A DNA stretch of 64,000 nt from a virus: the IMG/VR virus record IMGVR_UViG_3300024257_000005, positions 1 through 64,000 of that record. One strand, written 5' to 3'. Positions 1 through 64,000 of the stretch are shown here, piece by piece. The translations under genes and the position numbers were made by a program. The stretch's first letter is position 1, and the number at the start of each line of letters is the position of its first letter. The notes beneath the pieces were generated by a model. The model was not told the origin of the DNA, made no database searches, and was given only the letters and a program-made list of their open reading frames with translations.

Positions 1-246
1 ATGAATGAGGGTGGCAAACACCAGGGCAAGAAAAATGGTCATGTCCCAAGTAAATACGAGACAATGACATATAAACAATTGGATAGATCGCTTTCAAAAA
101 TACAAGAGAGCCTCGGGTATACAATTCTTTATGAAAATCAAAAAGATGTTGAAAAACTATTGGATGCATATGTTTTTATTATTAATCACATGGTAGAAAA
201 AGCTCAAAAAGAATTAAATTCTAGTGGGACATATAAAGGGAAATAA
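1..246 (+). CDS. Hypothetical protein, probably the 3' part of a head-cargo protein (may begin upstream of the window)
   Basis: ORF ends TAA. Begins MNEGG, matching the LNEGG linker in 565..1440 (aatgagggtgg at 4-14 and 865-875). Confidence 0.5.
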   Translation: MNEGGKHQGKKNGHVPSKYETMTYKQLDRSLSKIQESLGYTILYENQKDVEKLLDAYVFIINHMVEKAQKELNSSGTYKGK

Positions 247-249
247 ATA

Positions 250-552
250 GTGAAGCTGAAGTTATTAATGGAAAAGGAAATGACGAACAAACAGCATATT
301 GCTGCCGTCAAAAAAGAGAGAGCTGCTGAAGCCAATTGAACAAAGAAATATCAGAAAATTTTTCTAGATATTACTGACGGTGAGGAAGTTTGAAGGGTTC
401 CTGGACTATCAGATGCTGAACAAACGTTTGTTAATTATACTGAAAATATCGTTAACCAAATGCAAAAATATGTCTCGTCATATGACATGCAATGAAACAT
501 CATACCCATTGAAGATAAAAAAGTCATTGAAAGATTAGCCAAAAAGCTATAA
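250..552 (+). CDS. Putative internal head protein, 100 aa, 3 TGA=Trp
   Basis: GTG start, MKLKLLMEKE N-terminus. Open to TAA 550-552 if TGA at 337, 391 and 493 is read through. Fills the gap between neighbouring genes. Confidence 0.7.
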
Positions 553-564
553 AAGGAATAAATA

Positions 565-1440
565 ATGAAACTGAAACAACTGATAACAGAAGCAACAAAC
601 GATCCCTTAAAGCAGATAATGTCTGATTGTAATAATTTTCTATACTATTATAAGAAAGACCACTGGCCAATGATGACAACAATGATGAAAAGAATTGACA
701 CAGATCTGCTTAAAAATAAAAAAGCTATTAATGCCATAGATAAAGATATAATAAAGAAATGGATAGGCTTATTAGACGGTGGTAAAATGGGGCTTTATGA
801 GGTTGGAAAATTTTGTAGATGGTTTAAGAAAAACTATAAGGATAAAATTTCTGAAGGAACTCTCAATGAGGGTGGATATTTATCAGCAAAGACAGTAAAA
901 GGACCGGCATCAAAAGTTAAGAAATATGTAAAAGATTTGATCGATACTGCTAAAAAAGATCACGGTCCTGATGCACATTATACTGGCGATTGAGATTCTG
1001 TTACTGGTATAAATATAATTAATAAAATGTTCAAAACAAAAGATGAAGCATTTGGTTATATTGAAGATAATGCTAACAAATGAGATAATGCTATTGCTGT
1101 TCAATTTGGCAAGAAGGGACAGTGAGCCATTGGTGCATTATTGTCTGAAGGAACTCTCACTGAAAAAGTTCGCCCTGGTGAACATATGGAATTGAATCGA
1201 GCCGATAGAAAGAAAATGAAAACTCGTGGTCATATGTCTGACAAAGAAGTAAAGGGAACATTTACACTAGTAGGTAGACCACAATTTGGAGCCGTTTCGG
1301 TTCGTTCGGATGTAACAAGAAAACTATATAAAAATTTATCAGGTGACATGTTTAATCCTGCACATATAAGGAATTACCTAGACACAGAGCTTGCAGGCAC
1401 AAAATTCGGCAAAAAAGAATTAGGTCGATTTGACTATTAG
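565..1440 (+). CDS. Putative modular internal head protein, 291 aa, 3 TGA=Trp
   Basis: ORFs 565..993 and 1141..1440 are in frame and join through TGA at 991, 1081 and 1123. MKLKQLITE start and repeated SEGTLxE linkers. Confidence 0.7.
850..1159 (+). repeat. 16-bp direct repeat tctgaaggaactctca (850-865 and 1144-1159) encoding SEGTL linkers
   Basis: Exact repeat seen in the sequence. Confidence 0.85.
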
Positions 1441-1451
1441 GAGATAAATAG

Positions 1452-2615
1452 ATGGCAACAACACTAGGATATTTAATAAATACTACAGGGTCTGCTCCAG
1501 CAGTATCTGAATCAACGTCGTTTGGTATTTATGACAACGATGTAACATTTCAGCTTGAAGCACCTCAAACGGCAAAGTGAGTTGCATTCAGACTGGGTGG
1601 AGTTCTTATGCAAGTTGAGCTAACATTTCCAGAAGTATATAATGCTTTTGAAGAAGCCGTCAGTGAGTATTCAACATTGGTTAATAATTCACAGATCAAA
1701 GATTGATTGCTTAACTTCAAAGGATTCACAACTGGATCTGATTTAACTAACACAAATCCACTAGCTTCATATGAGTATCAAAAGAGATATTCAGACAATA
1801 TCATTGGTAGTGAAGTTGGTGTTGGTGGAGTATATGATTGGAAGACCGGTTCAATCGATCTTGTAGCAGATCAACAGTATTATGATGTTCAAGCATTGTG
1901 AGGTTCTGCTTCAGAATCAAATCAAAGACTTGAGCTTAAAGAAATTTGGCACTATCGACAGCCTGCTATTCAAAGAGGAAGAGCATATGGATCCGGACAG
2001 GCAATGATTAATTCAGAATTTGCAGGAATGGGATCTGTTGCCGGAACCGCTGGGACACAATATTTAGTTTATCCACTATATTCAGATATTTTAAGAGCAC
2101 AGGCAGTAGAGCTGTCTGATATGATCCGTAAGTCAGGATATTCTCATGAAGTTATCAATAATGTATTACGATTGACACCCACTCCTACTGAAGCAATAAA
2201 ACTTTTCTTTAGATATCGAATAAACTTTGATCCATTTACTGATGATGATAGATCGTCGCAAACAGACAGTGTTATTTCTAGTCCTGCTGACATTCCATAT
2301 TCATTCTTACCGTATACATCAATCAACTCTCCTGGAAAACAATGAATTAGAAAATATACACTAGCAATTTGTAAGGAAATGCTTGCAAGGAACAGATCAA
2401 AATTTACCTCTATTAATATTCCTGAAAATGAGGTGACTCTCGATGGCGATGCATTGCTAAGTGAAGGTCAGGCAGAGAAAGAAGCACTGATTGAGCAATT
2501 TAAAGAATTCTTAGAAGGTGTGAGCAATGAAAAATTAATGGAATCTGAAGCATTACTTCAGGAACATATGGAAAATCAATTTAAGCACATACCAATGCTT
2601 CCAAGAATAGGATAA
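1452..2615 (+). CDS. Neck/head-completion protein (T4 gp13-like), 387 aa, 4 TGA=Trp
   Basis: One frame with TGA at 1578, 1704, 1899 and 2343. Readthrough gives AK[W]VAFRLG and KQ[W]IRKYTLAICKEML...RSKF, the gp13-type C-terminal motif. Confidence 0.8.
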
Positions 2616-2619
2616 CAAT

Positions 2620-3123
2620 ATGAAATTAAGAGATCTACTATTAGAGGTCAAAGTGCCTTATTTGAAAACCGAAAAACAGGCTCGAGAATTTATCAAAAGA
2701 TTGAAACCAAATGATAAAGTTAGCGATGATGTTACTGCCATGGAGACTGGCAAGGTGTTTATGAAAAAGGGCGATAGCAAAAAGGATTTGAAAGATGCCA
2801 TTGTTAAAGAATTCAAAGGAAAAGCATCGAACGAAAATGATATGAAGAAGTTCTATAAAATTAAAATAGAACCTTTTGATAAAAACATGTCGGCAAGTGA
2901 GAAGAAATCATATGAGAAAGCAGAAGCTGATTTATATGCCAAAGTGCCTTTAGAGATTGAGCGGAAAGATGGAAAACCTTTCACAAAGAACGATCAAAAA
3001 GTTTTAGAAGACTATGGTAAATGGTGGACTAAAGAATTGGCTCACTTTGGATTTAGAGGATGGGAATTCTTTGGATCATTCAAGAATAATAAAGTGGCAC
3101 ATGGATCACCAATCTTCTATTAG
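2620..3123 (+). CDS. Putative internal head protein
   Basis: MKLRDLLLE N-terminus like 250 and 565. Lys-rich and located in the head/neck block. Confidence 0.5.
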   Translation: MKLRDLLLEVKVPYLKTEKQAREFIKRLKPNDKVSDDVTAMETGKVFMKKGDSKKDLKDAIVKEFKGKASNENDMKKFYKIKIEPFDKNMSASEKKSYEKAEADLYAKVPLEIERKDGKPFTKNDQKVLEDYGKWWTKELAHFGFRGWEFFGSFKNNKVAHGSPIFY

Positions 3124-3132
3124 GAGTAATTA

Positions 3133-3600
3133 ATGACAATATATTTTTCAGATAAAGAAAAAGCATTTTTCAATTCAATCAATGAAGAACTTATAGAAGA
3201 TGTTGTTAAGCAGTTCATCGTTGTGTACAAAATTAGTGCAGCGGCTACAAGCACTGGTATCTATGGTTCGAGCTCAAATAAAACATTTGAACCAGGGATA
3301 AAGATATGATCATTGATTACTATTCTAGATCCAGAAGTAACTGTTGAGCCGGCTGCAGGAATCAAACAGAAAAGGCGTCTTGAAGTCACGATTCAAAAGA
3401 AACACCTACTAGATAATAGCTTTTATTTTGACGAAGGTGATTACTTACATTGGGATAGTCAGTATTTTGAAATACAAACAATAGTAAAACCTCAGTTTAT
3501 CCAAGGACAGCCTGATCACAATTGGCATGTCAAGCTTACTGCAGAATCTGCTGGTGTTTCAGAAATAACAATTGAAGATAGGGATAAATACGATGCCTAG
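3133..3600 (+). CDS. Neck/head-closure protein (T4 gp14-like), 155 aa, 1 TGA=Trp
   Basis: AGGAG RBS and ATG 3133, TGA at 3307. Motifs TGIYGSSSNKTF and EGDYLHWDSQYFEI. Lies after the gp13-like gene. Confidence 0.65.
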
Positions 3601-4312
3601 ACAAGAGCAACAAAAGATATTAAATAGTGATCTACCTATTATCCAACAACAATTAGAATCTGTTGATGTGGCACTGTTGAATCATTTCAATGAGACACTT
3701 CAGCTATTTGCTGTTGAAAATAACCGAAAGGTCAGTCTTGTAACAACCATAGCACAGGCCGAACGGTGATTTCAAAAGAAACGCCAAAGAGAAAAGCGAG
3801 ACGATAAGACTGAAACTATCTATCCTGTAGCCTCATTAAGACGAGGATCAATTACTCCCAATAATGACATGTTTGTTTATAACAAAAATCAGAGTACTAT
3901 GATACCTGTTTCAAAAAGATTATCAGCTGAAAATAGCTATAAAGATAAGCCTGCTGGAACTGAAATCTATGAAGTTAAGCTTGTCTCACCTCCTGTTGCA
4001 GTTGATATCGATTATGAATTTACACTTCAAACAAAATATATGGAAACTAGTAACTCAATCATTGAGCAGATTATTGTCTATCATGGTAAGCAAGACATAG
4101 TCACTAAGGACGGTTTTACATTGCGAATGAATATTGATAGCTTTTCAGACAATTCAAACCTTGATGAAATTGCCACAGACAATATGCTATTTGAACATGT
4201 AGCATCATTCACTATTTCTTGCCTGTTATCTCTAAATATCAAGAGCAACATTGTAAATGTGAAAAAAGTTCGTACTCCAGCTAAATTTTCCTTCAGTGAA
4301 AAATTCGTATAA
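3593..4312 (+). CDS. Tail terminator/sheath stabiliser (T4 gp15-like), 239 aa, 1 TGA=Trp
   Basis: TGA at 3767 gives AER[W]F. PVAVDIDYEFTLQTKY motif. Immediately precedes the sheath gene. Confidence 0.65.
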
Positions 4313-4365
4313 ATATACACCCTCAAAAATAAATGTGCGGTAACCGCCTTTTGCCTTTTTTCTTT

Positions 4366-4374
4366 TATATTTAT
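4366..4374 (+). promoter_or_regulatory. TATATTTAT putative late-promoter motif
   Basis: Same 9-mer recurs in intergenic DNA at 6670, 7293, 16248, 26047, 41533, 44106 and 52014 (TATATTTAA at 54626). Confidence 0.55.
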
Positions 4375-4416
4375 AATTATATTATAAAATTTTAAACTTT
4401 ATTAGGAGAAAAACAA

Positions 4417-6666
4417 ATGGCTAGTGAAAAAATTATATCTGCTGGCGTGTTCACCCAAGAAAATGATTTATCATTTTTCAGTAGAGGCCTTTCAGAGATT
4501 GGCGCTGCTGTAATTGGATGGACTAAAAGCGGACCTGCATTTCAACCAACTATTGTTGAAAGCTATGATGAATTCACACAAGTATTTGGCGGGAAAAACG
4601 AAGAATTATTTACACCATATTTGGCTGACGAATATTTAAGAAATTCTGGAAAACTTACCGTTACAAGAGTACTTGGTGGTGGAACATTTTCATACACAAC
4701 AGTTGGCGAATTAAGTTCTGGTAGCATACTTCATGCAGTTATCAGACCTACTGCTTCAGCTTCTGGAGACTTCATAATTGATGTCACTGGATCAACATCT
4801 GAAGTATCAATGTCGGCTTTCGACTTACACTTAAGTTGCTCAGCAGACGAAACAACATATACAAGCGTATCAATGAATCCTTCAGACTCAAACTTTGTTG
4901 GAAAAATCATTGGTGAAAATCCTAGAGGACCTGGATATTTCTACCTTGATACATATTTCAAAACTCAGATCTCAGCTTCAATTGCTATTGGTGCATTAAT
5001 GCCAACAGGATCTGTTTCAAGCTCAACTTCAGCGATTATTACAACTACAGGTTATTCGCACGGAACATCTCCAACTATAATTTCACAAACATTCGGCTCT
5101 ACAAATCATGAGTTATTCAACTTCCATATGTTATCAGACGGAACTGAATCTAATCAATTGATCAAAGCTGGTGTTTTTGCTGTTAAAGCAAGTGGTTCTG
5201 TACCAGGGTCAGACTATGGCTCATTTGGTGTAGTTATCCGTAAGTACTCAGATAATGATGCAAATCCTGTTATCTTAGAAACATACAACAACCTAACACT
5301 TGATCCAGATTCACCAAATTACATTGCACGGAGAATTGGAGATCAATCGGTCACAACAGCAGCAACTGGTAAGAAAACAGTTAATGGCGACTTCCAGAAT
5401 ATTTCTAAATACGTTAGAGTATCTATGGTGGTTGCATCTTATCCAAAAGATGCTGTTCCATTTGGATTTAAGAATTATAAGAAATATAATTCAACAGCTC
5501 CAGATGCAGTCTATGCATTATCACAATCATATGATTCAGATTATAATTCTCGTGCTTACTACGGAATTGATTTTGAAGATGATGATGTGAAAAACTTCAA
5601 CGATGCACTGCCTACAACAAAAGCAAACAACTCGTCAAATTTCTTGCTGAGCAATTGCATTGGCTATGCTTCAGGTGTTTACACAGGTGCAATTTCATTA
5701 ACATCTGCAATCGGTACTAAACAATTCATGTTTGGTTTCCAAGATGGATTTGATGGATTTGATCCACGTAAGCCAATTAGTGAAGATCGAACATTTACAC
5801 TAGCAACCACTTCTGGCTCTGTTGAGTTTAAGAAAGCGCTTGATTCTACAAAGAGTCAGGATGAATATGATTTCAATATGCTTATCGTACCAGATTTAGA
5901 ATATGGAAATTCATCATACGTAATTAAACAAGCACTTAGTGTTTGTGAATCTCGTGGTGATTGTTTCCTACTTATGGATCTAGGTGGAAAAACAACTTCA
6001 CGTGATACATATATTACACGTACACAAGCGATCGATAGCTCTTATGCTGCTACATATTACCCATGGGTGCAAATCGGCGATGATGAAAATAGCAAACCAG
6101 TTTGAGTTCCACCTTCAGTTGTTATGGCAGGAATAATTGCCTACACAGATAAAGTATCTCATGAGTGGTATGCGCCAGCCGGCATCAACCGTGGTGGTTT
6201 AACACGAGTTATTAGAGCGTATGATCGTCTTGATAGAGATGATAGAGACGCACTTTATGAATCTCGAATCAATCCAATTGCAACATTTCCAGATACTGGT
6301 GTTGTTGCTTGGGGGCAGAAAACATTGCAAGTCAAAGCTTCGGCTCTTGATAGAATCAATGTAAGACGTCTATTAATCAAAATCAAGAAGACAGTTGCAT
6401 CTTCAACAAAATACTTACTATTCGAGCAGAGTGACGAAGCTCTATGGTCTAAGTTTAAAAATATTGTTAATCCTGTATTGACTGGAATTTTGGCTAACGC
6501 TGGAATCTCTGAGTTCAAGGTAGTTATGGATGAAACAAATAATACTCCAGATGTAATTGATAGAAATGAAGTAAAAGGTGAGATTTTTATTAAGCCTAAG
6601 AAATCTGCAGAGTTCATCCTGTTAGACTTCAACATAATGGCGCAATCAGCGACATTTAATAACTAG
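4417..6666 (+). CDS. Contractile tail sheath protein (gp18-like), 749 aa, 1 TGA=Trp
   Basis: SAGVFTQENDLS N-terminus. YYPWV...PV[W]VPPS through TGA 6103, then WYAPAGINRG, WGQKTLQ, RINVRRLL. Confidence 0.95.
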
Positions 6667-6716
6667 GAATATATTTATTAATATATGCTTAATATGAATT
6701 TTATAAGGAGAATATA

Positions 6717-7229
6717 ATGGCAAACGAAGACTTATTAAACCCAGGAAAATGGTCTGATAATCTGCAGCCAATGAGACAAGATAACTGGTTCTTAGAGTTT
6801 CCAGATGTAAATGGAAATCAAATTCCTGCTTATACATGTATGAGCGCTGGAAGACCAAAATTGTCAAATGAAGAAGTTGAAATTCCTTTCATGAATAACA
6901 CCGCTTATTTCAAAGGCAAATCAAAATGGGAAACGCTAGACATTGTTCTACGCACACCTATTTCAGAAGCCCTTGCTTTAAGAGTCATGGAATGGATCAT
7001 GCTTCACCACGATGCTGAATCAGGTGTTGACGGTTATAAGAGTGAATATGCAAAAGATATCACTTTGAAACTAACATCGCCTTTAGGAACAACCATTGAA
7101 TCATGGAGATTGCACCAATGTTGGATCACCAATAGTGATTTTGGTAGTTTAGATATGAGTTCGGCTGACGCTGTAGAAATTAGCTTAACACTAAGATTTG
7201 ATTACGCTGTGTTGGAATTATCACAGTAA
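6717..7229 (+). CDS. Tail tube protein (gp19-like)
   Basis: Follows the sheath gene. GKSKWETL, WRLHQCWITNSDFGSLD, ISLTLRFDYA. Confidence 0.9.
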   Translation: MANEDLLNPGKWSDNLQPMRQDNWFLEFPDVNGNQIPAYTCMSAGRPKLSNEEVEIPFMNNTAYFKGKSKWETLDIVLRTPISEALALRVMEWIMLHHDAESGVDGYKSEYAKDITLKLTSPLGTTIESWRLHQCWITNSDFGSLDMSSADAVEISLTLRFDYAVLELSQ

Positions 7230-7255
7230 GTCACTTCATATAGATCAAACAAATG

Positions 7256-7284
7256 AAAGCCTCTATTTATTTAGGGGCTTTTTT
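7256..7284 (+). terminator. Rho-independent terminator
   Basis: aaagcctcta/taggggcttt stem followed by a T-run, downstream of the tube gene. Confidence 0.7.
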
Positions 7285-7327
7285 ATTAGAGATATATTTA
7301 TTACTATAACGAAAACTGGAGGTGTTT

Positions 7328-8128
7328 ATGACACAAGAAGTAAAAAATAAGACATTTTTTGTTGATCTTCCGAGTGAAGGAAGAGCATATCCTCAAGAAA
7401 GTCCTTTGTATGAAGGTACTGTTGAGTTACGATATGGAAGTTCTGGGGATGAAAATATCCTATTGAACCAGCATTATATTGTCAGAGGCGAAGTGTTCGA
7501 CAGACTACTTGAGCAGCTATTAGTAAATAAATCTATTGATATTGCTGATCTTTTAGTCGGAGATAAAAATGCCTTAGTAATTGCAACAAGACAAGCCATG
7601 TATGGAAACACGTATCCGATTAAATTGAAATGCCCTAAATGTGGTGAAGAGATAAACGACTCTTTTGATTTAACTCATTTACACAAATTCAAGTTTCCTG
7701 AAGATGAAGATTTCAATCCCAAACAACTGACATATACATCTGAAGCTGGAAATGTTTGAGGATTCAGGCTGCTTACAGAGGCAGATATCAAAGATCTTTC
7801 ACAGATAGCAAGGAAGATGAAAAAATTAAACATTAGTAGAGATGGACAGGTCACTGTTACGGCAAGAGCCGAACGGCAGCTATTGTCTGTTAATGATATA
7901 ACTGATGTTAACAAAACGGTAGAGTTCTTTAGAGGAATCTCTTCAATAGAGTCACAGGAGCTGAGAAATGCTATATTAGATATGACGCCAGACATCGACC
8001 TAAGTGTTGATTTTACATGTGACAACCTCATGTGTGGATATTCTGACTATATTGATATTGAGCTTAACTCAGACTTTTTTTGGCCAAAGGGCAGATCACG
8101 AACAAAACGTTCTAGAGGAAGTGTTTAA
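7328..8128 (+). CDS. Baseplate hub assembly/tail assembly chaperone (T4 gp26-like), 266 aa, 1 TGA=Trp
   Basis: VDLPSEGRAY, LLVGDKNALVIATR, CPKCG. TGA at 7757 joins the two ORFs. C-terminal DFFWP. Confidence 0.75.
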
Positions 8129-8255
8129 TCTAGTATATTATGGTGGCTTTGGATTTTCAGAAGTTTGAAATATGCCAGTTCCTATGAAGAAGTTTTTCAC
8201 ACGAAAACTAATAGAAGCTAAAAAGGCGGAGAAGAAGTCATATGAGGAGAAATAA
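8073..8255 (+). CDS. Frameshift-extension ORF of the tail chaperone (T4 gp51/gpT-like), 1 TGA=Trp
   Basis: The +1 frame is open from the T7 run: TFFGQRADHEQNVLEEVFNLVYYGGFGFSEV[W]NMPVPMKKFF..., TGA at 8166, TAA at 8253. Confidence 0.6.
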
Positions 8256-8256
8256 A

Positions 8257-8496
8257 GTGGCACAACTAATTGTTGAAGGAAAGATGTTTGAGGGCATTTC
8301 CGACATAGCAAAAAGACTTGTCGGAGGTTTGTTTTCAGGGAAGATTAAGAAAGTGAAACTTGGTGATGATAAAACTGCAAAAGGTGCAGGCCAAGCTTTA
8401 AAAAATATTGGAGCAGAGCTTGATAAGCTTGATAAGATATTTGACGAGAACCCTGAGTATGAAGAATTGCTAATGAAAAAATTGCGTGAAATTTAA
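8257..8496 (+). CDS. Hypothetical protein in the tail module
   Basis: GAGGAG RBS and GTG 8257. Confidence 0.55.
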   Translation: MAQLIVEGKMFEGISDIAKRLVGGLFSGKIKKVKLGDDKTAKGAGQALKNIGAELDKLDKIFDENPEYEELLMKKLREI

Positions 8497-8518
8497 ATAA
8501 AAAATAAGTTGAAATAAT

Positions 8519-10966
8519 GTGGCTAGAGGTAAACAAGACACACCAAAAGATCCAAATGCAAGTCAGCGAGAGTTCCTTAGAGTTCAAGAAGAGATCTTAA
8601 AGAAAACAGGCTCGACGGAAAAGGTTCAGCGTAGATTTTCTAAATGGACTCAAGAGGTTAGCTCTTTTCAACAAGATATTCTGGGCACTGTTACAAATGA
8701 ATTAGACAAAAAGATAGAAATCATGAAGGTAACTAGACAGGTTGGAGAAACCCTAGCTACTAATTTTACACACAATCAAGAAATATTGGAAAGCTCTAGA
8801 GCCATCCTTGAAAACACTGACGACTATGTTAAGAGTCTTCAAGGGGCTTCAGATTTTGTCGATAGAGTAACAGGAAGTATTCCACTAATATCTGAAGCAA
8901 TGCAGCAATCTATGGCTGATACAGTTAAAAACTTTTTTGCTCCTCAAATAGAATGGTGGAACGACCTTCAGGCAAAAGCATTAAAAATTTGGAAGTCTTG
9001 GGGAATGGGTGCAAAAATGGGACTCGTTGCTGTAGCACTAGCATTTGTAGGTGTTTGGAAAATATTCAAAGAGCTAGATGAAGCACTAGAAGACTTTATG
9101 CATACTCTGGGAAGTACTAGAAAAGAAGCAAATCAATTAGAAGATATGGCTTTAAATACGTACACCAATTATGCAAAATATGGAGTTTCCCTAAGTGAAT
9201 CATTAGATATCACACAGGCTATTGTTGAAGAGCAAGGTCATATGGCTGACATATCACAAGAGCTTATTAGTCAGGCTGCAATAATGGCACAGGCATTTGG
9301 AATGTCATCAACTGAAGCAGCAATCTTGGTTGATCTACAAAAAGAGGCTCTTGGTCTTACAGATGCACAAATTATTAATAATGCTAAAATGGTTAAAGCT
9401 ACTGCTCAAATATACAATGTTGGTGCCGGTCGTGTTGCTAGAGATTTAGCAGATTCTGCAGAAGAGGTTGCTCTGTTCTCTGGAGCCGGTATGGAAAATC
9501 TTATAGAAAGTGCAGCATACGCAAGAAGACTTGGCGTCACATTTAAAGAAATTGCCACAATAGCTGAATCATTGTTAGACATAGAATCATCAACCAGTGC
9601 TGCAATGCAAGTACAGATGCTGACAGGAAGAACAATAAATTTAAGTCAGGCTAGAAGCATGGCATTGAATGGTGATATTCAGGGTGCTAATGAAAATATT
9701 TTAAATCAACTTGGTTCTCATGCAGAATTAAGTCAGGCTGATTATTTTACTAAAAAAGCCATCTCCGAATTATTAGGTACTGATGCAAAAACTTGGCTTT
9801 CAATGAAGAACGATCAAGAGCAGATTTTAAATATTTCAAAAGATACAAAAAAGATTTACGATTCATATCTAGGCGTTTCATTAGCTGAAGCATTAGATGT
9901 GAGCGAAACACTTGGCAGATTAGGGAAACTGAAAGCTCAGCTAACTTCAATATTCAAACCTATTCTCTTACCATTAGTTAAGGGATTCAACTTTTTTTTA
10001 GATGTACTAATCAATATAACTGATGCAATAAATAGGGCTCAAGATGGCTGGGGCGAATGGTCTAAAGGATTGGCTAATTCTGCAATATCTCTTGTTGGAA
10101 TCTCTGCTTCTATATTTGTTCTCTATAAAGGATTCAAGCTCATGTCTAAGTTGAGCATTTTTGGAAAGCTGGCTAAAGGAGCAGCATCTGGAGGTGGTCT
10201 AATAAGTAAAGGGCTTGGACTTGGAAAAGGAATGGCAGGAACAATGCTTAAGGGAGCGCTTGGATTAGCTGCATTAGGAGTTGCATTAATCCTTGTAGGA
10301 AAAGGTGTTCAAATGTTTGCCGATGTTGGTATCGATCAAGTTCTTGTAATGACAGCAGCATTAGTTGGTTTAGGTGTTGCTGGAGCACTACTTGGAACCG
10401 TGTCAGGACTGGCGATTGCTGGAGCTGTTGGATTAGCTGCACTTGGAGCTGCTTTATGAGTGGTTGGAAAAGGAATGCAACAATTGGCCAACGTTAATGC
10501 TGATCAACTTTCAGCAATGATTGTTCCATTATTAAAACTAGGAGCTGTAGGTGTTCTATTAGGAGCCTTTGCTCTTCCTGCATTATTAGGTGCTGCGGCT
10601 TTAGCGGCATTAGGAGTTGCACTTACTATTACTTCAATTGCTGCAGAAAGATTTTCCAAAGCAATCTTTTTAACTCCGGCAGAAGGAATTACCAGACTGG
10701 TCCAGATGCAAAAAGATATTGATATGTCGCACATGAAATCTGAATTGGAAAGTGTTGTTGATCCTATACGTGAGCTAAATAAGGAATTTTCAGAATTGAA
10801 TACAAACATTTTAAAGCTTAGTAAAATGAAAACCAAAGATATATTTGGTGGATCAAAGGGTGGAAGAAGCTCTCAAACAATAAGACAGCCTATTAAATTA
10901 GAAGTAAAACTAGATAAATATACTATTGCAAAAGCAATGGAAACTGTAATCTTAGAAGGAAATTAA
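8519..10966 (+). CDS. Tape measure protein, 815 aa, 1 TGA=Trp
   Basis: Long helical Ala/Gly/Leu-rich protein after the chaperone. TGA at 10457 joins two abutting in-frame ORFs; LGAAL[W]VVGKG parallels the internal repeat LGVALILVGKG. Confidence 0.85.
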
Positions 10967-10967
10967 A

Positions 10968-12326
10968 ATGCCAGATAGTCCAGTATATGAAGTTGATCTT
11001 TCGCCTGTAATTAGATCGAGCGATAGCGGAAGTCAATCAGATCCTAATCTAGTTGGGACTCATATTGTAGTAGATACTGGTGGAACCGATCCTAATATAT
11101 CCGGAAGTCATGCTGCTGATAGTGGAAGTGTTGCCGATGTAATATTTACAATTGATAGAACAGTTGTAGAATTAATTCAGACTATTGATTCTGATTACTA
11201 TGCTGCAATTGACAAAGCTCATCTAGAAGGATGACGTCAAGGCAGCAACGATGAAAATGGTGAGGGAGGATCAAGACTCGTTGAAAGACCATCAACTCCA
11301 TTTACTGAAAATGAGGCAAAGCAGACAAAAGATGTCTTAGATAAACTATCTAGCTTCTTTGGCGCTGACGCACTTAAGAGAAGATTATTAAGACGGGTTG
11401 ATGAAAAAATTTATTATGCTACTTCTGCAGCTAAAGCATGGGCAAGAAAAAAGGTTGCGACAGCTTTCAATGATGGCATTAATAAAGTTAGAAGCACAAG
11501 TTATTATACTGGAGTTGAAGCAGCAGTAAAGCAGAAGATAGATGATTGAGTTCCTAAGTCGTTAATTAAACCCAGTGGGAAGGGTCGTGAACAGCGAGAT
11601 AAAGATGGCACTAATTCGTCAGTTCGAAATAGACTAACAGGCGATCAAGATGCCAGTAATCAAAATCAATTCAACTCGGGCGTATCGCCAAGTATGGGTA
11701 ACGACTGGCTATGGGGAGTGAATCATCCTGCTATAACCTCTAACAAAGAGTTAAATTTTGAACCAGGACCTGTTAAGCCTAGCGATCCAATTATGACAAG
11801 AGTTCCTATGCCATTCTACTTTGTTGATGTCAGAACTGACAATCATTGCTTTTTCAATGCTACAATTTCAGATTTATCCGATTCATATTCACCAAACTGG
11901 ACACGTGAGTCATATTTTGGTAGAACAGAAGGAATATCAAAATATGTAAACACAGATAGAACGATTTCAGTAAACTTTACAATTATTGCAGATGATGCTG
12001 ATGATTTAGAATCTATATATAAAAAATTAAACTGGCTAGCTCAAGCCGTGTACCCAAAATATAAAGAAAACAGTGCTGCATATGGATATGAAAGCTCACC
12101 AATCTTACGAATGAGAATTGGAGATTTAATAAAATATAATTCAACAGGAATTGGCGGATATTTAACTACACTGGACTATGCATACAGCATGGATGCCGGT
12201 TGAGAAGTGACAACTGTTGGTAAAAAGGTTCCAAAAAAGATTGATGTATCTATGGCATTCACGGTTATTCATGACTTCATGCCAGACTTTGGTTCTACAT
12301 TTTATGATGTAAAGGCGGTAAATTAA
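10968..12326 (+). CDS. Baseplate/tail-tube initiator-like protein, 452 aa, 3 TGA=Trp
   Basis: One frame with TGA at 11232, 11547 and 12201. SDSYSPNW...YFGR...RTISVNF...YP...P..R.RIGD and AG[W]EV...PKKIDVSMAFTVIH. Confidence 0.7.
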
Positions 12327-12327
12327 A

Positions 12328-12609
12328 ATGGCAACATCAAGATATACAAATACTAAGACGACTATATTCAACAATACTAGATCCAGAGAGATTGGAACTA
12401 ATGTTGTAATCAAAGCTCGCGATGATGATATTCTTATTCGATGGACCGACAGTGTTTCAGCTCGAAAACTAGCTACTCAATATCTTGGATCACCAGAATA
12501 TTACTGGGTGATCTTATCATTAAACAATGTGTCACTTGAGAGTGATTTCGTTCTTGGTCAACAGCTTAGGGTTCCTAGACATATTGGCTCAATAGTGTCA
12601 GGATTATAA
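12328..12609 (+). CDS. Baseplate wedge protein (gp53/LysM-like)
   Basis: SRY...LATQYLGSPEYYWVILSLN...GQQLRVP. Confidence 0.75.
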   Translation: MATSRYTNTKTTIFNNTRSREIGTNVVIKARDDDILIRWTDSVSARKLATQYLGSPEYYWVILSLNNVSLESDFVLGQQLRVPRHIGSIVSGL

Positions 12610-12610
12610 A

Positions 12611-14365
12611 ATGGCAGCATTACTAGAAGTATTTCAGCATGGAGAAATGGAAGAAGATGCTCAAGCCTGGTGGGATGAATTTAAATCACTAAGCACCATT
12701 GAACTATCTGAGCTTTCCCCATTTATTAGAATCACACCCTTGATAATGATAAACACCGATATCGTTGAACACAAAGTGTCTTCTTTATTAACGATGTATA
12801 AATCTCAAATGAAAACCGATGGGTATACAGGAGGATATGCACTAAAAGGCATGACGATGAATGTACAAGATACTGTTGGTGCTACATTTGAGATAGTTCT
12901 TGAATTTCAGATCTTCGATCTTGAGGTATTTGAAAAGTCTTCAGATTCTGGACTATACTTTCTATCAAATTTAAACTCCCGTCTAAAATTAGAATTTGGG
13001 TGGGGAAAATATATGTGGCCTCTAGTAGAGCAGTCGCATGCAACGGTTGTCGAAAAACATGCCGGCAAGGGTCAAGAACTTTATTGTGCTGTTGTCAAGG
13101 CAAATGTAGGAATCTCAGACGAACAAATTATTACATTTACTGTAACGCTTAGAGCTCCAAGTTCTCTTCTCATGAAACAATGGAGAAATGATTTTGGTTT
13201 TGACTTAAATATGGATGCCATGAAACTACCTGTTGCATACTTCAAGAGGAAAAAGTGGATGACATGGCTAACAGGTGCTAGAGATGTTGTGTCTGCAGTT
13301 ACCTTAAAGACACTAACCGATCATATTACTAGATCTATCCAGACAAAATTATATAAAGTGGGAATGAATTCTCAAACTCCACCGACGTTTGATGTACGGC
13401 ATCCCATTAGCAAGCTACAAGTCTTAAATCCTTCTCTAGATCCAGACATTGGTCTTGCTGAAGAAGGAGCTAATGCAACGGTTGGTGACATTCTCATTTC
13501 TACTGATTATCTTAAAGAAGCGAAAATATCTACAAAAACCTCTCAACTATTTATGAAAGAAATAATTGATAAAATTAATTCGGCTGGTGGTGGAGCACTG
13601 AAGTTAGATATTATTCCCTCATTGAATGGCTCGATCCTTACAATTTCAAATGTTGCAAGTCCCACAGGTAAAGTAAAAGCAAATGGAAAAGTGGAAGAAG
13701 ATATATGGTCAATTAGAGATAGATATCTAAAGCTCAATTTTGCTGATGGAAATTCACTTGTTCAATCAATCACATTCAATTCTGACATTGAAGCTGCTGC
13801 AACAAATGTACAAAATTTTATTCAGAAACAAGGTCTCGAAAAGGCATCAAATCCAGAGCTTCTTGCTTTTATGTCTTCATGGTATGAAGATACAGATACG
13901 TGGAAAACAGCCACCGGTGATGAGCGAATGAAGCTTCAACTTGATTTTGAGAAGGATCCTAGTAATCTATTTAGTCAAGTATTGCAACTAAATAAAGAGC
14001 TTGAAAATGCTGAAGAGATGAGAGCTGAGTTTGCAGCCGTAGTGGAATCGCTTGTTGTGTTGGACAACACTCTGAAATATCTTCCTTATAAGATGGAAGT
14101 GACAATAAAGGGAGTTTCAGATATGAACAAGGGAACGAGAATATTACTGGACGAGACTGTGGCAATACCCATATTTAGAAGCACAATATGGAGAATCGTT
14201 GATATAAGCCATGCCCTAGATGATAGCTCATGGACAACTACATTTTCTGCAATTTGTGAATTCAATAATGAAATCAATAAAAAGAACATAGAGCTAGAGG
14301 ATAGTGGGCGTAAGAAATTTAAACAATTTGGAGATAAATTTGATCATGTATCTAAGTTTATATAG
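12611..14365 (+). CDS. Baseplate hub/late-control-D-like protein
   Basis: Position in the baseplate block. LEFGWG and C-terminal EVTIKG...IVDISHALDDSSWTTT. Confidence 0.55.
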   Translation: MAALLEVFQHGEMEEDAQAWWDEFKSLSTIELSELSPFIRITPLIMINTDIVEHKVSSLLTMYKSQMKTDGYTGGYALKGMTMNVQDTVGATFEIVLEFQIFDLEVFEKSSDSGLYFLSNLNSRLKLEFGWGKYMWPLVEQSHATVVEKHAGKGQELYCAVVKANVGISDEQIITFTVTLRAPSSLLMKQWRNDFGFDLNMDAMKLPVAYFKRKKWMTWLTGARDVVSAVTLKTLTDHITRSIQTKLYKVGMNSQTPPTFDVRHPISKLQVLNPSLDPDIGLAEEGANATVGDILISTDYLKEAKISTKTSQLFMKEIIDKINSAGGGALKLDIIPSLNGSILTISNVASPTGKVKANGKVEEDIWSIRDRYLKLNFADGNSLVQSITFNSDIEAAATNVQNFIQKQGLEKASNPELLAFMSSWYEDTDTWKTATGDERMKLQLDFEKDPSNLFSQVLQLNKELENAEEMRAEFAAVVESLVVLDNTLKYLPYKMEVTIKGVSDMNKGTRILLDETVAIPIFRSTIWRIVDISHALDDSSWTTTFSAICEFNNEINKKNIELEDSGRKKFKQFGDKFDHVSKFI

Positions 14366-14452
14366 ATTAACTTGTCTTTTGAAGAATCTCACTTTTATTT
14401 AAAATTGTCCAACTAACTAAAACTAATCAACAAAAATAAGGGTTACAATAAG

Positions 14453-15799
14453 ATGATCAATATTATAGATAATAGTCTAGAATATGACAGTATGATTTCT
14501 AACATCACAAAAACAAGTAAAATATATCTACAAATTTCATCTGGAACAGATGAAGACAATTTTCTTTTTATCCCTGAAAGGGACATCTTATATGTTATAG
14601 ATCAAGTCTATTTAGACAAATTCACCTTTGATATAAAATTGATTGAGACAGATATCTATCTATATAATACCAGACTTAACATAGCCACAAATTCTACAGT
14701 CATTGATACTGATGCTCTATACTATTCTATATTCAAAGTAGAATTGAATGAGTCAAATTTAAATGAGAATAATATTCCACTAAAATTAGCACAGACTAGA
14801 GTTAACAATTTCATACATACCAGAAACAGTGAAGCTGCCATTATTCCAACTACCTTAGCTAGTGAGTACTACTATTTATTATTCAAAACTCTTAATGGTT
14901 TCATAGAAGATTATAAACATGCTCTAAATAATCCAGAATATGTAGCTTTCATTAAGAGAAAGAATGCATTCAAACTATTAATGACATCAGGTGTTCATGT
15001 AAATAATAATCTCATAGAAGGCATTAAAGAATCAGCATATTCATTAGAACCCACTATCCAGAAAACTGTAGATACCTTAGGCAATAATAAAGATTCAATA
15101 ATATATCCAGAATTTAATTTTGCTAGATCTCCAACTGGTAGAGTAGCTTCATCTTATAATAGTCTAAACATGATGGCCTTGAATAAATCAGATGAGACCA
15201 GACTGTTTTTTAATTCTAGATTCAAAGATGGATATTTAGTAGAGTTCGACTTTGATGGAATGCATTTAAGAATAATAGCCAGCATTCTAAATTTTGAAAT
15301 TCCATTAGACATTCCAGCTCATAAATTTATGGCTACAATATTTTTTGACAAGCATATAGATGATATAACTGATGATGATGTTAAGAGATCTAAGAAGAAG
15401 ATCTGGTCTATTCTATATGGGACTATATATTTTGATCACCATTTTATTAAAAAGATCAATGCTTTCAAGGAGTACAAAGTTCTCAAGACCAAGACTCCAC
15501 TTGGAAGGAAAATTGATTTAGGTGTAGATGAAGATAAGAGATTCAACTATTTCATCCAGAAGTTTGAGGTCGACTATATAACCTCAGTTCTATCTAATGT
15601 CTCTAAATATATTATTGATAGCAGGATAAAAATGAGACCTGTGATCTATCAGTATGATGCTATTATATTTGACATTCCACCAGATGAGATAGGCCAGCTA
15701 AAACACATACAAGACATTTTAGAAACATCAATCGAGGGTTTGCATTTGAAAACAAAAATGAAAGCCGGTAAAAATTTTAAAAAACTACAATTATTATAA
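14453..15799 (+). CDS. Divergent family A DNA polymerase-like protein
   Basis: PTGRVAS, motif A-like EFDFDGMHLRI, motif B-like SKKKIWSILYG, motif C-like YQYDAIIFD. Confidence 0.65.
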   Translation: MINIIDNSLEYDSMISNITKTSKIYLQISSGTDEDNFLFIPERDILYVIDQVYLDKFTFDIKLIETDIYLYNTRLNIATNSTVIDTDALYYSIFKVELNESNLNENNIPLKLAQTRVNNFIHTRNSEAAIIPTTLASEYYYLLFKTLNGFIEDYKHALNNPEYVAFIKRKNAFKLLMTSGVHVNNNLIEGIKESAYSLEPTIQKTVDTLGNNKDSIIYPEFNFARSPTGRVASSYNSLNMMALNKSDETRLFFNSRFKDGYLVEFDFDGMHLRIIASILNFEIPLDIPAHKFMATIFFDKHIDDITDDDVKRSKKKIWSILYGTIYFDHHFIKKINAFKEYKVLKTKTPLGRKIDLGVDEDKRFNYFIQKFEVDYITSVLSNVSKYIIDSRIKMRPVIYQYDAIIFDIPPDEIGQLKHIQDILETSIEGLHLKTKMKAGKNFKKLQLL

Positions 15800-15808
15800 G
15801 GAGTTAGT

Positions 15809-16219
15809 ATGAAACAGTTCCAGTTACTTTGCACATTTTCTACAGAAAAGCTTGTAAATAGAAAAGTAGAAGAAATCAAAAGCAAATTCGAAATTCAGAA
15901 TGATTCAATATTCATTTTACAGAGCACATCAAATAAAGACGACTGGTACATTACATACAATGCATTACTAGCCTGAGACGATAACTACAAAGACTTGGTT
16001 ACCAACACAATCAATATTCACAGGAATAAAGAAACCAACACTCTGTATACAATCAATGCTCTCAATGAGGTGATCAAGAATTGCAACAATGGAGTTCTAG
16101 ACACTAACTATAAAATCGACTGGGATAATTATAGAAACTCTATTTTGTTATATAGAAATGAGATGCTTTTGACAATAAAGACAAAGCTCAATGGAATAAT
16201 AAAATGAGAAAAAATTTAA
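15809..16219 (+). CDS. Phage hypothetical protein, 136 aa, 2 TGA=Trp
   Basis: AGGAG RBS and ATG 15809. QLLCTF...HRNKETNTLYTINALN. TGA at 15974 and 16205, TAA at 16217. Confidence 0.7.
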
Positions 16220-16310
16220 AAATAATTGATCTTTTGTAGAATTTCATTATATTTATCAATGATTAACAAATAACAATTAAACCTATTAAAACAAAACGAG
16301 GAGAAAAACA

Positions 16311-17105
16311 ATGGACGTAAAAGCCGTAAAAGAACGTCGTAAGCAATTCGCTGACAAATTCAAAAGAAATACAGACATATGGAAAGCCCCTAAGGGCACT
16401 CATGATGTAAGGGTCGTTCCTTATATTAACAACTCTGCTGACCCATTTGAAGAACTATGGTGGCACTGGAACATTGGCAATCGTGGTTTTCTTTGTTTAA
16501 AGAAAAACAAAGGAGAAGATTGTCCAATCTGTAACATGGCATCTGAAATGTGGAAATCAGAAGAAGATGAGGATAAAGAAATTGCAAAGAAAATGTTTGC
16601 AAATGTAAGATTCTATGCTCCTGTCTTACCAAGAGACGCTGAAGAAGAAGGTGTTAAATGGTGGGGCTTAAGTCAGACTCTCTATGATGCATTGACAAGT
16701 GAAGTATTGCTTGATCAGGTCGGAGATTATACTGACATAGAAGCAGGCCGTGACATTGCTGTCACATTTAAGACAAAAGAAGAAACTGGAAATGATTATG
16801 GTAAAGTATCAGTTGATGTTAAGTTTACCACATCACCACTTTCTGAAGATAAAGAGGTTGTTGCAAAATCACTCAAAGAGCAACCAAGTCTTATTGAAAT
16901 GTACCCCTACAATACTGCTGATGAACTAACTGAAGTATTAAGAAAATGGCTATTCCCAGAAGATGCTGAAGAAGAGGCTGCTTCAAAACCAGCTGCTAAA
17001 TCTGCACCAAAGGAAAAGGTCGAATCGCTTAAGACTGAAAGTGAAGATGATTCAGCCGGTACTGATGAAAGTTTAGAAAACAAATTCAAAAAACTTCTAG
17101 ACTAA
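16311..17105 (+). CDS. Single-stranded DNA-binding protein (gp32-like)
   Basis: VRVVP, HW, C..GEDCPIC, DYTDIEAGRDI, acidic C-terminal tail. Confidence 0.8.
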   Translation: MDVKAVKERRKQFADKFKRNTDIWKAPKGTHDVRVVPYINNSADPFEELWWHWNIGNRGFLCLKKNKGEDCPICNMASEMWKSEEDEDKEIAKKMFANVRFYAPVLPRDAEEEGVKWWGLSQTLYDALTSEVLLDQVGDYTDIEAGRDIAVTFKTKEETGNDYGKVSVDVKFTTSPLSEDKEVVAKSLKEQPSLIEMYPYNTADELTEVLRKWLFPEDAEEEAASKPAAKSAPKEKVESLKTESEDDSAGTDESLENKFKKLLD

Positions 17106-17117
17106 ACACATAATAAT

Positions 17118-17157
17118 ATAGAGACAGTTTTGAGCTAATCATTACTGTCTCTATTTT
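17118..17157 (+). terminator. Stem-loop/terminator after ssb
   Basis: atagagacagt...actgtctctat inverted repeat followed by Ts. Confidence 0.6.
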
Positions 17158-17176
17158 CATTTAGGGAGATTTCGCT

Positions 17177-18475
17177 ATGGACAAAGATGTACGTGATAAA
17201 TTAGTTGATGGAATTTTCTCAACTTTAAATACGAAATTCAAAGATACAAATCAAAAGTCATTCCGACTATCTGATCCTGATTCACCAGAAAATGCTAAAG
17301 AGTTTTGCTCTACTGGGTGTACTCCCCTAGACGTTGCAATATCAAATCGTGTGGGTGGAGGAATACCATACGGAAAGATCACAGAACTTAATGGACTAAA
17401 CTCATCTGGAAAATCATTGTTGCTTGCAACTATTTTGGTTGAAAATCAGAAGAAGGGCGGAATATCAATATTCTTAGATAATGAGTTTGCTGTAGATGGA
17501 ACTTTTTATGAAGCAATTGGCATGAACCTAGATCAACTAGTGTATTCACAAATTGAATATATTGAAGATATGCTTGATGCGATTACTGAAATTACACTCA
17601 AAATAAGAAAAGAAAATCCTACCATACCAATTGCAATTGGATTAGATTCTATTGCCGGAGCAAAAACGAGAAGTGATGCTGAAGGAATGGAAAAGGGTGG
17701 ATATAATACTCATAAAGCAATTATCTTATCTCAGAAGCTACCCATAATTGTAGCACTTTGTGCAAAACATAATATTGCCTTAATAGCTACACAGCAGCTG
17801 AGACAAAAAGTTGGTGGAATGGGATTTGGCGATCCATATGTATCTGCTTCAGGTGGTATGGCATTGGCCTTCTTTGCTTCTGTTAGAATCAGACTTGCAA
17901 CTATTGGAAAAATTAAAGCAGGCGATCTGGTTGTTGGAGTTAAATCTAGAGCCAGGGTAGAGAAAACAAGATTAGGGCCTCCATTTAGGGAAGCCGAGTT
18001 TGAAATCTTTTTTGACTCTGGTATTGATGATGCTAAATCCTGTCTTGAACAGCTAAAATTCTATAAAGTTGTTGAAGGAACCACATGGAAAATCTTCAAA
18101 GAAGATCTACATTTACCAGGGTTTGATCTTGAATGGAGAGATAAAGAAACACATTCAAAAGAGGCTGTTTTATTGATGTCGCCAAAAGGTAAAGCAATAA
18201 CTACAAAACCTGATGTAGGATTCTATCCCAAATTTCAACTTCCCACTTGGAGAAACATGATGAGAGATGAAAATTTCAGACGAGTTGTTGCAGAACAAAT
18301 CACAGACCTCAGCGTCAGAAAATATGCTGGCTATATGGAGAAAGACGACATGACAACATTGGTCACAACTGAAGATGAAAATGCTGAAGTCGTAGAGGAA
18401 GCAAAAGCTACTAAAAAAGAGAAGCTTAAAGCAATCCTAGCCAAACAGGGTTCTAACTCAGAAAATGGTGAATAA
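17177..18475 (+). CDS. recA: RecA/UvsX recombinase
   Basis: STGCTPLD, GGIPYGKITELNGLNSSGKS, LDSIAG, GGMALAFFASVRI, PPFREAEF. Confidence 0.9.
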   Translation: MDKDVRDKLVDGIFSTLNTKFKDTNQKSFRLSDPDSPENAKEFCSTGCTPLDVAISNRVGGGIPYGKITELNGLNSSGKSLLLATILVENQKKGGISIFLDNEFAVDGTFYEAIGMNLDQLVYSQIEYIEDMLDAITEITLKIRKENPTIPIAIGLDSIAGAKTRSDAEGMEKGGYNTHKAIILSQKLPIIVALCAKHNIALIATQQLRQKVGGMGFGDPYVSASGGMALAFFASVRIRLATIGKIKAGDLVVGVKSRARVEKTRLGPPFREAEFEIFFDSGIDDAKSCLEQLKFYKVVEGTTWKIFKEDLHLPGFDLEWRDKETHSKEAVLLMSPKGKAITTKPDVGFYPKFQLPTWRNMMRDENFRRVVAEQITDLSVRKYAGYMEKDDMTTLVTTEDENAEVVEEAKATKKEKLKAILAKQGSNSENGE

Positions 18476-19559
18476 TGTGAAACAATACACCACAGACAAG
18501 CATAAGAGATTATTAGGACTATTTGATAAGATAACAAAGCTTGATCCAGAAAGGGAGATCCATGATAAAATTCTTATTGTGGACTCTCTTAACCTGTTCA
18601 TTAGAAGCTTTTGTGTTGTATCTACATTGAACCCAGATGGAGTTCATGTAGGAGGAATACAGGGATCTCTATTGAGTCTTCAATATGCAATCAAGAAAAT
18701 CCGGCCAACCAAGATCATAATGGTTTGGGATGGACGAGGAGGATCTGATGCAAGAAGAAAAATGTATGATGGATATAAAGCAAATCGTGGCAAAGGCTTA
18801 AAAGGACTCAACCGAACTGTTGAATGGCTAAGTCCTGAAGAGGAAGAAAAAGCAGCAGTCAATCAAATCAGTCGATTTGGTCAGTACACTGAAAGTCTTC
18901 CTGTTGCATCAATATCAATTGATAGAGCTGAAGCCGATGATGTCATTGCATATATTTGCAATCAAATGTTTCCAGATGATAAAAAGGTTATTATGTCCAC
19001 CGATAAGGATTTCTTCCAACTCGTTAGTGACAAGACAACCGTTTACCGCCCCACTACTAAAGAGATAGTTGATCGACAATACTTGCAGGATAAGTTTTCA
19101 ATAGCCCCAAATAATTTTGTATTATATAGAGCTATTGATGGCGATCCTTCTGACAATCTCCCTGGAGTTAAGGGCATAGCAATAAAAACTGTCAATAAAT
19201 TATATCCAGAATTATCAGAAACAACTCAATATGATGTTCAATATATAATTGACAAAGCTAAAGAAAATCTTGACAATACAAAATTTGCCATGATATTTAA
19301 CAATGCTGATATAATAGAAAGAAACCATAAATTGATGCAATTGGCCGAAACAATTCTCCCAGGAGATAAAACTTCGATCGTTGTGGATGTTCTCAATAAT
19401 CAGAAAATGTCACTATTTGATAGACGAAAATTAAATCAGATGATGGCTGAAGATAAGATGTATATTCAGCAAAGAGGAATGAGCGGATGGTACAGTGTGT
19501 ATTCAGATGCTGATTCAAGAGCAAGGGTTTTTAATAGAAAATTAATTGAGAGGAAATAA
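18465..19559 (+). CDS. 5'-3' exonuclease/RNase H (flap endonuclease family)
   Basis: IVDSLN, WDG, YKANR, EADDVI, STDKDFFQL, GDPSDNLPGVKGI. Confidence 0.92.
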   Translation: MVNNVKQYTTDKHKRLLGLFDKITKLDPEREIHDKILIVDSLNLFIRSFCVVSTLNPDGVHVGGIQGSLLSLQYAIKKIRPTKIIMVWDGRGGSDARRKMYDGYKANRGKGLKGLNRTVEWLSPEEEEKAAVNQISRFGQYTESLPVASISIDRAEADDVIAYICNQMFPDDKKVIMSTDKDFFQLVSDKTTVYRPTTKEIVDRQYLQDKFSIAPNNFVLYRAIDGDPSDNLPGVKGIAIKTVNKLYPELSETTQYDVQYIIDKAKENLDNTKFAMIFNNADIIERNHKLMQLAETILPGDKTSIVVDVLNNQKMSLFDRRKLNQMMAEDKMYIQQRGMSGWYSVYSDADSRARVFNRKLIERK

Positions 19560-19560
19560 T

Positions 19561-20973
19561 GTGCTTTCAACTCAAGACGTATCAAACATTAAACTATCAG
19601 ACTATGGCAAGGAATTCCAAAGTAAGCTTTTATTTCTAGTTCTGACTGATAAGCACTTTTTCGAAAACGTATATGATATATTGAATGAAGATCTATTTGA
19701 GACATCAGCTACTCAATGGATAACAAAACACGTCAAGCTTTATTATAATGAATATAAGAAGCTACCAGATATTTCAGCATTCAATGCATTTAGAAAGAAA
19801 GATCCACTACTTAGTGACATCAATAAAATTGCAATCAAAGATACACTAATTGATGCAATCAGAAATGAACATGCCAACGATCTAGAATGGGTAGCAGACG
19901 AATCAACACTGTTTTTCAAAAACAAATTCTTTGAGGTAACTCTCTTTGAAGCAGTTGAACTATTACGAGAAAATAAATTTGATGAAATCAAAGCATTAGT
20001 AGATGCTGCTGCTTCTACAGGAATAGACAGAGAATTTGGTCATAGCTATGTAACTGGAATTGACGAACGATATGCAGAAGGTGCAAGAAATACAATAAAA
20101 ACAGGTTGGGATCCAATTGATTTATATCTCGATGGAGGTATTGGAATTGGTGAGCTTGGAGTTATTCTTGCTATGTCATCAGCCGGTAAAACCTGGGTGC
20201 TATGTCATCTTGCTGCTAATGCTTTGCTAGAAGGTAAGAAGGTAATATTCTACACACTTGAAGATTCAGAAACATTTATTTCAAAACGTATAGATTCTAT
20301 TATCCTGAAAAAAAGCACCAGTGAGATGAAATATCACATTGATGATCTGAAAGAAAAGCTGTCACATTTGGATGACAATCTGATTGTCAAAGAATATCCT
20401 CAATTGGTTACAACAACAAATGCCATGGTTGGTCACCTGAATAGTTTGAGATTAAGTGGCTGGTGTAATCCAGAAGGTGGAGAAGAAGATGATGATCTGT
20501 TGGTAATTGCTGACTATGGTGATATCTTTGCTCCACTAAAAAGCTTCAATTCAGACTGGCTAAATCAAAAACAAATATATAATGAATTAAAATCATTTGC
20601 ACAGGTAATGAGAATTAGATTGTGGACCGCTGCTCAGTCAAATATTGGCGCAGAAGGACAGCGTAATATTGAATCAACTAAAATGGGTGGAGCGTATGCA
20701 AAAGTTGCCCCATGTAATATTATTCTATCATTATCCAGAAGTACTGAGGATAAGGGAATGGATGTTGCAAGTCTATTTTTAGCTAAGAATAAATATGGAC
20801 AAGATTCAATTCATTTTCCAGTTCACAATGATAATAATAAAGGTGAGTTCAGAGTATACGATCAAGAAACAGAGCAAGGAAGAGAAATTGCTAAGAAGAT
20901 GCAAGTGGGTGATGTCGAGATGAAAAAACGTGTCGGTGAAAAGTTCAAACATCTTATGGAAAAAAAGGAATAG
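19561..20973 (+). CDS. Replicative DnaB-like helicase (gp41-like)
   Basis: TGWDPID..LDGG..GELGVI..SAGKT, ADYGD, WTAAQ, KNKYG. Confidence 0.88.
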   Translation: MLSTQDVSNIKLSDYGKEFQSKLLFLVLTDKHFFENVYDILNEDLFETSATQWITKHVKLYYNEYKKLPDISAFNAFRKKDPLLSDINKIAIKDTLIDAIRNEHANDLEWVADESTLFFKNKFFEVTLFEAVELLRENKFDEIKALVDAAASTGIDREFGHSYVTGIDERYAEGARNTIKTGWDPIDLYLDGGIGIGELGVILAMSSAGKTWVLCHLAANALLEGKKVIFYTLEDSETFISKRIDSIILKKSTSEMKYHIDDLKEKLSHLDDNLIVKEYPQLVTTTNAMVGHLNSLRLSGWCNPEGGEEDDDLLVIADYGDIFAPLKSFNSDWLNQKQIYNELKSFAQVMRIRLWTAAQSNIGAEGQRNIESTKMGGAYAKVAPCNIILSLSRSTEDKGMDVASLFLAKNKYGQDSIHFPVHNDNNKGEFRVYDQETEQGREIAKKMQVGDVEMKKRVGEKFKHLMEKKE

Positions 20974-20982
20974 GAGAATAAA

Positions 20983-21522
20983 ATGAAATTTAAGAAAATT
21001 TGGGAAGGAGATTGGGTTAGCATTGTAAGTCCGGTAGAACATGACTACGAGGCATTGCACGAAATGAATGGAGTTTTAATTGTTCCAATCTTATACGATA
21101 AAGATCAGCCTCTAATTGGAATACGAAAAGAGTTTTGTCCACCTTACTTTATTAAAGGACATAAGCCTGACTCAGGTTTATTTTATACTGCCATCTCTGG
21201 TGGAGTAGAAGATAAAGAAGATCCAGAAACAGCAGCTTTTAGAGAATTAAAAGAGGAAGCTGGAATTATTCCAATTTCATATTCTGTAACTGAATTATAT
21301 AAAGAAATCAATTTCGTAAAAAATACTGATGCTTTATCATCATGCTATCTTATGAAAATTTATACATATGACAAAGAAAAGCCTAAAGGCGATGGAACAG
21401 AAAATGAAGAAAAATCTAAGACAATCTGGGTAAGCCATAAACGATTGAAGACATTGCTAAAAGAAAAGAATATTGATCTACTATTCCACTTGGTTGGTAG
21501 CATCGCAAATGGAGTACTATAA
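20983..21522 (+). CDS. Nudix hydrolase
   Basis: Nudix box GGVEDKEDPETAAFRELKEEAG. Confidence 0.9.
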   Translation: MKFKKIWEGDWVSIVSPVEHDYEALHEMNGVLIVPILYDKDQPLIGIRKEFCPPYFIKGHKPDSGLFYTAISGGVEDKEDPETAAFRELKEEAGIIPISYSVTELYKEINFVKNTDALSSCYLMKIYTYDKEKPKGDGTENEEKSKTIWVSHKRLKTLLKEKNIDLLFHLVGSIANGVL

Positions 21523-24134
21523 TGACAAAATTTGAAGAAGTTAAAAACCAAACTACAGAGGAGTATTTCAATGGAAACCAATTCGCAATCGACGCCTTCA
21601 ATAGAAAATATAAAATCACAGACACTGAAACTTACGTGGAAGCAATTTGGAGAGTATGCAGAAATATTGCGTCGGTTGAATCTGGAACTCACGCCCAAGA
21701 ATTTTGGGCTAATAGATGGTTCGATGAAATCTACAATGATTGGTGGCATCCAGCCGGTTCAATTATGCAAGGAGCGGGAGCAAAAAGAAAGATTTCAATG
21801 GCTAACTGCACTACACTTTCCCTTGGTGCCCTTGACGAATCCAATGAGTGGGATAACCTTGAATCTATCATAAAGAATGGTGCTTATACTGTAGCAAAAA
21901 CAGCAGCATATCGACAAGGTCTAGGAATTGATTTTTCTAGATTAAGGCCAGCAGAGATGAAAGTTCACAATTCTTCAAACGAATCTAGTGGAGTAACTCA
22001 CTGGATGAAACTTATAGATTCTCTAGGATATTTTGTAGGTCAGAAGGGTCGTATTCCTGCAATGTTATTTTCACTCAACATAGGACACCCTGATATTATT
22101 GACTTTATTGATGTCAAAAAAGACTATACTCAGATTCAAAATGCAAACATTTCTATCCAGATGACAGATGCTTTTTATAGAGCAGTTGAAAATAATGAAG
22201 TGTGGCAAATGCAGTTCATTGTTCCTCCGTATAAAAAGGGAGACAGGATCTACATTGATTCAGAATCAGCTCCAGCATCGTCACTAAAAGATGAATCCGG
22301 TAAATCATACAGCATTGCCACTTCAAATTTTGATGGTGAGATTATAAGCAAAGACATGAAAGCAAGAAAGCTTTTGAAATTAATATCAAAAGCCATGCTA
22401 AAAAATGCAGAACCAGGGATCCAGAACATTGATATTGCAAGAAGATTTTCAAATTCAGATGCCGTTTATGATAAATATTCAGATTTTGATAGTAGAATTA
22501 TCTCAACAAATGCATGCTCAGAACAATATCTCAACCGTGAAGGCTTATGTATATTATTATCGGTCAATGCCATAAAATTTGCAATAGGCATGCCTGATGT
22601 TACTGAGGAAGCAATGAATCAGATAGCATATTCAATGGTGAGATTCGGAGACAATGTAAATACATTTGAATTAAAAAATAAAACATATGCAACACAGGGA
22701 CAAAAAGAATCAATCGAGCAATTAAGAAGAGTTGGATGTGGAATTACAAATCTTGCAGGCTATTTATTTGAATGTGGTTTTGAATATGGAAGCGAACAAG
22801 GAAACAATGGAGCCGAACGGCTTGTTCATGATTTTAATTATTTTCTATATAAAGCAACCATTGAAATAGGTCGTGAAAAAGGAAGCTTCAAAGCTTTTGA
22901 CCCAGACAAAATAAAGAAATCAGAATTTATTCAACACATGATGAAACAAGACACTTTTACATTTCCACAGAAATTAAAATTTGATGCTATGAGAAATGTT
23001 TGTGTAAGTTCAATTGCTCCAACAGGCACTTTGTCACTTATGTTCAGCAAGTCGGTAATGGGATATGGGATTGAGCCATCATTTGGCCCATACTATTGGA
23101 AGAGATCTAGACTTGAAGGTGATTATAAATACTATTTTGTGATACCTAAAGCAATACAAGACTGGTACAATAAGAACAAAGCCGAAGAAATGCCACCTTA
23201 TGACTATCCCGAATGTATTGAAGATGAATGGGATGGAAATAAAGGGCTAGAATTGGCAAAAAATATTGATGATCTCATGGCGATCAAGGGAGTAGTATTT
23301 AAAAAAGATACTGATGTTAATGCATTTGACAAACTAGAATTGATGAAGGGCGTTATGAAGAATATAGACTCATCAATATCTGTAACTTATAATCTTCCTG
23401 AGGATGTCAAAGAAGAAGTTGTGTATAAGTTTATATTAAAAGCGCATGAAGCTGGTGTCAAATCGGTAGCAGTATTTCCAGATAGGAAAATGTATGGAAT
23501 CGTATCAACAATACCTTTTAAAAAATTAGCTGTTTCATTGCAGGCGGAGGGTGTTAAATTACATGACCAAAACTTCTCAAAGGATGAATCCAACGAGTTG
23601 AATATTGTTGCTGACAATGTGTCAGTATCGGGAGCACCAAAGCGACCTACAAAAATGGAATCGGATATTTATGCCGTGACAGTTCGTGGTGAAAAATTCG
23701 TATTATCTGTTGGTCTATTAAATGGAGCACCTTACGAAATGTTTGGTGGACATATGAACGGACTAGATTTCAAATTCAATAAGAGATCTGGCTGTGTTGA
23801 AAAAGTTAGTCGTGGCGTTTATAAATTGGAATTCGATGATCATGTAGTAGAGGATTTCAATAAACAATTTACACCAGTTGAGGTCCTTATGTTTAGAATG
23901 ATCTCAATGAACTTGCGTCATGGAGTGCCAATAAAACATATTGTCGAACAGCTTGAAAAGAGTTCAGATGATATATTGTCATTTTCAGCAGCGGCAAGTA
24001 GAGTACTAAAGAAATATATACAAGATGGAGAGCAGGCAACTGGAGTTGAATGTCCAAGCTGTCATAATACAAATAGCCTAGAATATCAAGATGGATGTGT
24101 TACGTGTTCAATTTGTGACTGGGGAAAATGCTAA
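21522..24134 (+). CDS. nrdJ: Class II (adenosylcobalamin-dependent) ribonucleotide reductase
   Basis: ANC, TNACSEQ, IAPTGTLS, C-terminal TSCPD-like region and Zn ribbon; no nrdB nearby. Confidence 0.82.
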   Translation: MTKFEEVKNQTTEEYFNGNQFAIDAFNRKYKITDTETYVEAIWRVCRNIASVESGTHAQEFWANRWFDEIYNDWWHPAGSIMQGAGAKRKISMANCTTLSLGALDESNEWDNLESIIKNGAYTVAKTAAYRQGLGIDFSRLRPAEMKVHNSSNESSGVTHWMKLIDSLGYFVGQKGRIPAMLFSLNIGHPDIIDFIDVKKDYTQIQNANISIQMTDAFYRAVENNEVWQMQFIVPPYKKGDRIYIDSESAPASSLKDESGKSYSIATSNFDGEIISKDMKARKLLKLISKAMLKNAEPGIQNIDIARRFSNSDAVYDKYSDFDSRIISTNACSEQYLNREGLCILLSVNAIKFAIGMPDVTEEAMNQIAYSMVRFGDNVNTFELKNKTYATQGQKESIEQLRRVGCGITNLAGYLFECGFEYGSEQGNNGAERLVHDFNYFLYKATIEIGREKGSFKAFDPDKIKKSEFIQHMMKQDTFTFPQKLKFDAMRNVCVSSIAPTGTLSLMFSKSVMGYGIEPSFGPYYWKRSRLEGDYKYYFVIPKAIQDWYNKNKAEEMPPYDYPECIEDEWDGNKGLELAKNIDDLMAIKGVVFKKDTDVNAFDKLELMKGVMKNIDSSISVTYNLPEDVKEEVVYKFILKAHEAGVKSVAVFPDRKMYGIVSTIPFKKLAVSLQAEGVKLHDQNFSKDESNELNIVADNVSVSGAPKRPTKMESDIYAVTVRGEKFVLSVGLLNGAPYEMFGGHMNGLDFKFNKRSGCVEKVSRGVYKLEFDDHVVEDFNKQFTPVEVLMFRMISMNLRHGVPIKHIVEQLEKSSDDILSFSAAASRVLKKYIQDGEQATGVECPSCHNTNSLEYQDGCVTCSICDWGKC

Positions 24135-24150
24135 TAAAAAGGAAATAGAA

Positions 24151-24720
24151 ATGCCAGAACAACAAGATATGCCGGGAGCACCACAAGTACGAGTTAAGGG
24201 TAATCACATATTCTTCTATGATCAAATAGACCAAGAGTCTGCCATGACACTTAATGAATGCCTATTTGATTTAGAACGAGATGGTGATTGGAGAAATCAA
24301 CAGTTTGGTAGCTGTAATAACACGATCTTGTTACATATCAATAGCTATGGTGGTGGAGTGTTTGATGCACTTTCAGTTGCTGATACAATTAGATCTCTCA
24401 AGAGTGAAGTACACACAATTATTGAAGGAGCTGCAATGAGTGGAGCCACAGTAATTTCACTAGCCGGAACCAAACGATTTATGAGAAAGAATGCAACGGT
24501 TCTCATTCATCAGGCAAGACAGGGAATGGGCGGAGAATTAACATCAGAACAAATTAAAGATTTAAATACAAACAATGATCTAACTGAAGCTAGACTTCTA
24601 GAAATCTATGATGAAAATACTTCTATGGATCGCAAAGAAATCCTTGAGTTATTAAAACATGACTTATATTTAAATTCAGAGCAATGCCTGCAAAAAGGTA
24701 TTATCGACGAAATAATCTAA
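24151..24720 (+). CDS. ClpP-like protease
   Basis: LHINSYGGGVFDA, GAAMSG, VLIHQ, GIIDEI. Confidence 0.85.
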   Translation: MPEQQDMPGAPQVRVKGNHIFFYDQIDQESAMTLNECLFDLERDGDWRNQQFGSCNNTILLHINSYGGGVFDALSVADTIRSLKSEVHTIIEGAAMSGATVISLAGTKRFMRKNATVLIHQARQGMGGELTSEQIKDLNTNNDLTEARLLEIYDENTSMDRKEILELLKHDLYLNSEQCLQKGIIDEII

Positions 24721-24730
24721 GGAGGTTACA

Positions 24731-25000
24731 GTGGCAAAGAAAAAAGGTTCAAGTAAAAATCGAAAAGAAAACTATAAGAGATATGCAGCTAGAAATCAAA
24801 GAGATGTTGCTAATCAAAAATCAGTTGTCAACCACTGGTTCAGCGTTTTAAGCAGACAAATCAAGCGCCTAATTGATACACGTGGAGAAGAAAATAGAGA
24901 GTTATATAGAATGCTCCGTGTAGAGATTAAGGACCGTCTTAAAAACAATGTGCTAACCAAAAAACAGATGCAAAGTATTGTTTCTGAGTTGACAGCATAG
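24731..25000 (+). CDS. Basic hypothetical protein
   Basis: GGAGG RBS and ORF. Confidence 0.55.
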   Translation: MAKKKGSSKNRKENYKRYAARNQRDVANQKSVVNHWFSVLSRQIKRLIDTRGEENRELYRMLRVEIKDRLKNNVLTKKQMQSIVSELTA

Positions 25001-25012
25001 TAGGAGAATTAT

Positions 25013-26020
25013 ATGTTAAGAAAATCAAAAGCAGCTAAAAAGTGGGATAAGTCTGAATTAAAAGTTATACGAGAGTATGAATCTTCAGATAAGAGTTATC
25101 GCACGTTACATAAAGAGATGGTTGCTGCCGGTTCAAGCAGAACATTTGATGCCGTTAAGGCCAAGGGTTATTCAATGGGACTAGAAAAGCCAAATGAATA
25201 CACGCTTGGATACGGTCCTGGCGTAGGATACGGACCAGAAATTACACTATTTGATATCGAAACGTCATTGATACCAGCGTACATTTTTGATACTGGAAAA
25301 CAATATGTGGGATATAAAGCTTTTGAAGGTGCACATCGATTTATGTTATCATGGTCTGCCAAAAAGCTAATGTCCCCTGATTGTGAAGTTCAAGTATTAA
25401 CACCTGAAGAAGCATTAGCAGGTGATGATAGTAGAATAGCTCAAAGTCTGTGGGATCTATTTGATCGTTCAGATATTTTAGTTGGACACAATAGCAAGCG
25501 CTTTGATGTTCCAACAGCCAATGCTCGATTTTTAGAAAATAACTTCCCAGGACCTCCATCTTCATATGATCAAATTGATACTTATGTAGAAGCAAAACGA
25601 CACTTTAAGTTGTTGAGTTATAGTCAGGATTATATTACTAAGATGCTACATCTTCCTAATAAGTTAGCAACCGATCATACACTTTGGAGAAAATGTATGG
25701 AAGGCGATCCAGAGGCATTGAAGAGGATGGCCAAATATAACCAAGGTGATATCTATGGACTAGAAGAAGTCTATCTGAAATTCAGACCTTGGATGAAATC
25801 ACATCCAAATGTGGCACTATATTATTCTGGTGACAATGTTACTAGATGTCATGCTTGTGGAAATACGCACCTTGATTGGGAAGATGGTGGAGATTATTAC
25901 ACAAGAGCAGGGTTCTTTGATGGATATCGTTGCGAAAATTGTTATACAATTGGTCGTAGCAGAAGAACCAGCTTAACAAAGATCGAAAGAGAATCATTAG
26001 TTCTTCCAACAGCTAGATAA
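25013..26020 (+). CDS. RNase H-like DEDD 3'-5' exonuclease with C-terminal Zn ribbon
   Basis: FDIET, VGHNSKRFD, IDT, YNQGD, CHACG...CENC. Confidence 0.8.
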   Translation: MLRKSKAAKKWDKSELKVIREYESSDKSYRTLHKEMVAAGSSRTFDAVKAKGYSMGLEKPNEYTLGYGPGVGYGPEITLFDIETSLIPAYIFDTGKQYVGYKAFEGAHRFMLSWSAKKLMSPDCEVQVLTPEEALAGDDSRIAQSLWDLFDRSDILVGHNSKRFDVPTANARFLENNFPGPPSSYDQIDTYVEAKRHFKLLSYSQDYITKMLHLPNKLATDHTLWRKCMEGDPEALKRMAKYNQGDIYGLEEVYLKFRPWMKSHPNVALYYSGDNVTRCHACGNTHLDWEDGGDYYTRAGFFDGYRCENCYTIGRSRRTSLTKIERESLVLPTAR

Positions 26021-26092
26021 TAAAATAGCTTTTGGAAAAGAATACTTATATTTATCAATATGAATTACAATAAAACAAACCAAGGAGGTTCC

Positions 26093-26320
26093 ATGAGAAC
26101 TTACAAGCAAGAAGTACTTAGCACATTAAAGAGAAAAGTGAACAAAAGGGTAGCCAAGAATTTTACAGGCTATGAGATCACTGAGCTCACAAAATGGTAT
26201 CAGCTCAAACAATCAACTGCAATGCGTACATTACGTCAGATGAAAACTGATGGTGTGATTGATTATATATGTACAAATGCACAAAAGAGCGAATACAAGC
26301 TATTATCAATTAATAGTTAA
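26093..26320 (+). CDS. Small putative winged-helix DNA-binding protein
   Basis: GGAGG RBS, STAMRTLRQMKTDGVIDY. Confidence 0.45.
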   Translation: MRTYKQEVLSTLKRKVNKRVAKNFTGYEITELTKWYQLKQSTAMRTLRQMKTDGVIDYICTNAQKSEYKLLSINS

Positions 26321-26345
26321 GAAGAGCAAATACAATAGTATAATC

Positions 26346-26379
26346 AAAGAGGAGTTTCTCTAGGGCAACTCCTCTTTTT
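26346..26379 (+). terminator. Rho-independent terminator
   Basis: aaagaggagtt...aactcctcttt followed by a T-run. Confidence 0.75.
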
Positions 26380-26391
26380 AGAAAGAAGTCT

Positions 26392-27348
26392 ATGAATAAC
26401 TATATTATTGGTGGTGGAGTTGCCGGCTTGGTTGCTTCATTCATTCTAAAAGAAGACGGTTTCAGAATTATCGACGCCAATCCGTTAGGACAAATGGCAG
26501 GCAAATTTCCACTAGGACCAAGAATTATACAGAACGATGGTGAAACATTTGGACTATTAAAAGACCTTGGATTTCAAGGCAACGAAATAAGTGTCAAGAA
26601 TAATAGAATCGGATTTAGCCGCTCCAGACCAGGAGCAGTCATAATAGAACAAAATCCAGACCAAGATTTTAGAGCTGAATACTCATACATAACTAGAGGA
26701 ACTAGAGATTTTGAACCTTCATTTATGTCTGACGGTAAGAACACAATTGAGGCTTTAGAGATCATTGGATCAAAAGATTCATATAAAGAAATTTTGGAGC
26801 TATTGTTCAAGCAATGTGGTAAAACTATTATTCCAAATCAAGTAAAAACTATAAACATTGACGAGAAAATTGTTATATTGGATGACGGAACAGAGCTACC
26901 ATATGACAATCTAATCTCAACTATTGATTTGAGACTGCTGATGAGAATGATTGTGGGACAAAACACACTTCCAGGAAGTCTCATGCTGGAAACAAGAAAA
27001 AAATCATTCTATCTTTGCAAATATTCAAACCTCATAGATAGAGATTTTCATAATGCCGGATATGATTATGTATATTCTGTTTCTAGAACATATACCAGAA
27101 AGACTTATTTAGACAGTGGGATTGTGTATGAAACAATAGAGCCCATTCGAGGTCACATGATTGAAGATAATTTGATTGTTGAGCGGAAAGAAGATATTCC
27201 AATTCAAATTAAAAAATCATTAAATTTAACATCCTTTGCAGCCGATGCCTATTTATTAGGACGTTATGCTCAGTGGAGTCACAAGATAAAATTGAATGAA
27301 GTGTTAGCAACGGTTTTAAAATGGAGGCAAGATGGACAGTTCAAGTAA
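26392..27348 (+). CDS. FAD-dependent oxidoreductase (UDP-galactopyranose mutase-like)
   Basis: IIGGGVAGL, YDNLISTIDL, LLGRYAQW. Confidence 0.65.
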   Translation: MNNYIIGGGVAGLVASFILKEDGFRIIDANPLGQMAGKFPLGPRIIQNDGETFGLLKDLGFQGNEISVKNNRIGFSRSRPGAVIIEQNPDQDFRAEYSYITRGTRDFEPSFMSDGKNTIEALEIIGSKDSYKEILELLFKQCGKTIIPNQVKTINIDEKIVILDDGTELPYDNLISTIDLRLLMRMIVGQNTLPGSLMLETRKKSFYLCKYSNLIDRDFHNAGYDYVYSVSRTYTRKTYLDSGIVYETIEPIRGHMIEDNLIVERKEDIPIQIKKSLNLTSFAADAYLLGRYAQWSHKIKLNEVLATVLKWRQDGQFK

Positions 27349-28297
27349 GCTATATGAGATCCAGCAAGAATTTACAGATGAATTTTTTAAAACAAAATAC
27401 GGACTAACCGTAAAAGATATTCGAGCAGACAATGATAAGCTGGTGAGCTGGACTAAGGAATATATATTATCTCTTATCAAGGAAGCCACAGAGCTGCTTG
27501 ATGAAATCGATTGGAAAACACATACCAACAAAATGTCCGATGGTATTACTGATAACTTCTTAGAAGAGGGAGTTGATGTTATGAAATACTTGTTTGGGCT
27601 ATTGCACATTCATGGATTCTCATTTGACCAAATTGAAGAAAAATTTATCGATAAGAGTAATGTTGTTCAGGCAAAATTTGAACAAGCCATTGCTTTGAAG
27701 CACCTACAAGAAAATCAATCTAAATACAAGATTGCAGCAATAGATATTGATGGAGTTATTGCCGACTGGGAAAAGGGATATATAAATTTTATTTGGGAAA
27801 ATACTATGTTTGTACCCAAGTCAACAAAACTTGCAAAAGCTGAAATACCAAAGCAGCTTATGATGGAAACCAAGGAGAAATTTAGACTATCTGGAAAGAA
27901 AAGAGATCTAGAAGTGATCCCTGGAGCAAAAGAATTTATCGACTGGCTAAAAGATCAGGGATATTATGTAATACTTTTGACGGCTCGTCCATATAAAGAA
28001 TATTCAAGAATCTATAGCGATACTCTTCATTGGTTGAAGAAAAATAATATTCAATATGATCTAATTATCTGGAATGAAAAGAAGGAAGACTTCTTAATGA
28101 AATATTTTCCAGATGTTAAATTTGTGATTGATAATGAAAGAGGAAATGTTGAAAAATTATCACAAGAGTTTCTAACATTTTGGAAAGCAGAAAAACCTCT
28201 TGACCAATCCGACTCATTAGGATTATCAATAAAGAAAGACAGACTCGTCCAGTTTGGCAATTTTGAGGACATCAAATGTTTTATAGAAGAAATCTAG
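27332..28297 (+). CDS. Dimeric dUTPase/dCTPase (MazG-like) fused to a HAD nucleotidase
   Basis: KEATELLDEIDWKTH...EEGVDVMKY; DIDGVIAD, LTARP, VIDN. Confidence 0.8.
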   Translation: MDSSSKLYEIQQEFTDEFFKTKYGLTVKDIRADNDKLVSWTKEYILSLIKEATELLDEIDWKTHTNKMSDGITDNFLEEGVDVMKYLFGLLHIHGFSFDQIEEKFIDKSNVVQAKFEQAIALKHLQENQSKYKIAAIDIDGVIADWEKGYINFIWENTMFVPKSTKLAKAEIPKQLMMETKEKFRLSGKKRDLEVIPGAKEFIDWLKDQGYYVILLTARPYKEYSRIYSDTLHWLKKNNIQYDLIIWNEKKEDFLMKYFPDVKFVIDNERGNVEKLSQEFLTFWKAEKPLDQSDSLGLSIKKDRLVQFGNFEDIKCFIEEI

Positions 28298-28306
28298 GAG
28301 CATATT

Positions 28307-28687
28307 GTGAAAGTACATGTGACATTTACATTTTATGAAAACCCAGCTGCAAAGCAAGAAATTTATTTCTGGGAAACTCTGGTAAAGCATCGACTTAAAG
28401 AAAAATATTATGACGATGATATTCTATCATATGTTCTTGGATACGGTGATGATGTAGAGCTTTTGGTATGTATTCCCATTGACTATTGTGAAACTGAAAC
28501 ACCAATGGCCATGCAAAATGAAATTAGTCATGCATATAAATTACATTCTTTAGAGGGTGATCTTACATATTTAAAAACACTGATCTTTGGAAAGGTCAAT
28601 CCAAAGCAATTGGATTTTTTAACAACATTCATACGACAATTAGAAACTGGAGAGATATATGAGAAAAGTATACATCACGGGGAATAA
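28307..28687 (+). CDS. Hypothetical protein
   Basis: AGGAG RBS; overlaps the next gene. Confidence 0.55.
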   Translation: MKVHVTFTFYENPAAKQEIYFWETLVKHRLKEKYYDDDILSYVLGYGDDVELLVCIPIDYCETETPMAMQNEISHAYKLHSLEGDLTYLKTLIFGKVNPKQLDFLTTFIRQLETGEIYEKSIHHGE

Positions 28688-29681
28688 CGGATTTTTAGCA
28701 CGAAATCTAATAAAGAGAATCAATAGTCAGTTTAGCGATAAGCTGTTTGTTGCAACCGAAGGAACAGAAGATCTCATATTGACAGATAATGATGAGATTG
28801 ACATTGTAGAAAATCCATATGAAATACTTAAAGACTGGATTGAACGAGCTAAAATAGATGTTATCGTTCACAATGCTGCCATCGTAGGAACCGATGTTGT
28901 AGCCATCAATGCTAGGAAAGCAGTGGATGTAAATGTCTATGGTACCTATGTCATCGCTCAGATTGCGAGTGAGTTAAACATCCCAATTATATACATTGGA
29001 ACCACAGTCATCTATGACACATTTCTTGTAAATGAGACAAAAGAGGCTATAACTGAAGATACTTCAATATACCCTAGAACACTATATGCTTCTTCTAAAT
29101 ATGAAGGAGAGATGATTCTCAATATGTATTGCCGTAAATCAGGATATGCTATCCTTAGGCCTCTATTTTGTTATGGTGGTATTGGTGACATGAATAGCCT
29201 GATTGCAAAATCTGTCTATAATGTTGTATCAAGTACTAATGAGGAATTCAAAATATTTCTCGATCCAAACAATATGAAAGACTATATGCATGCATATGAT
29301 TTTGTCGATGCCATTGCTCATTCAATCATTAACAAATCATATCTAAAACTTGAAGACTACAATGTCTCATTAAACCAACCGATGAAAACAAGCGATATAG
29401 CTGACCTGATTGATAGTACTCTTTGCCGAGAAATTAGCAAGTATATCAAATGGGAACCTGATACAGATTATCTAGGTTATCACATTATTGACAATTTGAA
29501 ATTTAAGAAACATCATCCAGAATGGAATCCATCAATAACTCTTGAGCAAGGAATTAAGATGTACTACAACGATCTTGTAGCAGATGTTCTTGTTGGCGAG
29601 GGCAACTATAATCCTCTAAAACATTTACAGCAAATTGAGAAAGACGATGTAGATATATTAAAACATTATGCAAAAAAATAG
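28659..29681 (+). CDS. NAD-dependent nucleotide-sugar epimerase/dehydratase
   Basis: ITGNNGFLA, HNAAIVG, YASSKYEGE, KDYMH. Confidence 0.88.
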   Translation: MRKVYITGNNGFLARNLIKRINSQFSDKLFVATEGTEDLILTDNDEIDIVENPYEILKDWIERAKIDVIVHNAAIVGTDVVAINARKAVDVNVYGTYVIAQIASELNIPIIYIGTTVIYDTFLVNETKEAITEDTSIYPRTLYASSKYEGEMILNMYCRKSGYAILRPLFCYGGIGDMNSLIAKSVYNVVSSTNEEFKIFLDPNNMKDYMHAYDFVDAIAHSIINKSYLKLEDYNVSLNQPMKTSDIADLIDSTLCREISKYIKWEPDTDYLGYHIIDNLKFKKHHPEWNPSITLEQGIKMYYNDLVADVLVGEGNYNPLKHLQQIEKDDVDILKHYAKK

Positions 29682-29709
29682 TTTACAATTGGTCGTTAAG
29701 GGTTATATT
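29682..29709 (+). promoter_or_regulatory. Sigma70-like promoter (TTTACA-N16-TATATT)
   Basis: Matches the family at 37560, 38812 and 55006. Confidence 0.5.
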
Positions 29710-29728
29710 GGTTCGATAAGGAGATTAC

Positions 29729-32700
29729 GTGAATAAAGAACAGATACATAATTTAATAAAAGGACAATATCCAGATGAAGAGATAGTTCTTCCACAAGGA
29801 TATGTCAAATCGTCGTTTATGGTTGTTAGTGAAAAGCCACTGAAGGATGAAGATTGGCTAAAGGTATTACTAGACAAAGTAAATATCGATACGTATACTA
29901 CATGGAAGACTTCGGTTTCAAAAAATGGAGCTGATGTAGATGATATAAGCGAATTGGTTGACCATGTAATTGAAAACGAAATAGTCAATGTACAACCACA
30001 GATCATTTTTACAATAGGTGAAAAAGTAAGTAAGGCTTTTAAAAAGCTTGACGGAACTGTTTTATTTGTAGAACTCACTGAAGATTTAGATGATGATGAA
30101 TTGGATGACCGGAAAAATGAAATTAGACAGATTGTATTTCGATCTACATTTATTAATTTCCATCACCACAACCAATTCTCATTTAGAGATGGTCTAGGAA
30201 CTGAAGATCAAATTGTTCAAAGATTAATGAAGCTTAAAATGCCAGGGTTCTGTCTTACGAATCATGGTAATATGAATGCTCATTTTAGATTATATAATGC
30301 AGCAAAAGCATATGGAATCAAACCGATCTATGGAAATGAGATGTACTACTGTCCAAATATTCAGGAGATCAACAAGCTCAAACTTTCAAAGGAAAAAGAA
30401 GATGTAGCAAAAAGAGTTGAGCTATCAAAAGAATCCTACCATTTAACTGTACTGGCCAAAAACGAAACCGGCTATTACAACCTTATTAAAATGAGCAATA
30501 TTAGTTGGATTGAAAACTTCTATAAATTCCCCAGAATCGATGACGAACTTCTTGAAAAACATAAAGAAGGACTGATAGTTCTATCAGGCTGCATTGGTGG
30601 ATTTATTCCAAAGAATCTGATTAATGACAATGAAGAGGCAGCCTATGAAAAAGCCAGACTATATAAAGACTGGTTTGGTGATGATTTCTATATTGAGTTG
30701 CACTCTACAGATTATGAACCTCAAAAAGAAGCCAATGAAAAGTTGGTAAAGCTGGCTAAAGATTTAGACATCAAAACTGTAATTGCATCAGACACTCACT
30801 ACATAAATAAAGGTGATGATGAAATTCAGCAGATCATGATGCTGAACAATGCAAAACAAAGTATTGAAGACTTAAATGATCCTACTACCAAAACGTGGTC
30901 ATTCTCTGTGAAAGATCTATACATTAAATCGATTGATGCTCTTATGAGTGATTTTGATGATAAGATGAAAAATGTAAACTATGATGAAAAAGATTTTGTC
31001 ACTTCTATTCTAAATGTAAACGAGCTGTTCACAAGGATAGAACATTTTGACATTGATAACTCATTAAAGCTTCCAAATATGGGTGAAAACTCTAGTGGTG
31101 AATTCAGAAAATTATTGAAAGAGGGAATAGAATACAGAAAACTAGAGGTAACAGAAAAACTTCTAGATAGACTCAAGATAGAAATGGACATCATTGAAAA
31201 ATTAGGTTACGTAGACTATTTCTTAATTATGGCAGATATCATTGTTTGGACAAAGGATAAATTTGGAGAATATAGTGTCGGCCCTGGTAGAGGATCAGCT
31301 GCTGGATCTTTGGTAAACTTTTTATTGAAAATTACTGATGTAAATCCACTAAATCACGAAATGCTCTTATTCGAAAGATTTCTATCTCCAGGTAGAGCTG
31401 ATGTTCCTGATATTGACACTGATTTTAGTCCAGATATTAGACCGTTGGTCAAAGAATATATTGTTGAACGATTCGGTAGAGAGTATGTATGTTCAATTGG
31501 AAACTATCAAACGCTTAAATTGAAATCAGCAATGCAAGATGTTTTTAGAACATTGAATATTCCATTTGGAGAGGTTGTCTTAGCAACAAAGGAAATTGGA
31601 AATCTATCTCCAGATGATGAAATTTTACCAGTTGCAGATATTAGAAAAGATTATAAGATGCTTGATGATCTCTTGAGGAGATACCCAGAGACTGAAAGGT
31701 TTATTGATAGCCTAAAGGGATTGGTAAAATCAACAGGACAACATGCTGCAGGAGTTATTGTATCTAGTAAGAAATTGACAGAAAATATTCCTCTTGTTAT
31801 TACTTCATCCAAAGAGATAGTATCTGCAAATACCGAAGGTGGTGATAACCACGAACTAACAGCTTTGGGATATATCAAATATGATATTCTCAGTCTTACT
31901 ACACTGAAATTGATCAATGATTGTAGTAAATATATTCTAGAAAGACATGGTGTGGATTTAGACTGGAATGAAAAAGAGTATGACGATGAAAGAATGTACG
32001 AGCTTCTTCATAAAGGTGATACATATGGAGTATTTCAATTTTCAAGTCCTCTGGCCACAAAATATCTAGAATCAATGAAGCCAGACGATCTTAATGATCT
32101 ATGTGCTGCTTCAGCCTTATTAAGACCAGGGCCATTAGATCAGAAAATGCACGAAGAATATAGCCTCATCAAAAGTGGTGAAAAAGACTATTCAATCAAC
32201 GAGGCATTAAAAGATATTCTAGGTCCTACATTCGGTATCATTGTTTATCAAGAACAGATATTGAGAATATGTCAAGAGCTTGGTGGCTTTACAAAAACTG
32301 AAGCTAATGTATTTCGTAAGGCTTTGGTGAAATATGAAAAATCTCCAGAACATGAAAAGAAAAGACGTGAAAGAGTTAAATCATTTTCAGTAAAATTGAT
32401 TGAAGGGCTTGAAAAATATATGTCCTCAAATGAAGCTACCAAGCTTTGGGAAATCATTGAATCATTTGCTAGATATGGTTTCAACTATGCTCATTCACTT
32501 TCATATTCAATTTTATCACATAGGCAATTATATCAGAAGTTCTTCTATCCTATGGAATACTATTGCTCATTTTTAAACAATGAAGAATTATCAGCGTATG
32601 CAAGAATCATTAGAAAAATGACCAAATTTGAATTGCGTAAATTCGACTATGACGATATGTCAATAACAGAAACATTCAATGCTAACATTGCCAAGCCTAA

Positions 32701-33397
32701 TTTTTCACTAATGAATTCTGATTTTATAATCGATGGAGATGAAATTGTTCATGGCATCACTAAAATAAAGTTTATTACTCAAAAGGCTTTTGATATTTTA
32801 AAGGATAACTACGACATAATAGATCTTGAAAATATTGATCTACTATTGGGAAAGAAATATTTGAATCACCTTGGCAAGAATGCCTATTTAATTAATAAGA
32901 GAATATTTGCAGCATTAGTATTTTCAGGAGCATTGGACTATCTTGATATGAGTAGAAATGATATAATCGATAGATATAATGACATTAGAAAAATGAAAGA
33001 TAAGGCTGCCGTTCCTCACATTGAAAATAAATCAGATAGGACCGCCAAGGAAAAAGACTATCTAGGATATTCGATGGATGGAAATAGAGAATTTAGAGCT
33101 TTTCGAGATGAATATTATGCTGCTCTTCCTGGGACTGCAAATCTTGATGAAATTTTTGATGAAGAGCATATGTCTCAAGCTAGTGACATATTCAGAATAT
33201 CCAAGGTTACTATGAAGAAAACAAAGAACGATAAGGACTACCGACTGGTCGAACTTGATACTATCGATAGAGCATTCTATCCAGTATTTGTCTGGAAGAA
33301 GGAAATTGATCTTAAAAAGGGATCGCTATACATTGGCGACCTAGCTAAAAGCAACGGATTTATAACACTAGAAAATGTGGAGTTAATTAATGAATAA
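29729..33397 (+). CDS. dnaE: DNA polymerase III alpha subunit with an N-terminal UDG-like extension
   Basis: PHP motifs HHHNQFS..DG, TNHGN, SDTHY; GPGRGSAAGSLV, FERFL, PDIDTDF, HAAGV, RPGP, YQEQ, YGFNYAH. Confidence 0.95.
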   Translation: MNKEQIHNLIKGQYPDEEIVLPQGYVKSSFMVVSEKPLKDEDWLKVLLDKVNIDTYTTWKTSVSKNGADVDDISELVDHVIENEIVNVQPQIIFTIGEKVSKAFKKLDGTVLFVELTEDLDDDELDDRKNEIRQIVFRSTFINFHHHNQFSFRDGLGTEDQIVQRLMKLKMPGFCLTNHGNMNAHFRLYNAAKAYGIKPIYGNEMYYCPNIQEINKLKLSKEKEDVAKRVELSKESYHLTVLAKNETGYYNLIKMSNISWIENFYKFPRIDDELLEKHKEGLIVLSGCIGGFIPKNLINDNEEAAYEKARLYKDWFGDDFYIELHSTDYEPQKEANEKLVKLAKDLDIKTVIASDTHYINKGDDEIQQIMMLNNAKQSIEDLNDPTTKTWSFSVKDLYIKSIDALMSDFDDKMKNVNYDEKDFVTSILNVNELFTRIEHFDIDNSLKLPNMGENSSGEFRKLLKEGIEYRKLEVTEKLLDRLKIEMDIIEKLGYVDYFLIMADIIVWTKDKFGEYSVGPGRGSAAGSLVNFLLKITDVNPLNHEMLLFERFLSPGRADVPDIDTDFSPDIRPLVKEYIVERFGREYVCSIGNYQTLKLKSAMQDVFRTLNIPFGEVVLATKEIGNLSPDDEILPVADIRKDYKMLDDLLRRYPETERFIDSLKGLVKSTGQHAAGVIVSSKKLTENIPLVITSSKEIVSANTEGGDNHELTALGYIKYDILSLTTLKLINDCSKYILERHGVDLDWNEKEYDDERMYELLHKGDTYGVFQFSSPLATKYLESMKPDDLNDLCAASALLRPGPLDQKMHEEYSLIKSGEKDYSINEALKDILGPTFGIIVYQEQILRICQELGGFTKTEANVFRKALVKYEKSPEHEKKRRERVKSFSVKLIEGLEKYMSSNEATKLWEIIESFARYGFNYAHSLSYSILSHRQLYQKFFYPMEYYCSFLNNEELSAYARIIRKMTKFELRKFDYDDMSITETFNANIAKPNFSLMNSDFIIDGDEIVHGITKIKFITQKAFDILKDNYDIIDLENIDLLLGKKYLNHLGKNAYLINKRIFAALVFSGALDYLDMSRNDIIDRYNDIRKMKDKAAVPHIENKSDRTAKEKDYLGYSMDGNREFRAFRDEYYAALPGTANLDEIFDEEHMSQASDIFRISKVTMKKTKNDKDYRLVELDTIDRAFYPVFVWKKEIDLKKGSLYIGDLAKSNGFITLENVELINE

Positions 33398-34412
33398 CAA
33401 CAGTAATTTTTCAATCAAGGGCAAGACTATATACATAGAGGGATCTGATTATGCAGGTAAGACTACATTTATCAAAAACATATTAGACCATCCTGTTAGC
33501 ACGAATAATTTTATCTCTGATAGAAGTATTATTACATCTCTGATGTATGCAAAGATATTTAATAGAGATAAGGTTGACACATTTCAGCTTGAGGAGAGTT
33601 TTGTCCGATCATTGGAATCAAATGAAAATATGTACTTCCTATTGGATCCATCTGAAGAAGAGATTACTCGAAGAAGCAAACTAAGATCAGAAGATCTTGT
33701 AAGCATGGATCAGATTTTTGAACTAAAGAAAATGTATCGTGAGTTCTTTGAAAAATATAAACACTATGAATGTGTACATATACTTTCAAGTATAGATCCA
33801 GAAGGCGGCTTTTTGGTTCAAATGGCTTTCTTAAATAGAGCCTTCCCTACTAGATTCTCGGCTGACTACTACACTCTACTCTCAACACTTTATAGAAAAG
33901 AAGACCATGAGATTAATAATTATAGAATGCAATATTCTTTCAAAGACTTTCTCAATTTTGTAAACGAAACTCAAGTCACTTTGTTTGATATCGGAGAAAG
34001 CTGGATATATTTTCAAGGACTAGATAGAAGAATTGATAGAGATGCAATATCGGATAGAGAATATTATGAAAGAAAAATGGTTCTATCAAATCTAAAATTT
34101 AATACTCACATCATGATTGATAAGTATAAAGAGAAACTGAACTCAAGAAGGTTTCTATCTATTAATGATTCTTGCTTCTCATATACTCAAGTCAATATTA
34201 GAGAGGATAGAATAGTATTTACATTCAACTTTAGAAGCACTGAGGTTTGGAAAATGCTACCAGCTGATATGGATTTCATAGCCGAGCTTGTGGAAGATTA
34301 CATAACTTGGTTGGAGAAGGAATATGAATATGGAGATTTCAACTTTGATCCAAATGATAAAAAAATTATAATTGACTTAAACATGGCATCAGCCCATTTA
34401 AACATAGACTAA
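33390..34412 (+). CDS. dNMP kinase fused to a thymidylate-synthase-fold domain (dCMP-type Asp)
   Basis: IEGSDYAGKTT, DRSI; SRRF...SCFSYTQV...FRSTEV..LPAD...SAHL. Confidence 0.65.
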   Translation: MNNNSNFSIKGKTIYIEGSDYAGKTTFIKNILDHPVSTNNFISDRSIITSLMYAKIFNRDKVDTFQLEESFVRSLESNENMYFLLDPSEEEITRRSKLRSEDLVSMDQIFELKKMYREFFEKYKHYECVHILSSIDPEGGFLVQMAFLNRAFPTRFSADYYTLLSTLYRKEDHEINNYRMQYSFKDFLNFVNETQVTLFDIGESWIYFQGLDRRIDRDAISDREYYERKMVLSNLKFNTHIMIDKYKEKLNSRRFLSINDSCFSYTQVNIREDRIVFTFNFRSTEVWKMLPADMDFIAELVEDYITWLEKEYEYGDFNFDPNDKKIIIDLNMASAHLNID

Positions 34413-34421
34413 GGAGAAAGC

Positions 34422-35432
34422 ATGAAAAAACAAGATGTAATTAACATGAGAGAAGCAATGGGAACATTACCATCTCAATCACCTGAAAAATCATACGATT
34501 ATTCAGACGACATATCTTCTATTTATGTGAAGATGACAGACTGGCCAAGAAATCCATACGAAGTATTAGTTAGAGCTGTTACTGCCACTTGGGGAGACGA
34601 TGCAACTGGATCAACTCAGAAGTGGGAAAAGCTTACACCTGAAAACCGGTATAGAGTTGCTTTATCTACATTGACAGGAAATACACTGCCTCAGGCACAA
34701 GAAGGATTACAATTCCAATTTGAAGTGAATGGATTGTCAAGAGCAGATTTTGATCAGCATGCTAGAGCTCGTATTGGTGCACATTTCATGAGCATTGGTA
34801 CTAGAGATAATAACAAATTGGATGCTAGGTTCTTGTTATATGATGACATTACTGAGCAAATGAAAGTTGATCCCGCCTACAAAGAGAAGGTTGAAAGCTG
34901 GATTAAATTGTCAAAAGATCTCTATGAAGAAACCATAAATCAATCGGAATCGTCATGGCAAACAGGTCGCTCATTCTTACCTCAATCAATTAATCATTCA
35001 TATGTGTTCGGAATGAATTATATTGCACTGAAAGGACAGATGGGAAGACGACTTATGGCTTGCGAACAAGAGGGAATTGTTGCACTCCATTGGAAAATCC
35101 GAAAAGAACTGGAAGATCACTTTCCACTATTAGCATCATTCTTAAGACCGGTATGTGATAAAGCACGTAAGTGTGTTTACATGGAAGGCCCAGAAGGAAT
35201 GACAAAATACTTTTCAAACCTATTTGACGGTTGTGGAAGATGGGAAATCAAGAACAAAGAAAATGCCGAATATAAAGAGTTCAACAGAAGTTGCTCTGAT
35301 TATAATCGTCTCCGAGAATTAGATATCCCAGTTTTAGATCCCCATGAATTTGTAAACTATGGACCAGATGATTTTGACAAATTAGATGAGAAGGATAAGC
35401 AGTGGTTTTATGACGAAGAAGATAGAGGGTAG
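34422..35432 (+). CDS. Divergent flavin-dependent thymidylate synthase (ThyX-like)
   Basis: E.LQFQFEVNGLSR..DQHARARIG, GRSFLPQS, RRLMACEQ; canonical RHRx7S motif altered. Confidence 0.7.
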   Translation: MKKQDVINMREAMGTLPSQSPEKSYDYSDDISSIYVKMTDWPRNPYEVLVRAVTATWGDDATGSTQKWEKLTPENRYRVALSTLTGNTLPQAQEGLQFQFEVNGLSRADFDQHARARIGAHFMSIGTRDNNKLDARFLLYDDITEQMKVDPAYKEKVESWIKLSKDLYEETINQSESSWQTGRSFLPQSINHSYVFGMNYIALKGQMGRRLMACEQEGIVALHWKIRKELEDHFPLLASFLRPVCDKARKCVYMEGPEGMTKYFSNLFDGCGRWEIKNKENAEYKEFNRSCSDYNRLRELDIPVLDPHEFVNYGPDDFDKLDEKDKQWFYDEEDRG

Positions 35433-35901
35433 AATATCATTAGCTGAGATGTATATCGATATAGCTCAGACAATATCCAAAAGAAGCACCTGTAAGCGAA
35501 AGCAAGTAGGTGCTGTGGTGGTTAAAGATTCATCAATTAGTGCATACGGATATAATGGAACACCTCATGGCTGGGATAATTGCTGTGAGGATTCTGAAAA
35601 TGAAACAAAGTCAGAAGTTATTCATGCTGAAATAAATGCAATAACAAAGATGGCTAAATCAAATGCGAGTATAGATGGATCGACTGTTTATATAACGTTG
35701 TCACCATGTTTTGATTGTGCTAAGGCAATAATACAATCAGGAATTACTACAGTTATCTATTTAGAAGAATATAGAGATGTAGACCCTCTACAGTTTCTAG
35801 CTGAAGCTGGAGTTGAAGTTCGACAAGTGGACGCAAAAGGCCGGATTATCAAAGTCTGGACAAAAGGCAAAGAACCTATCAAAATTAGTCAAGGAAAATA
35901 A
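35410..35901 (+). CDS. dCMP deaminase
   Basis: RSTCKRKQVGAV, GYNGTP, HAEINA, SPCFDCAK. Confidence 0.93.
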   Translation: MTKKIEGRISLAEMYIDIAQTISKRSTCKRKQVGAVVVKDSSISAYGYNGTPHGWDNCCEDSENETKSEVIHAEINAITKMAKSNASIDGSTVYITLSPCFDCAKAIIQSGITTVIYLEEYRDVDPLQFLAEAGVEVRQVDAKGRIIKVWTKGKEPIKISQGK

Positions 35902-37556
35902 TGAAATATAAGAATCAAATTCTCGATGCATTTAAAAAATTCGGCTTTGAGCCTAGAGGAAATCAGCTAGAACTAGTTAATGAAATTTTAACATCATTCA
36001 TTGATAACGAAAAAGAAAATGTAGTTCTATCTGCTCCAACAGGAACTGGTAAGTCAATTATTGCTGCGATTGCAGCCGAGGTTTTGTCTGAGCTTGATAA
36101 GTCATATGACGAAACTAAAAAGTCATTTATTCTAATGCATACTAACACGCTTACAAAACAGTATCTCAACACATTCAAGAAATATGATAATGATTTTATT
36201 TCAGTAATGGGTGCAGGAAACTATCCATGTTCACTATTGGATGAGACTGCTGCAAGCTGTATGTTCAAAGAGGCTGATGATGAAAAGCGAAAGCAACATT
36301 GTTTTGATTGTGAATACTTGGACAACCGGGGAAAGATGAATAAAATTCCCCACCTGATTACCAACTATTCTTACTTCTTTATCTCAGCACTATATTCTCA
36401 TTCACTAGATGATAGATTAATTACTGTGTTTGATGAAGCTCACATCATAAATGATATTTTCAGCAGTCATATGCAAATTCATGTGACAACACATATGGTT
36501 GAATCCATGATTAGAGATATTGAAAAATATCCTATTGACAATGCTCAAACTATTCTAGATTCGTTACGACAGGTGATAGATATGATCGAGGAAGGTATAA
36601 TCAACAAAGGCAACTACAAGAGCTTCCTCAAGGTCCTACAAAGCATTTATGGCAAAATTTTAGAGGAGTTTGAATACCAATCAGCCGATTGTTTTCAACG
36701 CGATGATTGGGCTAGATTCAAAGTTATGAAGGCAATTGCACGCAAATATCAGAACTTACACCAAAAAATCGATGATTTCTTCGGTTATAATTACGAACAT
36801 ATTTTGGATGTTCAAAATGTAAGCATAAGTGTTTCGCCAATATTCTTCTCTGACATGTTCAAACAAGTACAGAAATCAAAATACAATTTATTTATGTCAG
36901 CTACAGTCAATAAGGAATTCATTGTTAAGACTCTGAATTTGGCTCCTAAGGATACGACCTATATTAAATCACCACCCGTGTTTGATCCTGAGACAAAATC
37001 TGTAATTATGATCAATCATACAAACTACAACTATAGCTCATTACAGAATAAATCAATCCTGGCAGAAATGTCAGAGCTGGTATTTGATATTATCAAGGAT
37101 CATCCTGAAAAGGGTATCATACTGACTCCCTCATTTAAGATTACAAAAGCGATTGCAGACTACTTGAAATCAACAAATCAAAGCACCAGAATTATTGAGC
37201 ATGTTCAGGGAATTCATCTAAATAGATTCCTAGACAGGCACAAGTCCTCAAAGGCAAATAGCATTTTGATATCTCCTTCACTATTTGAGGGAATCGATCT
37301 ACCTAAGAAGGAATCTGAGTTCCAGATCTTTGTCAAAGCACCATTCCCATCTCTAGGAGACAAGAGGATCAAATACATCTTCGATCATCACTCATCAATA
37401 TATGAGCTCATGACAATATTCAAGATAGTCCAGGGATTTGGCAGGTCGACCAGAAGTGCTGATGATTTTTCTCTGACATATTCGTTGGATGCCAACATCG
37501 GTAGACTATTTAATCACAAGAAGAATATCTGGAAAGAAGAATTTAATATCATTTAA
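35901..37556 (+). CDS. DinG/Rad3-family SF2 helicase
   Basis: PRGNQ, APTGTGKS, DEAH, MSAT, EGIDLP, KAPFP, QGFGRSTRS. Confidence 0.88.
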   Translation: MKYKNQILDAFKKFGFEPRGNQLELVNEILTSFIDNEKENVVLSAPTGTGKSIIAAIAAEVLSELDKSYDETKKSFILMHTNTLTKQYLNTFKKYDNDFISVMGAGNYPCSLLDETAASCMFKEADDEKRKQHCFDCEYLDNRGKMNKIPHLITNYSYFFISALYSHSLDDRLITVFDEAHIINDIFSSHMQIHVTTHMVESMIRDIEKYPIDNAQTILDSLRQVIDMIEEGIINKGNYKSFLKVLQSIYGKILEEFEYQSADCFQRDDWARFKVMKAIARKYQNLHQKIDDFFGYNYEHILDVQNVSISVSPIFFSDMFKQVQKSKYNLFMSATVNKEFIVKTLNLAPKDTTYIKSPPVFDPETKSVIMINHTNYNYSSLQNKSILAEMSELVFDIIKDHPEKGIILTPSFKITKAIADYLKSTNQSTRIIEHVQGIHLNRFLDRHKSSKANSILISPSLFEGIDLPKKESEFQIFVKAPFPSLGDKRIKYIFDHHSSIYELMTIFKIVQGFGRSTRSADDFSLTYSLDANIGRLFNHKKNIWKEEFNII

Positions 37557-37559
37557 CTG

Positions 37560-37588
37560 TTTCATCCAATACAATTTCATAGTATATT
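37560..37588 (+). promoter_or_regulatory. Sigma70-like promoter (TTTCAT-N17-TATATT)
   Basis: Intergenic, same motif as 38812. Confidence 0.55.
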
Positions 37589-37607
37589 GTAGCAACAAAG
37601 GAGACTT

Positions 37608-38018
37608 ATGACATATTCAAAATTTTATAGAACAGTTGCCATAGAAGTGCAAGGTGTTCTTGTAGACCTCAGAGGAAATGTAAATCCTTATACAGAGGAA
37701 GCATTAAATCTGCTGGTAGAGAATGACTTTCATGTCATTTTATGGACCGATAAGGGCGGCATTGATATTCGAGAGCATTTGAATATCAACAAACATAAAA
37801 ATATCAACATAGCCCATAAACCAGATACACCGGCAAAAGACGTATATCATGTCATCGATTATAGGTACGATTATGGATCTCAATATAAGCTGTGGTCCGT
37901 CATTCAGTTTCTATCAATTGAAAAATCAGATGGTTATAAAATTGTTGAATGTATAAAGGATTATATTACCATTGTAAAGGGAATAGAGGTTCGTCTTGGA
38001 AAAGCTAAAAAAAGCTAA
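37608..38018 (+). CDS. Degenerate HAD-fold protein
   Basis: VAIEVQGVL (DxDG-like), VILWT. Confidence 0.4.
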   Translation: MTYSKFYRTVAIEVQGVLVDLRGNVNPYTEEALNLLVENDFHVILWTDKGGIDIREHLNINKHKNINIAHKPDTPAKDVYHVIDYRYDYGSQYKLWSVIQFLSIEKSDGYKIVECIKDYITIVKGIEVRLGKAKKS

Positions 38019-38427
38019 AGTAGGAATTGTTGGTTCTCGTGAGTGGCAATCATATCGCGACATCAAGGATTTTGTATTCTTCCTCAAAAAAGAATATGGA
38101 GATGGTCTAACAATTGTTTCAGGTGGACAGCCGCTTGGAGCAGATGGCATGGCAAAGAAAGCTGCACTGGAATTAGAAGTTAACTATGTGGAATTTCCAC
38201 CTCAGCATTTTGAGTATAATCAATATTGCCAGAACAACGGTGTCCCAAAATATATGTACAACAAACCTTATCATGTGAGATATTTCTTCATGAGGAATAG
38301 TCAAATTGCAGAATATTCTGATTTTGTGGTTGGTTTTATTCCCAAAGGTTTCCCATCAAAGGGCACTCGTGATACACTGAGAAAAGCTGAAAAGCTTGGC
38401 AAGAAAATAATCATTCAGGAGAAATAA
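37996..38427 (+). CDS. SLOG-family (DprA/YspA-like) protein
   Basis: GIVGSR, IVSGG..GAD, RNSQI, SKGT. Confidence 0.75.
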   Translation: MEKLKKAKVGIVGSREWQSYRDIKDFVFFLKKEYGDGLTIVSGGQPLGADGMAKKAALELEVNYVEFPPQHFEYNQYCQNNGVPKYMYNKPYHVRYFFMRNSQIAEYSDFVVGFIPKGFPSKGTRDTLRKAEKLGKKIIIQEK

Positions 38428-38807
38428 TGGCAAATATTGTAAATGAGTTTGAAAGAGAAATAGCTCGTTCTGAAGAAAATAAAACAGATATAGCTAAACG
38501 AATGCAAAGAATAGCAAATATTTCTAACCGAATTCAGATGGAACAGTTTAGACAGCAAGAGCTTGAGCTACAAGCAGAGCAACTAGCAACAAAATTCACT
38601 GGTAAGACTCCAGATCGACATAAAGAAGCCGTCAAAATTCCCACACGCATTATAGATCGATTTGCATGGTACCCAGTTACGATTGGAAATAAGATGAAAT
38701 TCCTAGTCAAATGTAAAATACTTCAGGAATTTGGTCGATGGGAATCAGATGGTGTTCTTGATCCACCACCACATTGGCGTAATAAAGAATTCATTGAAAC
38801 GAGTTAA
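38427..38807 (+). CDS. Hypothetical protein
   Basis: Coupled TAATG start. Confidence 0.55.
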   Translation: MANIVNEFEREIARSEENKTDIAKRMQRIANISNRIQMEQFRQQELELQAEQLATKFTGKTPDRHKEAVKIPTRIIDRFAWYPVTIGNKMKFLVKCKILQEFGRWESDGVLDPPPHWRNKEFIETS

Positions 38808-38811
38808 ACGG

Positions 38812-38840
38812 TTTCATCTAACGCCATTTTGGGTTATATT
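38812..38840 (+). promoter_or_regulatory. Sigma70-like promoter (TTTCAT-N17-TATATT)
   Basis: Intergenic, upstream of ligA. Confidence 0.55.
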
Positions 38841-38864
38841 GCAGTAACAACCAAAGGAGTACAC

Positions 38865-40799
38865 ATGAATTCAGTTTTCGAAAAATTAATCAAGGCATCA
38901 GAAGCTTATTACAATGGTCATCCTATCATGGATGATTCTGAGTTTGATGCTCTTGTAGACATGGTAACAGCCAGTCATCCAAACCATCCCATTCTAAAAA
39001 CAATTGGTGCACCAACCAGGGACGATTCACCTTGGACAAAAAGGTCGCATCAAATTGCCATGGGATCGCTTTCAAAGATCGTTGATGACAACGATTTGGC
39101 AAAATTCATGGACAAACATTATACTGAAAATTTCCGGAAGGAATATGTCTTATCAGAAAAACTTGATGGAATCTCAATTAACTGTGAATATTCAAACGGA
39201 GTTCTTATCCGGGCGATCACTAGAGGTAGTGGAGTTGAGGGTGAAGATATTAAGAGAAACGTTTTGAACATGAATGGTTGCAACCGGGGAATAAGCATCG
39301 ATCGAGATACTTCAGTAAGAGGTGAGATTATTATGCTTGAGGGTGACTTTAAAATTCTCAATCAGATTCTTGTAGCTCTAGGTGAAGAGCCATACAAAAA
39401 TATGAGAAACTGTGTATCTGGAATTGCTAGAAGATTTGATGGAAAATACTCTGAATATCTCACAATCAGATATTACGATACCACAATTGGAGATTTAGAT
39501 AAGGCTGAGAAATTCTGGTGGTTAAAGAATCACGGATTTGATACAGCTGAATTCTATATTGTCAAAACAATGAACGAAATCCAAGCAATTTACCAATCAT
39601 ATGTTGAATCAAAAAGAGAAGGAATTGATTATGAAATTGATGGATTGGTTCTGGAAATATCAGACCGCGATATTAGAAATCGTATGGGATATAAGGATCA
39701 AAAACCTAAGTTTGCCGTGGCTTACAAATTCCCCAGCTTGGCAGCAACAACTACTCTTTTAGATATTGAGTGGAATGTCGGAACTGGTGGTCATATCACT
39801 CCAGTGGCAATTCTCGAACCTGTTCAAATTGGTGGTATTACAATTCGCAGGTCAACATTGCATAATCAGGCAAATGTCAAGGCATTAAATCTTGGATTAA
39901 ATGACACAGTATTGGTTAGCCGAAGGAATGATGTTATTCCTTATGTTGAGAAAGTAATCTACTCGGATAACAATCTTCATTTTAACATTCCTGAATGCTG
40001 CCCTGAATGTAGCGAACCTGCTATTATTGATGGTGCATATCTTGTTTGTGAAAATCCATTATGCAAGGGAAACTTATTAGGATCCTTGATGAAATGGATC
40101 AAAAAGTCTGGAATGGATTCTCTAGGTATGGGTGAGAAGGTTATTGAAAGGGCTTTTGATGCAGAACTAATCACATTCCCAGCCGAACTATACACAATGA
40201 GCACCAATAAGTTCTTACAACTTGAAGGAGTTCAGAACAAATCGGCAACTAAGATGATGAGCATTATTCAATCTCATAGATCATTATCTCTGGCTGATTT
40301 TATTGGTGGATTGAACCTTGGATCATTTGGATCCTCACTGGCTCAAAGATTAGTAGATGCTGGATATGATACTCTTGAAAAAATTCAAGCTCTTACAATT
40401 CCCCAAATGGTTCATGTTGAAGGAATGGGATATAAGAGATCAGGAAATTTCATTGAGAGATTATTTGCAAAAACAAACCAGATCAATAGGCTTCTTGAGC
40501 ATGTCACCATTGAAGAAGAAAAACCTGCTTTAGAAGCAACCGGTGATATATTTAATAACAATAGCTTTTGCTTCACAGGTGCAATCCAAAAGGAAACACC
40601 TGAAGGAAAGAGATTTAATAGGAAGATGATGGAAGCATTGGTTTTTGAAAATGGTGGAAGCACATCATCAGTAAAGAAGGGCCTCACCTATTTGGTACAG
40701 GCTGATCCAGATTCACAATCATCAAAAACAAAGAAGGCAATCTCCTTAGGTGTAGAAATATTAGCCGAATCAGATTTCTTCAAAATGCTGGGAGAATAA
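38865..40799 (+). CDS. ligA: NAD-dependent DNA ligase
   Basis: YYNG.P.MDDSEFD, EKLDG, TRG.G..GED, DGLV, AYKF, Zn finger, HhH, BRCT. Confidence 0.95.
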   Translation: MNSVFEKLIKASEAYYNGHPIMDDSEFDALVDMVTASHPNHPILKTIGAPTRDDSPWTKRSHQIAMGSLSKIVDDNDLAKFMDKHYTENFRKEYVLSEKLDGISINCEYSNGVLIRAITRGSGVEGEDIKRNVLNMNGCNRGISIDRDTSVRGEIIMLEGDFKILNQILVALGEEPYKNMRNCVSGIARRFDGKYSEYLTIRYYDTTIGDLDKAEKFWWLKNHGFDTAEFYIVKTMNEIQAIYQSYVESKREGIDYEIDGLVLEISDRDIRNRMGYKDQKPKFAVAYKFPSLAATTTLLDIEWNVGTGGHITPVAILEPVQIGGITIRRSTLHNQANVKALNLGLNDTVLVSRRNDVIPYVEKVIYSDNNLHFNIPECCPECSEPAIIDGAYLVCENPLCKGNLLGSLMKWIKKSGMDSLGMGEKVIERAFDAELITFPAELYTMSTNKFLQLEGVQNKSATKMMSIIQSHRSLSLADFIGGLNLGSFGSSLAQRLVDAGYDTLEKIQALTIPQMVHVEGMGYKRSGNFIERLFAKTNQINRLLEHVTIEEEKPALEATGDIFNNNSFCFTGAIQKETPEGKRFNRKMMEALVFENGGSTSSVKKGLTYLVQADPDSQSSKTKKAISLGVEILAESDFFKMLGE

Positions 40800-40802
40800 A
40801 TA

Positions 40803-41021
40803 ATGAATGTATTTTATGGCATTTGTAGCATAATAATTATATTGTTACTTGCCGCAATGACTGGATTAGCAGCCATGGGAGCAATTGCAGGAACTGTATT
40901 ATTTTATGGTAGCATATTGGCTTTGGCACTAGGATTTTATATTTGGACATCCATTGTAGAATCATCTCGTTTATTATGGTCAATGCTAAGTGATAAGTTT
41001 CTTACAATCTGGCCAAGATAA
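40803..41021 (+). CDS. Small membrane protein
   Basis: Two hydrophobic segments. Confidence 0.5.
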   Translation: MNVFYGICSIIIILLLAAMTGLAAMGAIAGTVLFYGSILALALGFYIWTSIVESSRLLWSMLSDKFLTIWPR

Positions 41022-41200
41022 TGTTTTTAAAATGGATTAGACAGTGGTGGTGCAAAGACCATAAGTGGGTGATTGTAGAAATTAACCAAGTTGACCATGC
41101 ACTGAATGTATCAAAGAAAAACAAATGTAGCAAATGTGGCAAAATCAGATTTAAGACATTGAACAAATTTTTTAAATGGCAATATAGAGTAAGGGATTAG
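41021..41200 (+). CDS. Small Zn-ribbon-like protein (59 aa)
   Basis: WWCKDHKW...CSKCGK; translated by hand, below the ORF-track size cutoff. Confidence 0.55.
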   Translation: MFLKWIRQWWCKDHKWVIVEINQVDHALNVSKKNKCSKCGKIRFKTLNKFFKWQYRVRD

Positions 41201-41201
41201 A

Positions 41202-41498
41202 ATGGCTAGTATAAAACGACATGAAGTTTTGGCAGCAGTAAAAGCCAAATATCCAGATGAAGATCTTATGATCAAGGTTGTATCAAAGCATCTCAGGATA
41301 GATATTATCAATAAAGCCACTAATGAGATTTATTTTTCATGGTCGATGGCTTTAGAGGAACACGTAGAAGAGCAAAAATGGATTCATAAAAGATCTCCAA
41401 CTCAAGTCGTGATTGACTCATTTGAAAAGCAATATGATAAAACAATCTTGGATGACATAAATCTCTTATTGAGCGTACCAACAGTCACCGACATTTAA
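41202..41498 (+). CDS. Hypothetical protein
   Basis: ORF in a tightly packed gene run. Confidence 0.5.
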   Translation: MASIKRHEVLAAVKAKYPDEDLMIKVVSKHLRIDIINKATNEIYFSWSMALEEHVEEQKWIHKRSPTQVVIDSFEKQYDKTILDDINLLLSVPTVTDI

Positions 41499-41525
41499 TT
41501 TCAAATAAATACCGTATTTCTTCTT

Positions 41526-41557
41526 GCCCATATATATTTATACATATATATATGGGC
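41526..41557 (+). promoter_or_regulatory. 12-bp hairpin containing the TATATTTAT motif and covering ATG 41552
   Basis: gcccatatatat/atatatatgggc inverted repeat. Confidence 0.55.
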
Positions 41558-41752
41558 GTGTTTGATATGGAGAGAAAAATGAATAAAGAAAAGAATGAAA
41601 CGCTGACCACGGTGTCAATAGATCAACAATTATATCGATCAGCCAAAATCAGATTTATAGAAACAGGAATGAGCTTTAAACAGTTTGTATTTCTACACTT
41701 GCATGAGTTCGTATCATCGAGTGCAGATTCAAATATTAGTGGAAGCATCTAA
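41552..41752 (+). CDS. Ribbon-helix-helix-like small regulator
   Basis: TTVSIDQQLYRSAK...GMSFKQFV; resembles 44151..44372. Confidence 0.5.
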   Translation: MGVFDMERKMNKEKNETLTTVSIDQQLYRSAKIRFIETGMSFKQFVFLHLHEFVSSSADSNISGSI

Positions 41753-41761
41753 GGAGACACA

Positions 41762-43108
41762 ATGACTGACGTAGCAAAAAAGACTGAAACAAAAAAGAAA
41801 AAATTACTAGTTCTATCAGACGACATTCGTGTCCCATCAGGTGTGGGCACAATGACAAGACGAATCGTCTTAGACTTAAAGAAAGACTTTGATATAATCC
41901 AGCTTGGTGGAGCAATAGATCATCCGAATCCTCAACCTGTATTAGTAGATGGAATAAAAGTAATCCCAGTAAAAGGGTATGGCGATTCTCATATCGTTAG
42001 AAATTTAATCACAGTGGAACAACCAGACTATATGTTGATCTTTACAGATCCAAGGTACTGAATTTGGTTATGGCAGATCGAAGATGAAATCAGATCTATG
42101 GTTCCCTTAATGTATTATCATCTATGGGATGACTATCCTGCACCACAATATAATAGAGATTTTTATCTATCGAATGACTGGATGGGTTGTATCAGTAAAA
42201 TTTCAAAAGCAATGGTAGAGGAAGTGGCACCAGAATTTAAAGAGAATCCATGGCGCATAGACTATATTCCTCATGGCACTCCTCACGATGAATTTAAACA
42301 GGTTGACAAATCGTCTGTTGAATATCAGAAGTTCATACGTGAATACTACAAGGGTGAATATGAAAAGTATGATTTTATAATTTTTTATAACAATCGTAAT
42401 GTAAGAAGAAAAATGATGGGTGATGTTATGAATGCCTATGATGAATTCCTCAGTACACTACCACAGGAAAAGCAAGACAAATGTTTGCTATTAATGCACA
42501 CTCATGTTTCCGACGACAATGGAACAAATCTTGCAGCACTGAAAAACGACTTATATCCAAACCACAATATTCTATTTAGTGAAGCTAAAGTTCATACAAA
42601 CATTTTGAATTTCATCTATAACTCAGTAGATGTCACGATCAATCTTGCCTCAAATGAAGGTTATGGAATGGCAACGGCTGAATCACTTATGGCCGGCACT
42701 CCAATCATTGCCACAATTACAGGTGGAATGCAAGATCAATTAGGCATTCCCTTTGAGAATGATTTTATGTCAGTTGATGAATGGAAAGTATTGCAAGAGA
42801 ATGGTGAGTCATTTTTGACCTCACATCATGCTGTTGGTATTATTCCAAAAACTAGAAGCCTCCAGGGATCACCTCCAACTCCATATATCTATGATGATAG
42901 AATTAGTTGGATTGATGCTGCGCATGCTATTGAATATTGGTACAACAAGACACCAGAAGAGCGTGTTAAAGCAGGCGAATCAGGACGTCAATATTTAATC
43001 GAAAATGGTCACACAGTAACAGAAATGAACAAGCGTTTTAGGGCAGCAATTAAAGACATTGATGAAAATTGGGAACCCATTAAACGTGTAAATGTAATCG
43101 AGTGCTAA
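41762..43108 (+). CDS. GT-B (GT4-like) glycosyltransferase, 448 aa, 1 TGA=Trp
   Basis: SDD...SGVG, FTDPRY[W]IWLW through TGA 42059, NNRNVRRK, NEGYGM..AES...GTPII. Confidence 0.88.
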
Positions 43109-43109
43109 T

Positions 43110-43625
43110 ATGGTTAAGGCAAAAACAATAAGAAGCAGAACGGATAAGGGTAGAAAAGCAAGAGCCAAGAAGATCAAGACGCTATTGGTCACGGTTCAGA
43201 AGTTTAAAGCGTTCAATGGATATCGCATGGTGTTTATGTACAATGCTAACTCGCAAGAGGGAACTGGAAAATATAGGGTTGAATTTAGATCTTCTCCTGC
43301 CGAACCTATCAATGTTGACAATTGGCTAAAATTTGCATCAGGCGATATACCTGTATTTGCAAATTGTTCATGTCCAGATTTCAAATATAGATGAGAAACG
43401 GTTCTTCATAAGAAGGGCATGGCAAGAATAAAAACCAGTAATGGCGATATGCCGGATGTAACTAATCCGACATATAGAGCATCATATTGTAAACATATAA
43501 TTGCATGTTTTGATCAAATGCAAGCATACATCAGAAGAAGAAACTTTGATGACATTGGTGAGAGATCCAGACTCAACAAGCATCCAGATCTTGAAAAGAA
43601 AGTATTCGATAATGACGGAAAATAA
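43110..43625 (+). CDS. SWIM zinc-finger protein, 171 aa, 1 TGA=Trp
   Basis: CSCPDFKYR[W]...CKH is intact only if TGA 43392 is read through. Confidence 0.75.
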
Positions 43626-44094
43626 AGAAAAAGAACGCGAAGGTTTTCTTCCTCAAGAAGGCGAGATGGATCCAGATGTTGTACGGTTCTTAAATGAATT
43701 TGCTATGACCTTGGACAATTCATTTAAAGAAAAAGATGAGCAGAATTTCGCCTACGCTGACTCAACTGATAAGAAGAACTATCCTTTTGTGTATACGAAA
43801 AACTATGTGCTAACATACACAAATAAGCTCAAAGCATTCTCTGTATTTATTGTAATCACAGCTGATTCAAGAAGTGTGGCTGCCGATATTAAGAGATTGG
43901 AAAAATTCGCCCAAGCAAATGGAAGTTTTGAATTCAATATTGCTAAAGAATATGCTCTTGTTGATGTAAAAAATCAGCGTGTTCTATGGGGAGAAGCAGC
44001 TGAAAATAAGTACGGAGAGATAAGACTTCAAAGCATCATCAATGAATATAAATTAATAGATAGCATGAAAACCGGACAATATGGCGATGCTTAA
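43612..44094 (+). CDS. Hypothetical protein
   Basis: ORF overlapping the upstream stop. Confidence 0.5.
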   Translation: MTENKEKEREGFLPQEGEMDPDVVRFLNEFAMTLDNSFKEKDEQNFAYADSTDKKNYPFVYTKNYVLTYTNKLKAFSVFIVITADSRSVAADIKRLEKFAQANGSFEFNIAKEYALVDVKNQRVLWGEAAENKYGEIRLQSIINEYKLIDSMKTGQYGDA

Positions 44095-44150
44095 TTATTT
44101 TATTATATATTTATATAAATAAGTAGATAAATAAATATCAGGAGAATAAA

Positions 44151-44372
44151 ATGGTAACAACAATAACACCAGCAAGACAATTAGTAGATAATTTTAGAGC
44201 AGGACATGCAGATCACAAGCTGAGTATGAACGAGTTTGTCTCACGTGCATTGGTATTATATATGCTAGACAAGGATTTCAAAGTAATGATAGATGATAAG
44301 ATCTTTGATTATGGTAGAACCCTGAATATGTATAAACAACAGGCTTCTAACGAAAACAATCTGAACCAGTAG
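44151..44372 (+). CDS. Ribbon-helix-helix-like small regulator
   Basis: VTTIT...KLSMNEFVSRALVLY; preceded by TATATTTAT at 44106. Confidence 0.5.
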   Translation: MVTTITPARQLVDNFRAGHADHKLSMNEFVSRALVLYMLDKDFKVMIDDKIFDYGRTLNMYKQQASNENNLNQ

Positions 44373-44380
44373 GAGTAAAC

Positions 44381-45727
44381 ATGCAAAAACAAACAATGGT
44401 CGTCATGGCACCTTACACCACAGTGAGTGGGTACGGAGCACATAGTCGAGACATCATACAGGCATTAATTGAAGCTGACAAGTACAATCTATATTTGGTT
44501 CCAATGAACTGGGGAAATACACCTCAGAATGCTTTGAAAGAAAGTAATCCTGTACATAAGAAAATGCTTGATCTGACATTGGATAAGCAATTCGAAGGCA
44601 AGCCAGACTTCTTTGTACACATCTCAATCCCACTAGAGTTTAGACCCTTTGGCAAAAGAAATATTGGCATCACAGCCGGTATGGAAACCGATCGTGTTGC
44701 TCAAGAGTGGATTGAAAAAGCAAATGCAATGGACGTAATGATAGTTCCATCAGAGCACTCAAAGATTGCTCATTCGGAAACCGTTATTCCAATCCAACCA
44801 CGACCAGACATGCCACCAATCGGAGAATTCAGAAGTCAGAAGCCTATTGAAGTATTGTTTGAAGGTGTAGATCTAAGCATCTATAAAGATCTTGGATATA
44901 AATCTGATTTGCCCCATAGACAGGGATCGCCAGAGCTACAACCAATATTTGACATGCCTGAAGAATTTGCATTTCTATATACAGGTCATTGGATGCAAGG
45001 CGGATTTAGAGAAGGTAGAAAAGATGCTGATGGATTGATCTACAATTTCATCAATACATTTAACTACAAAAAGGGAGAGGTTGCTCTCGTACTGAAAACA
45101 ACCATGGGTAATTTTTCAAGGCTAGATAGAAGTGCACTTGAAAAAGAAATTTCTCGAATCAGAGACATGTTCCCCGATAGAGATTCTCAGCCAAATATTT
45201 ATCTTGTTCACGGTAGTCTAACAGATGCTGAAATGAATGAGCTATATAATATTCCAAAGATCAAAGCTATGGTTTCATTAACACATGGTGAAGGCTATGG
45301 AAGACCTCTGGCAGAGTTTGCCGCTGCAACTGGAAAACCAGTTTTAGCTCCATTCTGGTCAGGTCAAGTTGACTTCTTGTTTGAAGGAACCAATGAACTA
45401 TTGTTTGATTACGATTTAGCAAAAGTTCCACCTTCAGCCGTATGGGATAAAGTGATCGTTGAGGGCTCACAATGGGCAAATGTAAAAGATACCGATGTAG
45501 TTCAGAAGCTGACAAAATGTTTTTATAAATATGATGACATGCTTGTATATTCTAAGAAAGTACAGGATCATATTGTCAAATATAAAAATCTTGATCTCAT
45601 GAAGACGCAGCTAATTTCTATCATCGATAGATATGCACCACCACTTGAGTCAAATGTTGTTCTACCAGAATTAACAAAGGGTGGCTCATTGGACTTAAGC
45701 AAACTAAAAGGATTTAAAAAGCAGTAG
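44381..45727 (+). CDS. GT-B (GT4-like) glycosyltransferase
   Basis: SGYGAHSRD, GHW...RKD, HGEGYGRPLAEF..TGKPV..WSGQVDF. Confidence 0.88.
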   Translation: MQKQTMVVMAPYTTVSGYGAHSRDIIQALIEADKYNLYLVPMNWGNTPQNALKESNPVHKKMLDLTLDKQFEGKPDFFVHISIPLEFRPFGKRNIGITAGMETDRVAQEWIEKANAMDVMIVPSEHSKIAHSETVIPIQPRPDMPPIGEFRSQKPIEVLFEGVDLSIYKDLGYKSDLPHRQGSPELQPIFDMPEEFAFLYTGHWMQGGFREGRKDADGLIYNFINTFNYKKGEVALVLKTTMGNFSRLDRSALEKEISRIRDMFPDRDSQPNIYLVHGSLTDAEMNELYNIPKIKAMVSLTHGEGYGRPLAEFAAATGKPVLAPFWSGQVDFLFEGTNELLFDYDLAKVPPSAVWDKVIVEGSQWANVKDTDVVQKLTKCFYKYDDMLVYSKKVQDHIVKYKNLDLMKTQLISIIDRYAPPLESNVVLPELTKGGSLDLSKLKGFKKQ

Positions 45728-45735
45728 GAGGCACT

Positions 45736-46239
45736 ATGCTACATACAATATCAATCAAAAAAGATAAATTAATCGAGACCCTGACGGTAAATCGTGAAGT
45801 TCATATAGAAGAATACAAACAAGCTGTTCTGGATTATCACGTCATTGCAAAATATGCTATGGATCAGATGGCAAAAGCTGCTCAAAAAACGGCACTCGCA
45901 TATAAGAAACGAGCAAAAACAATCGAGTCATCTGACGATATGGATGATTGGAATGTTGGTCAAATATACATCAATACTCAAGCACTGACAAATCTTCAAC
46001 TACCACAATCTCATGAGAGTGATTATGACGAAGCAATTGAGATGCTAGAGTTTCACACAATTACCGATGAAGACGACAAAGATACAATCGCTCTTTCACA
46101 AGAGGATTTCAGAACATTCGTTAGAGATGACTGGGCATGGAAAGCACAGTTTTCTAACATGAGTACAATGTACTTTTCTGGTTCTTCAAACATAGGACTC
46201 GGAAATTCTAATCCATTAGAAAAGCTCCACGTAGGTTAA
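45736..46239 (+). CDS. Phage hypothetical protein
   Basis: GGAGG RBS and ORF. Confidence 0.55.
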   Translation: MLHTISIKKDKLIETLTVNREVHIEEYKQAVLDYHVIAKYAMDQMAKAAQKTALAYKKRAKTIESSDDMDDWNVGQIYINTQALTNLQLPQSHESDYDEAIEMLEFHTITDEDDKDTIALSQEDFRTFVRDDWAWKAQFSNMSTMYFSGSSNIGLGNSNPLEKLHVG

Positions 46240-46243
46240 TATC

Positions 46244-46516
46244 ATGGAGATGACAATTGCACCAGAGTTTGAAAATAAGATAACTTGCTATGATGAGACT
46301 GAAATAATGTTCTCACTCAATGCAGATGGAGAATTGTTTATTGCTGAGAAATATAGAGCAGATCCATCTCCAGCTTCAAAACGATTTTGAGAATGTATGA
46401 AGGTAAACGGCAAAGAGTGGGCAGACTGTTTTGATGAAAATGAGGCTCTTACAGAAGAAGTGAGTAGCCTTAAGGGCATCATTGAAGGAATGGAAGAAAA
46501 ATATCTAGGAAAATAA
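46244..46516 (+). CDS. Hypothetical protein, 90 aa, 1 TGA=Trp
   Basis: Fills the gap exactly if TGA 46388 is read through (KRF[W]EC). Confidence 0.6.
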
Positions 46517-46517
46517 T

Positions 46518-47036
46518 ATGCAAGGACAAAACTATGAGACCGGCTGCCTTATGCTGGATTTCAAAATAACAAATTGGACATCTATTATCAATAGAGTAAT
46601 TAAGCCTGAGGATGTATATCATCACGAAGATTATGGAATTGAAATGCATCCTCATGCAACAATCATCTACGGATTACCAGATATCCCATGGACAAAGTTG
46701 GCACTATATTGCTATCCCATGAAAATTGTGACGGTGATTATTAATCGTGTTGACATATTTGAGCCTGAAGGTGAGAATTATGATGTAGTTATATTTCCAG
46801 TTGCAAGCAAGGCACTCAAAATGATCAACTACAAGATAGCTGAAAATTTTGGTATCGATCAAACCCATGAAAAATATAGCCCTCACATTACACTTGCATA
46901 TGTGAAAAAAGGTCGAGGTAAGAGCTATGTGAAAAAGCTTGCCAATGAAATTAAATTAAGTCCAAAGGAATACAGATTAACAGGACCAGACGGTCTATTG
47001 AAGACTTGGACAATGCAAGATAAGAAGGAAAAGTAA
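46518..47036 (+). CDS. 2H phosphoesterase, T4 gp57B/Acb1-like
   Basis: Two HxT motifs: PHATIIYGL and YSPHITLAY. Confidence 0.75.
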   Translation: MQGQNYETGCLMLDFKITNWTSIINRVIKPEDVYHHEDYGIEMHPHATIIYGLPDIPWTKLALYCYPMKIVTVIINRVDIFEPEGENYDVVIFPVASKALKMINYKIAENFGIDQTHEKYSPHITLAYVKKGRGKSYVKKLANEIKLSPKEYRLTGPDGLLKTWTMQDKKEK

Positions 47037-47689
47037 TGGAAAACATAATGCAAGATATATTTCTATCATTCAATATGATGGTACAGGACAACGAAGATAT
47101 CATAACGCCAACACTTGAAAGCATCAAGCGATTTATGGATCATCACCCAGGCAAATGCGAATTAGTAATTGTTGACGGTGGTTCAACCGACAAGACGGTA
47201 GAAATATGCAACCGTTTTACAGATCGAGTGCATGAAAAGAAATTTGAAAAGGATTTTTCAGAGCAGAAGAATTTTCTCAATTCAAAATCAATGGGTAGAT
47301 GGATATTCAATATAGACTCAGATGAGATATTGACTGAAGAATTAATCCATACACTATATGCAATGCTCATGCTCCCACAAAATCAAGAAACTGATTTGAT
47401 TTATATTCCTAGAGTAAATAGAGTAGTGGGTCTTACTGAAGGTCATATTGCTAAATGGGGATGGAGAGTTGACAAAGACGGTGACATCAATTACCCAGAT
47501 TATCAAGCAAGAATTTATAAGAACAAACCAGGGCTACATTGGGAAGGCAAGGTTCATGAGACCATAGTAGGTTTTGAATCATATGGCAGCATTCCAATGG
47601 AAAAACACCATCGTCTATATTTGGTACACAATAAAAGTATTGAAAGACAAGTGAAACAAAATGAGTTATATGACACGATTGTGAGGTAA
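47036..47689 (+). CDS. GT-A (GT2) glycosyltransferase
   Basis: IVDGGSTDKT, DFSEQKN, IDSDE, PDYQARIY, GKVHE. Confidence 0.88.
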   Translation: MENIMQDIFLSFNMMVQDNEDIITPTLESIKRFMDHHPGKCELVIVDGGSTDKTVEICNRFTDRVHEKKFEKDFSEQKNFLNSKSMGRWIFNIDSDEILTEELIHTLYAMLMLPQNQETDLIYIPRVNRVVGLTEGHIAKWGWRVDKDGDINYPDYQARIYKNKPGLHWEGKVHETIVGFESYGSIPMEKHHRLYLVHNKSIERQVKQNELYDTIVR

Positions 47690-47691
47690 CA

Positions 47692-48666
47692 GTGAAAATT
47701 GCATTCCTTTCGGAAACGAAGTTAAATGGAAAATATCCGGAAAACTTTTCAAATTCAAGAACAGACGTTGCTTGGCAAACCGCTTTAGGAGCAACACATT
47801 ATTGCATAACCGATCAAAAATTTCTTGGAAAAGAGATTGATATCGCAATAGTAATTCTACCAAAAAACTCAAATACTCTACAAAAAATCGACTCAACAAT
47901 GTTCGACTATTTCCAACAGAGTGGAACCAAAGTCGGAGTAATGCAAGAGGGTCCAAACTGGTATTTTCAAGACTATTCAGCAGAAGATAATCTGCTATAC
48001 TATAAATATTTATTACAGGCGGATTTTATTTTATGTCATAATGAGGTTGATCATGTATATTTTAAAGGGCTGGTCGGGCATAACAATGTTCATATTATGC
48101 CATCAACAATGAGAGATCCCGGTATCAAATCAATTATGCAGATCGAAAGAAAAGAAGAAGTTATGATTGGCGGAGGATTTACAAGTTGGTACGGAGGATT
48201 TGATTCTTTCGTTGTAGCACAGAGAGCCGAGATAACTCCTGTAATGCCTTCAATGGGTAGGCGTCAGGAAAATGAAGAGCTTTGGGGGATAAATCATCTC
48301 CCTTATATGGACTGGACACAATGGATCATGGAGCTCAATCATTACAAATATGCAATACACCTGATGAGAACTTTTGCAGCTGGTACATTTGCTATGAATT
48401 GTGCAGCACTTGGAGTTCCATGTATTGGATATAAAGATCTTGATACTCAAAGAAATCTACATCCAGCACTGTCTATTGACATTGGAGATCTTGGTAAGGC
48501 TGCAAAGCTATTAAAACAGTTAAAAACTGACAAAGGTTTCTATGATGAATGTAGTAGATTAGCAAAGGTAAATTTTATCAATTCAAACTATAATGAACCA
48601 AATTATAGAAATTATATGACTAGATTATTTTATGAGATATTGGAGGAAGAAGATGGAACAATATAG
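47692..48666 (+). CDS. GT-B-like glycosyltransferase
   Basis: AGTFAMNCAALGVPCIG donor-binding-like motif; located in the GT cluster. Confidence 0.6.
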   Translation: MKIAFLSETKLNGKYPENFSNSRTDVAWQTALGATHYCITDQKFLGKEIDIAIVILPKNSNTLQKIDSTMFDYFQQSGTKVGVMQEGPNWYFQDYSAEDNLLYYKYLLQADFILCHNEVDHVYFKGLVGHNNVHIMPSTMRDPGIKSIMQIERKEEVMIGGGFTSWYGGFDSFVVAQRAEITPVMPSMGRRQENEELWGINHLPYMDWTQWIMELNHYKYAIHLMRTFAAGTFAMNCAALGVPCIGYKDLDTQRNLHPALSIDIGDLGKAAKLLKQLKTDKGFYDECSRLAKVNFINSNYNEPNYRNYMTRLFYEILEEEDGTI

Positions 48667-48886
48667 AGAAACAACATTTAATTCATGAATCGAATATAAA
48701 TTATTTATGGAATCAATATCTGTAGGAACTATTGAAAGCGAACAATTATACCATGGACCATTCCCAGATAAAAAAGGTGTCTATATTGTTCCAGCAACAT
48801 GTAGTGCATATTTTGCTGAATTTGATGGTGAAAAATGGATTGACTCTAGTACAAATAGACCTATAGGATTTTATTATAAAGGATAA
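48653..48886 (+). CDS. Hypothetical protein, 77 aa, 1 TGA=Trp
   Basis: GGAGG RBS and ATG 48653; TGA at 48686 (TFNS[W]IEY); fills the gap. Confidence 0.55.
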
Positions 48887-48890
48887 CACA

Positions 48891-49346
48891 ATGGTAACAG
48901 GATCATTCTCAATTCCAAAAGAAGAAGACATTTGTTGGATCTGTAAACAAGTCGAATGTAAGCATTTGAAAACTACGCCTTCTTATATTAATGAATATTT
49001 CACGGCTTATGATCTCATTGATAAGTGGGAAAGCAAATATGCAGAAGATGTCCCATATGAACTTAAGGTTAGTATAGCAATGCATTTTGAGAATGAAGAT
49101 CAAAAGAGACGTCTATATATTAAGCGTCTACTTGGCGCTATGGAATTCAAATTTTATCAGCAACCTTCGTTTGTTTATGCACCCTATATTCCAATAACGC
49201 CGATGAAAAAATATAAGCCAGAGGATAGATTTGTTATTTGGGATCCATCATGGCAAGACTTCCCTAGATTCTTTGATGTAGGAAGTGAAAAATTGAATAA
49301 AATGATTGTTAGAAGCATAACTAGAAAAAAAAGATGGAGTAAATAA
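48891..49346 (+). CDS. Hypothetical protein with gp23 capsid-like motifs
   Basis: LIDKW...IAMHFENE and FVYAPYIP. Confidence 0.45.
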   Translation: MVTGSFSIPKEEDICWICKQVECKHLKTTPSYINEYFTAYDLIDKWESKYAEDVPYELKVSIAMHFENEDQKRRLYIKRLLGAMEFKFYQQPSFVYAPYIPITPMKKYKPEDRFVIWDPSWQDFPRFFDVGSEKLNKMIVRSITRKKRWSK

Positions 49347-49585
49347 TGGAATTAAAAGTAGTTCACTTCGATCCCAAATCAGATACTGTGCTAGGAATCT
49401 ATATTGACGATCAGTTGATCGAAGGTGGAGATGAATATCATAATAATATTACAGTCTGGCTCAAGGCATTTTTGAGAGGAATCTCTGTAACAGGGAAGAG
49501 CTATACAGTAAATAATTTATATACAAAGAAATTTCAAATGCCTGTAGACTATTTCTCAAGCATTGATTTCGAAAGCGAAGGATAG
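49346..49585 (+). CDS. Hypothetical protein
   Basis: Coupled start. Confidence 0.5.
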   Translation: MELKVVHFDPKSDTVLGIYIDDQLIEGGDEYHNNITVWLKAFLRGISVTGKSYTVNNLYTKKFQMPVDYFSSIDFESEG

Positions 49586-49589
49586 TAAT

Positions 49590-49916
49590 ATGGAAAACTA
49601 TACACGAGTAATGAAAGCGATTATTAAAGCGCAGATTGAAGACATGGAATTTGAAGAACGAGTGGACTGGTATGAGATCATCATAAAGACATTTGAAATA
49701 GAAGGATGGTCTGAAGCGACCCATGTTCTTGGATGTGATGGAGCATATGACGAAGCAATGGTTCAAGTACACCCAGAAATATTTGAAGATACTATTGATT
49801 TGTCAGTATGTCCCTGTGGTTGCAATGGTGATCTACTTGAAATTGACATCACTTTAGCAGTTTATCGTCCAGCCGAATGTATTACACTAAACTATACTAT
49901 TGAATCACTTGTCTAA
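49590..49916 (+). CDS. Hypothetical protein with a sheath-like C-terminal motif
   Basis: LEIDITLAVYRPAECITLNYTI. Confidence 0.45.
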   Translation: MENYTRVMKAIIKAQIEDMEFEERVDWYEIIIKTFEIEGWSEATHVLGCDGAYDEAMVQVHPEIFEDTIDLSVCPCGCNGDLLEIDITLAVYRPAECITLNYTIESLV

Positions 49917-50757
49917 ACAAATTTTAGTCACCGGTGGTGCTGGCTTTATTGGCTCGCATCTTATCCATGCTCTTGTCAGGCCTTGGAATAGTGTTTGGTC
50001 GATCGACAACTATACAACAGGCAATATGAGAAATGAAGTCGAAGGCTGTGAATATTTAGAGAAAGATTTGATCTATGAGTCTACACTCCATGATCATAAA
50101 TTTGATATTATCTATCATCTAGCTGCCAGACCGAGAATACAACCTTCACTATTAGACCCTGAATATACAATGACAAACAATATCATGTCGACACTCAACG
50201 TATTAAAATATGCCAGAAAAACAGGATGTAAAGTTATATTTGCATCATCATCTTCGGTCGGTGGTAATAGATTTGCAAATCCATATACTCTATCAAAGTC
50301 AATGTGTGAAGATTTATGCAGAGAATACCATACGATATACGAGCTTGACATATCTATAGCAAGATTTTATAATGTATATGGGCCAAGAATGATTGGAGAT
50401 TCTGAGTTTGGTACGGTTCTTGGAGTTTGGTTAGAGAGATACAAGAAGAGCAAGCCACTAAAGATAACAGGAGACGGAACTCAACGAAGAGATTTTACTC
50501 ATGTTGACGACATTGTTGCAGGACTAATTGAGATGTCTGGAGACGTTCCATATTATAGACCTGTTGAGCTTGGCCGGGGTGAGAACTATTCATTAAATGA
50601 ATTAGTAGATCTATTCCCTAATGCTAAAAAGGAATATGTAGATCGTCCTTCTGGAGAGATGGCACACACGCTATGTAAAGATAGAAATCCATTCTTAGAT
50701 TGGAAACCTCAACGAAATGTAAAAGATTTCATATTAGAATCAATAAAGGAAAGCTAA
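49900..50757 (+). CDS. NAD-dependent nucleotide-sugar epimerase
   Basis: VTGGAGFIGSHL, HLAA, SSSS, YTLSK, RFYNVYGP, GDGTQRRDFTHV. Confidence 0.92.
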   Translation: MNHLSKQILVTGGAGFIGSHLIHALVRPWNSVWSIDNYTTGNMRNEVEGCEYLEKDLIYESTLHDHKFDIIYHLAARPRIQPSLLDPEYTMTNNIMSTLNVLKYARKTGCKVIFASSSSVGGNRFANPYTLSKSMCEDLCREYHTIYELDISIARFYNVYGPRMIGDSEFGTVLGVWLERYKKSKPLKITGDGTQRRDFTHVDDIVAGLIEMSGDVPYYRPVELGRGENYSLNELVDLFPNAKKEYVDRPSGEMAHTLCKDRNPFLDWKPQRNVKDFILESIKES

Positions 50758-51998
50758 TGAAAAATGTAACGTTTATAATTCCATCAAGGAATACACTAGA
50801 ACATCTCAAATGGGCATACAGTTCTATTAGAGAAAATGCTAATGCTAATCATGAAATAATTCTTCTTGATGATGCATCTGATGATGGCACAGATAAATGG
50901 ATCAAAGAGGTAGCTGCGACTGATGAGAATGTAACTACACATTTCAACCCAGGTCCTGAGCGAATTGGAATCACAAAACTATATGATCTTGCAGCAAAAA
51001 TGGCAAAAAATGAAATCATATTTGTGGGTCATAGCGATATGATTTATGGACCTGCATTTCTAGAAAAAATGATGGATCACTTGGAAGTAGGAAAAGTGGT
51101 TTGCGCAACAAGAATTGAACCACCATTACATCCACCAGGGCCAGAAAAAATGATTGTCAATTTTGGATTTGATGCTGATCAGTTTGAATATCAGAAATTT
51201 AATAAATTTGTAGAAACTCAGCAAGCAAAACCTGAAAATCAAACTGTGTCAGGTGGAATGTTTGCCCCTTGGATGCTCTACAAGGCAGATTATTGGAAAA
51301 TCGGTGGACATGATCATCTATTCTGTCCACAGTCAAGAGAAGATAGTGATCTATTTAATAGATTTGTACTACAGGGCTATGAGCTTATCCAAGCTAGAGA
51401 TGCATTTGTATATCACATGACATGCAGAGGATCCAGATATAAAGATGGGATTGGTAAAGACTCTGAAGAGTGGAAATTTACCAACTACAAAGCCGAGAGG
51501 AACTTCAATAGAAAATGGGGAACATCAATCCTTCATGATCAATATCTTGCTCCTGTAATTGGCAACAAATATGACAAGCATGTTGTTTTAGATTTTACGA
51601 ATGACGAACTGGAATCTCAAGAGCTATATGAAGCATTATCAATAATCGAACCATGGGCAAGTAAAATCACAATCATTACAGAAAACAAAGAATTGATTAA
51701 TGAAACAAATGCATATATCGCCAACGAACAAAAGCTAACTACATACAACATGGAAGAACGCGTTTCTATCCAGCCTGAAATTACAAAAGACTGGGTTGCA
51801 CAAGATGAACATGACATCATATTCATTACTACAATGAAAAATTTCAGAACAGATAACGGAGTTGTAATTGTAGCATTAAACAATGTATTAGAACAAGTAA
51901 CAGAGCCCTCTTCATATTCAATTAGCAATTCATTACTGGTCGTTAAAAAATTAAAGAGAGACCACTTCAAAGAAAATATTGTAGCTGTAAACGATTAA
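50757..51998 (+). CDS. GT-A (GT2) glycosyltransferase
   Basis: FIIPSRN, LDDASDDGT, HSDM, REDSD, YHMTCRG. Confidence 0.88.
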   Translation: MKNVTFIIPSRNTLEHLKWAYSSIRENANANHEIILLDDASDDGTDKWIKEVAATDENVTTHFNPGPERIGITKLYDLAAKMAKNEIIFVGHSDMIYGPAFLEKMMDHLEVGKVVCATRIEPPLHPPGPEKMIVNFGFDADQFEYQKFNKFVETQQAKPENQTVSGGMFAPWMLYKADYWKIGGHDHLFCPQSREDSDLFNRFVLQGYELIQARDAFVYHMTCRGSRYKDGIGKDSEEWKFTNYKAERNFNRKWGTSILHDQYLAPVIGNKYDKHVVLDFTNDELESQELYEALSIIEPWASKITIITENKELINETNAYIANEQKLTTYNMEERVSIQPEITKDWVAQDEHDIIFITTMKNFRTDNGVVIVALNNVLEQVTEPSSYSISNSLLVVKKLKRDHFKENIVAVND

Positions 51999-52002
51999 CT
52001 TT

Positions 52003-52037
52003 CTCTGCCAGCTTATATTTATTAATAAGCGGCAGAG
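52003..52037 (+). promoter_or_regulatory. Hairpin enclosing the TATATTTAT motif
   Basis: ctctgcc-a-gcttat / ataagc-ggcagag. Confidence 0.55.
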
Positions 52038-52103
52038 GACACACACATACGTGCGGCTTGATTTGAAATAACAAAAAGATTTTCCCAAAAATATTATGTA
52101 TAT

Positions 52104-52131
52104 AGTCCTCGATTACTTTGGGGACTTTTTT
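52104..52131 (+). terminator. Terminator-like hairpin just upstream of 52149
   Basis: agtcctcga/ttggggact followed by a T-run. Confidence 0.55.
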
Positions 52132-52148
52132 ATTTTAGGAGAAGTATC

Positions 52149-52643
52149 GTGGCATCAAGACATACAATCGACCAACAATTCATATCACAAGAGGTAGGCG
52201 GCCGCACAATAACACCAAGAATTATGGGCGGAGCAATTACTCCAGCAAATTCTGAATCGGTGATGATCCCAATTAAAGTTAATAGTCAGGGCGAACAGGT
52301 CATGGGCTTTGCCGATGATCCTTTATTAGTTACAGCTCCAGCATATAGTACTGCATTGACAAGTGGAAGTGTAGTAAAATCGAGCCCAGGATTTCTAAGT
52401 TCACTTACTGGATATAATTCAGGTGCCGCTCAATTTGTTCAAATTCACAATCTCTCAACCGCTCCACTGAATGGTGCAATTCCAATTAGTGTGATAGCAG
52501 TGGCAGCAACATCAAACTTCTCAATAACATTTGGCTCAACTGGACTACCACTTACCGATGGTATTGGTGTATTCAATTCAAGTACTGCAGCAACATTAAC
52601 AAGTGGTTCAAACGATATACTATTTACAGCAATATATAACTAG
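52149..52643 (+). CDS. Putative virion accessory protein (paralog A)
   Basis: Ser/Thr/Gly-rich; shares an ~50-aa N-terminus with 52652. Confidence 0.5.
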   Translation: MASRHTIDQQFISQEVGGRTITPRIMGGAITPANSESVMIPIKVNSQGEQVMGFADDPLLVTAPAYSTALTSGSVVKSSPGFLSSLTGYNSGAAQFVQIHNLSTAPLNGAIPISVIAVAATSNFSITFGSTGLPLTDGIGVFNSSTAATLTSGSNDILFTAIYN

Positions 52644-52651
52644 GATAAATC

Positions 52652-53263
52652 ATGGGCAGCCATACAATAGATAAAGTATTCATATCACAAGAGGGAGGTG
52701 GAACAACCCAACAACCCAGAATGATGGGTGGGCTGATAACTCCTCTTGCATCGGAATCTATAATGCTTCCTACAAAATTGACACCACATGGCGCACAAGT
52801 TGTTGCTTCAACATCTGAAGCTAATATTGAAGATGGAACAAGGTTTATTACAACAACAGTATTAAAAGCACTACCATCAGAATCAATCAATATGTTATAC
52901 GCAGTTCCATCGCCAGATAATTCAACACATATCACAGCAGAAATCTATGTGTCGGTAGGAACAGAGCTTTGGATCTATGAAAGCCCAACTGTTTCAGCAA
53001 CTGGCTCGCTATTAGAAAATGTAAATCTAAATAGAACGTCGGCAATAACAAGCTCAATGAAAATGTCTGCTGGACCAACAGTTTCAAATAGTGGAAGTAT
53101 ATTATCAAATATGTACATTGGTGCAGGTACAAAAAATTCACCAATCCCAGGTAATGAAGTGTTTTCATTTATTTTTGATTCTACAAAAACGTATTTAATG
53201 AAAGTGGTACCTGGAGCAGATAATGCAATTCTATCTCTTGGTAGTGCTTGGTGCGAGGAATAA
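52652..53263 (+). CDS. Putative virion accessory protein (paralog B)
   Basis: HTIDxxFISQExGG...PRxMGG.ITP..SES.M.P.K shared with 52149. Confidence 0.5.
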   Translation: MGSHTIDKVFISQEGGGTTQQPRMMGGLITPLASESIMLPTKLTPHGAQVVASTSEANIEDGTRFITTTVLKALPSESINMLYAVPSPDNSTHITAEIYVSVGTELWIYESPTVSATGSLLENVNLNRTSAITSSMKMSAGPTVSNSGSILSNMYIGAGTKNSPIPGNEVFSFIFDSTKTYLMKVVPGADNAILSLGSAWCEE

Positions 53264-53266
53264 TCT

Positions 53267-53815
53267 ATGTGCGATATAATGATAGTTGATGACGATAAGA
53301 GCATCCACACACTACTAGAATTACAATTGAAAAAGACTAATCTATGTGGTGGAAATTGTGAACTAGCACATGCATATTCTGCAGAAGAAGCAATTGAATT
53401 AGTAGGGAAACTAGATCACAGACCTTTCATATTCTTTGTTGATATAAATTTACCACAGAAATCTGGACCAGAATTTGTGAAATGGTTACATGAAAAAGAA
53501 GTATTTGCATTAATATTTATAGTCACAGGATCAGATGTGACTCCAATTGAATTTGAAAAACTGATCACAGCTGGAGTTGATGGATATTTTAGAAAGCCGA
53601 TTAATCAGAACTTATTAAAAACGATTGTTGGTATGACTTTAACGAAAGCCACTAAATTGGGTAGAAAACATGCTCGAATGTTTCACGAAACCGTAGGGAT
53701 GAAATTTGACAATTCTGTCCTTGACAACATTATTGAAAAATCAAAACATTTGAACATCTTATATGAAGAATTTCATTCAAGTAGACAAGGAGTTAGAGAA
53801 GATGCCACTATCTAA
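53267..53815 (+). CDS. CheY-like response-regulator receiver-domain protein
   Basis: IMIVDDD, FVDINLP..SG, IVTG, YFRKP. Confidence 0.88.
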   Translation: MCDIMIVDDDKSIHTLLELQLKKTNLCGGNCELAHAYSAEEAIELVGKLDHRPFIFFVDINLPQKSGPEFVKWLHEKEVFALIFIVTGSDVTPIEFEKLITAGVDGYFRKPINQNLLKTIVGMTLTKATKLGRKHARMFHETVGMKFDNSVLDNIIEKSKHLNILYEEFHSSRQGVREDATI

Positions 53816-54314
53816 AGAAGCTAGAAAAGAAGTGCAGGACATGATGGCATATGCCCTGTCTGATGCCGGTGAACAAAATAGCAAATTTATAGAAGTTATT
53901 ACAAACTATGCCACAACAAATCAGAATATACTGCATGCCATTGAAGAGAGCAATCGACAAATGGGTGAAATTAGTGGCAATGTAGCAGAAACAGCTAAAG
54001 CATTGAACAATGGATTATCAACTAAGATCGGTAATATTGACGCAAATGTTGCCATACTACATGACGATCACCATGCAGAAACTGGAGCAATTCCCGTATT
54101 AAAAGAAGAAATAAGAGATATGAAAAAGACAATGAAATCAATGTGAATTCCTTTGATTAGTGTTCTAATGACAACTCTTCTATTAGCTGGGTCAATAATT
54201 AGAACAGAAACGCCAGATACAATAGATCACCCAATAACAATTGAGCAGGTTGAAGATGCATATGAAAAAGGTGTGATAGATGGTCACAATTTGGAGATAT
54301 TAAATGATGAGTAA
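53802..54314 (+). CDS. Coiled-coil protein with a TM anchor after a TGA=Trp (lysis-module candidate), 170 aa
   Basis: AGGAG RBS and ATG 53802; TGA at 54144 followed by IPLISVLMTTLLLAGSII; TAA 54312 overlaps the next ATG. Confidence 0.6.
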
Positions 54315-54597
54315 AATATTTATAATGTTCGGTGGAAGAAAATTCCTATCTGTTATCCTTGCATCATTCTTGACATTCATGTCGGTCATATGGACATTTG
54401 GTCTAACCGAGACTGTTCCTACATATGCTCCATCTGCTAAAGATGCTAGCATTGAATATGTCATTACAGGCTACGAATTACAAGAGCCAATTCAGGCATA
54501 CTCATTCATTGGTATAATCGTACCTTCATACTTCTTGCTGATCACAGCTTATGCTGGTATCAATGCATATTCAAAAAAGAAAGACATACCTGACTAA
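54304..54597 (+). CDS. Two-TM membrane protein, holin candidate
   Basis: GGRKFL followed by a TM segment, a second TM and a basic C-terminus (KKKD). Confidence 0.45.
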   Translation: MMSKIFIMFGGRKFLSVILASFLTFMSVIWTFGLTETVPTYAPSAKDASIEYVITGYELQEPIQAYSFIGIIVPSYFLLITAYAGINAYSKKKDIPD

Positions 54598-54618
54598 ATA
54601 AAAATTAATTCACCAGTC

Positions 54619-54658
54619 ATCCCTTTATATTTAACAATGAACTTAAACATAAAGGGAT
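54619..54658 (+). promoter_or_regulatory. Hairpin with TATATTTAA in its 5' arm, sequestering the putative RBS of 54664
   Basis: atccctttat/ataaagggat, extendable by tttaa/ttaaa. Confidence 0.6.
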
Positions 54659-54663
54659 AACCG

Positions 54664-55002
54664 ATGGACATGCTAGACAAAACAATTGTTTTAGAAACAT
54701 CCAATTCAAAAAACTCAACAAAAACACATGAGCAACTATTCAAACTAGAACGAAGGTTCATACGTATGATATGTGAAGAGCTTGGGATCAATAAGAAACA
54801 ATTCCGAAAAATGTATAAATCTAAGAAACCACAAGACCAGGGTTTTGCTAATGAGATTAATAAGCAATTCAAGAATCTCAAAGAATCATACATGGCAGAA
54901 GCTCCAAAAGAAATTTCAGCACCAACTCCAGAACCTGAACGTATGACAATTGGCGAAGTAACTACTCAAGGTGGCGACGCTGATGGTATTGGCATAAATT
55001 AG
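54664..55002 (+). CDS. Hypothetical protein
   Basis: ORF. Confidence 0.5.
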   Translation: MDMLDKTIVLETSNSKNSTKTHEQLFKLERRFIRMICEELGINKKQFRKMYKSKKPQDQGFANEINKQFKNLKESYMAEAPKEISAPTPEPERMTIGEVTTQGGDADGIGIN

Positions 55003-55005
55003 GCC

Positions 55006-55034
55006 TTTACTTTATACGCTCCAAGGGTTATATT
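55006..55034 (+). promoter_or_regulatory. Sigma70-like promoter (TTTACT-N17-TATATT)
   Basis: Shares gggttatattg with 29682 and 38812. Confidence 0.55.
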
Positions 55035-55060
55035 GAAAGGTCAACAAATAAGGAGTAGAC

Positions 55061-55564
55061 ATGCCCAAACGAAAAATCAAAAAACCAGCAAAAATTCACC
55101 AACGCAAGGTCTATAAGGCCAGCGGTCCAACACACTTTGGAGCCTTTAGTGATCAAGGCGTCTCTCAGGAGGTGCTATGCTCTAAGTGTAATCGAGAATA
55201 TCTGAAAATAGATGTTGGAGCAACTGGAGGAATTTGCTGGAAGTGTACACAGGTTTTATGTGGACCACCGGCTGGAATGAAAACTGGAGATTCAAAACCT
55301 ACGGTACAGAGGGTTCAGGGATGGCGTTGGATGAAAGAGTGGGTTGATCCGGATGGTACGGTTTGGCACAAAGGTGTTGAACAACCCAAGCTCAAGGGAA
55401 AAAGAGAACCAACAGATCCAGAACCAATTCGACAGGCAAGGATTGAAAAGAAAAAGATTGCAGCACAAAAGAAAGAAATAAAACTTCTCAAACATGCACA
55501 AAAGCAAAAAGAGGCACGAATTGCTGAGGCAAAGAAAAGAGAAGAATTAAAAAATAAAGGATAA
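55061..55564 (+). CDS. Basic Zn-finger hypothetical protein
   Basis: CSKC...CWKC, GWRWMKEWVDPDG. Confidence 0.55.
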   Translation: MPKRKIKKPAKIHQRKVYKASGPTHFGAFSDQGVSQEVLCSKCNREYLKIDVGATGGICWKCTQVLCGPPAGMKTGDSKPTVQRVQGWRWMKEWVDPDGTVWHKGVEQPKLKGKREPTDPEPIRQARIEKKKIAAQKKEIKLLKHAQKQKEARIAEAKKREELKNKG

Positions 55565-55569
55565 AGATT

Positions 55570-55941
55570 ATGGGAACCGAAAAATCAGATAAAAAGCAGT
55601 GAAGCGATCTTGAAATTGTAGAAATGCTCGAAGAAAAATTCCCAGGAATGACTGGCGAATTTAAAGATATTCTTAAAGAGCAGTATCTTACATTTTGTCT
55701 AAAGCAATGGGATTACGGTCCCTCAAATATTGCTGTCGGAACCAACCTTGAAACACCTGAAGAGGTGAAGATGTCATGGATGGGATTGTGGTTCAGGATT
55801 AATGATAAGGTTCAGCGGCTCAAGAATATTCTATTCAACGATAAGACGGCAGCAAATGAACCAATGATTGATGCATTTATGGATATGTCAGTCTATGGAA
55901 TAATAGCACAAATTGTCGATAGGGGCAAGTGGGGTAAATAG
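55570..55941 (+). CDS. Nucleotide-modification-associated domain 1 (DUF1599-like) protein; TGA at 55600 if the upstream ATG is used
   Basis: KQWDYGPSNI, RINDKVQRL, E...DAFMD...YGII; alternative ATG at 55624. Confidence 0.7.
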
Positions 55942-57036
55942 ATGAGATATGTTCTTAAGAAAACCTACACATTTGATGACGTATCAATTCAGCCAGAATT
56001 TTCTACTATTTCATCTAGATCAAATTGCAATGTAGAGACAAAGCTATCTCGTAATTTTAAAATGAGAATTCCAATCATTGCAACCCCGATGGACACTATC
56101 ACTGAAACTGAAATGGGTGTTCAGATGGACTATCTTGGAGGGTTGGGAATAATTCATCGGTTTATGTCTATTGAAGAGCAATGCAAGATGGTGACATGGA
56201 TTAATCACGATGGGCACGTTGGAATAGGAAATACTTTTCAGAAACCATATCTTCCTGAGAATGTATTGCCAAAAGTTATTGGAGCTGCAATTGGTGTAAA
56301 CAATATCGAAAGAGCCAGAGCATTACTCAAAGCAGGAGCTAATCTTTTAATGATTGATGTAGCCCATGCAGATCATCAGCTTGTTCTTGATATGATTGAA
56401 CTATTGGTTAAGCTAAAAGATGAATATGATTTTGACATCTTGGCAGGAACAATTGCTACATCCGGAGCAGCTAAAAGACTTATTAAAGCAGGTGTAGATG
56501 GATTGGTTGTTGGAGTAGGTGGTGGCTCATTATGTGAAACACGAATTAGAGCAGGTGTAGGAATACCAATGATCACATCAATTTCAGATGTGGCAGACGC
56601 TATCGAATTTATGGATCCAGAAGTTTCACTAATTGCAACAGGAGGCATGAGAACTCCAGGTGACGTTGCAAAAGCTATAGCAGCTGGAGCAGACTGTGTT
56701 ATGTTAGGATCAATGCTAGCAGGCACAAGAGAGACTCCGGGAGCTATTCATAAAAGTGGTACCTATGGGAAGGACGTTCTTTTCAAATCCTATAGAGGAT
56801 CGGCTTCACCTGATTCAAAAAGAGATCGTGGTGAGACAAAGAATGTAGAAGGAAATTCTACTACTATTCCATATAGAGGAAGCGTGGTTAGAATAGTAAA
56901 CGAAATTATAGAAGGACTACAATCGTCTATGAGCTATGTTGGTACTGACAGCATGGGAGACTTTAAAGCACAGGCAATATTAGTTGAAATATCACAATCA
57001 GGAGTGATGGAGGCAAAACCACACTTACTGCATTAA
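55942..57036 (+). CDS. guaB: IMP dehydrogenase/GMP reductase family, no CBS domains
   Basis: TFDDV, PMDT, IHRF, IDVAH, GVGGGSLCETR, GADCVMLGSMLAG. Confidence 0.85.
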   Translation: MRYVLKKTYTFDDVSIQPEFSTISSRSNCNVETKLSRNFKMRIPIIATPMDTITETEMGVQMDYLGGLGIIHRFMSIEEQCKMVTWINHDGHVGIGNTFQKPYLPENVLPKVIGAAIGVNNIERARALLKAGANLLMIDVAHADHQLVLDMIELLVKLKDEYDFDILAGTIATSGAAKRLIKAGVDGLVVGVGGGSLCETRIRAGVGIPMITSISDVADAIEFMDPEVSLIATGGMRTPGDVAKAIAAGADCVMLGSMLAGTRETPGAIHKSGTYGKDVLFKSYRGSASPDSKRDRGETKNVEGNSTTIPYRGSVVRIVNEIIEGLQSSMSYVGTDSMGDFKAQAILVEISQSGVMEAKPHLLH

Positions 57037-57045
57037 GAGGTTATC

Positions 57046-57579
57046 ATGTTAGATAAAAAATTCTGGTTAGATCTAGAATGGAGATTTGACTACAAGACAC
57101 CAATACCAGATCTAATGGCACAAATTCAAAAAGACGTCGATGAATCAATCGAAAATGGCTACGACGATATCCAATTTTGGCTAGGTTCTGATTCTCAAGT
57201 GTACCCAAAGAAGGGTAAAATCAAGTACGTAGTTGCTATTGTAATGTATAGAGTTTCTCAAGGTGCTAGAATTTACTTTGCAAATAAAGAAACTGACATT
57301 CCAAGGGGTTTGAAAAAACAACCACTTGCTCGTGTTAGACTTTGGAATGAAGTTTACTGGAGCGTGATGGTTTCAGATGTATTCGAACCTAAGTTAATGG
57401 AATTGGGATATCTTGTTGATGAAGTACATGCTGATGTCAATGAAGATAAAAGATTCTTATCGAATGAAGTAATGGCAGCTGTTTTAGGGTACATTACATC
57501 TAAGGGCTATGTAGGAAAAGCAAAGCCAGATGCATATAGTGCTTCAAAAGCTGCTGATAGAAGACTGAAGAAGAGATAA
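57046..57579 (+). CDS. RNase H-like YkuK/DUF458-family protein
   Basis: LGSDSQ, RLWNEV..S, VHADVN, KPDAYSASKAAD. Confidence 0.75.
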   Translation: MLDKKFWLDLEWRFDYKTPIPDLMAQIQKDVDESIENGYDDIQFWLGSDSQVYPKKGKIKYVVAIVMYRVSQGARIYFANKETDIPRGLKKQPLARVRLWNEVYWSVMVSDVFEPKLMELGYLVDEVHADVNEDKRFLSNEVMAAVLGYITSKGYVGKAKPDAYSASKAADRRLKKR

Positions 57580-57634
57580 TAAAAATAAATTTCTAAGATT
57601 TTAATGAATATTTAAATTAAACAAGGAGAATAAG

Positions 57635-57859
57635 ATGCAAGAAGTTATGGTAGTGTTTTTAGTAGAAAACGAAGACAATCAGGGCAATATCAAGATCAAG
57701 AAAACACGTGAAAATGTTCTGGTTCCAAAAGCTCTTTCACCTGAGTATGCAATCAAACGAGTTGCAGAATGGCTAAAAGATTCACCAACAAAATGGGAAA
57801 TCAAGCAGGTCAAAGAGTCAAATCTAAAAGTTGTATTAACTGAGGATGGCGAGCTGTAA
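57635..57859 (+). CDS. Small hypothetical protein (DUF4494-like)
   Basis: KKTRENVLV.ALS...VKES. Confidence 0.4.
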   Translation: MQEVMVVFLVENEDNQGNIKIKKTRENVLVPKALSPEYAIKRVAEWLKDSPTKWEIKQVKESNLKVVLTEDGEL

Positions 57860-57860
57860 A

Positions 57861-58082
57861 ATGTCATTAATAGTAAAATATGACGACGATACATATTGCG
57901 AACATTGTGGCGAGAACCATGAATATTTTGGCATCTCAGTTTTACACGAGGGAACGTTCTGGTGTGTTACTTGTGCAGAAGGTGTTGTTCCCCTTTCCAA
58001 AGTTCAGGTAAAAGAATTTGAATTAAAAGAATTGAAAGAGAGAAAGAAATGGTTGGAGAAGGAACTGAAAAAGTTAGGATAG
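57861..58082 (+). CDS. Small Zn-binding hypothetical protein
   Basis: CEHC...CVTC. Confidence 0.5.
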   Translation: MSLIVKYDDDTYCEHCGENHEYFGISVLHEGTFWCVTCAEGVVPLSKVQVKEFELKELKERKKWLEKELKKLG

Positions 58083-58300
58083 ATCTCGTCTCTACTCAAG
58101 CAGGCGATTGGGTCGTAGTTTATCTTGACGGGAAAAAGGAAGGATATGAAGGGCATTCAGTACCAACAGATGAATTTATTCGATTGCACGAAGAATATCC
58201 TCATTCAATAATTAATACACATGAATGCAGCGATGCTGCAGAAAAGGAAGCTTATAGCTCTGGCACATTACCAGAGACTCTATCGGAGGCATTGAAATAG
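58049..58300 (+). CDS. Hypothetical protein
   Basis: ORF; start uncertain. Confidence 0.45.
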   Translation: MVGEGTEKVRIDLVSTQAGDWVVVYLDGKKEGYEGHSVPTDEFIRLHEEYPHSIINTHECSDAAEKEAYSSGTLPETLSEALK

Positions 58301-58303
58301 AAA

Positions 58304-58969
58304 ATGGATAAAAATTTAAAATACGCTTTTCTCATACCAATTGGGAATAGCATTTCGGGCAAGCTGATACCCCAACTTCTACAACTACACAATCTTGCTA
58401 AAAGAGTGGGTGCTAGGATATATACCATTCCAAACAGGATCCATGTAGATGCCCGAAATGCTCTAGCAACTAAAGGCGGAGGATTTGTTAATCCCACCAA
58501 GCTGATCAAAGATACTGAATGGCTAGTTTGGTTTGATGCCGATCAAGCATATACGATGAGTAATGTGAAACGACTTCTTGAGTATGATGAAGAAGAAAAA
58601 TTTATTAGTGGCTGGTACATCAAAGACGTTGCAGGTCAGAGAAATCCACAAGCGATGGTAGCAAGGTGGGACGAAGAGCATTTTAAGAAACATGGATCGA
58701 TGGAATTTCTAAATGAGAAGGAAATCATGGAATCAAAAGAGCCAATCAGGGTAGACTATGTTGGCTTTGGTTTCTGCAGGATCCATTCATCGGTATTTGA
58801 GAAAATGGAATATCCATATTTTAGACATCATGTTACAAAAATCGGAGACTATCGGGATAATTCAAGTGAAGATGTGTCATTCTGTTTAGATGCATCTGAG
58901 TTAGCCGGTGTAAAACCATTGGTCATTCCTGAATTACGAATTGGACATCTTAAGGAGATTATTATATAA
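58304..58969 (+). CDS. GT-A-fold glycosyltransferase-like protein
   Basis: ARNAL, WFDAD, VGFGFCRI...VFE, SEDVSFC, IGHLK. Confidence 0.75.
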   Translation: MDKNLKYAFLIPIGNSISGKLIPQLLQLHNLAKRVGARIYTIPNRIHVDARNALATKGGGFVNPTKLIKDTEWLVWFDADQAYTMSNVKRLLEYDEEEKFISGWYIKDVAGQRNPQAMVARWDEEHFKKHGSMEFLNEKEIMESKEPIRVDYVGFGFCRIHSSVFEKMEYPYFRHHVTKIGDYRDNSSEDVSFCLDASELAGVKPLVIPELRIGHLKEIII

Positions 58970-59310
58970 TGACAAACGAAATATCAGTTAGAGATAGTGA
59001 AAAATTATTAAAGCGCTTTGAAGTTCCTCATGAAATATACCTTTACATTAAACAGCTTGAAGGGTATATTAAGCGACCAACACAATCGAAGCTGCTTGAA
59101 AATTATCCAGAAAGATTTAAGATTGTCAACAGAGAGGGAGATGAAATGAAAATTAAAAATTGGGCACCAGACGGAAGTGGATATTCTATCTCAACAGAGA
59201 ACGTTTTGACATGTTCACGAAAACTGCTTGACGAATTATATCATTCAGATCAAATCACCGAACAGCGATATCAAGAAATTTTAATAGAAAGAAAAGCTAA
59301 GGAGGCCTAA
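58969..59310 (+). CDS. Hypothetical protein
   Basis: Coupled start. Confidence 0.5.
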   Translation: MTNEISVRDSEKLLKRFEVPHEIYLYIKQLEGYIKRPTQSKLLENYPERFKIVNREGDEMKIKNWAPDGSGYSISTENVLTCSRKLLDELYHSDQITEQRYQEILIERKAKEA

Positions 59311-59311
59311 C

Positions 59312-60127
59312 ATGGCTGGAGAATCAACACAATTTGCATGGGGAACGAATTCTCATGATACATCATTTACTTCCTTTGGAACTGGAGGTGTTTTTATTGA
59401 TAGTACAACAGCAGCAGGATGGGCTGATGGAGTTACAATAAATGGATCTATCTCAGCTGGCAATACAACAATGGATGTTGTGAAGAAAAAAGGAACACCT
59501 ATTCGATTTGCTTTTGGACTGGTCAAAAAGAATCTAACATTTCTTGAACATCGAAGAATTAAAGCAAGGCTCAAGAGAGCTGAAGCAATGGTAAATAAGG
59601 CTGCAGAGACAGGTCAGGTAGCATTATCAGAACAAGCATTCACAGCATGGGAAGTACTATTAAAGGAAACTCAAATCTATGGTGCTAACTTCAAATATTT
59701 CATTGACGAACCATTACTGGACAAATTCATTGCATCTACTGATCCTAATAAGAATCGAAGGAATGCTGAAATTCATGTGACACCGGTCGCAGAGTTCACA
59801 CGTCTTATTCCTGCAGGACCACAGAAGAAATTGGATAAAGCTCGTAAACTAGAATTATTCGACGAAATAGTTGTAGTTCATCATGACCCAGAATTAAACA
59901 GTGTATCTGAAAAGGAAAAGAAAAAGATCAAACGTGAAAAAGATCCAATTCTTTTTGGCAAGATTAATAACTGCAATAGACTATATTTCATAGATGATTG
60001 GGAAGATGAATATTGTGATCTAACATTTGATGACATTGTTGATCGTCTTGATTTAGAAGAAGAAGGTATCGTATTAACTAAAGACCCAAAATTCAATCTA
60101 CCTGGGATTCTTAAGGAGGATGATTAA
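59312..60127 (+). CDS. Phage hypothetical protein
   Basis: GGAGG RBS; KDPILFG...RLYFIDDWEDEYCDLT. Confidence 0.6.
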   Translation: MAGESTQFAWGTNSHDTSFTSFGTGGVFIDSTTAAGWADGVTINGSISAGNTTMDVVKKKGTPIRFAFGLVKKNLTFLEHRRIKARLKRAEAMVNKAAETGQVALSEQAFTAWEVLLKETQIYGANFKYFIDEPLLDKFIASTDPNKNRRNAEIHVTPVAEFTRLIPAGPQKKLDKARKLELFDEIVVVHHDPELNSVSEKEKKKIKREKDPILFGKINNCNRLYFIDDWEDEYCDLTFDDIVDRLDLEEEGIVLTKDPKFNLPGILKEDD

Positions 60128-60546
60128 TGTTTACGCTATTGAATTTGTCTGTCGTATTTGGAGTTCTATTTCTTGGAGCAGTATTTCTTTTGCTCCATGG
60201 ATTATTCGAGCGAACTGCAGGTTTGGAACGTCGTGTTGAAGTATATGAATACAATGTGAGTGCAGAAAAGACGCTTCTCGGGTGGGTTCCATTTGGGTAT
60301 CAAACATATAATTATGGTAGTGCCGTGCCAAATAATATACGCTATAATTGGCAAGAGTTTAGAAGAGCTGATATTCAAGATGAAACACCTGAGCGGATAA
60401 AAATCAAACACCATTGGTACTCAAAATCAGAAGTGGTCTATGTTGATAGAAGCGATCCATATGAGCATAAGAAAGTAGAAATTGAAAACTATCTTCATTT
60501 CAAAAATAATCAAGGCACTATTGTATTGGAGCTTGAAAGGAAATAA
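60127..60546 (+). CDS. N-terminally anchored membrane protein
   Basis: Hydrophobic N-terminus. Confidence 0.5.
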   Translation: MFTLLNLSVVFGVLFLGAVFLLLHGLFERTAGLERRVEVYEYNVSAEKTLLGWVPFGYQTYNYGSAVPNNIRYNWQEFRRADIQDETPERIKIKHHWYSKSEVVYVDRSDPYEHKKVEIENYLHFKNNQGTIVLELERK

Positions 60547-60547
60547 T

Positions 60548-60865
60548 ATGAGCGAACAACATGCAATATCAGGTAGCATAACATTTAGCGATGATCAAGT
60601 CAAGCGAATGAAAGAAGCTAAAGAGCAGGTTCGCCAAAACCAACAGGGTTCAGCAAGATTTTCATTCGATGGTTCTAAACGCTTTGTAAATGATATGCTG
60701 TACCATGTGCACCTCTGGGATCATATTGAAATTAAGATAGAAAGTAGATCAGATTCTTGGAGACGTTCAAGTATAATTGGAACTGTCACAGGAAGACAGA
60801 GTGTTGTTGATGAGTTCGTTGAGCGATTTGATAATGCAGTAGGGAATTTAAATAATGGACTATAG
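60548..60865 (+). CDS. Hypothetical protein
   Basis: ORF. Confidence 0.5.
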   Translation: MSEQHAISGSITFSDDQVKRMKEAKEQVRQNQQGSARFSFDGSKRFVNDMLYHVHLWDHIEIKIESRSDSWRRSSIIGTVTGRQSVVDEFVERFDNAVGNLNNGL

Positions 60866-61331
60866 AATATATCTAGCAGGGCAAATGGCTCCAGACAGAA
60901 GGACTGTCGAGTGGAGAAAACTATTTACAAAAGGTGTTTCAGATTGTTCAAACGTTGTTATATTGGATCCTAGTTTGAATGAAGCATTTAAGCAGACTCT
61001 TACAGGAGAAGAGGCGTTGATGTCTGTGTACAAATCAGATGTTGGTAAGCTTATTGTTAGTAAGGATCGAGCCATGGTTAAAGAGGCAAATGTTCTCATT
61101 GCAGATCTCAACAAGTATGATGATGAGAAGATTGTCCTTGGAACACTATTTGAATTAGCATGGGCCTATGATGATCCAGCAACAACGGTTATTGTCATAG
61201 GAGATGAATTGGCAGGCACAATGTTATTTCACCCATTTGTAATATCAACAGCTGATATTATTGTAAAAACAACAGAAGAAGCAATCGCACTTGTCAGATG
61301 GATGGCAGGTTCAGAAGTAAAGGAATATTAG
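60855..61331 (+). CDS. Nucleoside 2-deoxyribosyltransferase-like protein
   Basis: IYLAGQM, D..MV, GTLFELAWAY, HPF. Confidence 0.75.
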   Translation: MDYRIYLAGQMAPDRRTVEWRKLFTKGVSDCSNVVILDPSLNEAFKQTLTGEEALMSVYKSDVGKLIVSKDRAMVKEANVLIADLNKYDDEKIVLGTLFELAWAYDDPATTVIVIGDELAGTMLFHPFVISTADIIVKTTEEAIALVRWMAGSEVKEY

Positions 61332-61332
61332 A

Positions 61333-61554
61333 ATGACAATAGAAGTAACAGAACCAACAATGTTAAAATTCTGGAACCCGGAAGATGTAACGAATACTTT
61401 CGTATTCAGATCTGGATGGAACCAGTCGTATAATGTAGTAATTGAATACGGTGACAGAGATGAATTCAAACATCACTTGGTAACTCTTGAAGAGCTTAAA
61501 GATCTCATCGGCTATCAAAATCAACAAAAGGTTCGAGATACACTAGGAGGATAA
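61333..61554 (+). CDS. Hypothetical protein
   Basis: ORF. Confidence 0.45.
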   Translation: MTIEVTEPTMLKFWNPEDVTNTFVFRSGWNQSYNVVIEYGDRDEFKHHLVTLEELKDLIGYQNQQKVRDTLGG

Positions 61555-61555
61555 T

Positions 61556-61750
61556 ATGGAAACAACAAGAAATTTTGGTAGAAAACTATTGACTGGAATA
61601 TTTGGATTAGGGTGCGTATCTATGTCTCCTTTATTTATAACTGCATATCCTTTCATAGCTTCGCTAGCATGGATAACTGGTGTCAGCATAATAACATATA
61701 TAGTAGTATTCTGGGCTTCAAGCATAAGAGGGGAGCATTATGAGTTTTAA
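61556..61750 (+). CDS. Small membrane protein
   Basis: GGAGG RBS; two hydrophobic segments. Confidence 0.5.
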   Translation: METTRNFGRKLLTGIFGLGCVSMSPLFITAYPFIASLAWITGVSIITYIVVFWASSIRGEHYEF

Positions 61751-62768
61751 AAAATATTCAAGCATCGATAATGCATACAGAGAAAAGACTGTAAACTACT
61801 ACATTATGCAAGGTCATACTCAAGGAATATGGAGAGGCCGTGAGAAAATTCATGGTGCTAATTTCCAGTTTGCATATAATGGCGGTGAAGTGAAAATTGG
61901 AAAGCGATCAGCATACTTAAAGCCAATTGAACACATTGGATTCTTTAGATCAGATGTCATTTACGACCGCTATATTAATTCAATTCACATCCTTGCAGCA
62001 TCTCTAGAAATGTCAGTTCCGGATGGAACACCTCTAGAGTTTACTATTTATGGAGAGCTCTATGGTGGTGTTTATCCTCATCCCGATGTTGAAAAAGATC
62101 CAGAAGGTAAACAGGTTCAGAAGGGAATCTACTATGCACCTGGGAATCATTTTGCTGCATTTGATATGAAGCTAAATGGTGAATTTGTTCCTGACGGCAG
62201 CTTTGAGGCTTTAATGGCTCTCATTGGAATGCCCGTTGCACCTATTCTTGTTGAAGGAACATTTGAAGAAGTGATGGCTTATACTAATGAAGGTCAATCA
62301 ATTGTTGGTGTGAGATTACATGGTCTTCCTCCTATTGAGAATAATGTAATGGAAGGACTAGTAATAAAGCCCATAATCCCACAGTATCTGAATGATGGCT
62401 CAAGGGTGATTCTTAAAAACAAGAATGAAAAATGGTCTGAAAAATCTAATAAGACTCGTGTTCCCAAGGCTGAAATAAAAATGACTTCAGAACAAAAAGA
62501 TGTTTATTTATTACTATCAAACAGAGTTACCGAGAATAGACTTCGTAATGTCATTTCACATTTTGGCAATGTGACAAACAAGGACTTCGGAAAACTTCTT
62601 GCATTAATGACTCAGGATATTATTACTGAGCACACTAAAGAAGATGAAGTTCTGCTTGCCTCAATGGAAGACAAGAAGGAACGTAAGCTATTAACTAAAA
62701 TGCTTAATGGAGATATTGCAACTATGGTTCGCAAGAATTTCTTAAACATAATTGACGGAGAATTTTAA
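61740..62768 (+). CDS. RNA ligase, Rnl2 family
   Basis: FKKYSSI, EKIHGANF, YGELYG, AFD, EGLVIKP, LKNKNEKW.E. Confidence 0.92.
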   Translation: MSFKKYSSIDNAYREKTVNYYIMQGHTQGIWRGREKIHGANFQFAYNGGEVKIGKRSAYLKPIEHIGFFRSDVIYDRYINSIHILAASLEMSVPDGTPLEFTIYGELYGGVYPHPDVEKDPEGKQVQKGIYYAPGNHFAAFDMKLNGEFVPDGSFEALMALIGMPVAPILVEGTFEEVMAYTNEGQSIVGVRLHGLPPIENNVMEGLVIKPIIPQYLNDGSRVILKNKNEKWSEKSNKTRVPKAEIKMTSEQKDVYLLLSNRVTENRLRNVISHFGNVTNKDFGKLLALMTQDIITEHTKEDEVLLASMEDKKERKLLTKMLNGDIATMVRKNFLNIIDGEF

Positions 62769-62932
62769 TGGCTCCAGAATTTATTGCATGGCTACTATTA
62801 AATGTAGGAATATTATTAGCATGGTTTGTATTTCTATTACTGCTTAAATGGTTGGCTGAGTACTGGATCACAAAACAGTATCCACATCTCAAAAAGAAGA
62901 AAAGTGTTGTGGATGAATATAAAAATAAATAG
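62768..62932 (+). CDS. Small membrane protein (54 aa)
   Basis: TAATG-coupled start; a TM segment followed by KKKK. Confidence 0.5.
   Translation: MAPEFIAWLLLNVGILLAWFVFLLLLKWLAEYWITKQYPHLKKKKSVVDEYKNK

Positions 62933-64000
<1,068 letters not shown>

Follow-up and report, generated by a model that had tools for sequence, protein, structure and literature searches.

TGA as a tryptophan codon concentrated in the virion genes of an uncultured marine T4-type phage

Introduction

Among phages that assign stop codons to amino acids, the Agate, Jade and Sapphire clades of gut phages read TGA as tryptophan (code 4), and a scheme of early and late decoding has been proposed for gut phages (Borges et al., bioRxiv 10.1101/2021.08.26.457843). 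In the same study, a suppressor tRNA was undetectable in 35% of the TGA-recoded genomes. The crAss-like, Lak and phAss-1 phages reassign TAG to glutamine (code 15) in late genes; they carry recognisable tRNA-Sup(CUA) genes and in some cases RF2, their hosts are believed to use the standard code, and the TAG reassignment was validated by proteomics (PMC9523058, PMC10607447). Near-cognate reading of UGA is described for the Hirsh (G24A) and A9C mutants of E. coli tRNA-Trp and for tRNA-Trp(CCA) of the Blastocrithidia type with a 4-bp anticodon stem (PMC13092985).

The phage described here is an uncultured marine myovirus with T4-type virion genes and a T4-type tail. The window, i.e. the whole stretch of DNA analysed, covers 64 kb from the start of a fragment of 105.7 kb, which is about half of the genome. 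Together with about 21 kb walked upstream of this fragment, about 127 kb were sampled, leaving about 40% of the genome unsampled. The sampled part includes a 27-gene tRNA array where a suppressor tRNA would be expected. The head module was read on overlapping contigs with 99.7-100% identity, among them contig L106 from the same phage population. The nearest cultured relative is the cyanophage-like Microcystis phage Mel-JY01 (PP395634.1), which shares homologues of the neck, tube, hub, baseplate, terminase, portal, protease and capsid genes and a sheath of about 39-42% identity over the full length. Mel-JY01 differs, however, in using the standard code with TGG at the homologous tryptophan positions, and in encoding PolB and PolI instead of a DnaE-type polymerase. 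The preliminary description had seen a possible new instance of recoding in a T4-like jumbo lineage. While the new instance and the T4-type virion genes were borne out, the term jumbo is uncertain, since the CheckV completeness of 50% for the 105.7-kb contig implies a genome of only about 210 kb.

Results and discussion

In-frame TGA codons

All 27 in-frame TGAs counted by hand beforehand were found as TGA in the frame of a plus-strand ORF without stops under table 4 (Table 1), with 19 of them up to position 12,326, in agreement with the earlier count for the first 12.3 kb. Based on codon usage over 30 codons on each side, frame 0 scored best at 24 of the 27 sites. Two further sites are plausible, namely 493, an exception to the two-sided score with 18 codons left downstream, and 55600, which has about ten codons upstream and is covered by a Mel-JY01 alignment beginning at residue 4. 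The last one, 16205, could be a genuine stop or encode a tryptophan at the C-terminal end, since a TAA follows three codons later. The window contains four more in-frame TGAs (48617, 53751, 57920 and 58019), which lie close to ORF 5' ends and are probably located upstream of the true starts.

A homologue HSP or HMM match crosses the sites 1578, 1704, 1899, 2343, 3307, 3767, 6103, 7757, 8166, 12201, 15974, 42059, 43392 and 55600; in the sheath, gp13-like, gp15-like, hub and glycosyltransferase genes, single matches extend across the TGAs. Homologue support is absent for 10 of the 27 window sites. For the six sites in 250-1440, the basis is confined to coding potential and gene packing, and PHROG, Pfam and protein-database searches with the ORFs of this region gave no matches. 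Re-calling the genes with table 4 instead of table 11 raised the coding density in 1-16,300 from 84.8% to 96.3%, while the replication block stayed at 97.2%. The overall gain by code 4 amounts to only 2.5%, and therefore density-based screens would miss such recoding.

Table 1. Genes of the window with in-frame TGA codons, together with the tail tube gene and the replication block
Feature	Coordinates	Strand	TGA and TGG codons	Supporting observations
ORFan, 100 aa (code 4)	250..552	+	TGA 337, 391, 493; 0 TGG	Frame 0 best around 337 and 391
ORFan, 291 aa	565..1440	+	TGA 991, 1081, 1123; 3 TGG	Strong frame-0 signal on both sides
gp13-like neck / head-tail adaptor, 387 aa	1452..2615	+	TGA 1578, 1704, 1899, 2343	phrog_211; one HSP to relatives, residues 10-387; columns W/W/W/Y (1578), N (1704), W/W/W/V (1899), W 4/4 (2343)
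Virion-block gene, 155 aa	3133..3600	+	TGA 3307	HSP-spanned; relatives' column G/L/S
gp15-like tail sheath stabiliser	3572..4312	+	TGA 3767	PF16724; W in Mel-JY01
Tail sheath, 749 aa	4417..6666	+	TGA 6103 (codon 563); 5 TGG	Spanned by phrog_23 (7-747) and PF04984 (472-636); column W in 8/14 homologue HSPs, F or Y in 4/14
Tail tube	6717..7229	+	0 TGA; 6 TGG	phrog_4542
T4-type baseplate hub protein	7322..8128	+	TGA 7757	Spanned by PF12322 and phrog_150; column L/I/V
Small conserved gene, start uncertain	8004..8255	+	TGA 8166	HSPs to three relatives, residues 18-81; column Y in 3/3
Virion-block protein, 815 aa	8519..10966	+	TGA 10457; 9 TGG	Coding signal on both sides; homologues over residues 165-446 only
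Virion-block protein, 452 aa	10968..12326	+	TGA 11232, 11547, 12201	Coding signal; 12201 aligned to W in two relatives
136-aa gene	15809..16219	+	TGA 15974; 16205 ambiguous	Mel-JY01 homologue, residues 5-120; gap at 15974
Replication/nucleotide-metabolism block, 23 genes (SSB, UvsX, exonuclease, DnaB, RNR, DnaE, helicase, NAD ligase, others)	16311..41021	+	0 TGA sense; 0 TGA stop; 96 TGG	
Glycosyltransferase	41762..43108	+	TGA 42059 (codon 100)	Spanned by phrog_2170 (17-328); W in Mel-JY01
SWIM zinc-finger protein	43110..43625	+	TGA 43392 (codon 95)	phrog_18980 (82-133); PF04434 (80-93)
90-aa gene	46244..46516	+	TGA 46388	Tightly packed among neighbours; coding signal on both sides
Small gene, start probably at or after 48632	48593..48886	+	TGA 48686	Coding signal; no homologues found in searches
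Gene of ~185 aa	53706..54314	+	TGA 54144	Coding signal; no homologues found
DUF1599-like gene	55570..55941	+	TGA 55600 (codon 11)	Mel-JY01 HSP, residues 4-123; column M

Assignment of TGA to tryptophan

In alignments with Mel-JY01, the homologue column holds tryptophan at 9 of 24 TGA codons, similar to 44 of 98 TGG codons, and aromatic residues at 14 of 24 and 67 of 98, respectively. The four motifs quoted earlier for the sheath, gp13-like, SWIM and glycosyltransferase proteins all read as stated, and tryptophan was found in homologues at 6103, 2343 and 42059, while the SWIM site at 43392 is spanned by the PHROG match, the Pfam SWIM match ending two residues before it. In the endolysin (contig L106), two of the three TGA-encoded residues, W25 and W31, align to tryptophan in T7 lysozyme (1LBA). 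With TGA counted as tryptophan, the tryptophan content of the virion blocks rises to 1.1-1.4% and thereby comes close to that of the other modules (1.2-1.7%). As terminators, 103 TAA, 29 TAG and at most three TGA were counted, so that no more than 3 of 132 genes terminate in TGA. In Mel-JY01, TGA ends 51 of 190 ORFs of at least 100 aa (27%) at a similar GC content. Altogether, TGA is read through at positions where relatives have tryptophan or another aromatic residue and is essentially never a stop; judged from these alignments, TGA is a tryptophan codon in this phage.

Sequencing errors, decayed genes, another residue (selenocysteine, or glycine as in code 25) or RNA editing to TGG could in principle produce in-frame stops as well, and their bare presence is all that favours such an explanation, the probability of which is practically negligible. 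Only TGA and no other stop interrupts the genes, and the TGA columns hold tryptophan or aromatic residues, not cysteine or glycine. In addition, seawater contigs (two DNA runs and two RNA runs, 1-20,000) were unchanged at every TGA: the DNA assemblies of 2018 and 2019, which are independent of each other, and the RNA contigs are identical at these sites, with no A>G. Since every TGA is kept in DNA and RNA contigs, the TGAs are neither errors nor products of editing. At the level of the tools used, this group of explanations was rejected.

Distribution among the modules

The virion block comprises 37 TGA and 51 TGG (42% TGA among tryptophan codons), whereas the replication block has TGA at 0 of 96 (Fisher p = 9e-15). 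For all other genes, the script counted 11 TGA and 256 TGG, or about 10 TGA (about 4%) without 58019, which lies upstream of a likely start. The TGA-bearing genes encode proteins of the neck, tail and baseplate, the terminase, the prohead protease, the endolysin, nucleases and a few auxiliary proteins. That stop-codon recoding can be biased to late genes in other phages had been pointed out beforehand. The present pattern matches the one published for recoded gut phages: like in the Agate, Jade and Sapphire clades, TGA stands for tryptophan, clusters in genes for structure and lysis, does not occur in replication genes and seldom or never serves as a stop, in a large genome with a tRNA array. 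In contrast to these gut phages, the habitat is marine, the T4-type virion module is related to Mel-JY01, and only a small share of the tryptophan codons is recoded (about 11% of the total, with the small density gain given above). The TAG-recoding phages share the reassignment of a stop in late genes, but involve another codon and another amino acid.

The proposed bias towards virion or late genes holds for the virion genes, but does not make TGA a general mark of late genes, since hardly any TGA occurs in the late structural genes of the head: in the head module, TGA/TGG counts are 4/10 for TerL, 3/1 for the prohead protease and 3/0 for the endolysin, compared to 0/11 for the capsid and 0/4 for the portal. 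The most abundant virion proteins almost avoid TGA (capsid 0/11, tube 0/6, sheath 1/6 of the tryptophan codons). With a post hoc grouping, the abundant proteins show 1/23 TGA and the other virion-associated genes 43/98 (p = 2e-4). TGA is frequent in the genes for tail and baseplate proteins of low copy number, for the terminase, the prohead protease and the endolysin, and for nucleases of the homing type. Because the capsid, tube and sheath almost lack it, decoding of UGA appears to be costly or inefficient. The view that TGA is recoded only in a subset of genes had to be given up: the reassignment is genome-wide, TGA stops having been purged from every module, and early genes avoid TGA in both roles, as sense codon and as stop.

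Such a partition could also result from a mosaic history, in which a virion module that arose in a code-4 lineage, or was taken over from one, became combined with a replication module of the standard code; the partition would then have no function and would not reflect regulation. The TGAs do form one contiguous block across the contig ends (96.8-105.7 kb, head module, 0.25-16.2 kb). However, the replication module has no TGA stops either (0 of 23 genes, compared to 27% expected from Mel-JY01), TGA also occurs as a sense codon here and there outside the virion genes (glycosyltransferase, SWIM protein, nucleases), and every relative of the virion genes that was sampled follows the standard code, with HSPs free of in-frame stops. 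A mosaic origin is accordingly considered very unlikely.

A host that constantly reads UGA as tryptophan or lacks RF2, with the phage merely following and no switch involved, would be in line with the genome-wide lack of TGA stops and with the failure to find a phage-encoded decoder in about 127 kb. This is highly unlikely, because the contrast between virion and replication genes would lack a reason, the other NNR codon pairs being 63-75% A-ending in both blocks. Moreover, the tRNA-Trp of the phage has the anticodon CCA, not UCA. As indirect hints about the host, the phage GroEL is closest to Marinimicrobia and other bacteria of the FCB group (Fibrobacterota-Chlorobiota-Bacteroidota); among five FCB-type genomes, prfB scored above the cut-off in four, with a lower-score match in the fifth, and the three in which tRNA-Trp was found have tRNA-Trp(CCA). 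In Mollicutes (code 4), it is the host that has this code, and tryptophan is encoded mainly by TGA in all genes. The phage shares the assignment with Mollicutes and their phages, but TGG dominates and the early genes are free of TGA; its marine FCB-type affinities also argue against a Mollicutes-type host.

Decoding of UGA

The preliminary description had suggested that TGA acts as a translational lock, which a suppressor tRNA-Trp(UCA) or RF2 antagonist would open. No component of this lock was found in the 105.7-kb contig and the 21 kb upstream, and the idea stays at the level of inference. A search of these about 127 kb, including the tRNA array and with about 40% of the genome unsampled, revealed no UCA tRNA, RF1, RF2 or TrpRS, and no hidden or split tRNA or group I intron. 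By the lack of a UCA tRNA, RF1 and TrpRS in these about 127 kb, and by the avoidance of TGA in abundant virion proteins, the phage differs from the Agate, Jade and Sapphire clades. A suppressor tRNA that escapes detection is nevertheless a trait shared with many TGA-recoded gut phages (the 35% given above), whereas the TAG-recoding phages carry recognisable suppressor tRNAs.

The tRNA-Trp(CCA) of the phage (genome 69880-69952) has U8, C9, a D stem GGUU/AACC with a U12-A23 pair, C24 paired with G11, and a normal 5-bp anticodon stem. In sequence, it matches the A9C mutant (C9 with U12-A23) and differs from the Hirsh mutant at position 24 and from the Blastocrithidia type in the anticodon stem. 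Near-cognate reading of UGA by this tRNA, perhaps aided by a block of host RF2, would account for decoding without a UCA tRNA, which is absent from the array. C9 occurs in only 2 of the 27 phage tRNAs, three tRNA-Trp genes of Marinimicrobia and Bacteroidota genomes have A9, and both A9C and G24A raise the reading of UGA in E. coli (PMC13092985). Two further observations fit an inefficient decoding in competition with RF2: TGA is avoided in abundant proteins, and T is depleted after TGA (6%, compared to 21% after TGG; p = 0.01). On the other hand, C9 and A24 are common among bacterial tRNA-Trp (PMC13092985), and the nearest phage tRNA-Trp, that of phAss-1, shares both C9 and the D stem (86% identity overall, the stem changes being compensatory), although phAss-1 recodes TAG rather than TGA. 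Genes with four to six TGAs would need nearly complete readthrough, and the absence of a UCA tRNA refers to the sampled part. Near-cognate reading is therefore regarded as unlikely.

A genome-wide reassignment of TGA from stop to tryptophan, with a change of UGA decoding during infection, is considered likely as a whole. Since the early genes lack TGA in either meaning while the rest reads it as tryptophan, UGA decoding probably changes in the course of infection. A standard-code host would be able to translate the early genes without any modification, and the genes with TGA would be translated only once a phage-supplied decoder is active, in line with the proposal of Borges et al. for gut phages. 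The most likely candidate for the decoder is a tRNA(UCA) encoded in the unsampled part of the genome. While the use of TGA as tryptophan codon is already described in gut phages, a marine phage of a lineage related to Mel-JY01 is a new instance, and the avoidance of TGA in abundant virion proteins, the lack of a decoder in about 127 kb and the small gain in density are new details.

Regarding transcription signals, no enrichment of the T4 late promoter TATAAATA was found in the phage sequence. An enriched intergenic motif, TATATTTAT, lies before tail genes as well as before the SSB gene.

In-frame TGA codons

That TGA is recoded to tryptophan in this phage can be regarded as nearly certain. 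All 27 positions at which the preliminary description had reported in-frame TGA codons indeed carry TGA, each in frame of an ORF that is open under translation table 4. At 24 of these 27 sites frame 0 showed the top codon-usage score within 30 codons on each side, and 14 sites are spanned by a homologue HSP or an HMM match. The TGAs at 493 and 55600 are plausible, the latter being covered by an alignment to the Microcystis phage Mel-JY01 (PP395634.1), and the TGA at 16205, with a TAA three codons further on, may genuinely terminate its gene. Six sites between 250 and 1440 fall into ORFans, for which the support consists of coding signal and gene packing; a search for homologous proteins with the ORFan at 565-1440 gave no match.

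With TGA read through, the coding density in 1-16.3 kb increased from 84.8% to 96.3%, and that in 96.8-105.7 kb went from 78% to 98%; the replication block was unchanged at 97.2%. Over the whole contig the gain amounts to only 2.5%. Errors and editing were checked with contigs of two DNA and two RNA runs placed on positions 1-20,000. None of the 22 variable positions in this range falls on a TGA, the closest being 336 T>G, one base ahead of the TGA at 337, so that the TGAs are not errors; the RNA contigs likewise showed no A>G at the TGA sites of this range.

Assignment to tryptophan

The earlier claim that the TGA codons fall on tryptophan positions of the respective protein families was borne out by tblastn against Mel-JY01. 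The 24 aligned TGA columns comprise W nine times, Y four times and F once, compared to 44 W, 12 Y and 11 F in the 98 TGG columns of the same proteins, with no excess of G or C at the TGA columns. Judged from these alignments, the two column profiles are alike. Over all relatives, W was found in 25 of 58 TGA columns. Since their alignments hold no in-frame stop, the sampled relatives use the standard code. An overlapping contig encodes an endolysin with three W residues specified by TGA, two of which (W25 and W31) align with both W of the conserved stretch "WHK..GW..GYHF" of T7 lysozyme. With TGA counted, the Trp content of the virion blocks rises to 1.1-1.4% and thus comes near that of the other modules (1.2-1.7%).

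Phage and contig

The IMG/VR record is a single linear contig of 105,677 bp (GC 36%, CheckV completeness about 50%), of which the window covers the first 64 kb, and its + strand carries nearly all genes. Mel-JY01 is the closest cultured relative, with a full-length sheath identity of about 39-42%. The T4-type virion set (gp18 sheath, gp19 tube, gp15 and gp13 neck proteins, gp6/gp53/gp25-type baseplate wedge) is accompanied by T4-type head and packaging genes (gp17-type TerL, gp21 protease, gp23-type capsid). The matches of the virion modules comprise PF04984/PF17482, phrog_4542, PF16724, phrog_211, PF12322, phrog_43/219, PF03237 and PF03420, and the capsid HSP leads to the 'T4-like' capsid of Mel-JY01. 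A T4-type replication polymerase (PolB gp43) is not seen, the polymerase being of the DnaE type (phrog_405). The phage was present in 20 seawater or marine runs, namely 14 DNA runs (2018-2019) and six RNA or metatranscriptome runs (2025).

Walking upstream from the window start gained about 21 kb in contigs of the same phage population (L019, G001/L022 and L106, overlaps 99.7-100% identical) and stopped 964 nt past G001. The walk outward from the 3' end of the contig found no extension, and the first 40 bases of the window had no match in viral contigs. The contig start is an assembly break resulting from strain indels at a strain-variable spot, not a genome end. Near position 1, the contigs L019, L020 and L022 reveal strain differences, namely a small additional gene of about 270 nt in one strain and about 1 kb of additional sequence with two small genes in another; the window's first gene actually begins 18 nt before position 1. 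The small genes around this point share MKLK... N-termini, which suggests a paralogous family.

Gene blocks and further features of the phage, with Trp codon counts (window: positions in the window; genome: positions on the full record)
Feature	Location	Content or remark	TGA	TGG	TGA share
Neck, tail, baseplate block	0.25-12.3 kb	gp13-like, gp15-like, sheath, tube, hub			
Baseplate-wedge and long tail proteins	96.8-105.7 kb				
Virion block	96.8-105.7 kb + 0.25-12.3 kb		37	51	42%
Replication and nucleotide-metabolism block	16.3-41 kb	SSB, UvsX, exonuclease, DnaB, RNR, DnaE-type polymerase, helicase, NAD ligase	0	96	0%
All other genes			about 10	256	about 4%
Auxiliary genes and GroEL	up to 64.6 kb				
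GroEL	window 62948-64000, runs to 64582	phrog_5725, E = 8e-113			
tRNA array	65-75 kb	27 genes			
RNA-repair module and bona fide tmRNA	downstream of tRNA array				
RNA-repair set	genome 81.6-89.3 kb (L001:17618 to L002:5245, stretches beyond the window)	cREC-REC, HAD_SAK_2, PNKP kinase-phosphatase, RlaP, T4-type RNA ligase			
tmRNA	genome 91118-91475 (L002:7118-7475)	Rfam RF00023, 120.8 bits, full model			
tRNA-like element, AGG	genome 66183-66255	sub-threshold, tRNA-Pro(AGG)-like, Rfam 23.1 bits			
tRNA-like element, ACG	genome 70993-71073	odd, ACG anticodon loop, good T-arm			
tRNA-Trp(CCA)	genome 69880-69952				
Nuclease-like gene	genome 69217-69894	phrog_9019/22215; TGA at 69622, 69634, 69733	3	0	
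ClpP/S14-like protease	window 24091-24720	within replication block			
Nucleotide genes	window 26392-35901	around DnaE-type polymerase			
Amidase_2 endolysin	upstream contigs		3	0	
T4-type TerL	upstream contigs		4	10	
Portal	upstream contigs		0	4	
gp21-type prohead protease	upstream contigs		3	1	
Major capsid protein	upstream contigs		0	11	

Distribution of TGA as sense and stop codon

About 47 credible sense TGAs were counted on the whole contig, compared to 401 TGG. The module bias of TGA is real: as had been claimed, TGA is concentrated in the virion genes, and it is absent from the replication genes (virion versus replication, Fisher p = 9e-15). Since A-ending codons make up 63-75% of the other NNR pairs in the two blocks alike, mutation pressure alone fails to explain this contrast.

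The description of these genes as late ones stood only in part. Besides the portal and the capsid, several further head genes on the upstream contigs lack TGA, and TGA accounts for none of the six Trp codons of the tube and for one of six in the sheath. Taken together, capsid, tube and sheath contain one TGA among 23 Trp codons, whereas the other virion-associated genes show 43 of 98 (p = 2e-4, with the grouping made post hoc). Since the most abundant virion proteins are nearly without TGA, this codon does not mark late genes as such, but it does mark the lower-copy tail, baseplate, packaging, maturation, lysis and mobile-nuclease genes. In a Vsr-like nuclease on the upstream contigs, the W of the DGxxWH motif is encoded by TGA.

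As a terminator, TGA was certain in none and possible in at most three of 132 genes, the three candidates (16205, 87802 and 90346) each lying 1-3 codons ahead of a TAA. In Mel-JY01, which has a similar GC content, 51 of 190 ORFs (27%) end in TGA. Since TGA is nearly gone as a terminator, the early genes shun it in both meanings and the genome no longer relies on a TGA stop. The base next to TGA is a purine in 85% of cases and that next to TGG in 64%, with T depleted behind TGA (p = 0.01, n = 47), a weak hint of release-factor competition.

Altogether, we think it likely that the data are best explained by a genome-wide assignment of TGA to tryptophan that is biased by module, with UGA decoding probably changing during infection. 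The 'code switch' or 'translational lock' suggested in the preliminary description remains a candidate, and a reasonable one to infer from the avoidance of TGA in both roles by the early genes.

Decoding of UGA

Aragorn and Rfam gave concordant tRNA sets, in which no UCA anticodon occurs within the 105.7 kb and the additional 21 kb or so upstream, together a sample of about 50-60% of the genome. The suppressor tRNA, TrpRS and RF1 that the earlier proposal had led us to look for were thus not found in this part; the upstream contigs contain no tRNA, and the contig contains neither a group I intron nor RF1, RF2 or TrpRS, the accessory code-change families PF00472, PF03462 and PF00579 being absent. 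A custom scan for a UCA anticodon stem-loop with a T-arm found none as well. It returned two orphan T-arms (66235 and 71053), which belong to the tRNA-like elements with AGG and ACG anticodons, both missed at default thresholds. With introns allowed and a low threshold, Aragorn proposed a 'tRNA-SeC(tca)' at 82738-83885 with an intron of 1,076 nt. This candidate is spurious, as its D stem measures 3 bp, a TTCRA T-loop is missing and the 'intron' contains protein-coding genes.

With no UCA tRNA in the array, UGA could be decoded near-cognately by the phage's own tRNA-Trp(CCA), with RF2 possibly neutralised and tmRNA clearing run-off ribosomes. This tRNA carries C at position 9 together with a U12-A23 pair, as does the A9C mutant of E. 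coli tRNA-Trp, which promotes UGA reading (PMC13092985). Only two of the 27 phage tRNAs have C9, and three tRNA-Trp genes from Marinimicrobia or Bacteroidota carry A9. However, the most similar phage tRNA-Trp, that of the gut phage phAss-1, shows the same C9 and D stem although phAss-1 recodes TAG, and C9 and A24 states are common in bacteria. Since C9 also occurs in phAss-1 and, like A24, is frequent in bacteria, this route is a minority hypothesis, and we consider it improbable. If it operated, a low decoding efficiency would explain the TGA-poor capsid, tube and sheath, low-copy tail, packaging and lysis proteins would tolerate three to six TGAs each, and tmRNA would help to clear ribosomes running off host messages.

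The phAss-1 tRNA-Trp(CCA) (OQ749652.1 110153-110224) is 86% identical to that of the marine phage; the two share U8-C9-GGUU, and the changes in their stems are compensatory. This similarity points to one phage tRNA-Trp lineage spanning very different habitats. The tmRNA adjoins the RNA-repair module and encodes the tag peptide GTNYAIAA followed by TAA; it may conceivably be connected with readthrough of UGA in host messages.

Comparison with known recoded phages

Borges et al. (bioRxiv 10.1101/2021.08.26.457843) described the TGA-recoded gut phages Agate, Jade and Sapphire, whose close standard-code relatives already have rare TGA stops, and proposed that recoding delays the translation of lytic genes. 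In their data a suppressor tRNA was detectable in only 35% of the TGA-recoded genomes, and RF1 and TrpRS in only two genomes. The phage described here shares with this class the in-frame TGAs in conserved genes, homology and coding signal across TGA, the alignment of TGA to Trp in standard-code homologues, the depletion of TGA as terminator, and a structural and lysis bias (virion 42%, endolysin 3/3) with code-neutral replication genes (0/96). It differs by having no detectable UCA tRNA in the sampled 50-60% of the genome, although such a tRNA is not strictly defining, being seen in only 35% of the published genomes, and by the absence from the contig of RF1 and TrpRS, which are rare even in the published cases. 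All sequence-level features of the class that were examined are found here, except for the suppressor tRNA and the accessory RF1 and TrpRS.

Particular to the present phage are the marine habitat, the T4-type virion lineage, the sparseness of recoding, the almost TGA-free virion proteins of highest abundance and a large tRNA array in which no UCA tRNA occurs. Our literature search found no specific report of marine or T4-like TGA recoding, which does not prove that there is none. With this phage, stop-codon recoding in late, tail and lysis genes reaches beyond gut phages to a seawater myovirus that is abundant and carries T4-type virion genes. In such phages, table 11 fragments the gene calls of tail, baseplate, terminase, protease and endolysin. 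Since the coding-density gain of 2.5% lies below the 10% cut-off of one published screen (PMC13037316), sparse recoding is likely under-counted in marine viromes. Although about 40% of the genome is missing, the combination of a 27-tRNA array without UCA and TGA-poor abundant proteins makes this phage a useful candidate for asking how UGA is decoded and at what cost.

Possible host and promoter motifs

The closest cellular match of the phage GroEL was found in a Candidatus Marinimicrobia MAG (70% identity), followed by Balneolales, Ignavibacteria, Gemmatimonadota and Bacteroidota, which hints at a host from the FCB group (Fibrobacterota-Chlorobiota-Bacteroidota). Among five Marinimicrobia/FCB-group genomes, prfB was above the cut-off in four, and tRNA-Trp(CCA) was recovered by pattern search in the three where it was found; blastn of the phage tRNA-Trp against the five genomes gave short chance matches only. 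Together with the lack of TGA in the early genes, prfB and tRNA-Trp(CCA) in these genomes would, as indirect evidence, fit a host with the standard code.

The T4 late promoter TATAAATA is not enriched, with 11 copies on the + strand compared to about 14 expected from our base-composition estimate, and was dropped as a classifier of late genes. By contrast, TATATTTA(T) (window 4366, 6670, 7293, 16248, 26047, 41533, 44106, 52014 and 54626, and eight more sites on the contig) is enriched between genes, 15 of its 18 copies being intergenic. It precedes many genes by 27-135 nt, among them those for sheath, tube, hub and SSB as well as the tRNA array, and is probably a phage promoter element. Since it precedes tail genes and the SSB gene alike, it was discarded as a separator of TGA genes.

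Further genes

The RNA-repair set downstream of the tRNA array probably counters anticodon nucleases. Within the replication block, the ClpP/S14-like protease overlaps the 3' end of the gene for the RNR large subunit and differs from the true gp21-type prohead protease encoded on the upstream contig. The genes around the DnaE-type polymerase comprise a nucleotide-sugar epimerase, HAD/kinase-like and thymidylate-kinase-like proteins and other nucleotide genes, which may constitute a DNA-modification pathway. The nuclease-like gene, whose only three Trp codons are all TGA, overlaps with its 3' end the start of tRNA-Trp(CCA) by 15 nt.

What the first reader, a model, noticed from the sequence alone, without database searches (positions are those of the whole stretch)
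16311..41498. A 25-kb replication block is code-neutral: no TGA as sense and none as stop
Seen: every + strand gene from ssb to 41498 is intact under code 11, uses TGG for all Trp (8 in SSB alone), and ends in TAA or TAG. The same holds for 55942-64000. In an AT-rich genome with a fixed code 4, TGA should often replace TGG. Inference: these genes must be translated both before and after the code change, so the host probably uses the standard code and the phage imposes the switch.
Basis: partly seen in the sequence, partly recalled or inferred. Interest (0 to 1): 0.75.

Follow-up and report, generated by a model that had tools for sequence, protein, structure and literature searches.

The report
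Dual-coded replication block in TGA-recoded phage
In this phage fragment the stop codon TGA means tryptophan in the virion genes, while the 25-kb DNA-replication block avoids TGA entirely and so reads the same under either code; this layout is already published for gut phages, but here the host is probably a Marinimicrobia bacterium.

Summary
All 25 plus-strand ORFs in 16311-41498 have identical coordinates under codes 11 and 4. They hold 99 TGG, no in-frame TGA and no TGA stop (20 TAA, 5 TAG). The virion module of the same contig has 36 internal TGA against 66 TGG (Fisher p = 8e-13). There TGA lies inside conserved sheath and baseplate domains and aligns with Trp in a relative.

The phage GroEL nests inside a Marinimicrobia clade. 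The five nearest genomes all carry prfB with its UGA frameshift site and a tRNA-Trp(CCA).

The idea is not new. Pfennig et al. (Mgcod) describe "dual-coded" early blocks, and Borges et al. describe TGA-recoded phages with standard-code replication genes and depleted TGA stops. This scan has also noted the pattern in at least 93 other genomes.

What imposes the switch is unknown. The contig is a fragment (CheckV 50%, head module missing). It has 27 tRNAs but no tRNA(UCA), no RF1 and no TrpRS. Its tRNA-Trp(CCA) has an unusual C9, which is a lead only.

Verdict: a real feature and a new member of a known kind, of modest interest.

The parts
16311..41498 (+). Dual-coded (code-neutral) replication and nucleotide-metabolism block of 25 ORFs. 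It encodes gp32-like SSB, RecA/UvsX, 5'-3' exonuclease, DnaB-like helicase, NUDIX, ribonucleotide reductase, ClpP, an RNase H-fold exonuclease, dUTPase/NT5C, an epimerase, DnaE, a TMP-kinase-like protein, ThyX, dCMP deaminase, a DinG-like helicase, a DprA/SLOG protein and NAD-dependent LigA.
   Evidence: ORFs are identical under tables 11 and 4; 99 TGG, 0 TGA, stops TAA/TAG only; Pfam domains
16248..16255 (+). Promoter-like motif TATATTTA, preceded by TTTTG 12 nt upstream, in the gap before the SSB gene. It marks the 5' edge of the block.
   Evidence: 14 of 18 copies of the 8-mer lie in the 6% of the contig that is intergenic. The same motif precedes the sheath, tube and hub genes, so it does not separate early from late genes.
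41525..41558 (+). 13-bp hairpin with a T-rich tail, directly after the last gene of the block (terminator-like 3' edge)
250..16219 (+). Window part of the late virion module (neck, gp15-like protein, sheath, tube, baseplate hub, tail proteins). It has 21 in-frame TGA read as Trp. The module continues at 96833-105677 of the contig.
4417..6666 (+). Tail sheath gene. The TGA at 6103 (codon 563) lies inside the Pfam sheath domain (residues 472-636) and aligns with W in Microcystis phage Mel-JY01.
7322..8128 (+). Baseplate hub gene. The TGA at 7757 (codon 146) lies inside the T4_baseplate domain (residues 33-254).
41762..55941 (+). Intermediate region with sparse sense TGA (42059, 43392, 46388, 54144, 55600). 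It encodes glycosyltransferases, a SWIM protein, an Acb1-like protein, a response-regulator receiver and small ORFs.
55942..64000 (+). Second TGA-free stretch: IMPDH/GuaC-like protein, RNase H-like protein, Rnl2, and the start of GroEL (which runs to 64582 on the contig)

Best explanation
The window is the first 64 kb of a 105.7-kb fragment of an uncultured contractile-tailed phage. In this phage UGA has been taken over as a Trp codon, mainly in virion genes. The 25-kb block is the phage's replication and nucleotide-metabolism module, and it is written without any TGA. It therefore gives the same proteins whether the cell treats UGA as stop (host RF2 active, early infection) or as Trp (later). 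Virion genes carry up to 6 TGA each and can be completed only once UGA is read efficiently as Trp. The genetic code thus acts as a translational gate on late functions. Shown here: TGA is sense and fits Trp in late genes; the block is strictly dual-coded; the probable host lineage has RF2 and a CCA tRNA-Trp. Inferred: the timing (early versus late, from gene function only); that the phage rather than the host supplies UGA decoding; and that TGA stops were purged because read-through tails would be harmful after the switch. The device that reads UGA was not identified. It may lie in the missing part of the genome, or it may be the phage's unusual tRNA-Trp(CCA).
For: Recoding is real. TGA lies inside single Pfam/PHROG domain matches of the sheath and the hub. 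It aligns with W at 4 of 9 aligned sites in Mel-JY01 and never with G. Trp density in late genes rises from 8.4 to 12.9 per 1000 codons when TGA is counted, matching 12.0 in the block. Partition: 0/99 against 36/102, p = 8e-13. Purged stops: orthologous replication genes of the closest standard-code relatives end in TGA (RNR and h318 in L005; DnaE and dUTPase in L006), and 30% of stops are TGA across 86 related loci. Host: GroEL nests in Marinimicrobia. Those genomes have prfB with the UGA frameshift site, tRNA-Trp(CCA), and a tmRNA tag GESNYALAA against the phage's GTNYAIAA. Literature: the same layout and model appear in Borges et al. (10.1101/2021.08.26.457843) and in Pfennig et al., as 'dual-coded' early blocks (10.1101/2022.06.29.495998).
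Against: No tRNA(UCA), RF1-family domain or class Ib aaRS was found on the contig, so nothing shown here imposes the switch. The contig is incomplete (CheckV 50%; no terminase, portal or capsid match). The host link rests on one acquired gene. No CRISPR-type match was found in 16 candidate genomes for window 1-40000. The only promoter-like motif found precedes both the SSB gene and the sheath gene, so there is no sequence evidence for different timing. There are no expression data.
Confidence: 0.72

Rival explanations
1. Historical depletion only. TGA stops were lost genome-wide before recoding, by AT-biased drift or a low-TGA ancestor. Sense TGA then accumulated only where it was tolerated. 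On this view the missing TGA stops say nothing about the block being translated after the switch. The block is simply standard-code and happens to be compatible with both codes.
For: Borges et al. report a standard-code relative of Agate phages with only 4 of 146 TGA stops and propose depletion as the precursor of recoding. In this contig TGA stops are missing everywhere, not only in the block. In a small sample of candidate-host loci, only 4 of 44 ORFs end in TGA.
Against: Relatives of similar GC (31-39%) use TGA for 14-45% of stops, including in orthologous genes, so low GC alone does not remove them. However, these relatives share only 41-47% protein identity, so a later depletion step cannot be excluded.
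Confidence: 0.2
2. There is no temporal switch. UGA is read as Trp at a constant, partial level throughout infection, for example by a near-cognate tRNA-Trp(CCA) from phage or host. Codon choice then reflects how much read-through loss each gene tolerates.
For: No anticodon-UCA suppressor is on the contig. The phage tRNA-Trp(CCA) has C9 and a 4-nt variable loop, whereas the host clade has G9, and A9C is a known UGA-reading change (PMC13092985). Within the virion module, the presumed high-copy proteins have few TGA (tube 0 TGA to 6 TGG, sheath 1 to 5), while tail and baseplate proteins of presumed low copy have many (6 to 2 and 6 to 8). T is under-represented after TGA compared with after TGG (3/38 against 17/67, p = 0.025), as expected if RF2 still competes.
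Against: Genes with 6 TGA would yield almost no full-length protein unless decoding is efficient. Replication genes show a strict zero rather than a graded low use. Many standard-code bacteria carry tRNA-Trp with C9 or A24, so C9 alone proves nothing.
Confidence: 0.1
3. The host itself uses code 4 (or reads UGA ambiguously). The phage simply follows it, and the module difference has another cause, such as recent import of the replication module from a standard-code phage.
For: No phage suppressor was found. TGA is never clearly used as a stop anywhere in the contig.
Against: True code-4 genomes use TGA for 80-90% of Trp codons, against 11% overall and 0% in the block here. A recently imported standard-code module should still carry about 30% TGA stops, and this one has none. 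The GroEL-donor clade has RF2 with its UGA frameshift site and tRNA-Trp(CCA). From general knowledge, the known code-4 bacteria (Mollicutes, tiny endosymbionts) are not known hosts of T4-type contractile-tailed phages over 100 kb.
Confidence: 0.05

Closest known systems
'Dual-coded' early blocks of multi-code phages (Pfennig, Lomsadze & Borodovsky, Mgcod; bioRxiv 10.1101/2022.06.29.495998)
   Same: A block enriched in early DNA-replication genes gives nearly identical proteins under the standard and the reassigned code, while the late block needs the reassigned code. The authors draw the same conclusion: these genes can be translated by a standard-code host, and a later code switch does not disrupt them.
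   Different: Their cases are mostly human-gut crAss-like phages with TAG reassignment. They state that the code 11 + code 4 set was too small to analyse. In their phages the code switch follows a strand switch; here all genes are on one strand.
TGA-recoded 'Agate' and 'Jade' gut phages (Borges et al., bioRxiv 10.1101/2021.08.26.457843)
   Same: TGA means Trp in structural genes while the replication machinery stays in standard code. TGA stops are depleted. A homing-type endonuclease gene is rich in TGA (here 69217-69894, with 3 TGA). Only 35% of code-4 phage genomes have a detectable TGA suppressor tRNA.
   Different: Those phages come from animal guts and are predicted to infect Firmicutes or Bacteroidetes. 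This phage carries a Marinimicrobia-type GroEL, and its virion module is closest to a cyanophage and a Flavobacterium phage. Membership in the Agate clade could not be tested because no terminase or Agate sequences were available. No lysis cassette was identified here.
crAss-like phages with TAG or TGA reassignment (Yutin et al. 2021, PMC7886860; Ivanova et al. 2014, as cited)
   Same: Late genes are recoded, early genes are not, and the host uses the standard code.
   Different: They are podovirus-like Crassvirales with their own suppressor tRNAs. This phage is a contractile-tailed phage with a T4-like sheath and baseplate and no detectable suppressor.
Microcystis phage Mel-JY01 (PP395634), the closest cultured relative by virion genes
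   Same: The neck-sheath-tube-hub-tail gene order is collinear, with 24-44% protein identity.
   Different: It uses the standard code, with 5 of 36 stops being TGA. It has W where this phage has TGA.
Hirsh (G24A) and A9C variants of E. coli tRNA-Trp(CCA)
   Same: The anticodon remains CCA, and a change at position 9 in the tRNA hinge is known to allow UGA reading. The phage tRNA-Trp has C9, and the candidate host has G9.
   Different: No functional test exists. Position 24 is an ordinary C paired with G11. C9/A24 variants are common in standard-code bacteria.

Membership tests
Stop-codon-recoded (code 4) phage with a dual-coded early block | In-frame TGA inside conserved domains of essential late genes | tested here: met
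   A single HMM match spans the TGA in the sheath and in the baseplate hub; coding potential is positive on both sides of 36 late TGAs
Stop-codon-recoded (code 4) phage with a dual-coded early block | TGA corresponds to Trp in homologues | tested here: met
   W at 4 of 9 aligned sites, never G; Trp density is normalised when TGA is counted
Stop-codon-recoded (code 4) phage with a dual-coded early block | Recoded codons are concentrated in structural/lysis genes and absent from replication genes | tested here: met
   36/102 against 0/99, p = 8e-13. Lysis genes were not identified on this fragment.
Stop-codon-recoded (code 4) phage with a dual-coded early block | The early block translates identically under both codes (no sense TGA, no TGA stop) | tested here: met
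   Identical ORF coordinates; stops 20 TAA and 5 TAG
Stop-codon-recoded (code 4) phage with a dual-coded early block | The host uses the standard code (RF2 present) | tested here: inconclusive
   The host is inferred from GroEL phylogeny only. In that clade, prfB, the frameshift site and tRNA-Trp(CCA) are present. There was no spacer match.
Stop-codon-recoded (code 4) phage with a dual-coded early block | Phage-encoded switch machinery (tRNA-UCA, RF1, TrpRS). This is usual but not universal. | tested here: not met
   None was found by ARAGORN at default and relaxed settings, Rfam at gathering and E-value thresholds, an anticodon-arm pattern scan, or searches for PF00472 and PF00579. The contig is only about 50% complete.
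Agate clade (Borges et al.) | Large-terminase phylogeny places the phage in the clade | not testable with these tools
   There is no terminase on the contig and no Agate sequences are held
Phage of a fixed code-4 host | TGA dominates Trp codons (80-90%) in all gene classes | tested here: not met
   11% overall and 0% in the block; benchmark
Code 25 phage (TGA = Gly) | TGA aligns with Gly, and about 90% of genes contain TGA | tested here: not met
   No G at aligned sites; about one gene in five holds a TGA

The most novel reading that the evidence does not exclude
The phage reassigns UGA without an anticodon-UCA suppressor. Its own tRNA-Trp keeps the CCA anticodon but has a remodelled hinge (C9, U12-A23, 4-nt variable loop), and it reads UGA by near-cognate pairing in competition with host RF2. 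The strictly TGA-free replication block and the low TGA content of the presumed high-copy virion proteins would then be adaptations to a graded, imperfect code change. This would be a natural, phage-borne counterpart of the laboratory A9C/Hirsh suppressors.
Probability: 0.13. Interest if true: 0.72.

Novelty: new member of a known kind. Interest (0 to 1): 0.36.

Why it matters
The finding adds a clean, statistically strong example of a dual-coded early module in a TGA-to-Trp phage. It comes from outside the gut lineages where the pattern was defined: a T4-like contractile-tailed phage whose acquired GroEL points to Marinimicrobia, a phylum with little known phage biology. For annotators the lesson is practical. 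Code 11 splits the virion genes of this contig, code 4 is right for them, and either code is right for the replication block. The open question worth pursuing is what decodes UGA here, because 105.7 kb with 27 tRNAs holds no UCA suppressor.

Tried and rejected
- The T4 late promoter TATAAATA occurs 11 times on each strand with no link to gene starts, so it was rejected. The enriched motif TATATTTA precedes both SSB and virion genes, so it gives no early/late split.
- Sigma-70 and terminator scans at the block edges gave no more than chance, apart from one hairpin at 41525-41558.
- I looked for a hidden suppressor tRNA in several ways: ARAGORN with introns and lowered thresholds, Rfam at E up to 0.5 over the whole contig, and a scan for 5-bp stems around a YUUCARN loop. 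The intron-mode tRNA(tca) call at 82738-83885 spans three protein genes and is spurious. The two stem-loop hits lie inside coding genes and have no tRNA-like flanks. No group I intron was found.
- The contig is not circular. An ORF does run in frame across the end-to-start junction. But there is no terminal repeat, the head module is missing and CheckV gives 50%, so I treat the contig as a fragment.
- I searched for closer relatives. The DnaE single-protein scan found none. Profile scans with DnaE and LigA found only relatives at 47% identity or less, all standard-code.
The longer contigs (126-128 kb) that carry the identical DnaE and GroEL could therefore not be fetched.
- LigA as a host marker gave only unnamed phage-like relatives.
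I recovered them through the genome search.
- CRISPR-type matches were sought for window 1-40000 in 16 candidate genomes and none was found. The rest of the contig was not searched.
- Two attempts to fetch the host tRNA-Trp by pattern and by BLAST failed. The nusG neighbourhood then gave it.
Full report
WHAT THE DNA IS. The window is the first 64 kb of a single 105,677-bp IMG/VR virus record with 36% GC and almost all genes on the + strand. It encodes a contractile-tail virion: a gp15-like sheath stabiliser, sheath, baseplate hub, and gp25/gp6-like wedge proteins. The closest cultured relative by these genes is Microcystis phage Mel-JY01. Its sheath is 39-42% identical and the gene order is collinear from neck to tail.

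The record is a fragment. IMG/VR classes it as linear and CheckV estimates 50% completeness. None of the Mel-JY01 terminase, portal, protease or capsid genes has a match. Proteins identical to its DnaE and GroEL occur on contigs of up to 126-128 kb elsewhere.

THE OBSERVATION. Tables 11 and 4 give identical ORFs for the whole stretch 16311-41498. It holds 25 ORFs, 8284 codons, 99 TGG and no in-frame TGA, and its stops are 20 TAA and 5 TAG. Out-of-frame TGA is frequent there (42 per 1000 codons), so base composition is not the cause.

The block is the replication and nucleotide-metabolism module. It encodes gp32-like SSB, RecA/UvsX, a FEN-type exonuclease, DnaB-like helicase, NUDIX, ribonucleotide reductase, ClpP, an RNase H-fold exonuclease, dUTPase/NT5C, an epimerase, DnaE, a TMP-kinase-like protein, ThyX, dCMP deaminase, a DinG-like helicase, a DprA/SLOG protein and LigA. 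Its 5' edge follows a promoter-like motif at 16248. Its 3' edge is followed by a 13-bp hairpin at 41525-41558. The two TGAs at 57920 and 58019 lie in a stretch that scores as non-coding, before the ATG at 58049.

IS TGA REALLY A SENSE CODON ELSEWHERE? Yes. In the sheath gene (4417-6666) the TGA at codon 563 lies inside one Pfam domain match (residues 472-636). In the hub gene (7322-8128) the TGA at codon 146 lies inside the T4_baseplate match (residues 33-254). Coding potential is positive on both sides of 36 TGAs in the virion module, which runs from 96.8 kb to the contig end and from 1 to 16.2 kb.

Against Mel-JY01, TGA aligns with W at 4 of 9 aligned sites, with Y, N, V, S and V at the others, and never with G. 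Chance would give about 1% W per site. Counting TGA as Trp raises the Trp density of the late genes from 8.4 to 12.9 per 1000 codons, which matches 12.0 in the block. So the reassignment is code 4, not code 25.

STATISTICS. Block against virion module: 0 TGA / 99 TGG against 36 / 66, Fisher p = 7.7e-13. Block against the rest of the contig (13 / 211): p = 0.012.

For stops I compared phage loci fetched around homologous dnaE or ligA genes. In 86 such loci with at least 15 ORFs, 30% of stops are TGA when pooled (median 0.30), and only one locus has none. The nearest relatives (L005 and L006, DnaE 41-42%; L165-L167, LigA 47%) use the standard code. They end orthologues of this block's RNR, h318, dUTPase and DnaE genes in TGA. 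The absence of TGA stops is therefore a derived feature of this lineage and is not explained by low GC alone.

HOST. The phage GroEL (62948-64582) has its best matches, at 74-76% identity, in MAGs named Candidatus Marinimicrobia or Neomarinimicrobiota. In a sample of 301 genomes of that phylum, a subset with 3-4.7 Mb genomes reaches 71-75%, while the rest are at 62-68%. A maximum-likelihood tree places the phage sequence inside this clade, with support 100/97 and 98/91, well apart from Bacteroidota, Ignavibacteriota, Chlorobiota, Calditrichota and KSB1.

All five nearest genomes have prfB at about 510 bits, against a cut-off of 370, and also have prfA. In four of them the match starts at the classical AGGGGG-N3-CTTTGAC programmed-frameshift site. 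That site works only if UGA is a stop codon read by RF2. The tRNA-Trp was recovered in four of the five and has anticodon CCA. Their tmRNA tag is GESNYALAA and the phage tmRNA tag is GTNYAIAA. The phage tmRNA scores 120.8 bits in Rfam and is 53-54% identical to theirs, the highest of 14 FCB-group tmRNAs compared, though only by a small margin.

No CRISPR-like match to window 1-40000 was found in 16 of these genomes. LigA has only unnamed, phage-like relatives. The host assignment is therefore probable, not proven.

WHAT IMPOSES THE CODE CHANGE? This was not found. The contig has 27 tRNAs (65.1-74.9 kb) and a tmRNA, but no tRNA with anticodon UCA. That result held with ARAGORN at default and relaxed settings and with introns allowed, with Rfam at gathering and E-value thresholds, and with a direct scan for UCA anticodon arms. 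It has no RF-1 domain protein and no class Ib aminoacyl-tRNA synthetase. Because the contig is incomplete, this does not prove absence. Borges et al. also found suppressor tRNAs in only 35% of code-4 phage genomes.

One lead comes from another reader of this genome (e1-6038394) and was partly checked here. The phage tRNA-Trp(CCA) at 69880-69952 has C at position 9, a GGUU/AACC D stem and a 4-nt variable loop. The candidate host's tRNA-Trp has G9 and a 5-nt loop. Only 2 of the 27 phage tRNAs have C9. A9C in E. coli tRNA-Trp is a known UGA-reading change, but C9/A24 variants are also common in standard-code bacteria (PMC13092985). Two weak observations fit incomplete suppression. T is rare after sense TGA (3/38 against 17/67 after TGG, p = 0.025). 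The presumed high-copy tube and sheath proteins have few TGA, while tail and baseplate proteins have many.

COMPARISON WITH WHAT IS KNOWN. Borges et al. (bioRxiv 10.1101/2021.08.26.457843) describe TGA-recoded gut phages (Agate, Jade) with recoded structural and lysis genes and replication machinery in standard code. They also report a close standard-code relative with only 4 of 146 TGA stops, and they propose a model in which the phage switches a standard-code host to the alternative code during infection. [quoted passage not shown] They add that true code-4 genomes use TGA for 80-90% of Trp codons; here the share is 11% overall. This scan has also noted the same partition on other DNA, with 111 notes in at least 93 genomes (for example e1-5687487).

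The finding is therefore a correct rediscovery. What is new is the setting: a T4-like contractile-tailed phage tied to Marinimicrobia rather than a gut phage. I found no paper on recoded phages of that phylum in the held library. The mechanism also remains unresolved.

VERDICT. This is a new member of a known kind. The claim that the block "must be translated before and after the switch" remains an inference. The alternative, that TGA stops were lost before recoding, cannot be excluded without closer relatives.

Noticed in passing
contig 69880-69952 (5.9 kb beyond the window end; L002:5880-5952): The phage tRNA-Trp keeps anticodon CCA but has C9, a GGUU/AACC D stem and a 4-nt variable loop. 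The tRNA-Trp of the candidate host clade has G9 and a 5-nt loop. Only 2 of the 27 phage tRNAs have C9. It is a possible near-cognate UGA reader.
   Followed up: partly
contig 69217-69894 (L002:5217-5894): An endonuclease-like ORF (PHROG Holliday-junction resolvase/endonuclease families) carries 3 in-frame TGA, sits inside the tRNA array, and its 3' end overlaps the start of tRNA-Trp. This parallels the TGA-rich homing endonuclease reported for Agate phages. No group I intron was detected.
   Followed up: partly
window 16205; contig 87802 and 90346: At three gene ends a TGA is followed by TAA within 1-3 codons (gene 15809-16219, the RlaP-like gene, and gene 89515-90354). These may be the only TGA stops in the contig, each backed up by a nearby TAA. 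Alternatively they are Trp codons near the C terminus.
   Followed up: no
window 4366, 6670, 7293, 16248, 26047, 44106, 54626 and about 8 more on the contig: The motif TTTTG-N11-12-TATATTTA is strongly enriched in intergenic DNA (14 of 18 copies of the 8-mer lie in 6% of the sequence) and sits upstream of both virion and replication genes. It resembles the Bacteroidota-type -7 box TAnnTTTG (from memory, not tested).
   Followed up: partly
window 62948-64000, continuing to contig 64582: The phage-encoded GroEL is 74-76% identical to Marinimicrobia GroEL and nests inside that clade. This indicates a fairly recent host-to-phage transfer and is the best host marker found.
   Followed up: yes
contig 91118-91475 (L003:7118-7475): A full-length phage tmRNA (Rfam 120.8 bits) has tag GTNYAIAA, close to the GESNYALAA tag of the candidate host clade.
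   Followed up: partly
window 61740-62768 and contig 82.4-89.2 kb: A large RNA-repair set is present: Rnl2, Rnl1, PNKP (kinase plus HAD phosphatase), an RlaP nucleotidyltransferase, a HAD-SAK domain protein and two metallophosphoesterases, next to a 27-tRNA array.
   Followed up: partly
window 46518-47036 and 53267-53815: An Acb1-like / 2H phosphoesterase (anti-CBASS family) and a stand-alone response-regulator receiver domain protein are encoded here.
   Followed up: no
L241 (IMGVR_UViG_3300045988_123311) and sister loci L222-L244: A group of 150-170 kb IMG/VR phages from one sample series (GC 31-32%, LigA 27-30% identical) shows very few TGA stops (0-3 of about 20 ORFs) around ligA. These may be further TGA-depleted or recoded lineages.
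   Followed up: no
window 29729-33397: The closest DnaE relatives (P0002-P0005) carry a recorded N-terminal UDG-family domain (PF03167). This phage's DnaE aligns over that region but has no recorded PF03167 hit.
   Followed up: no
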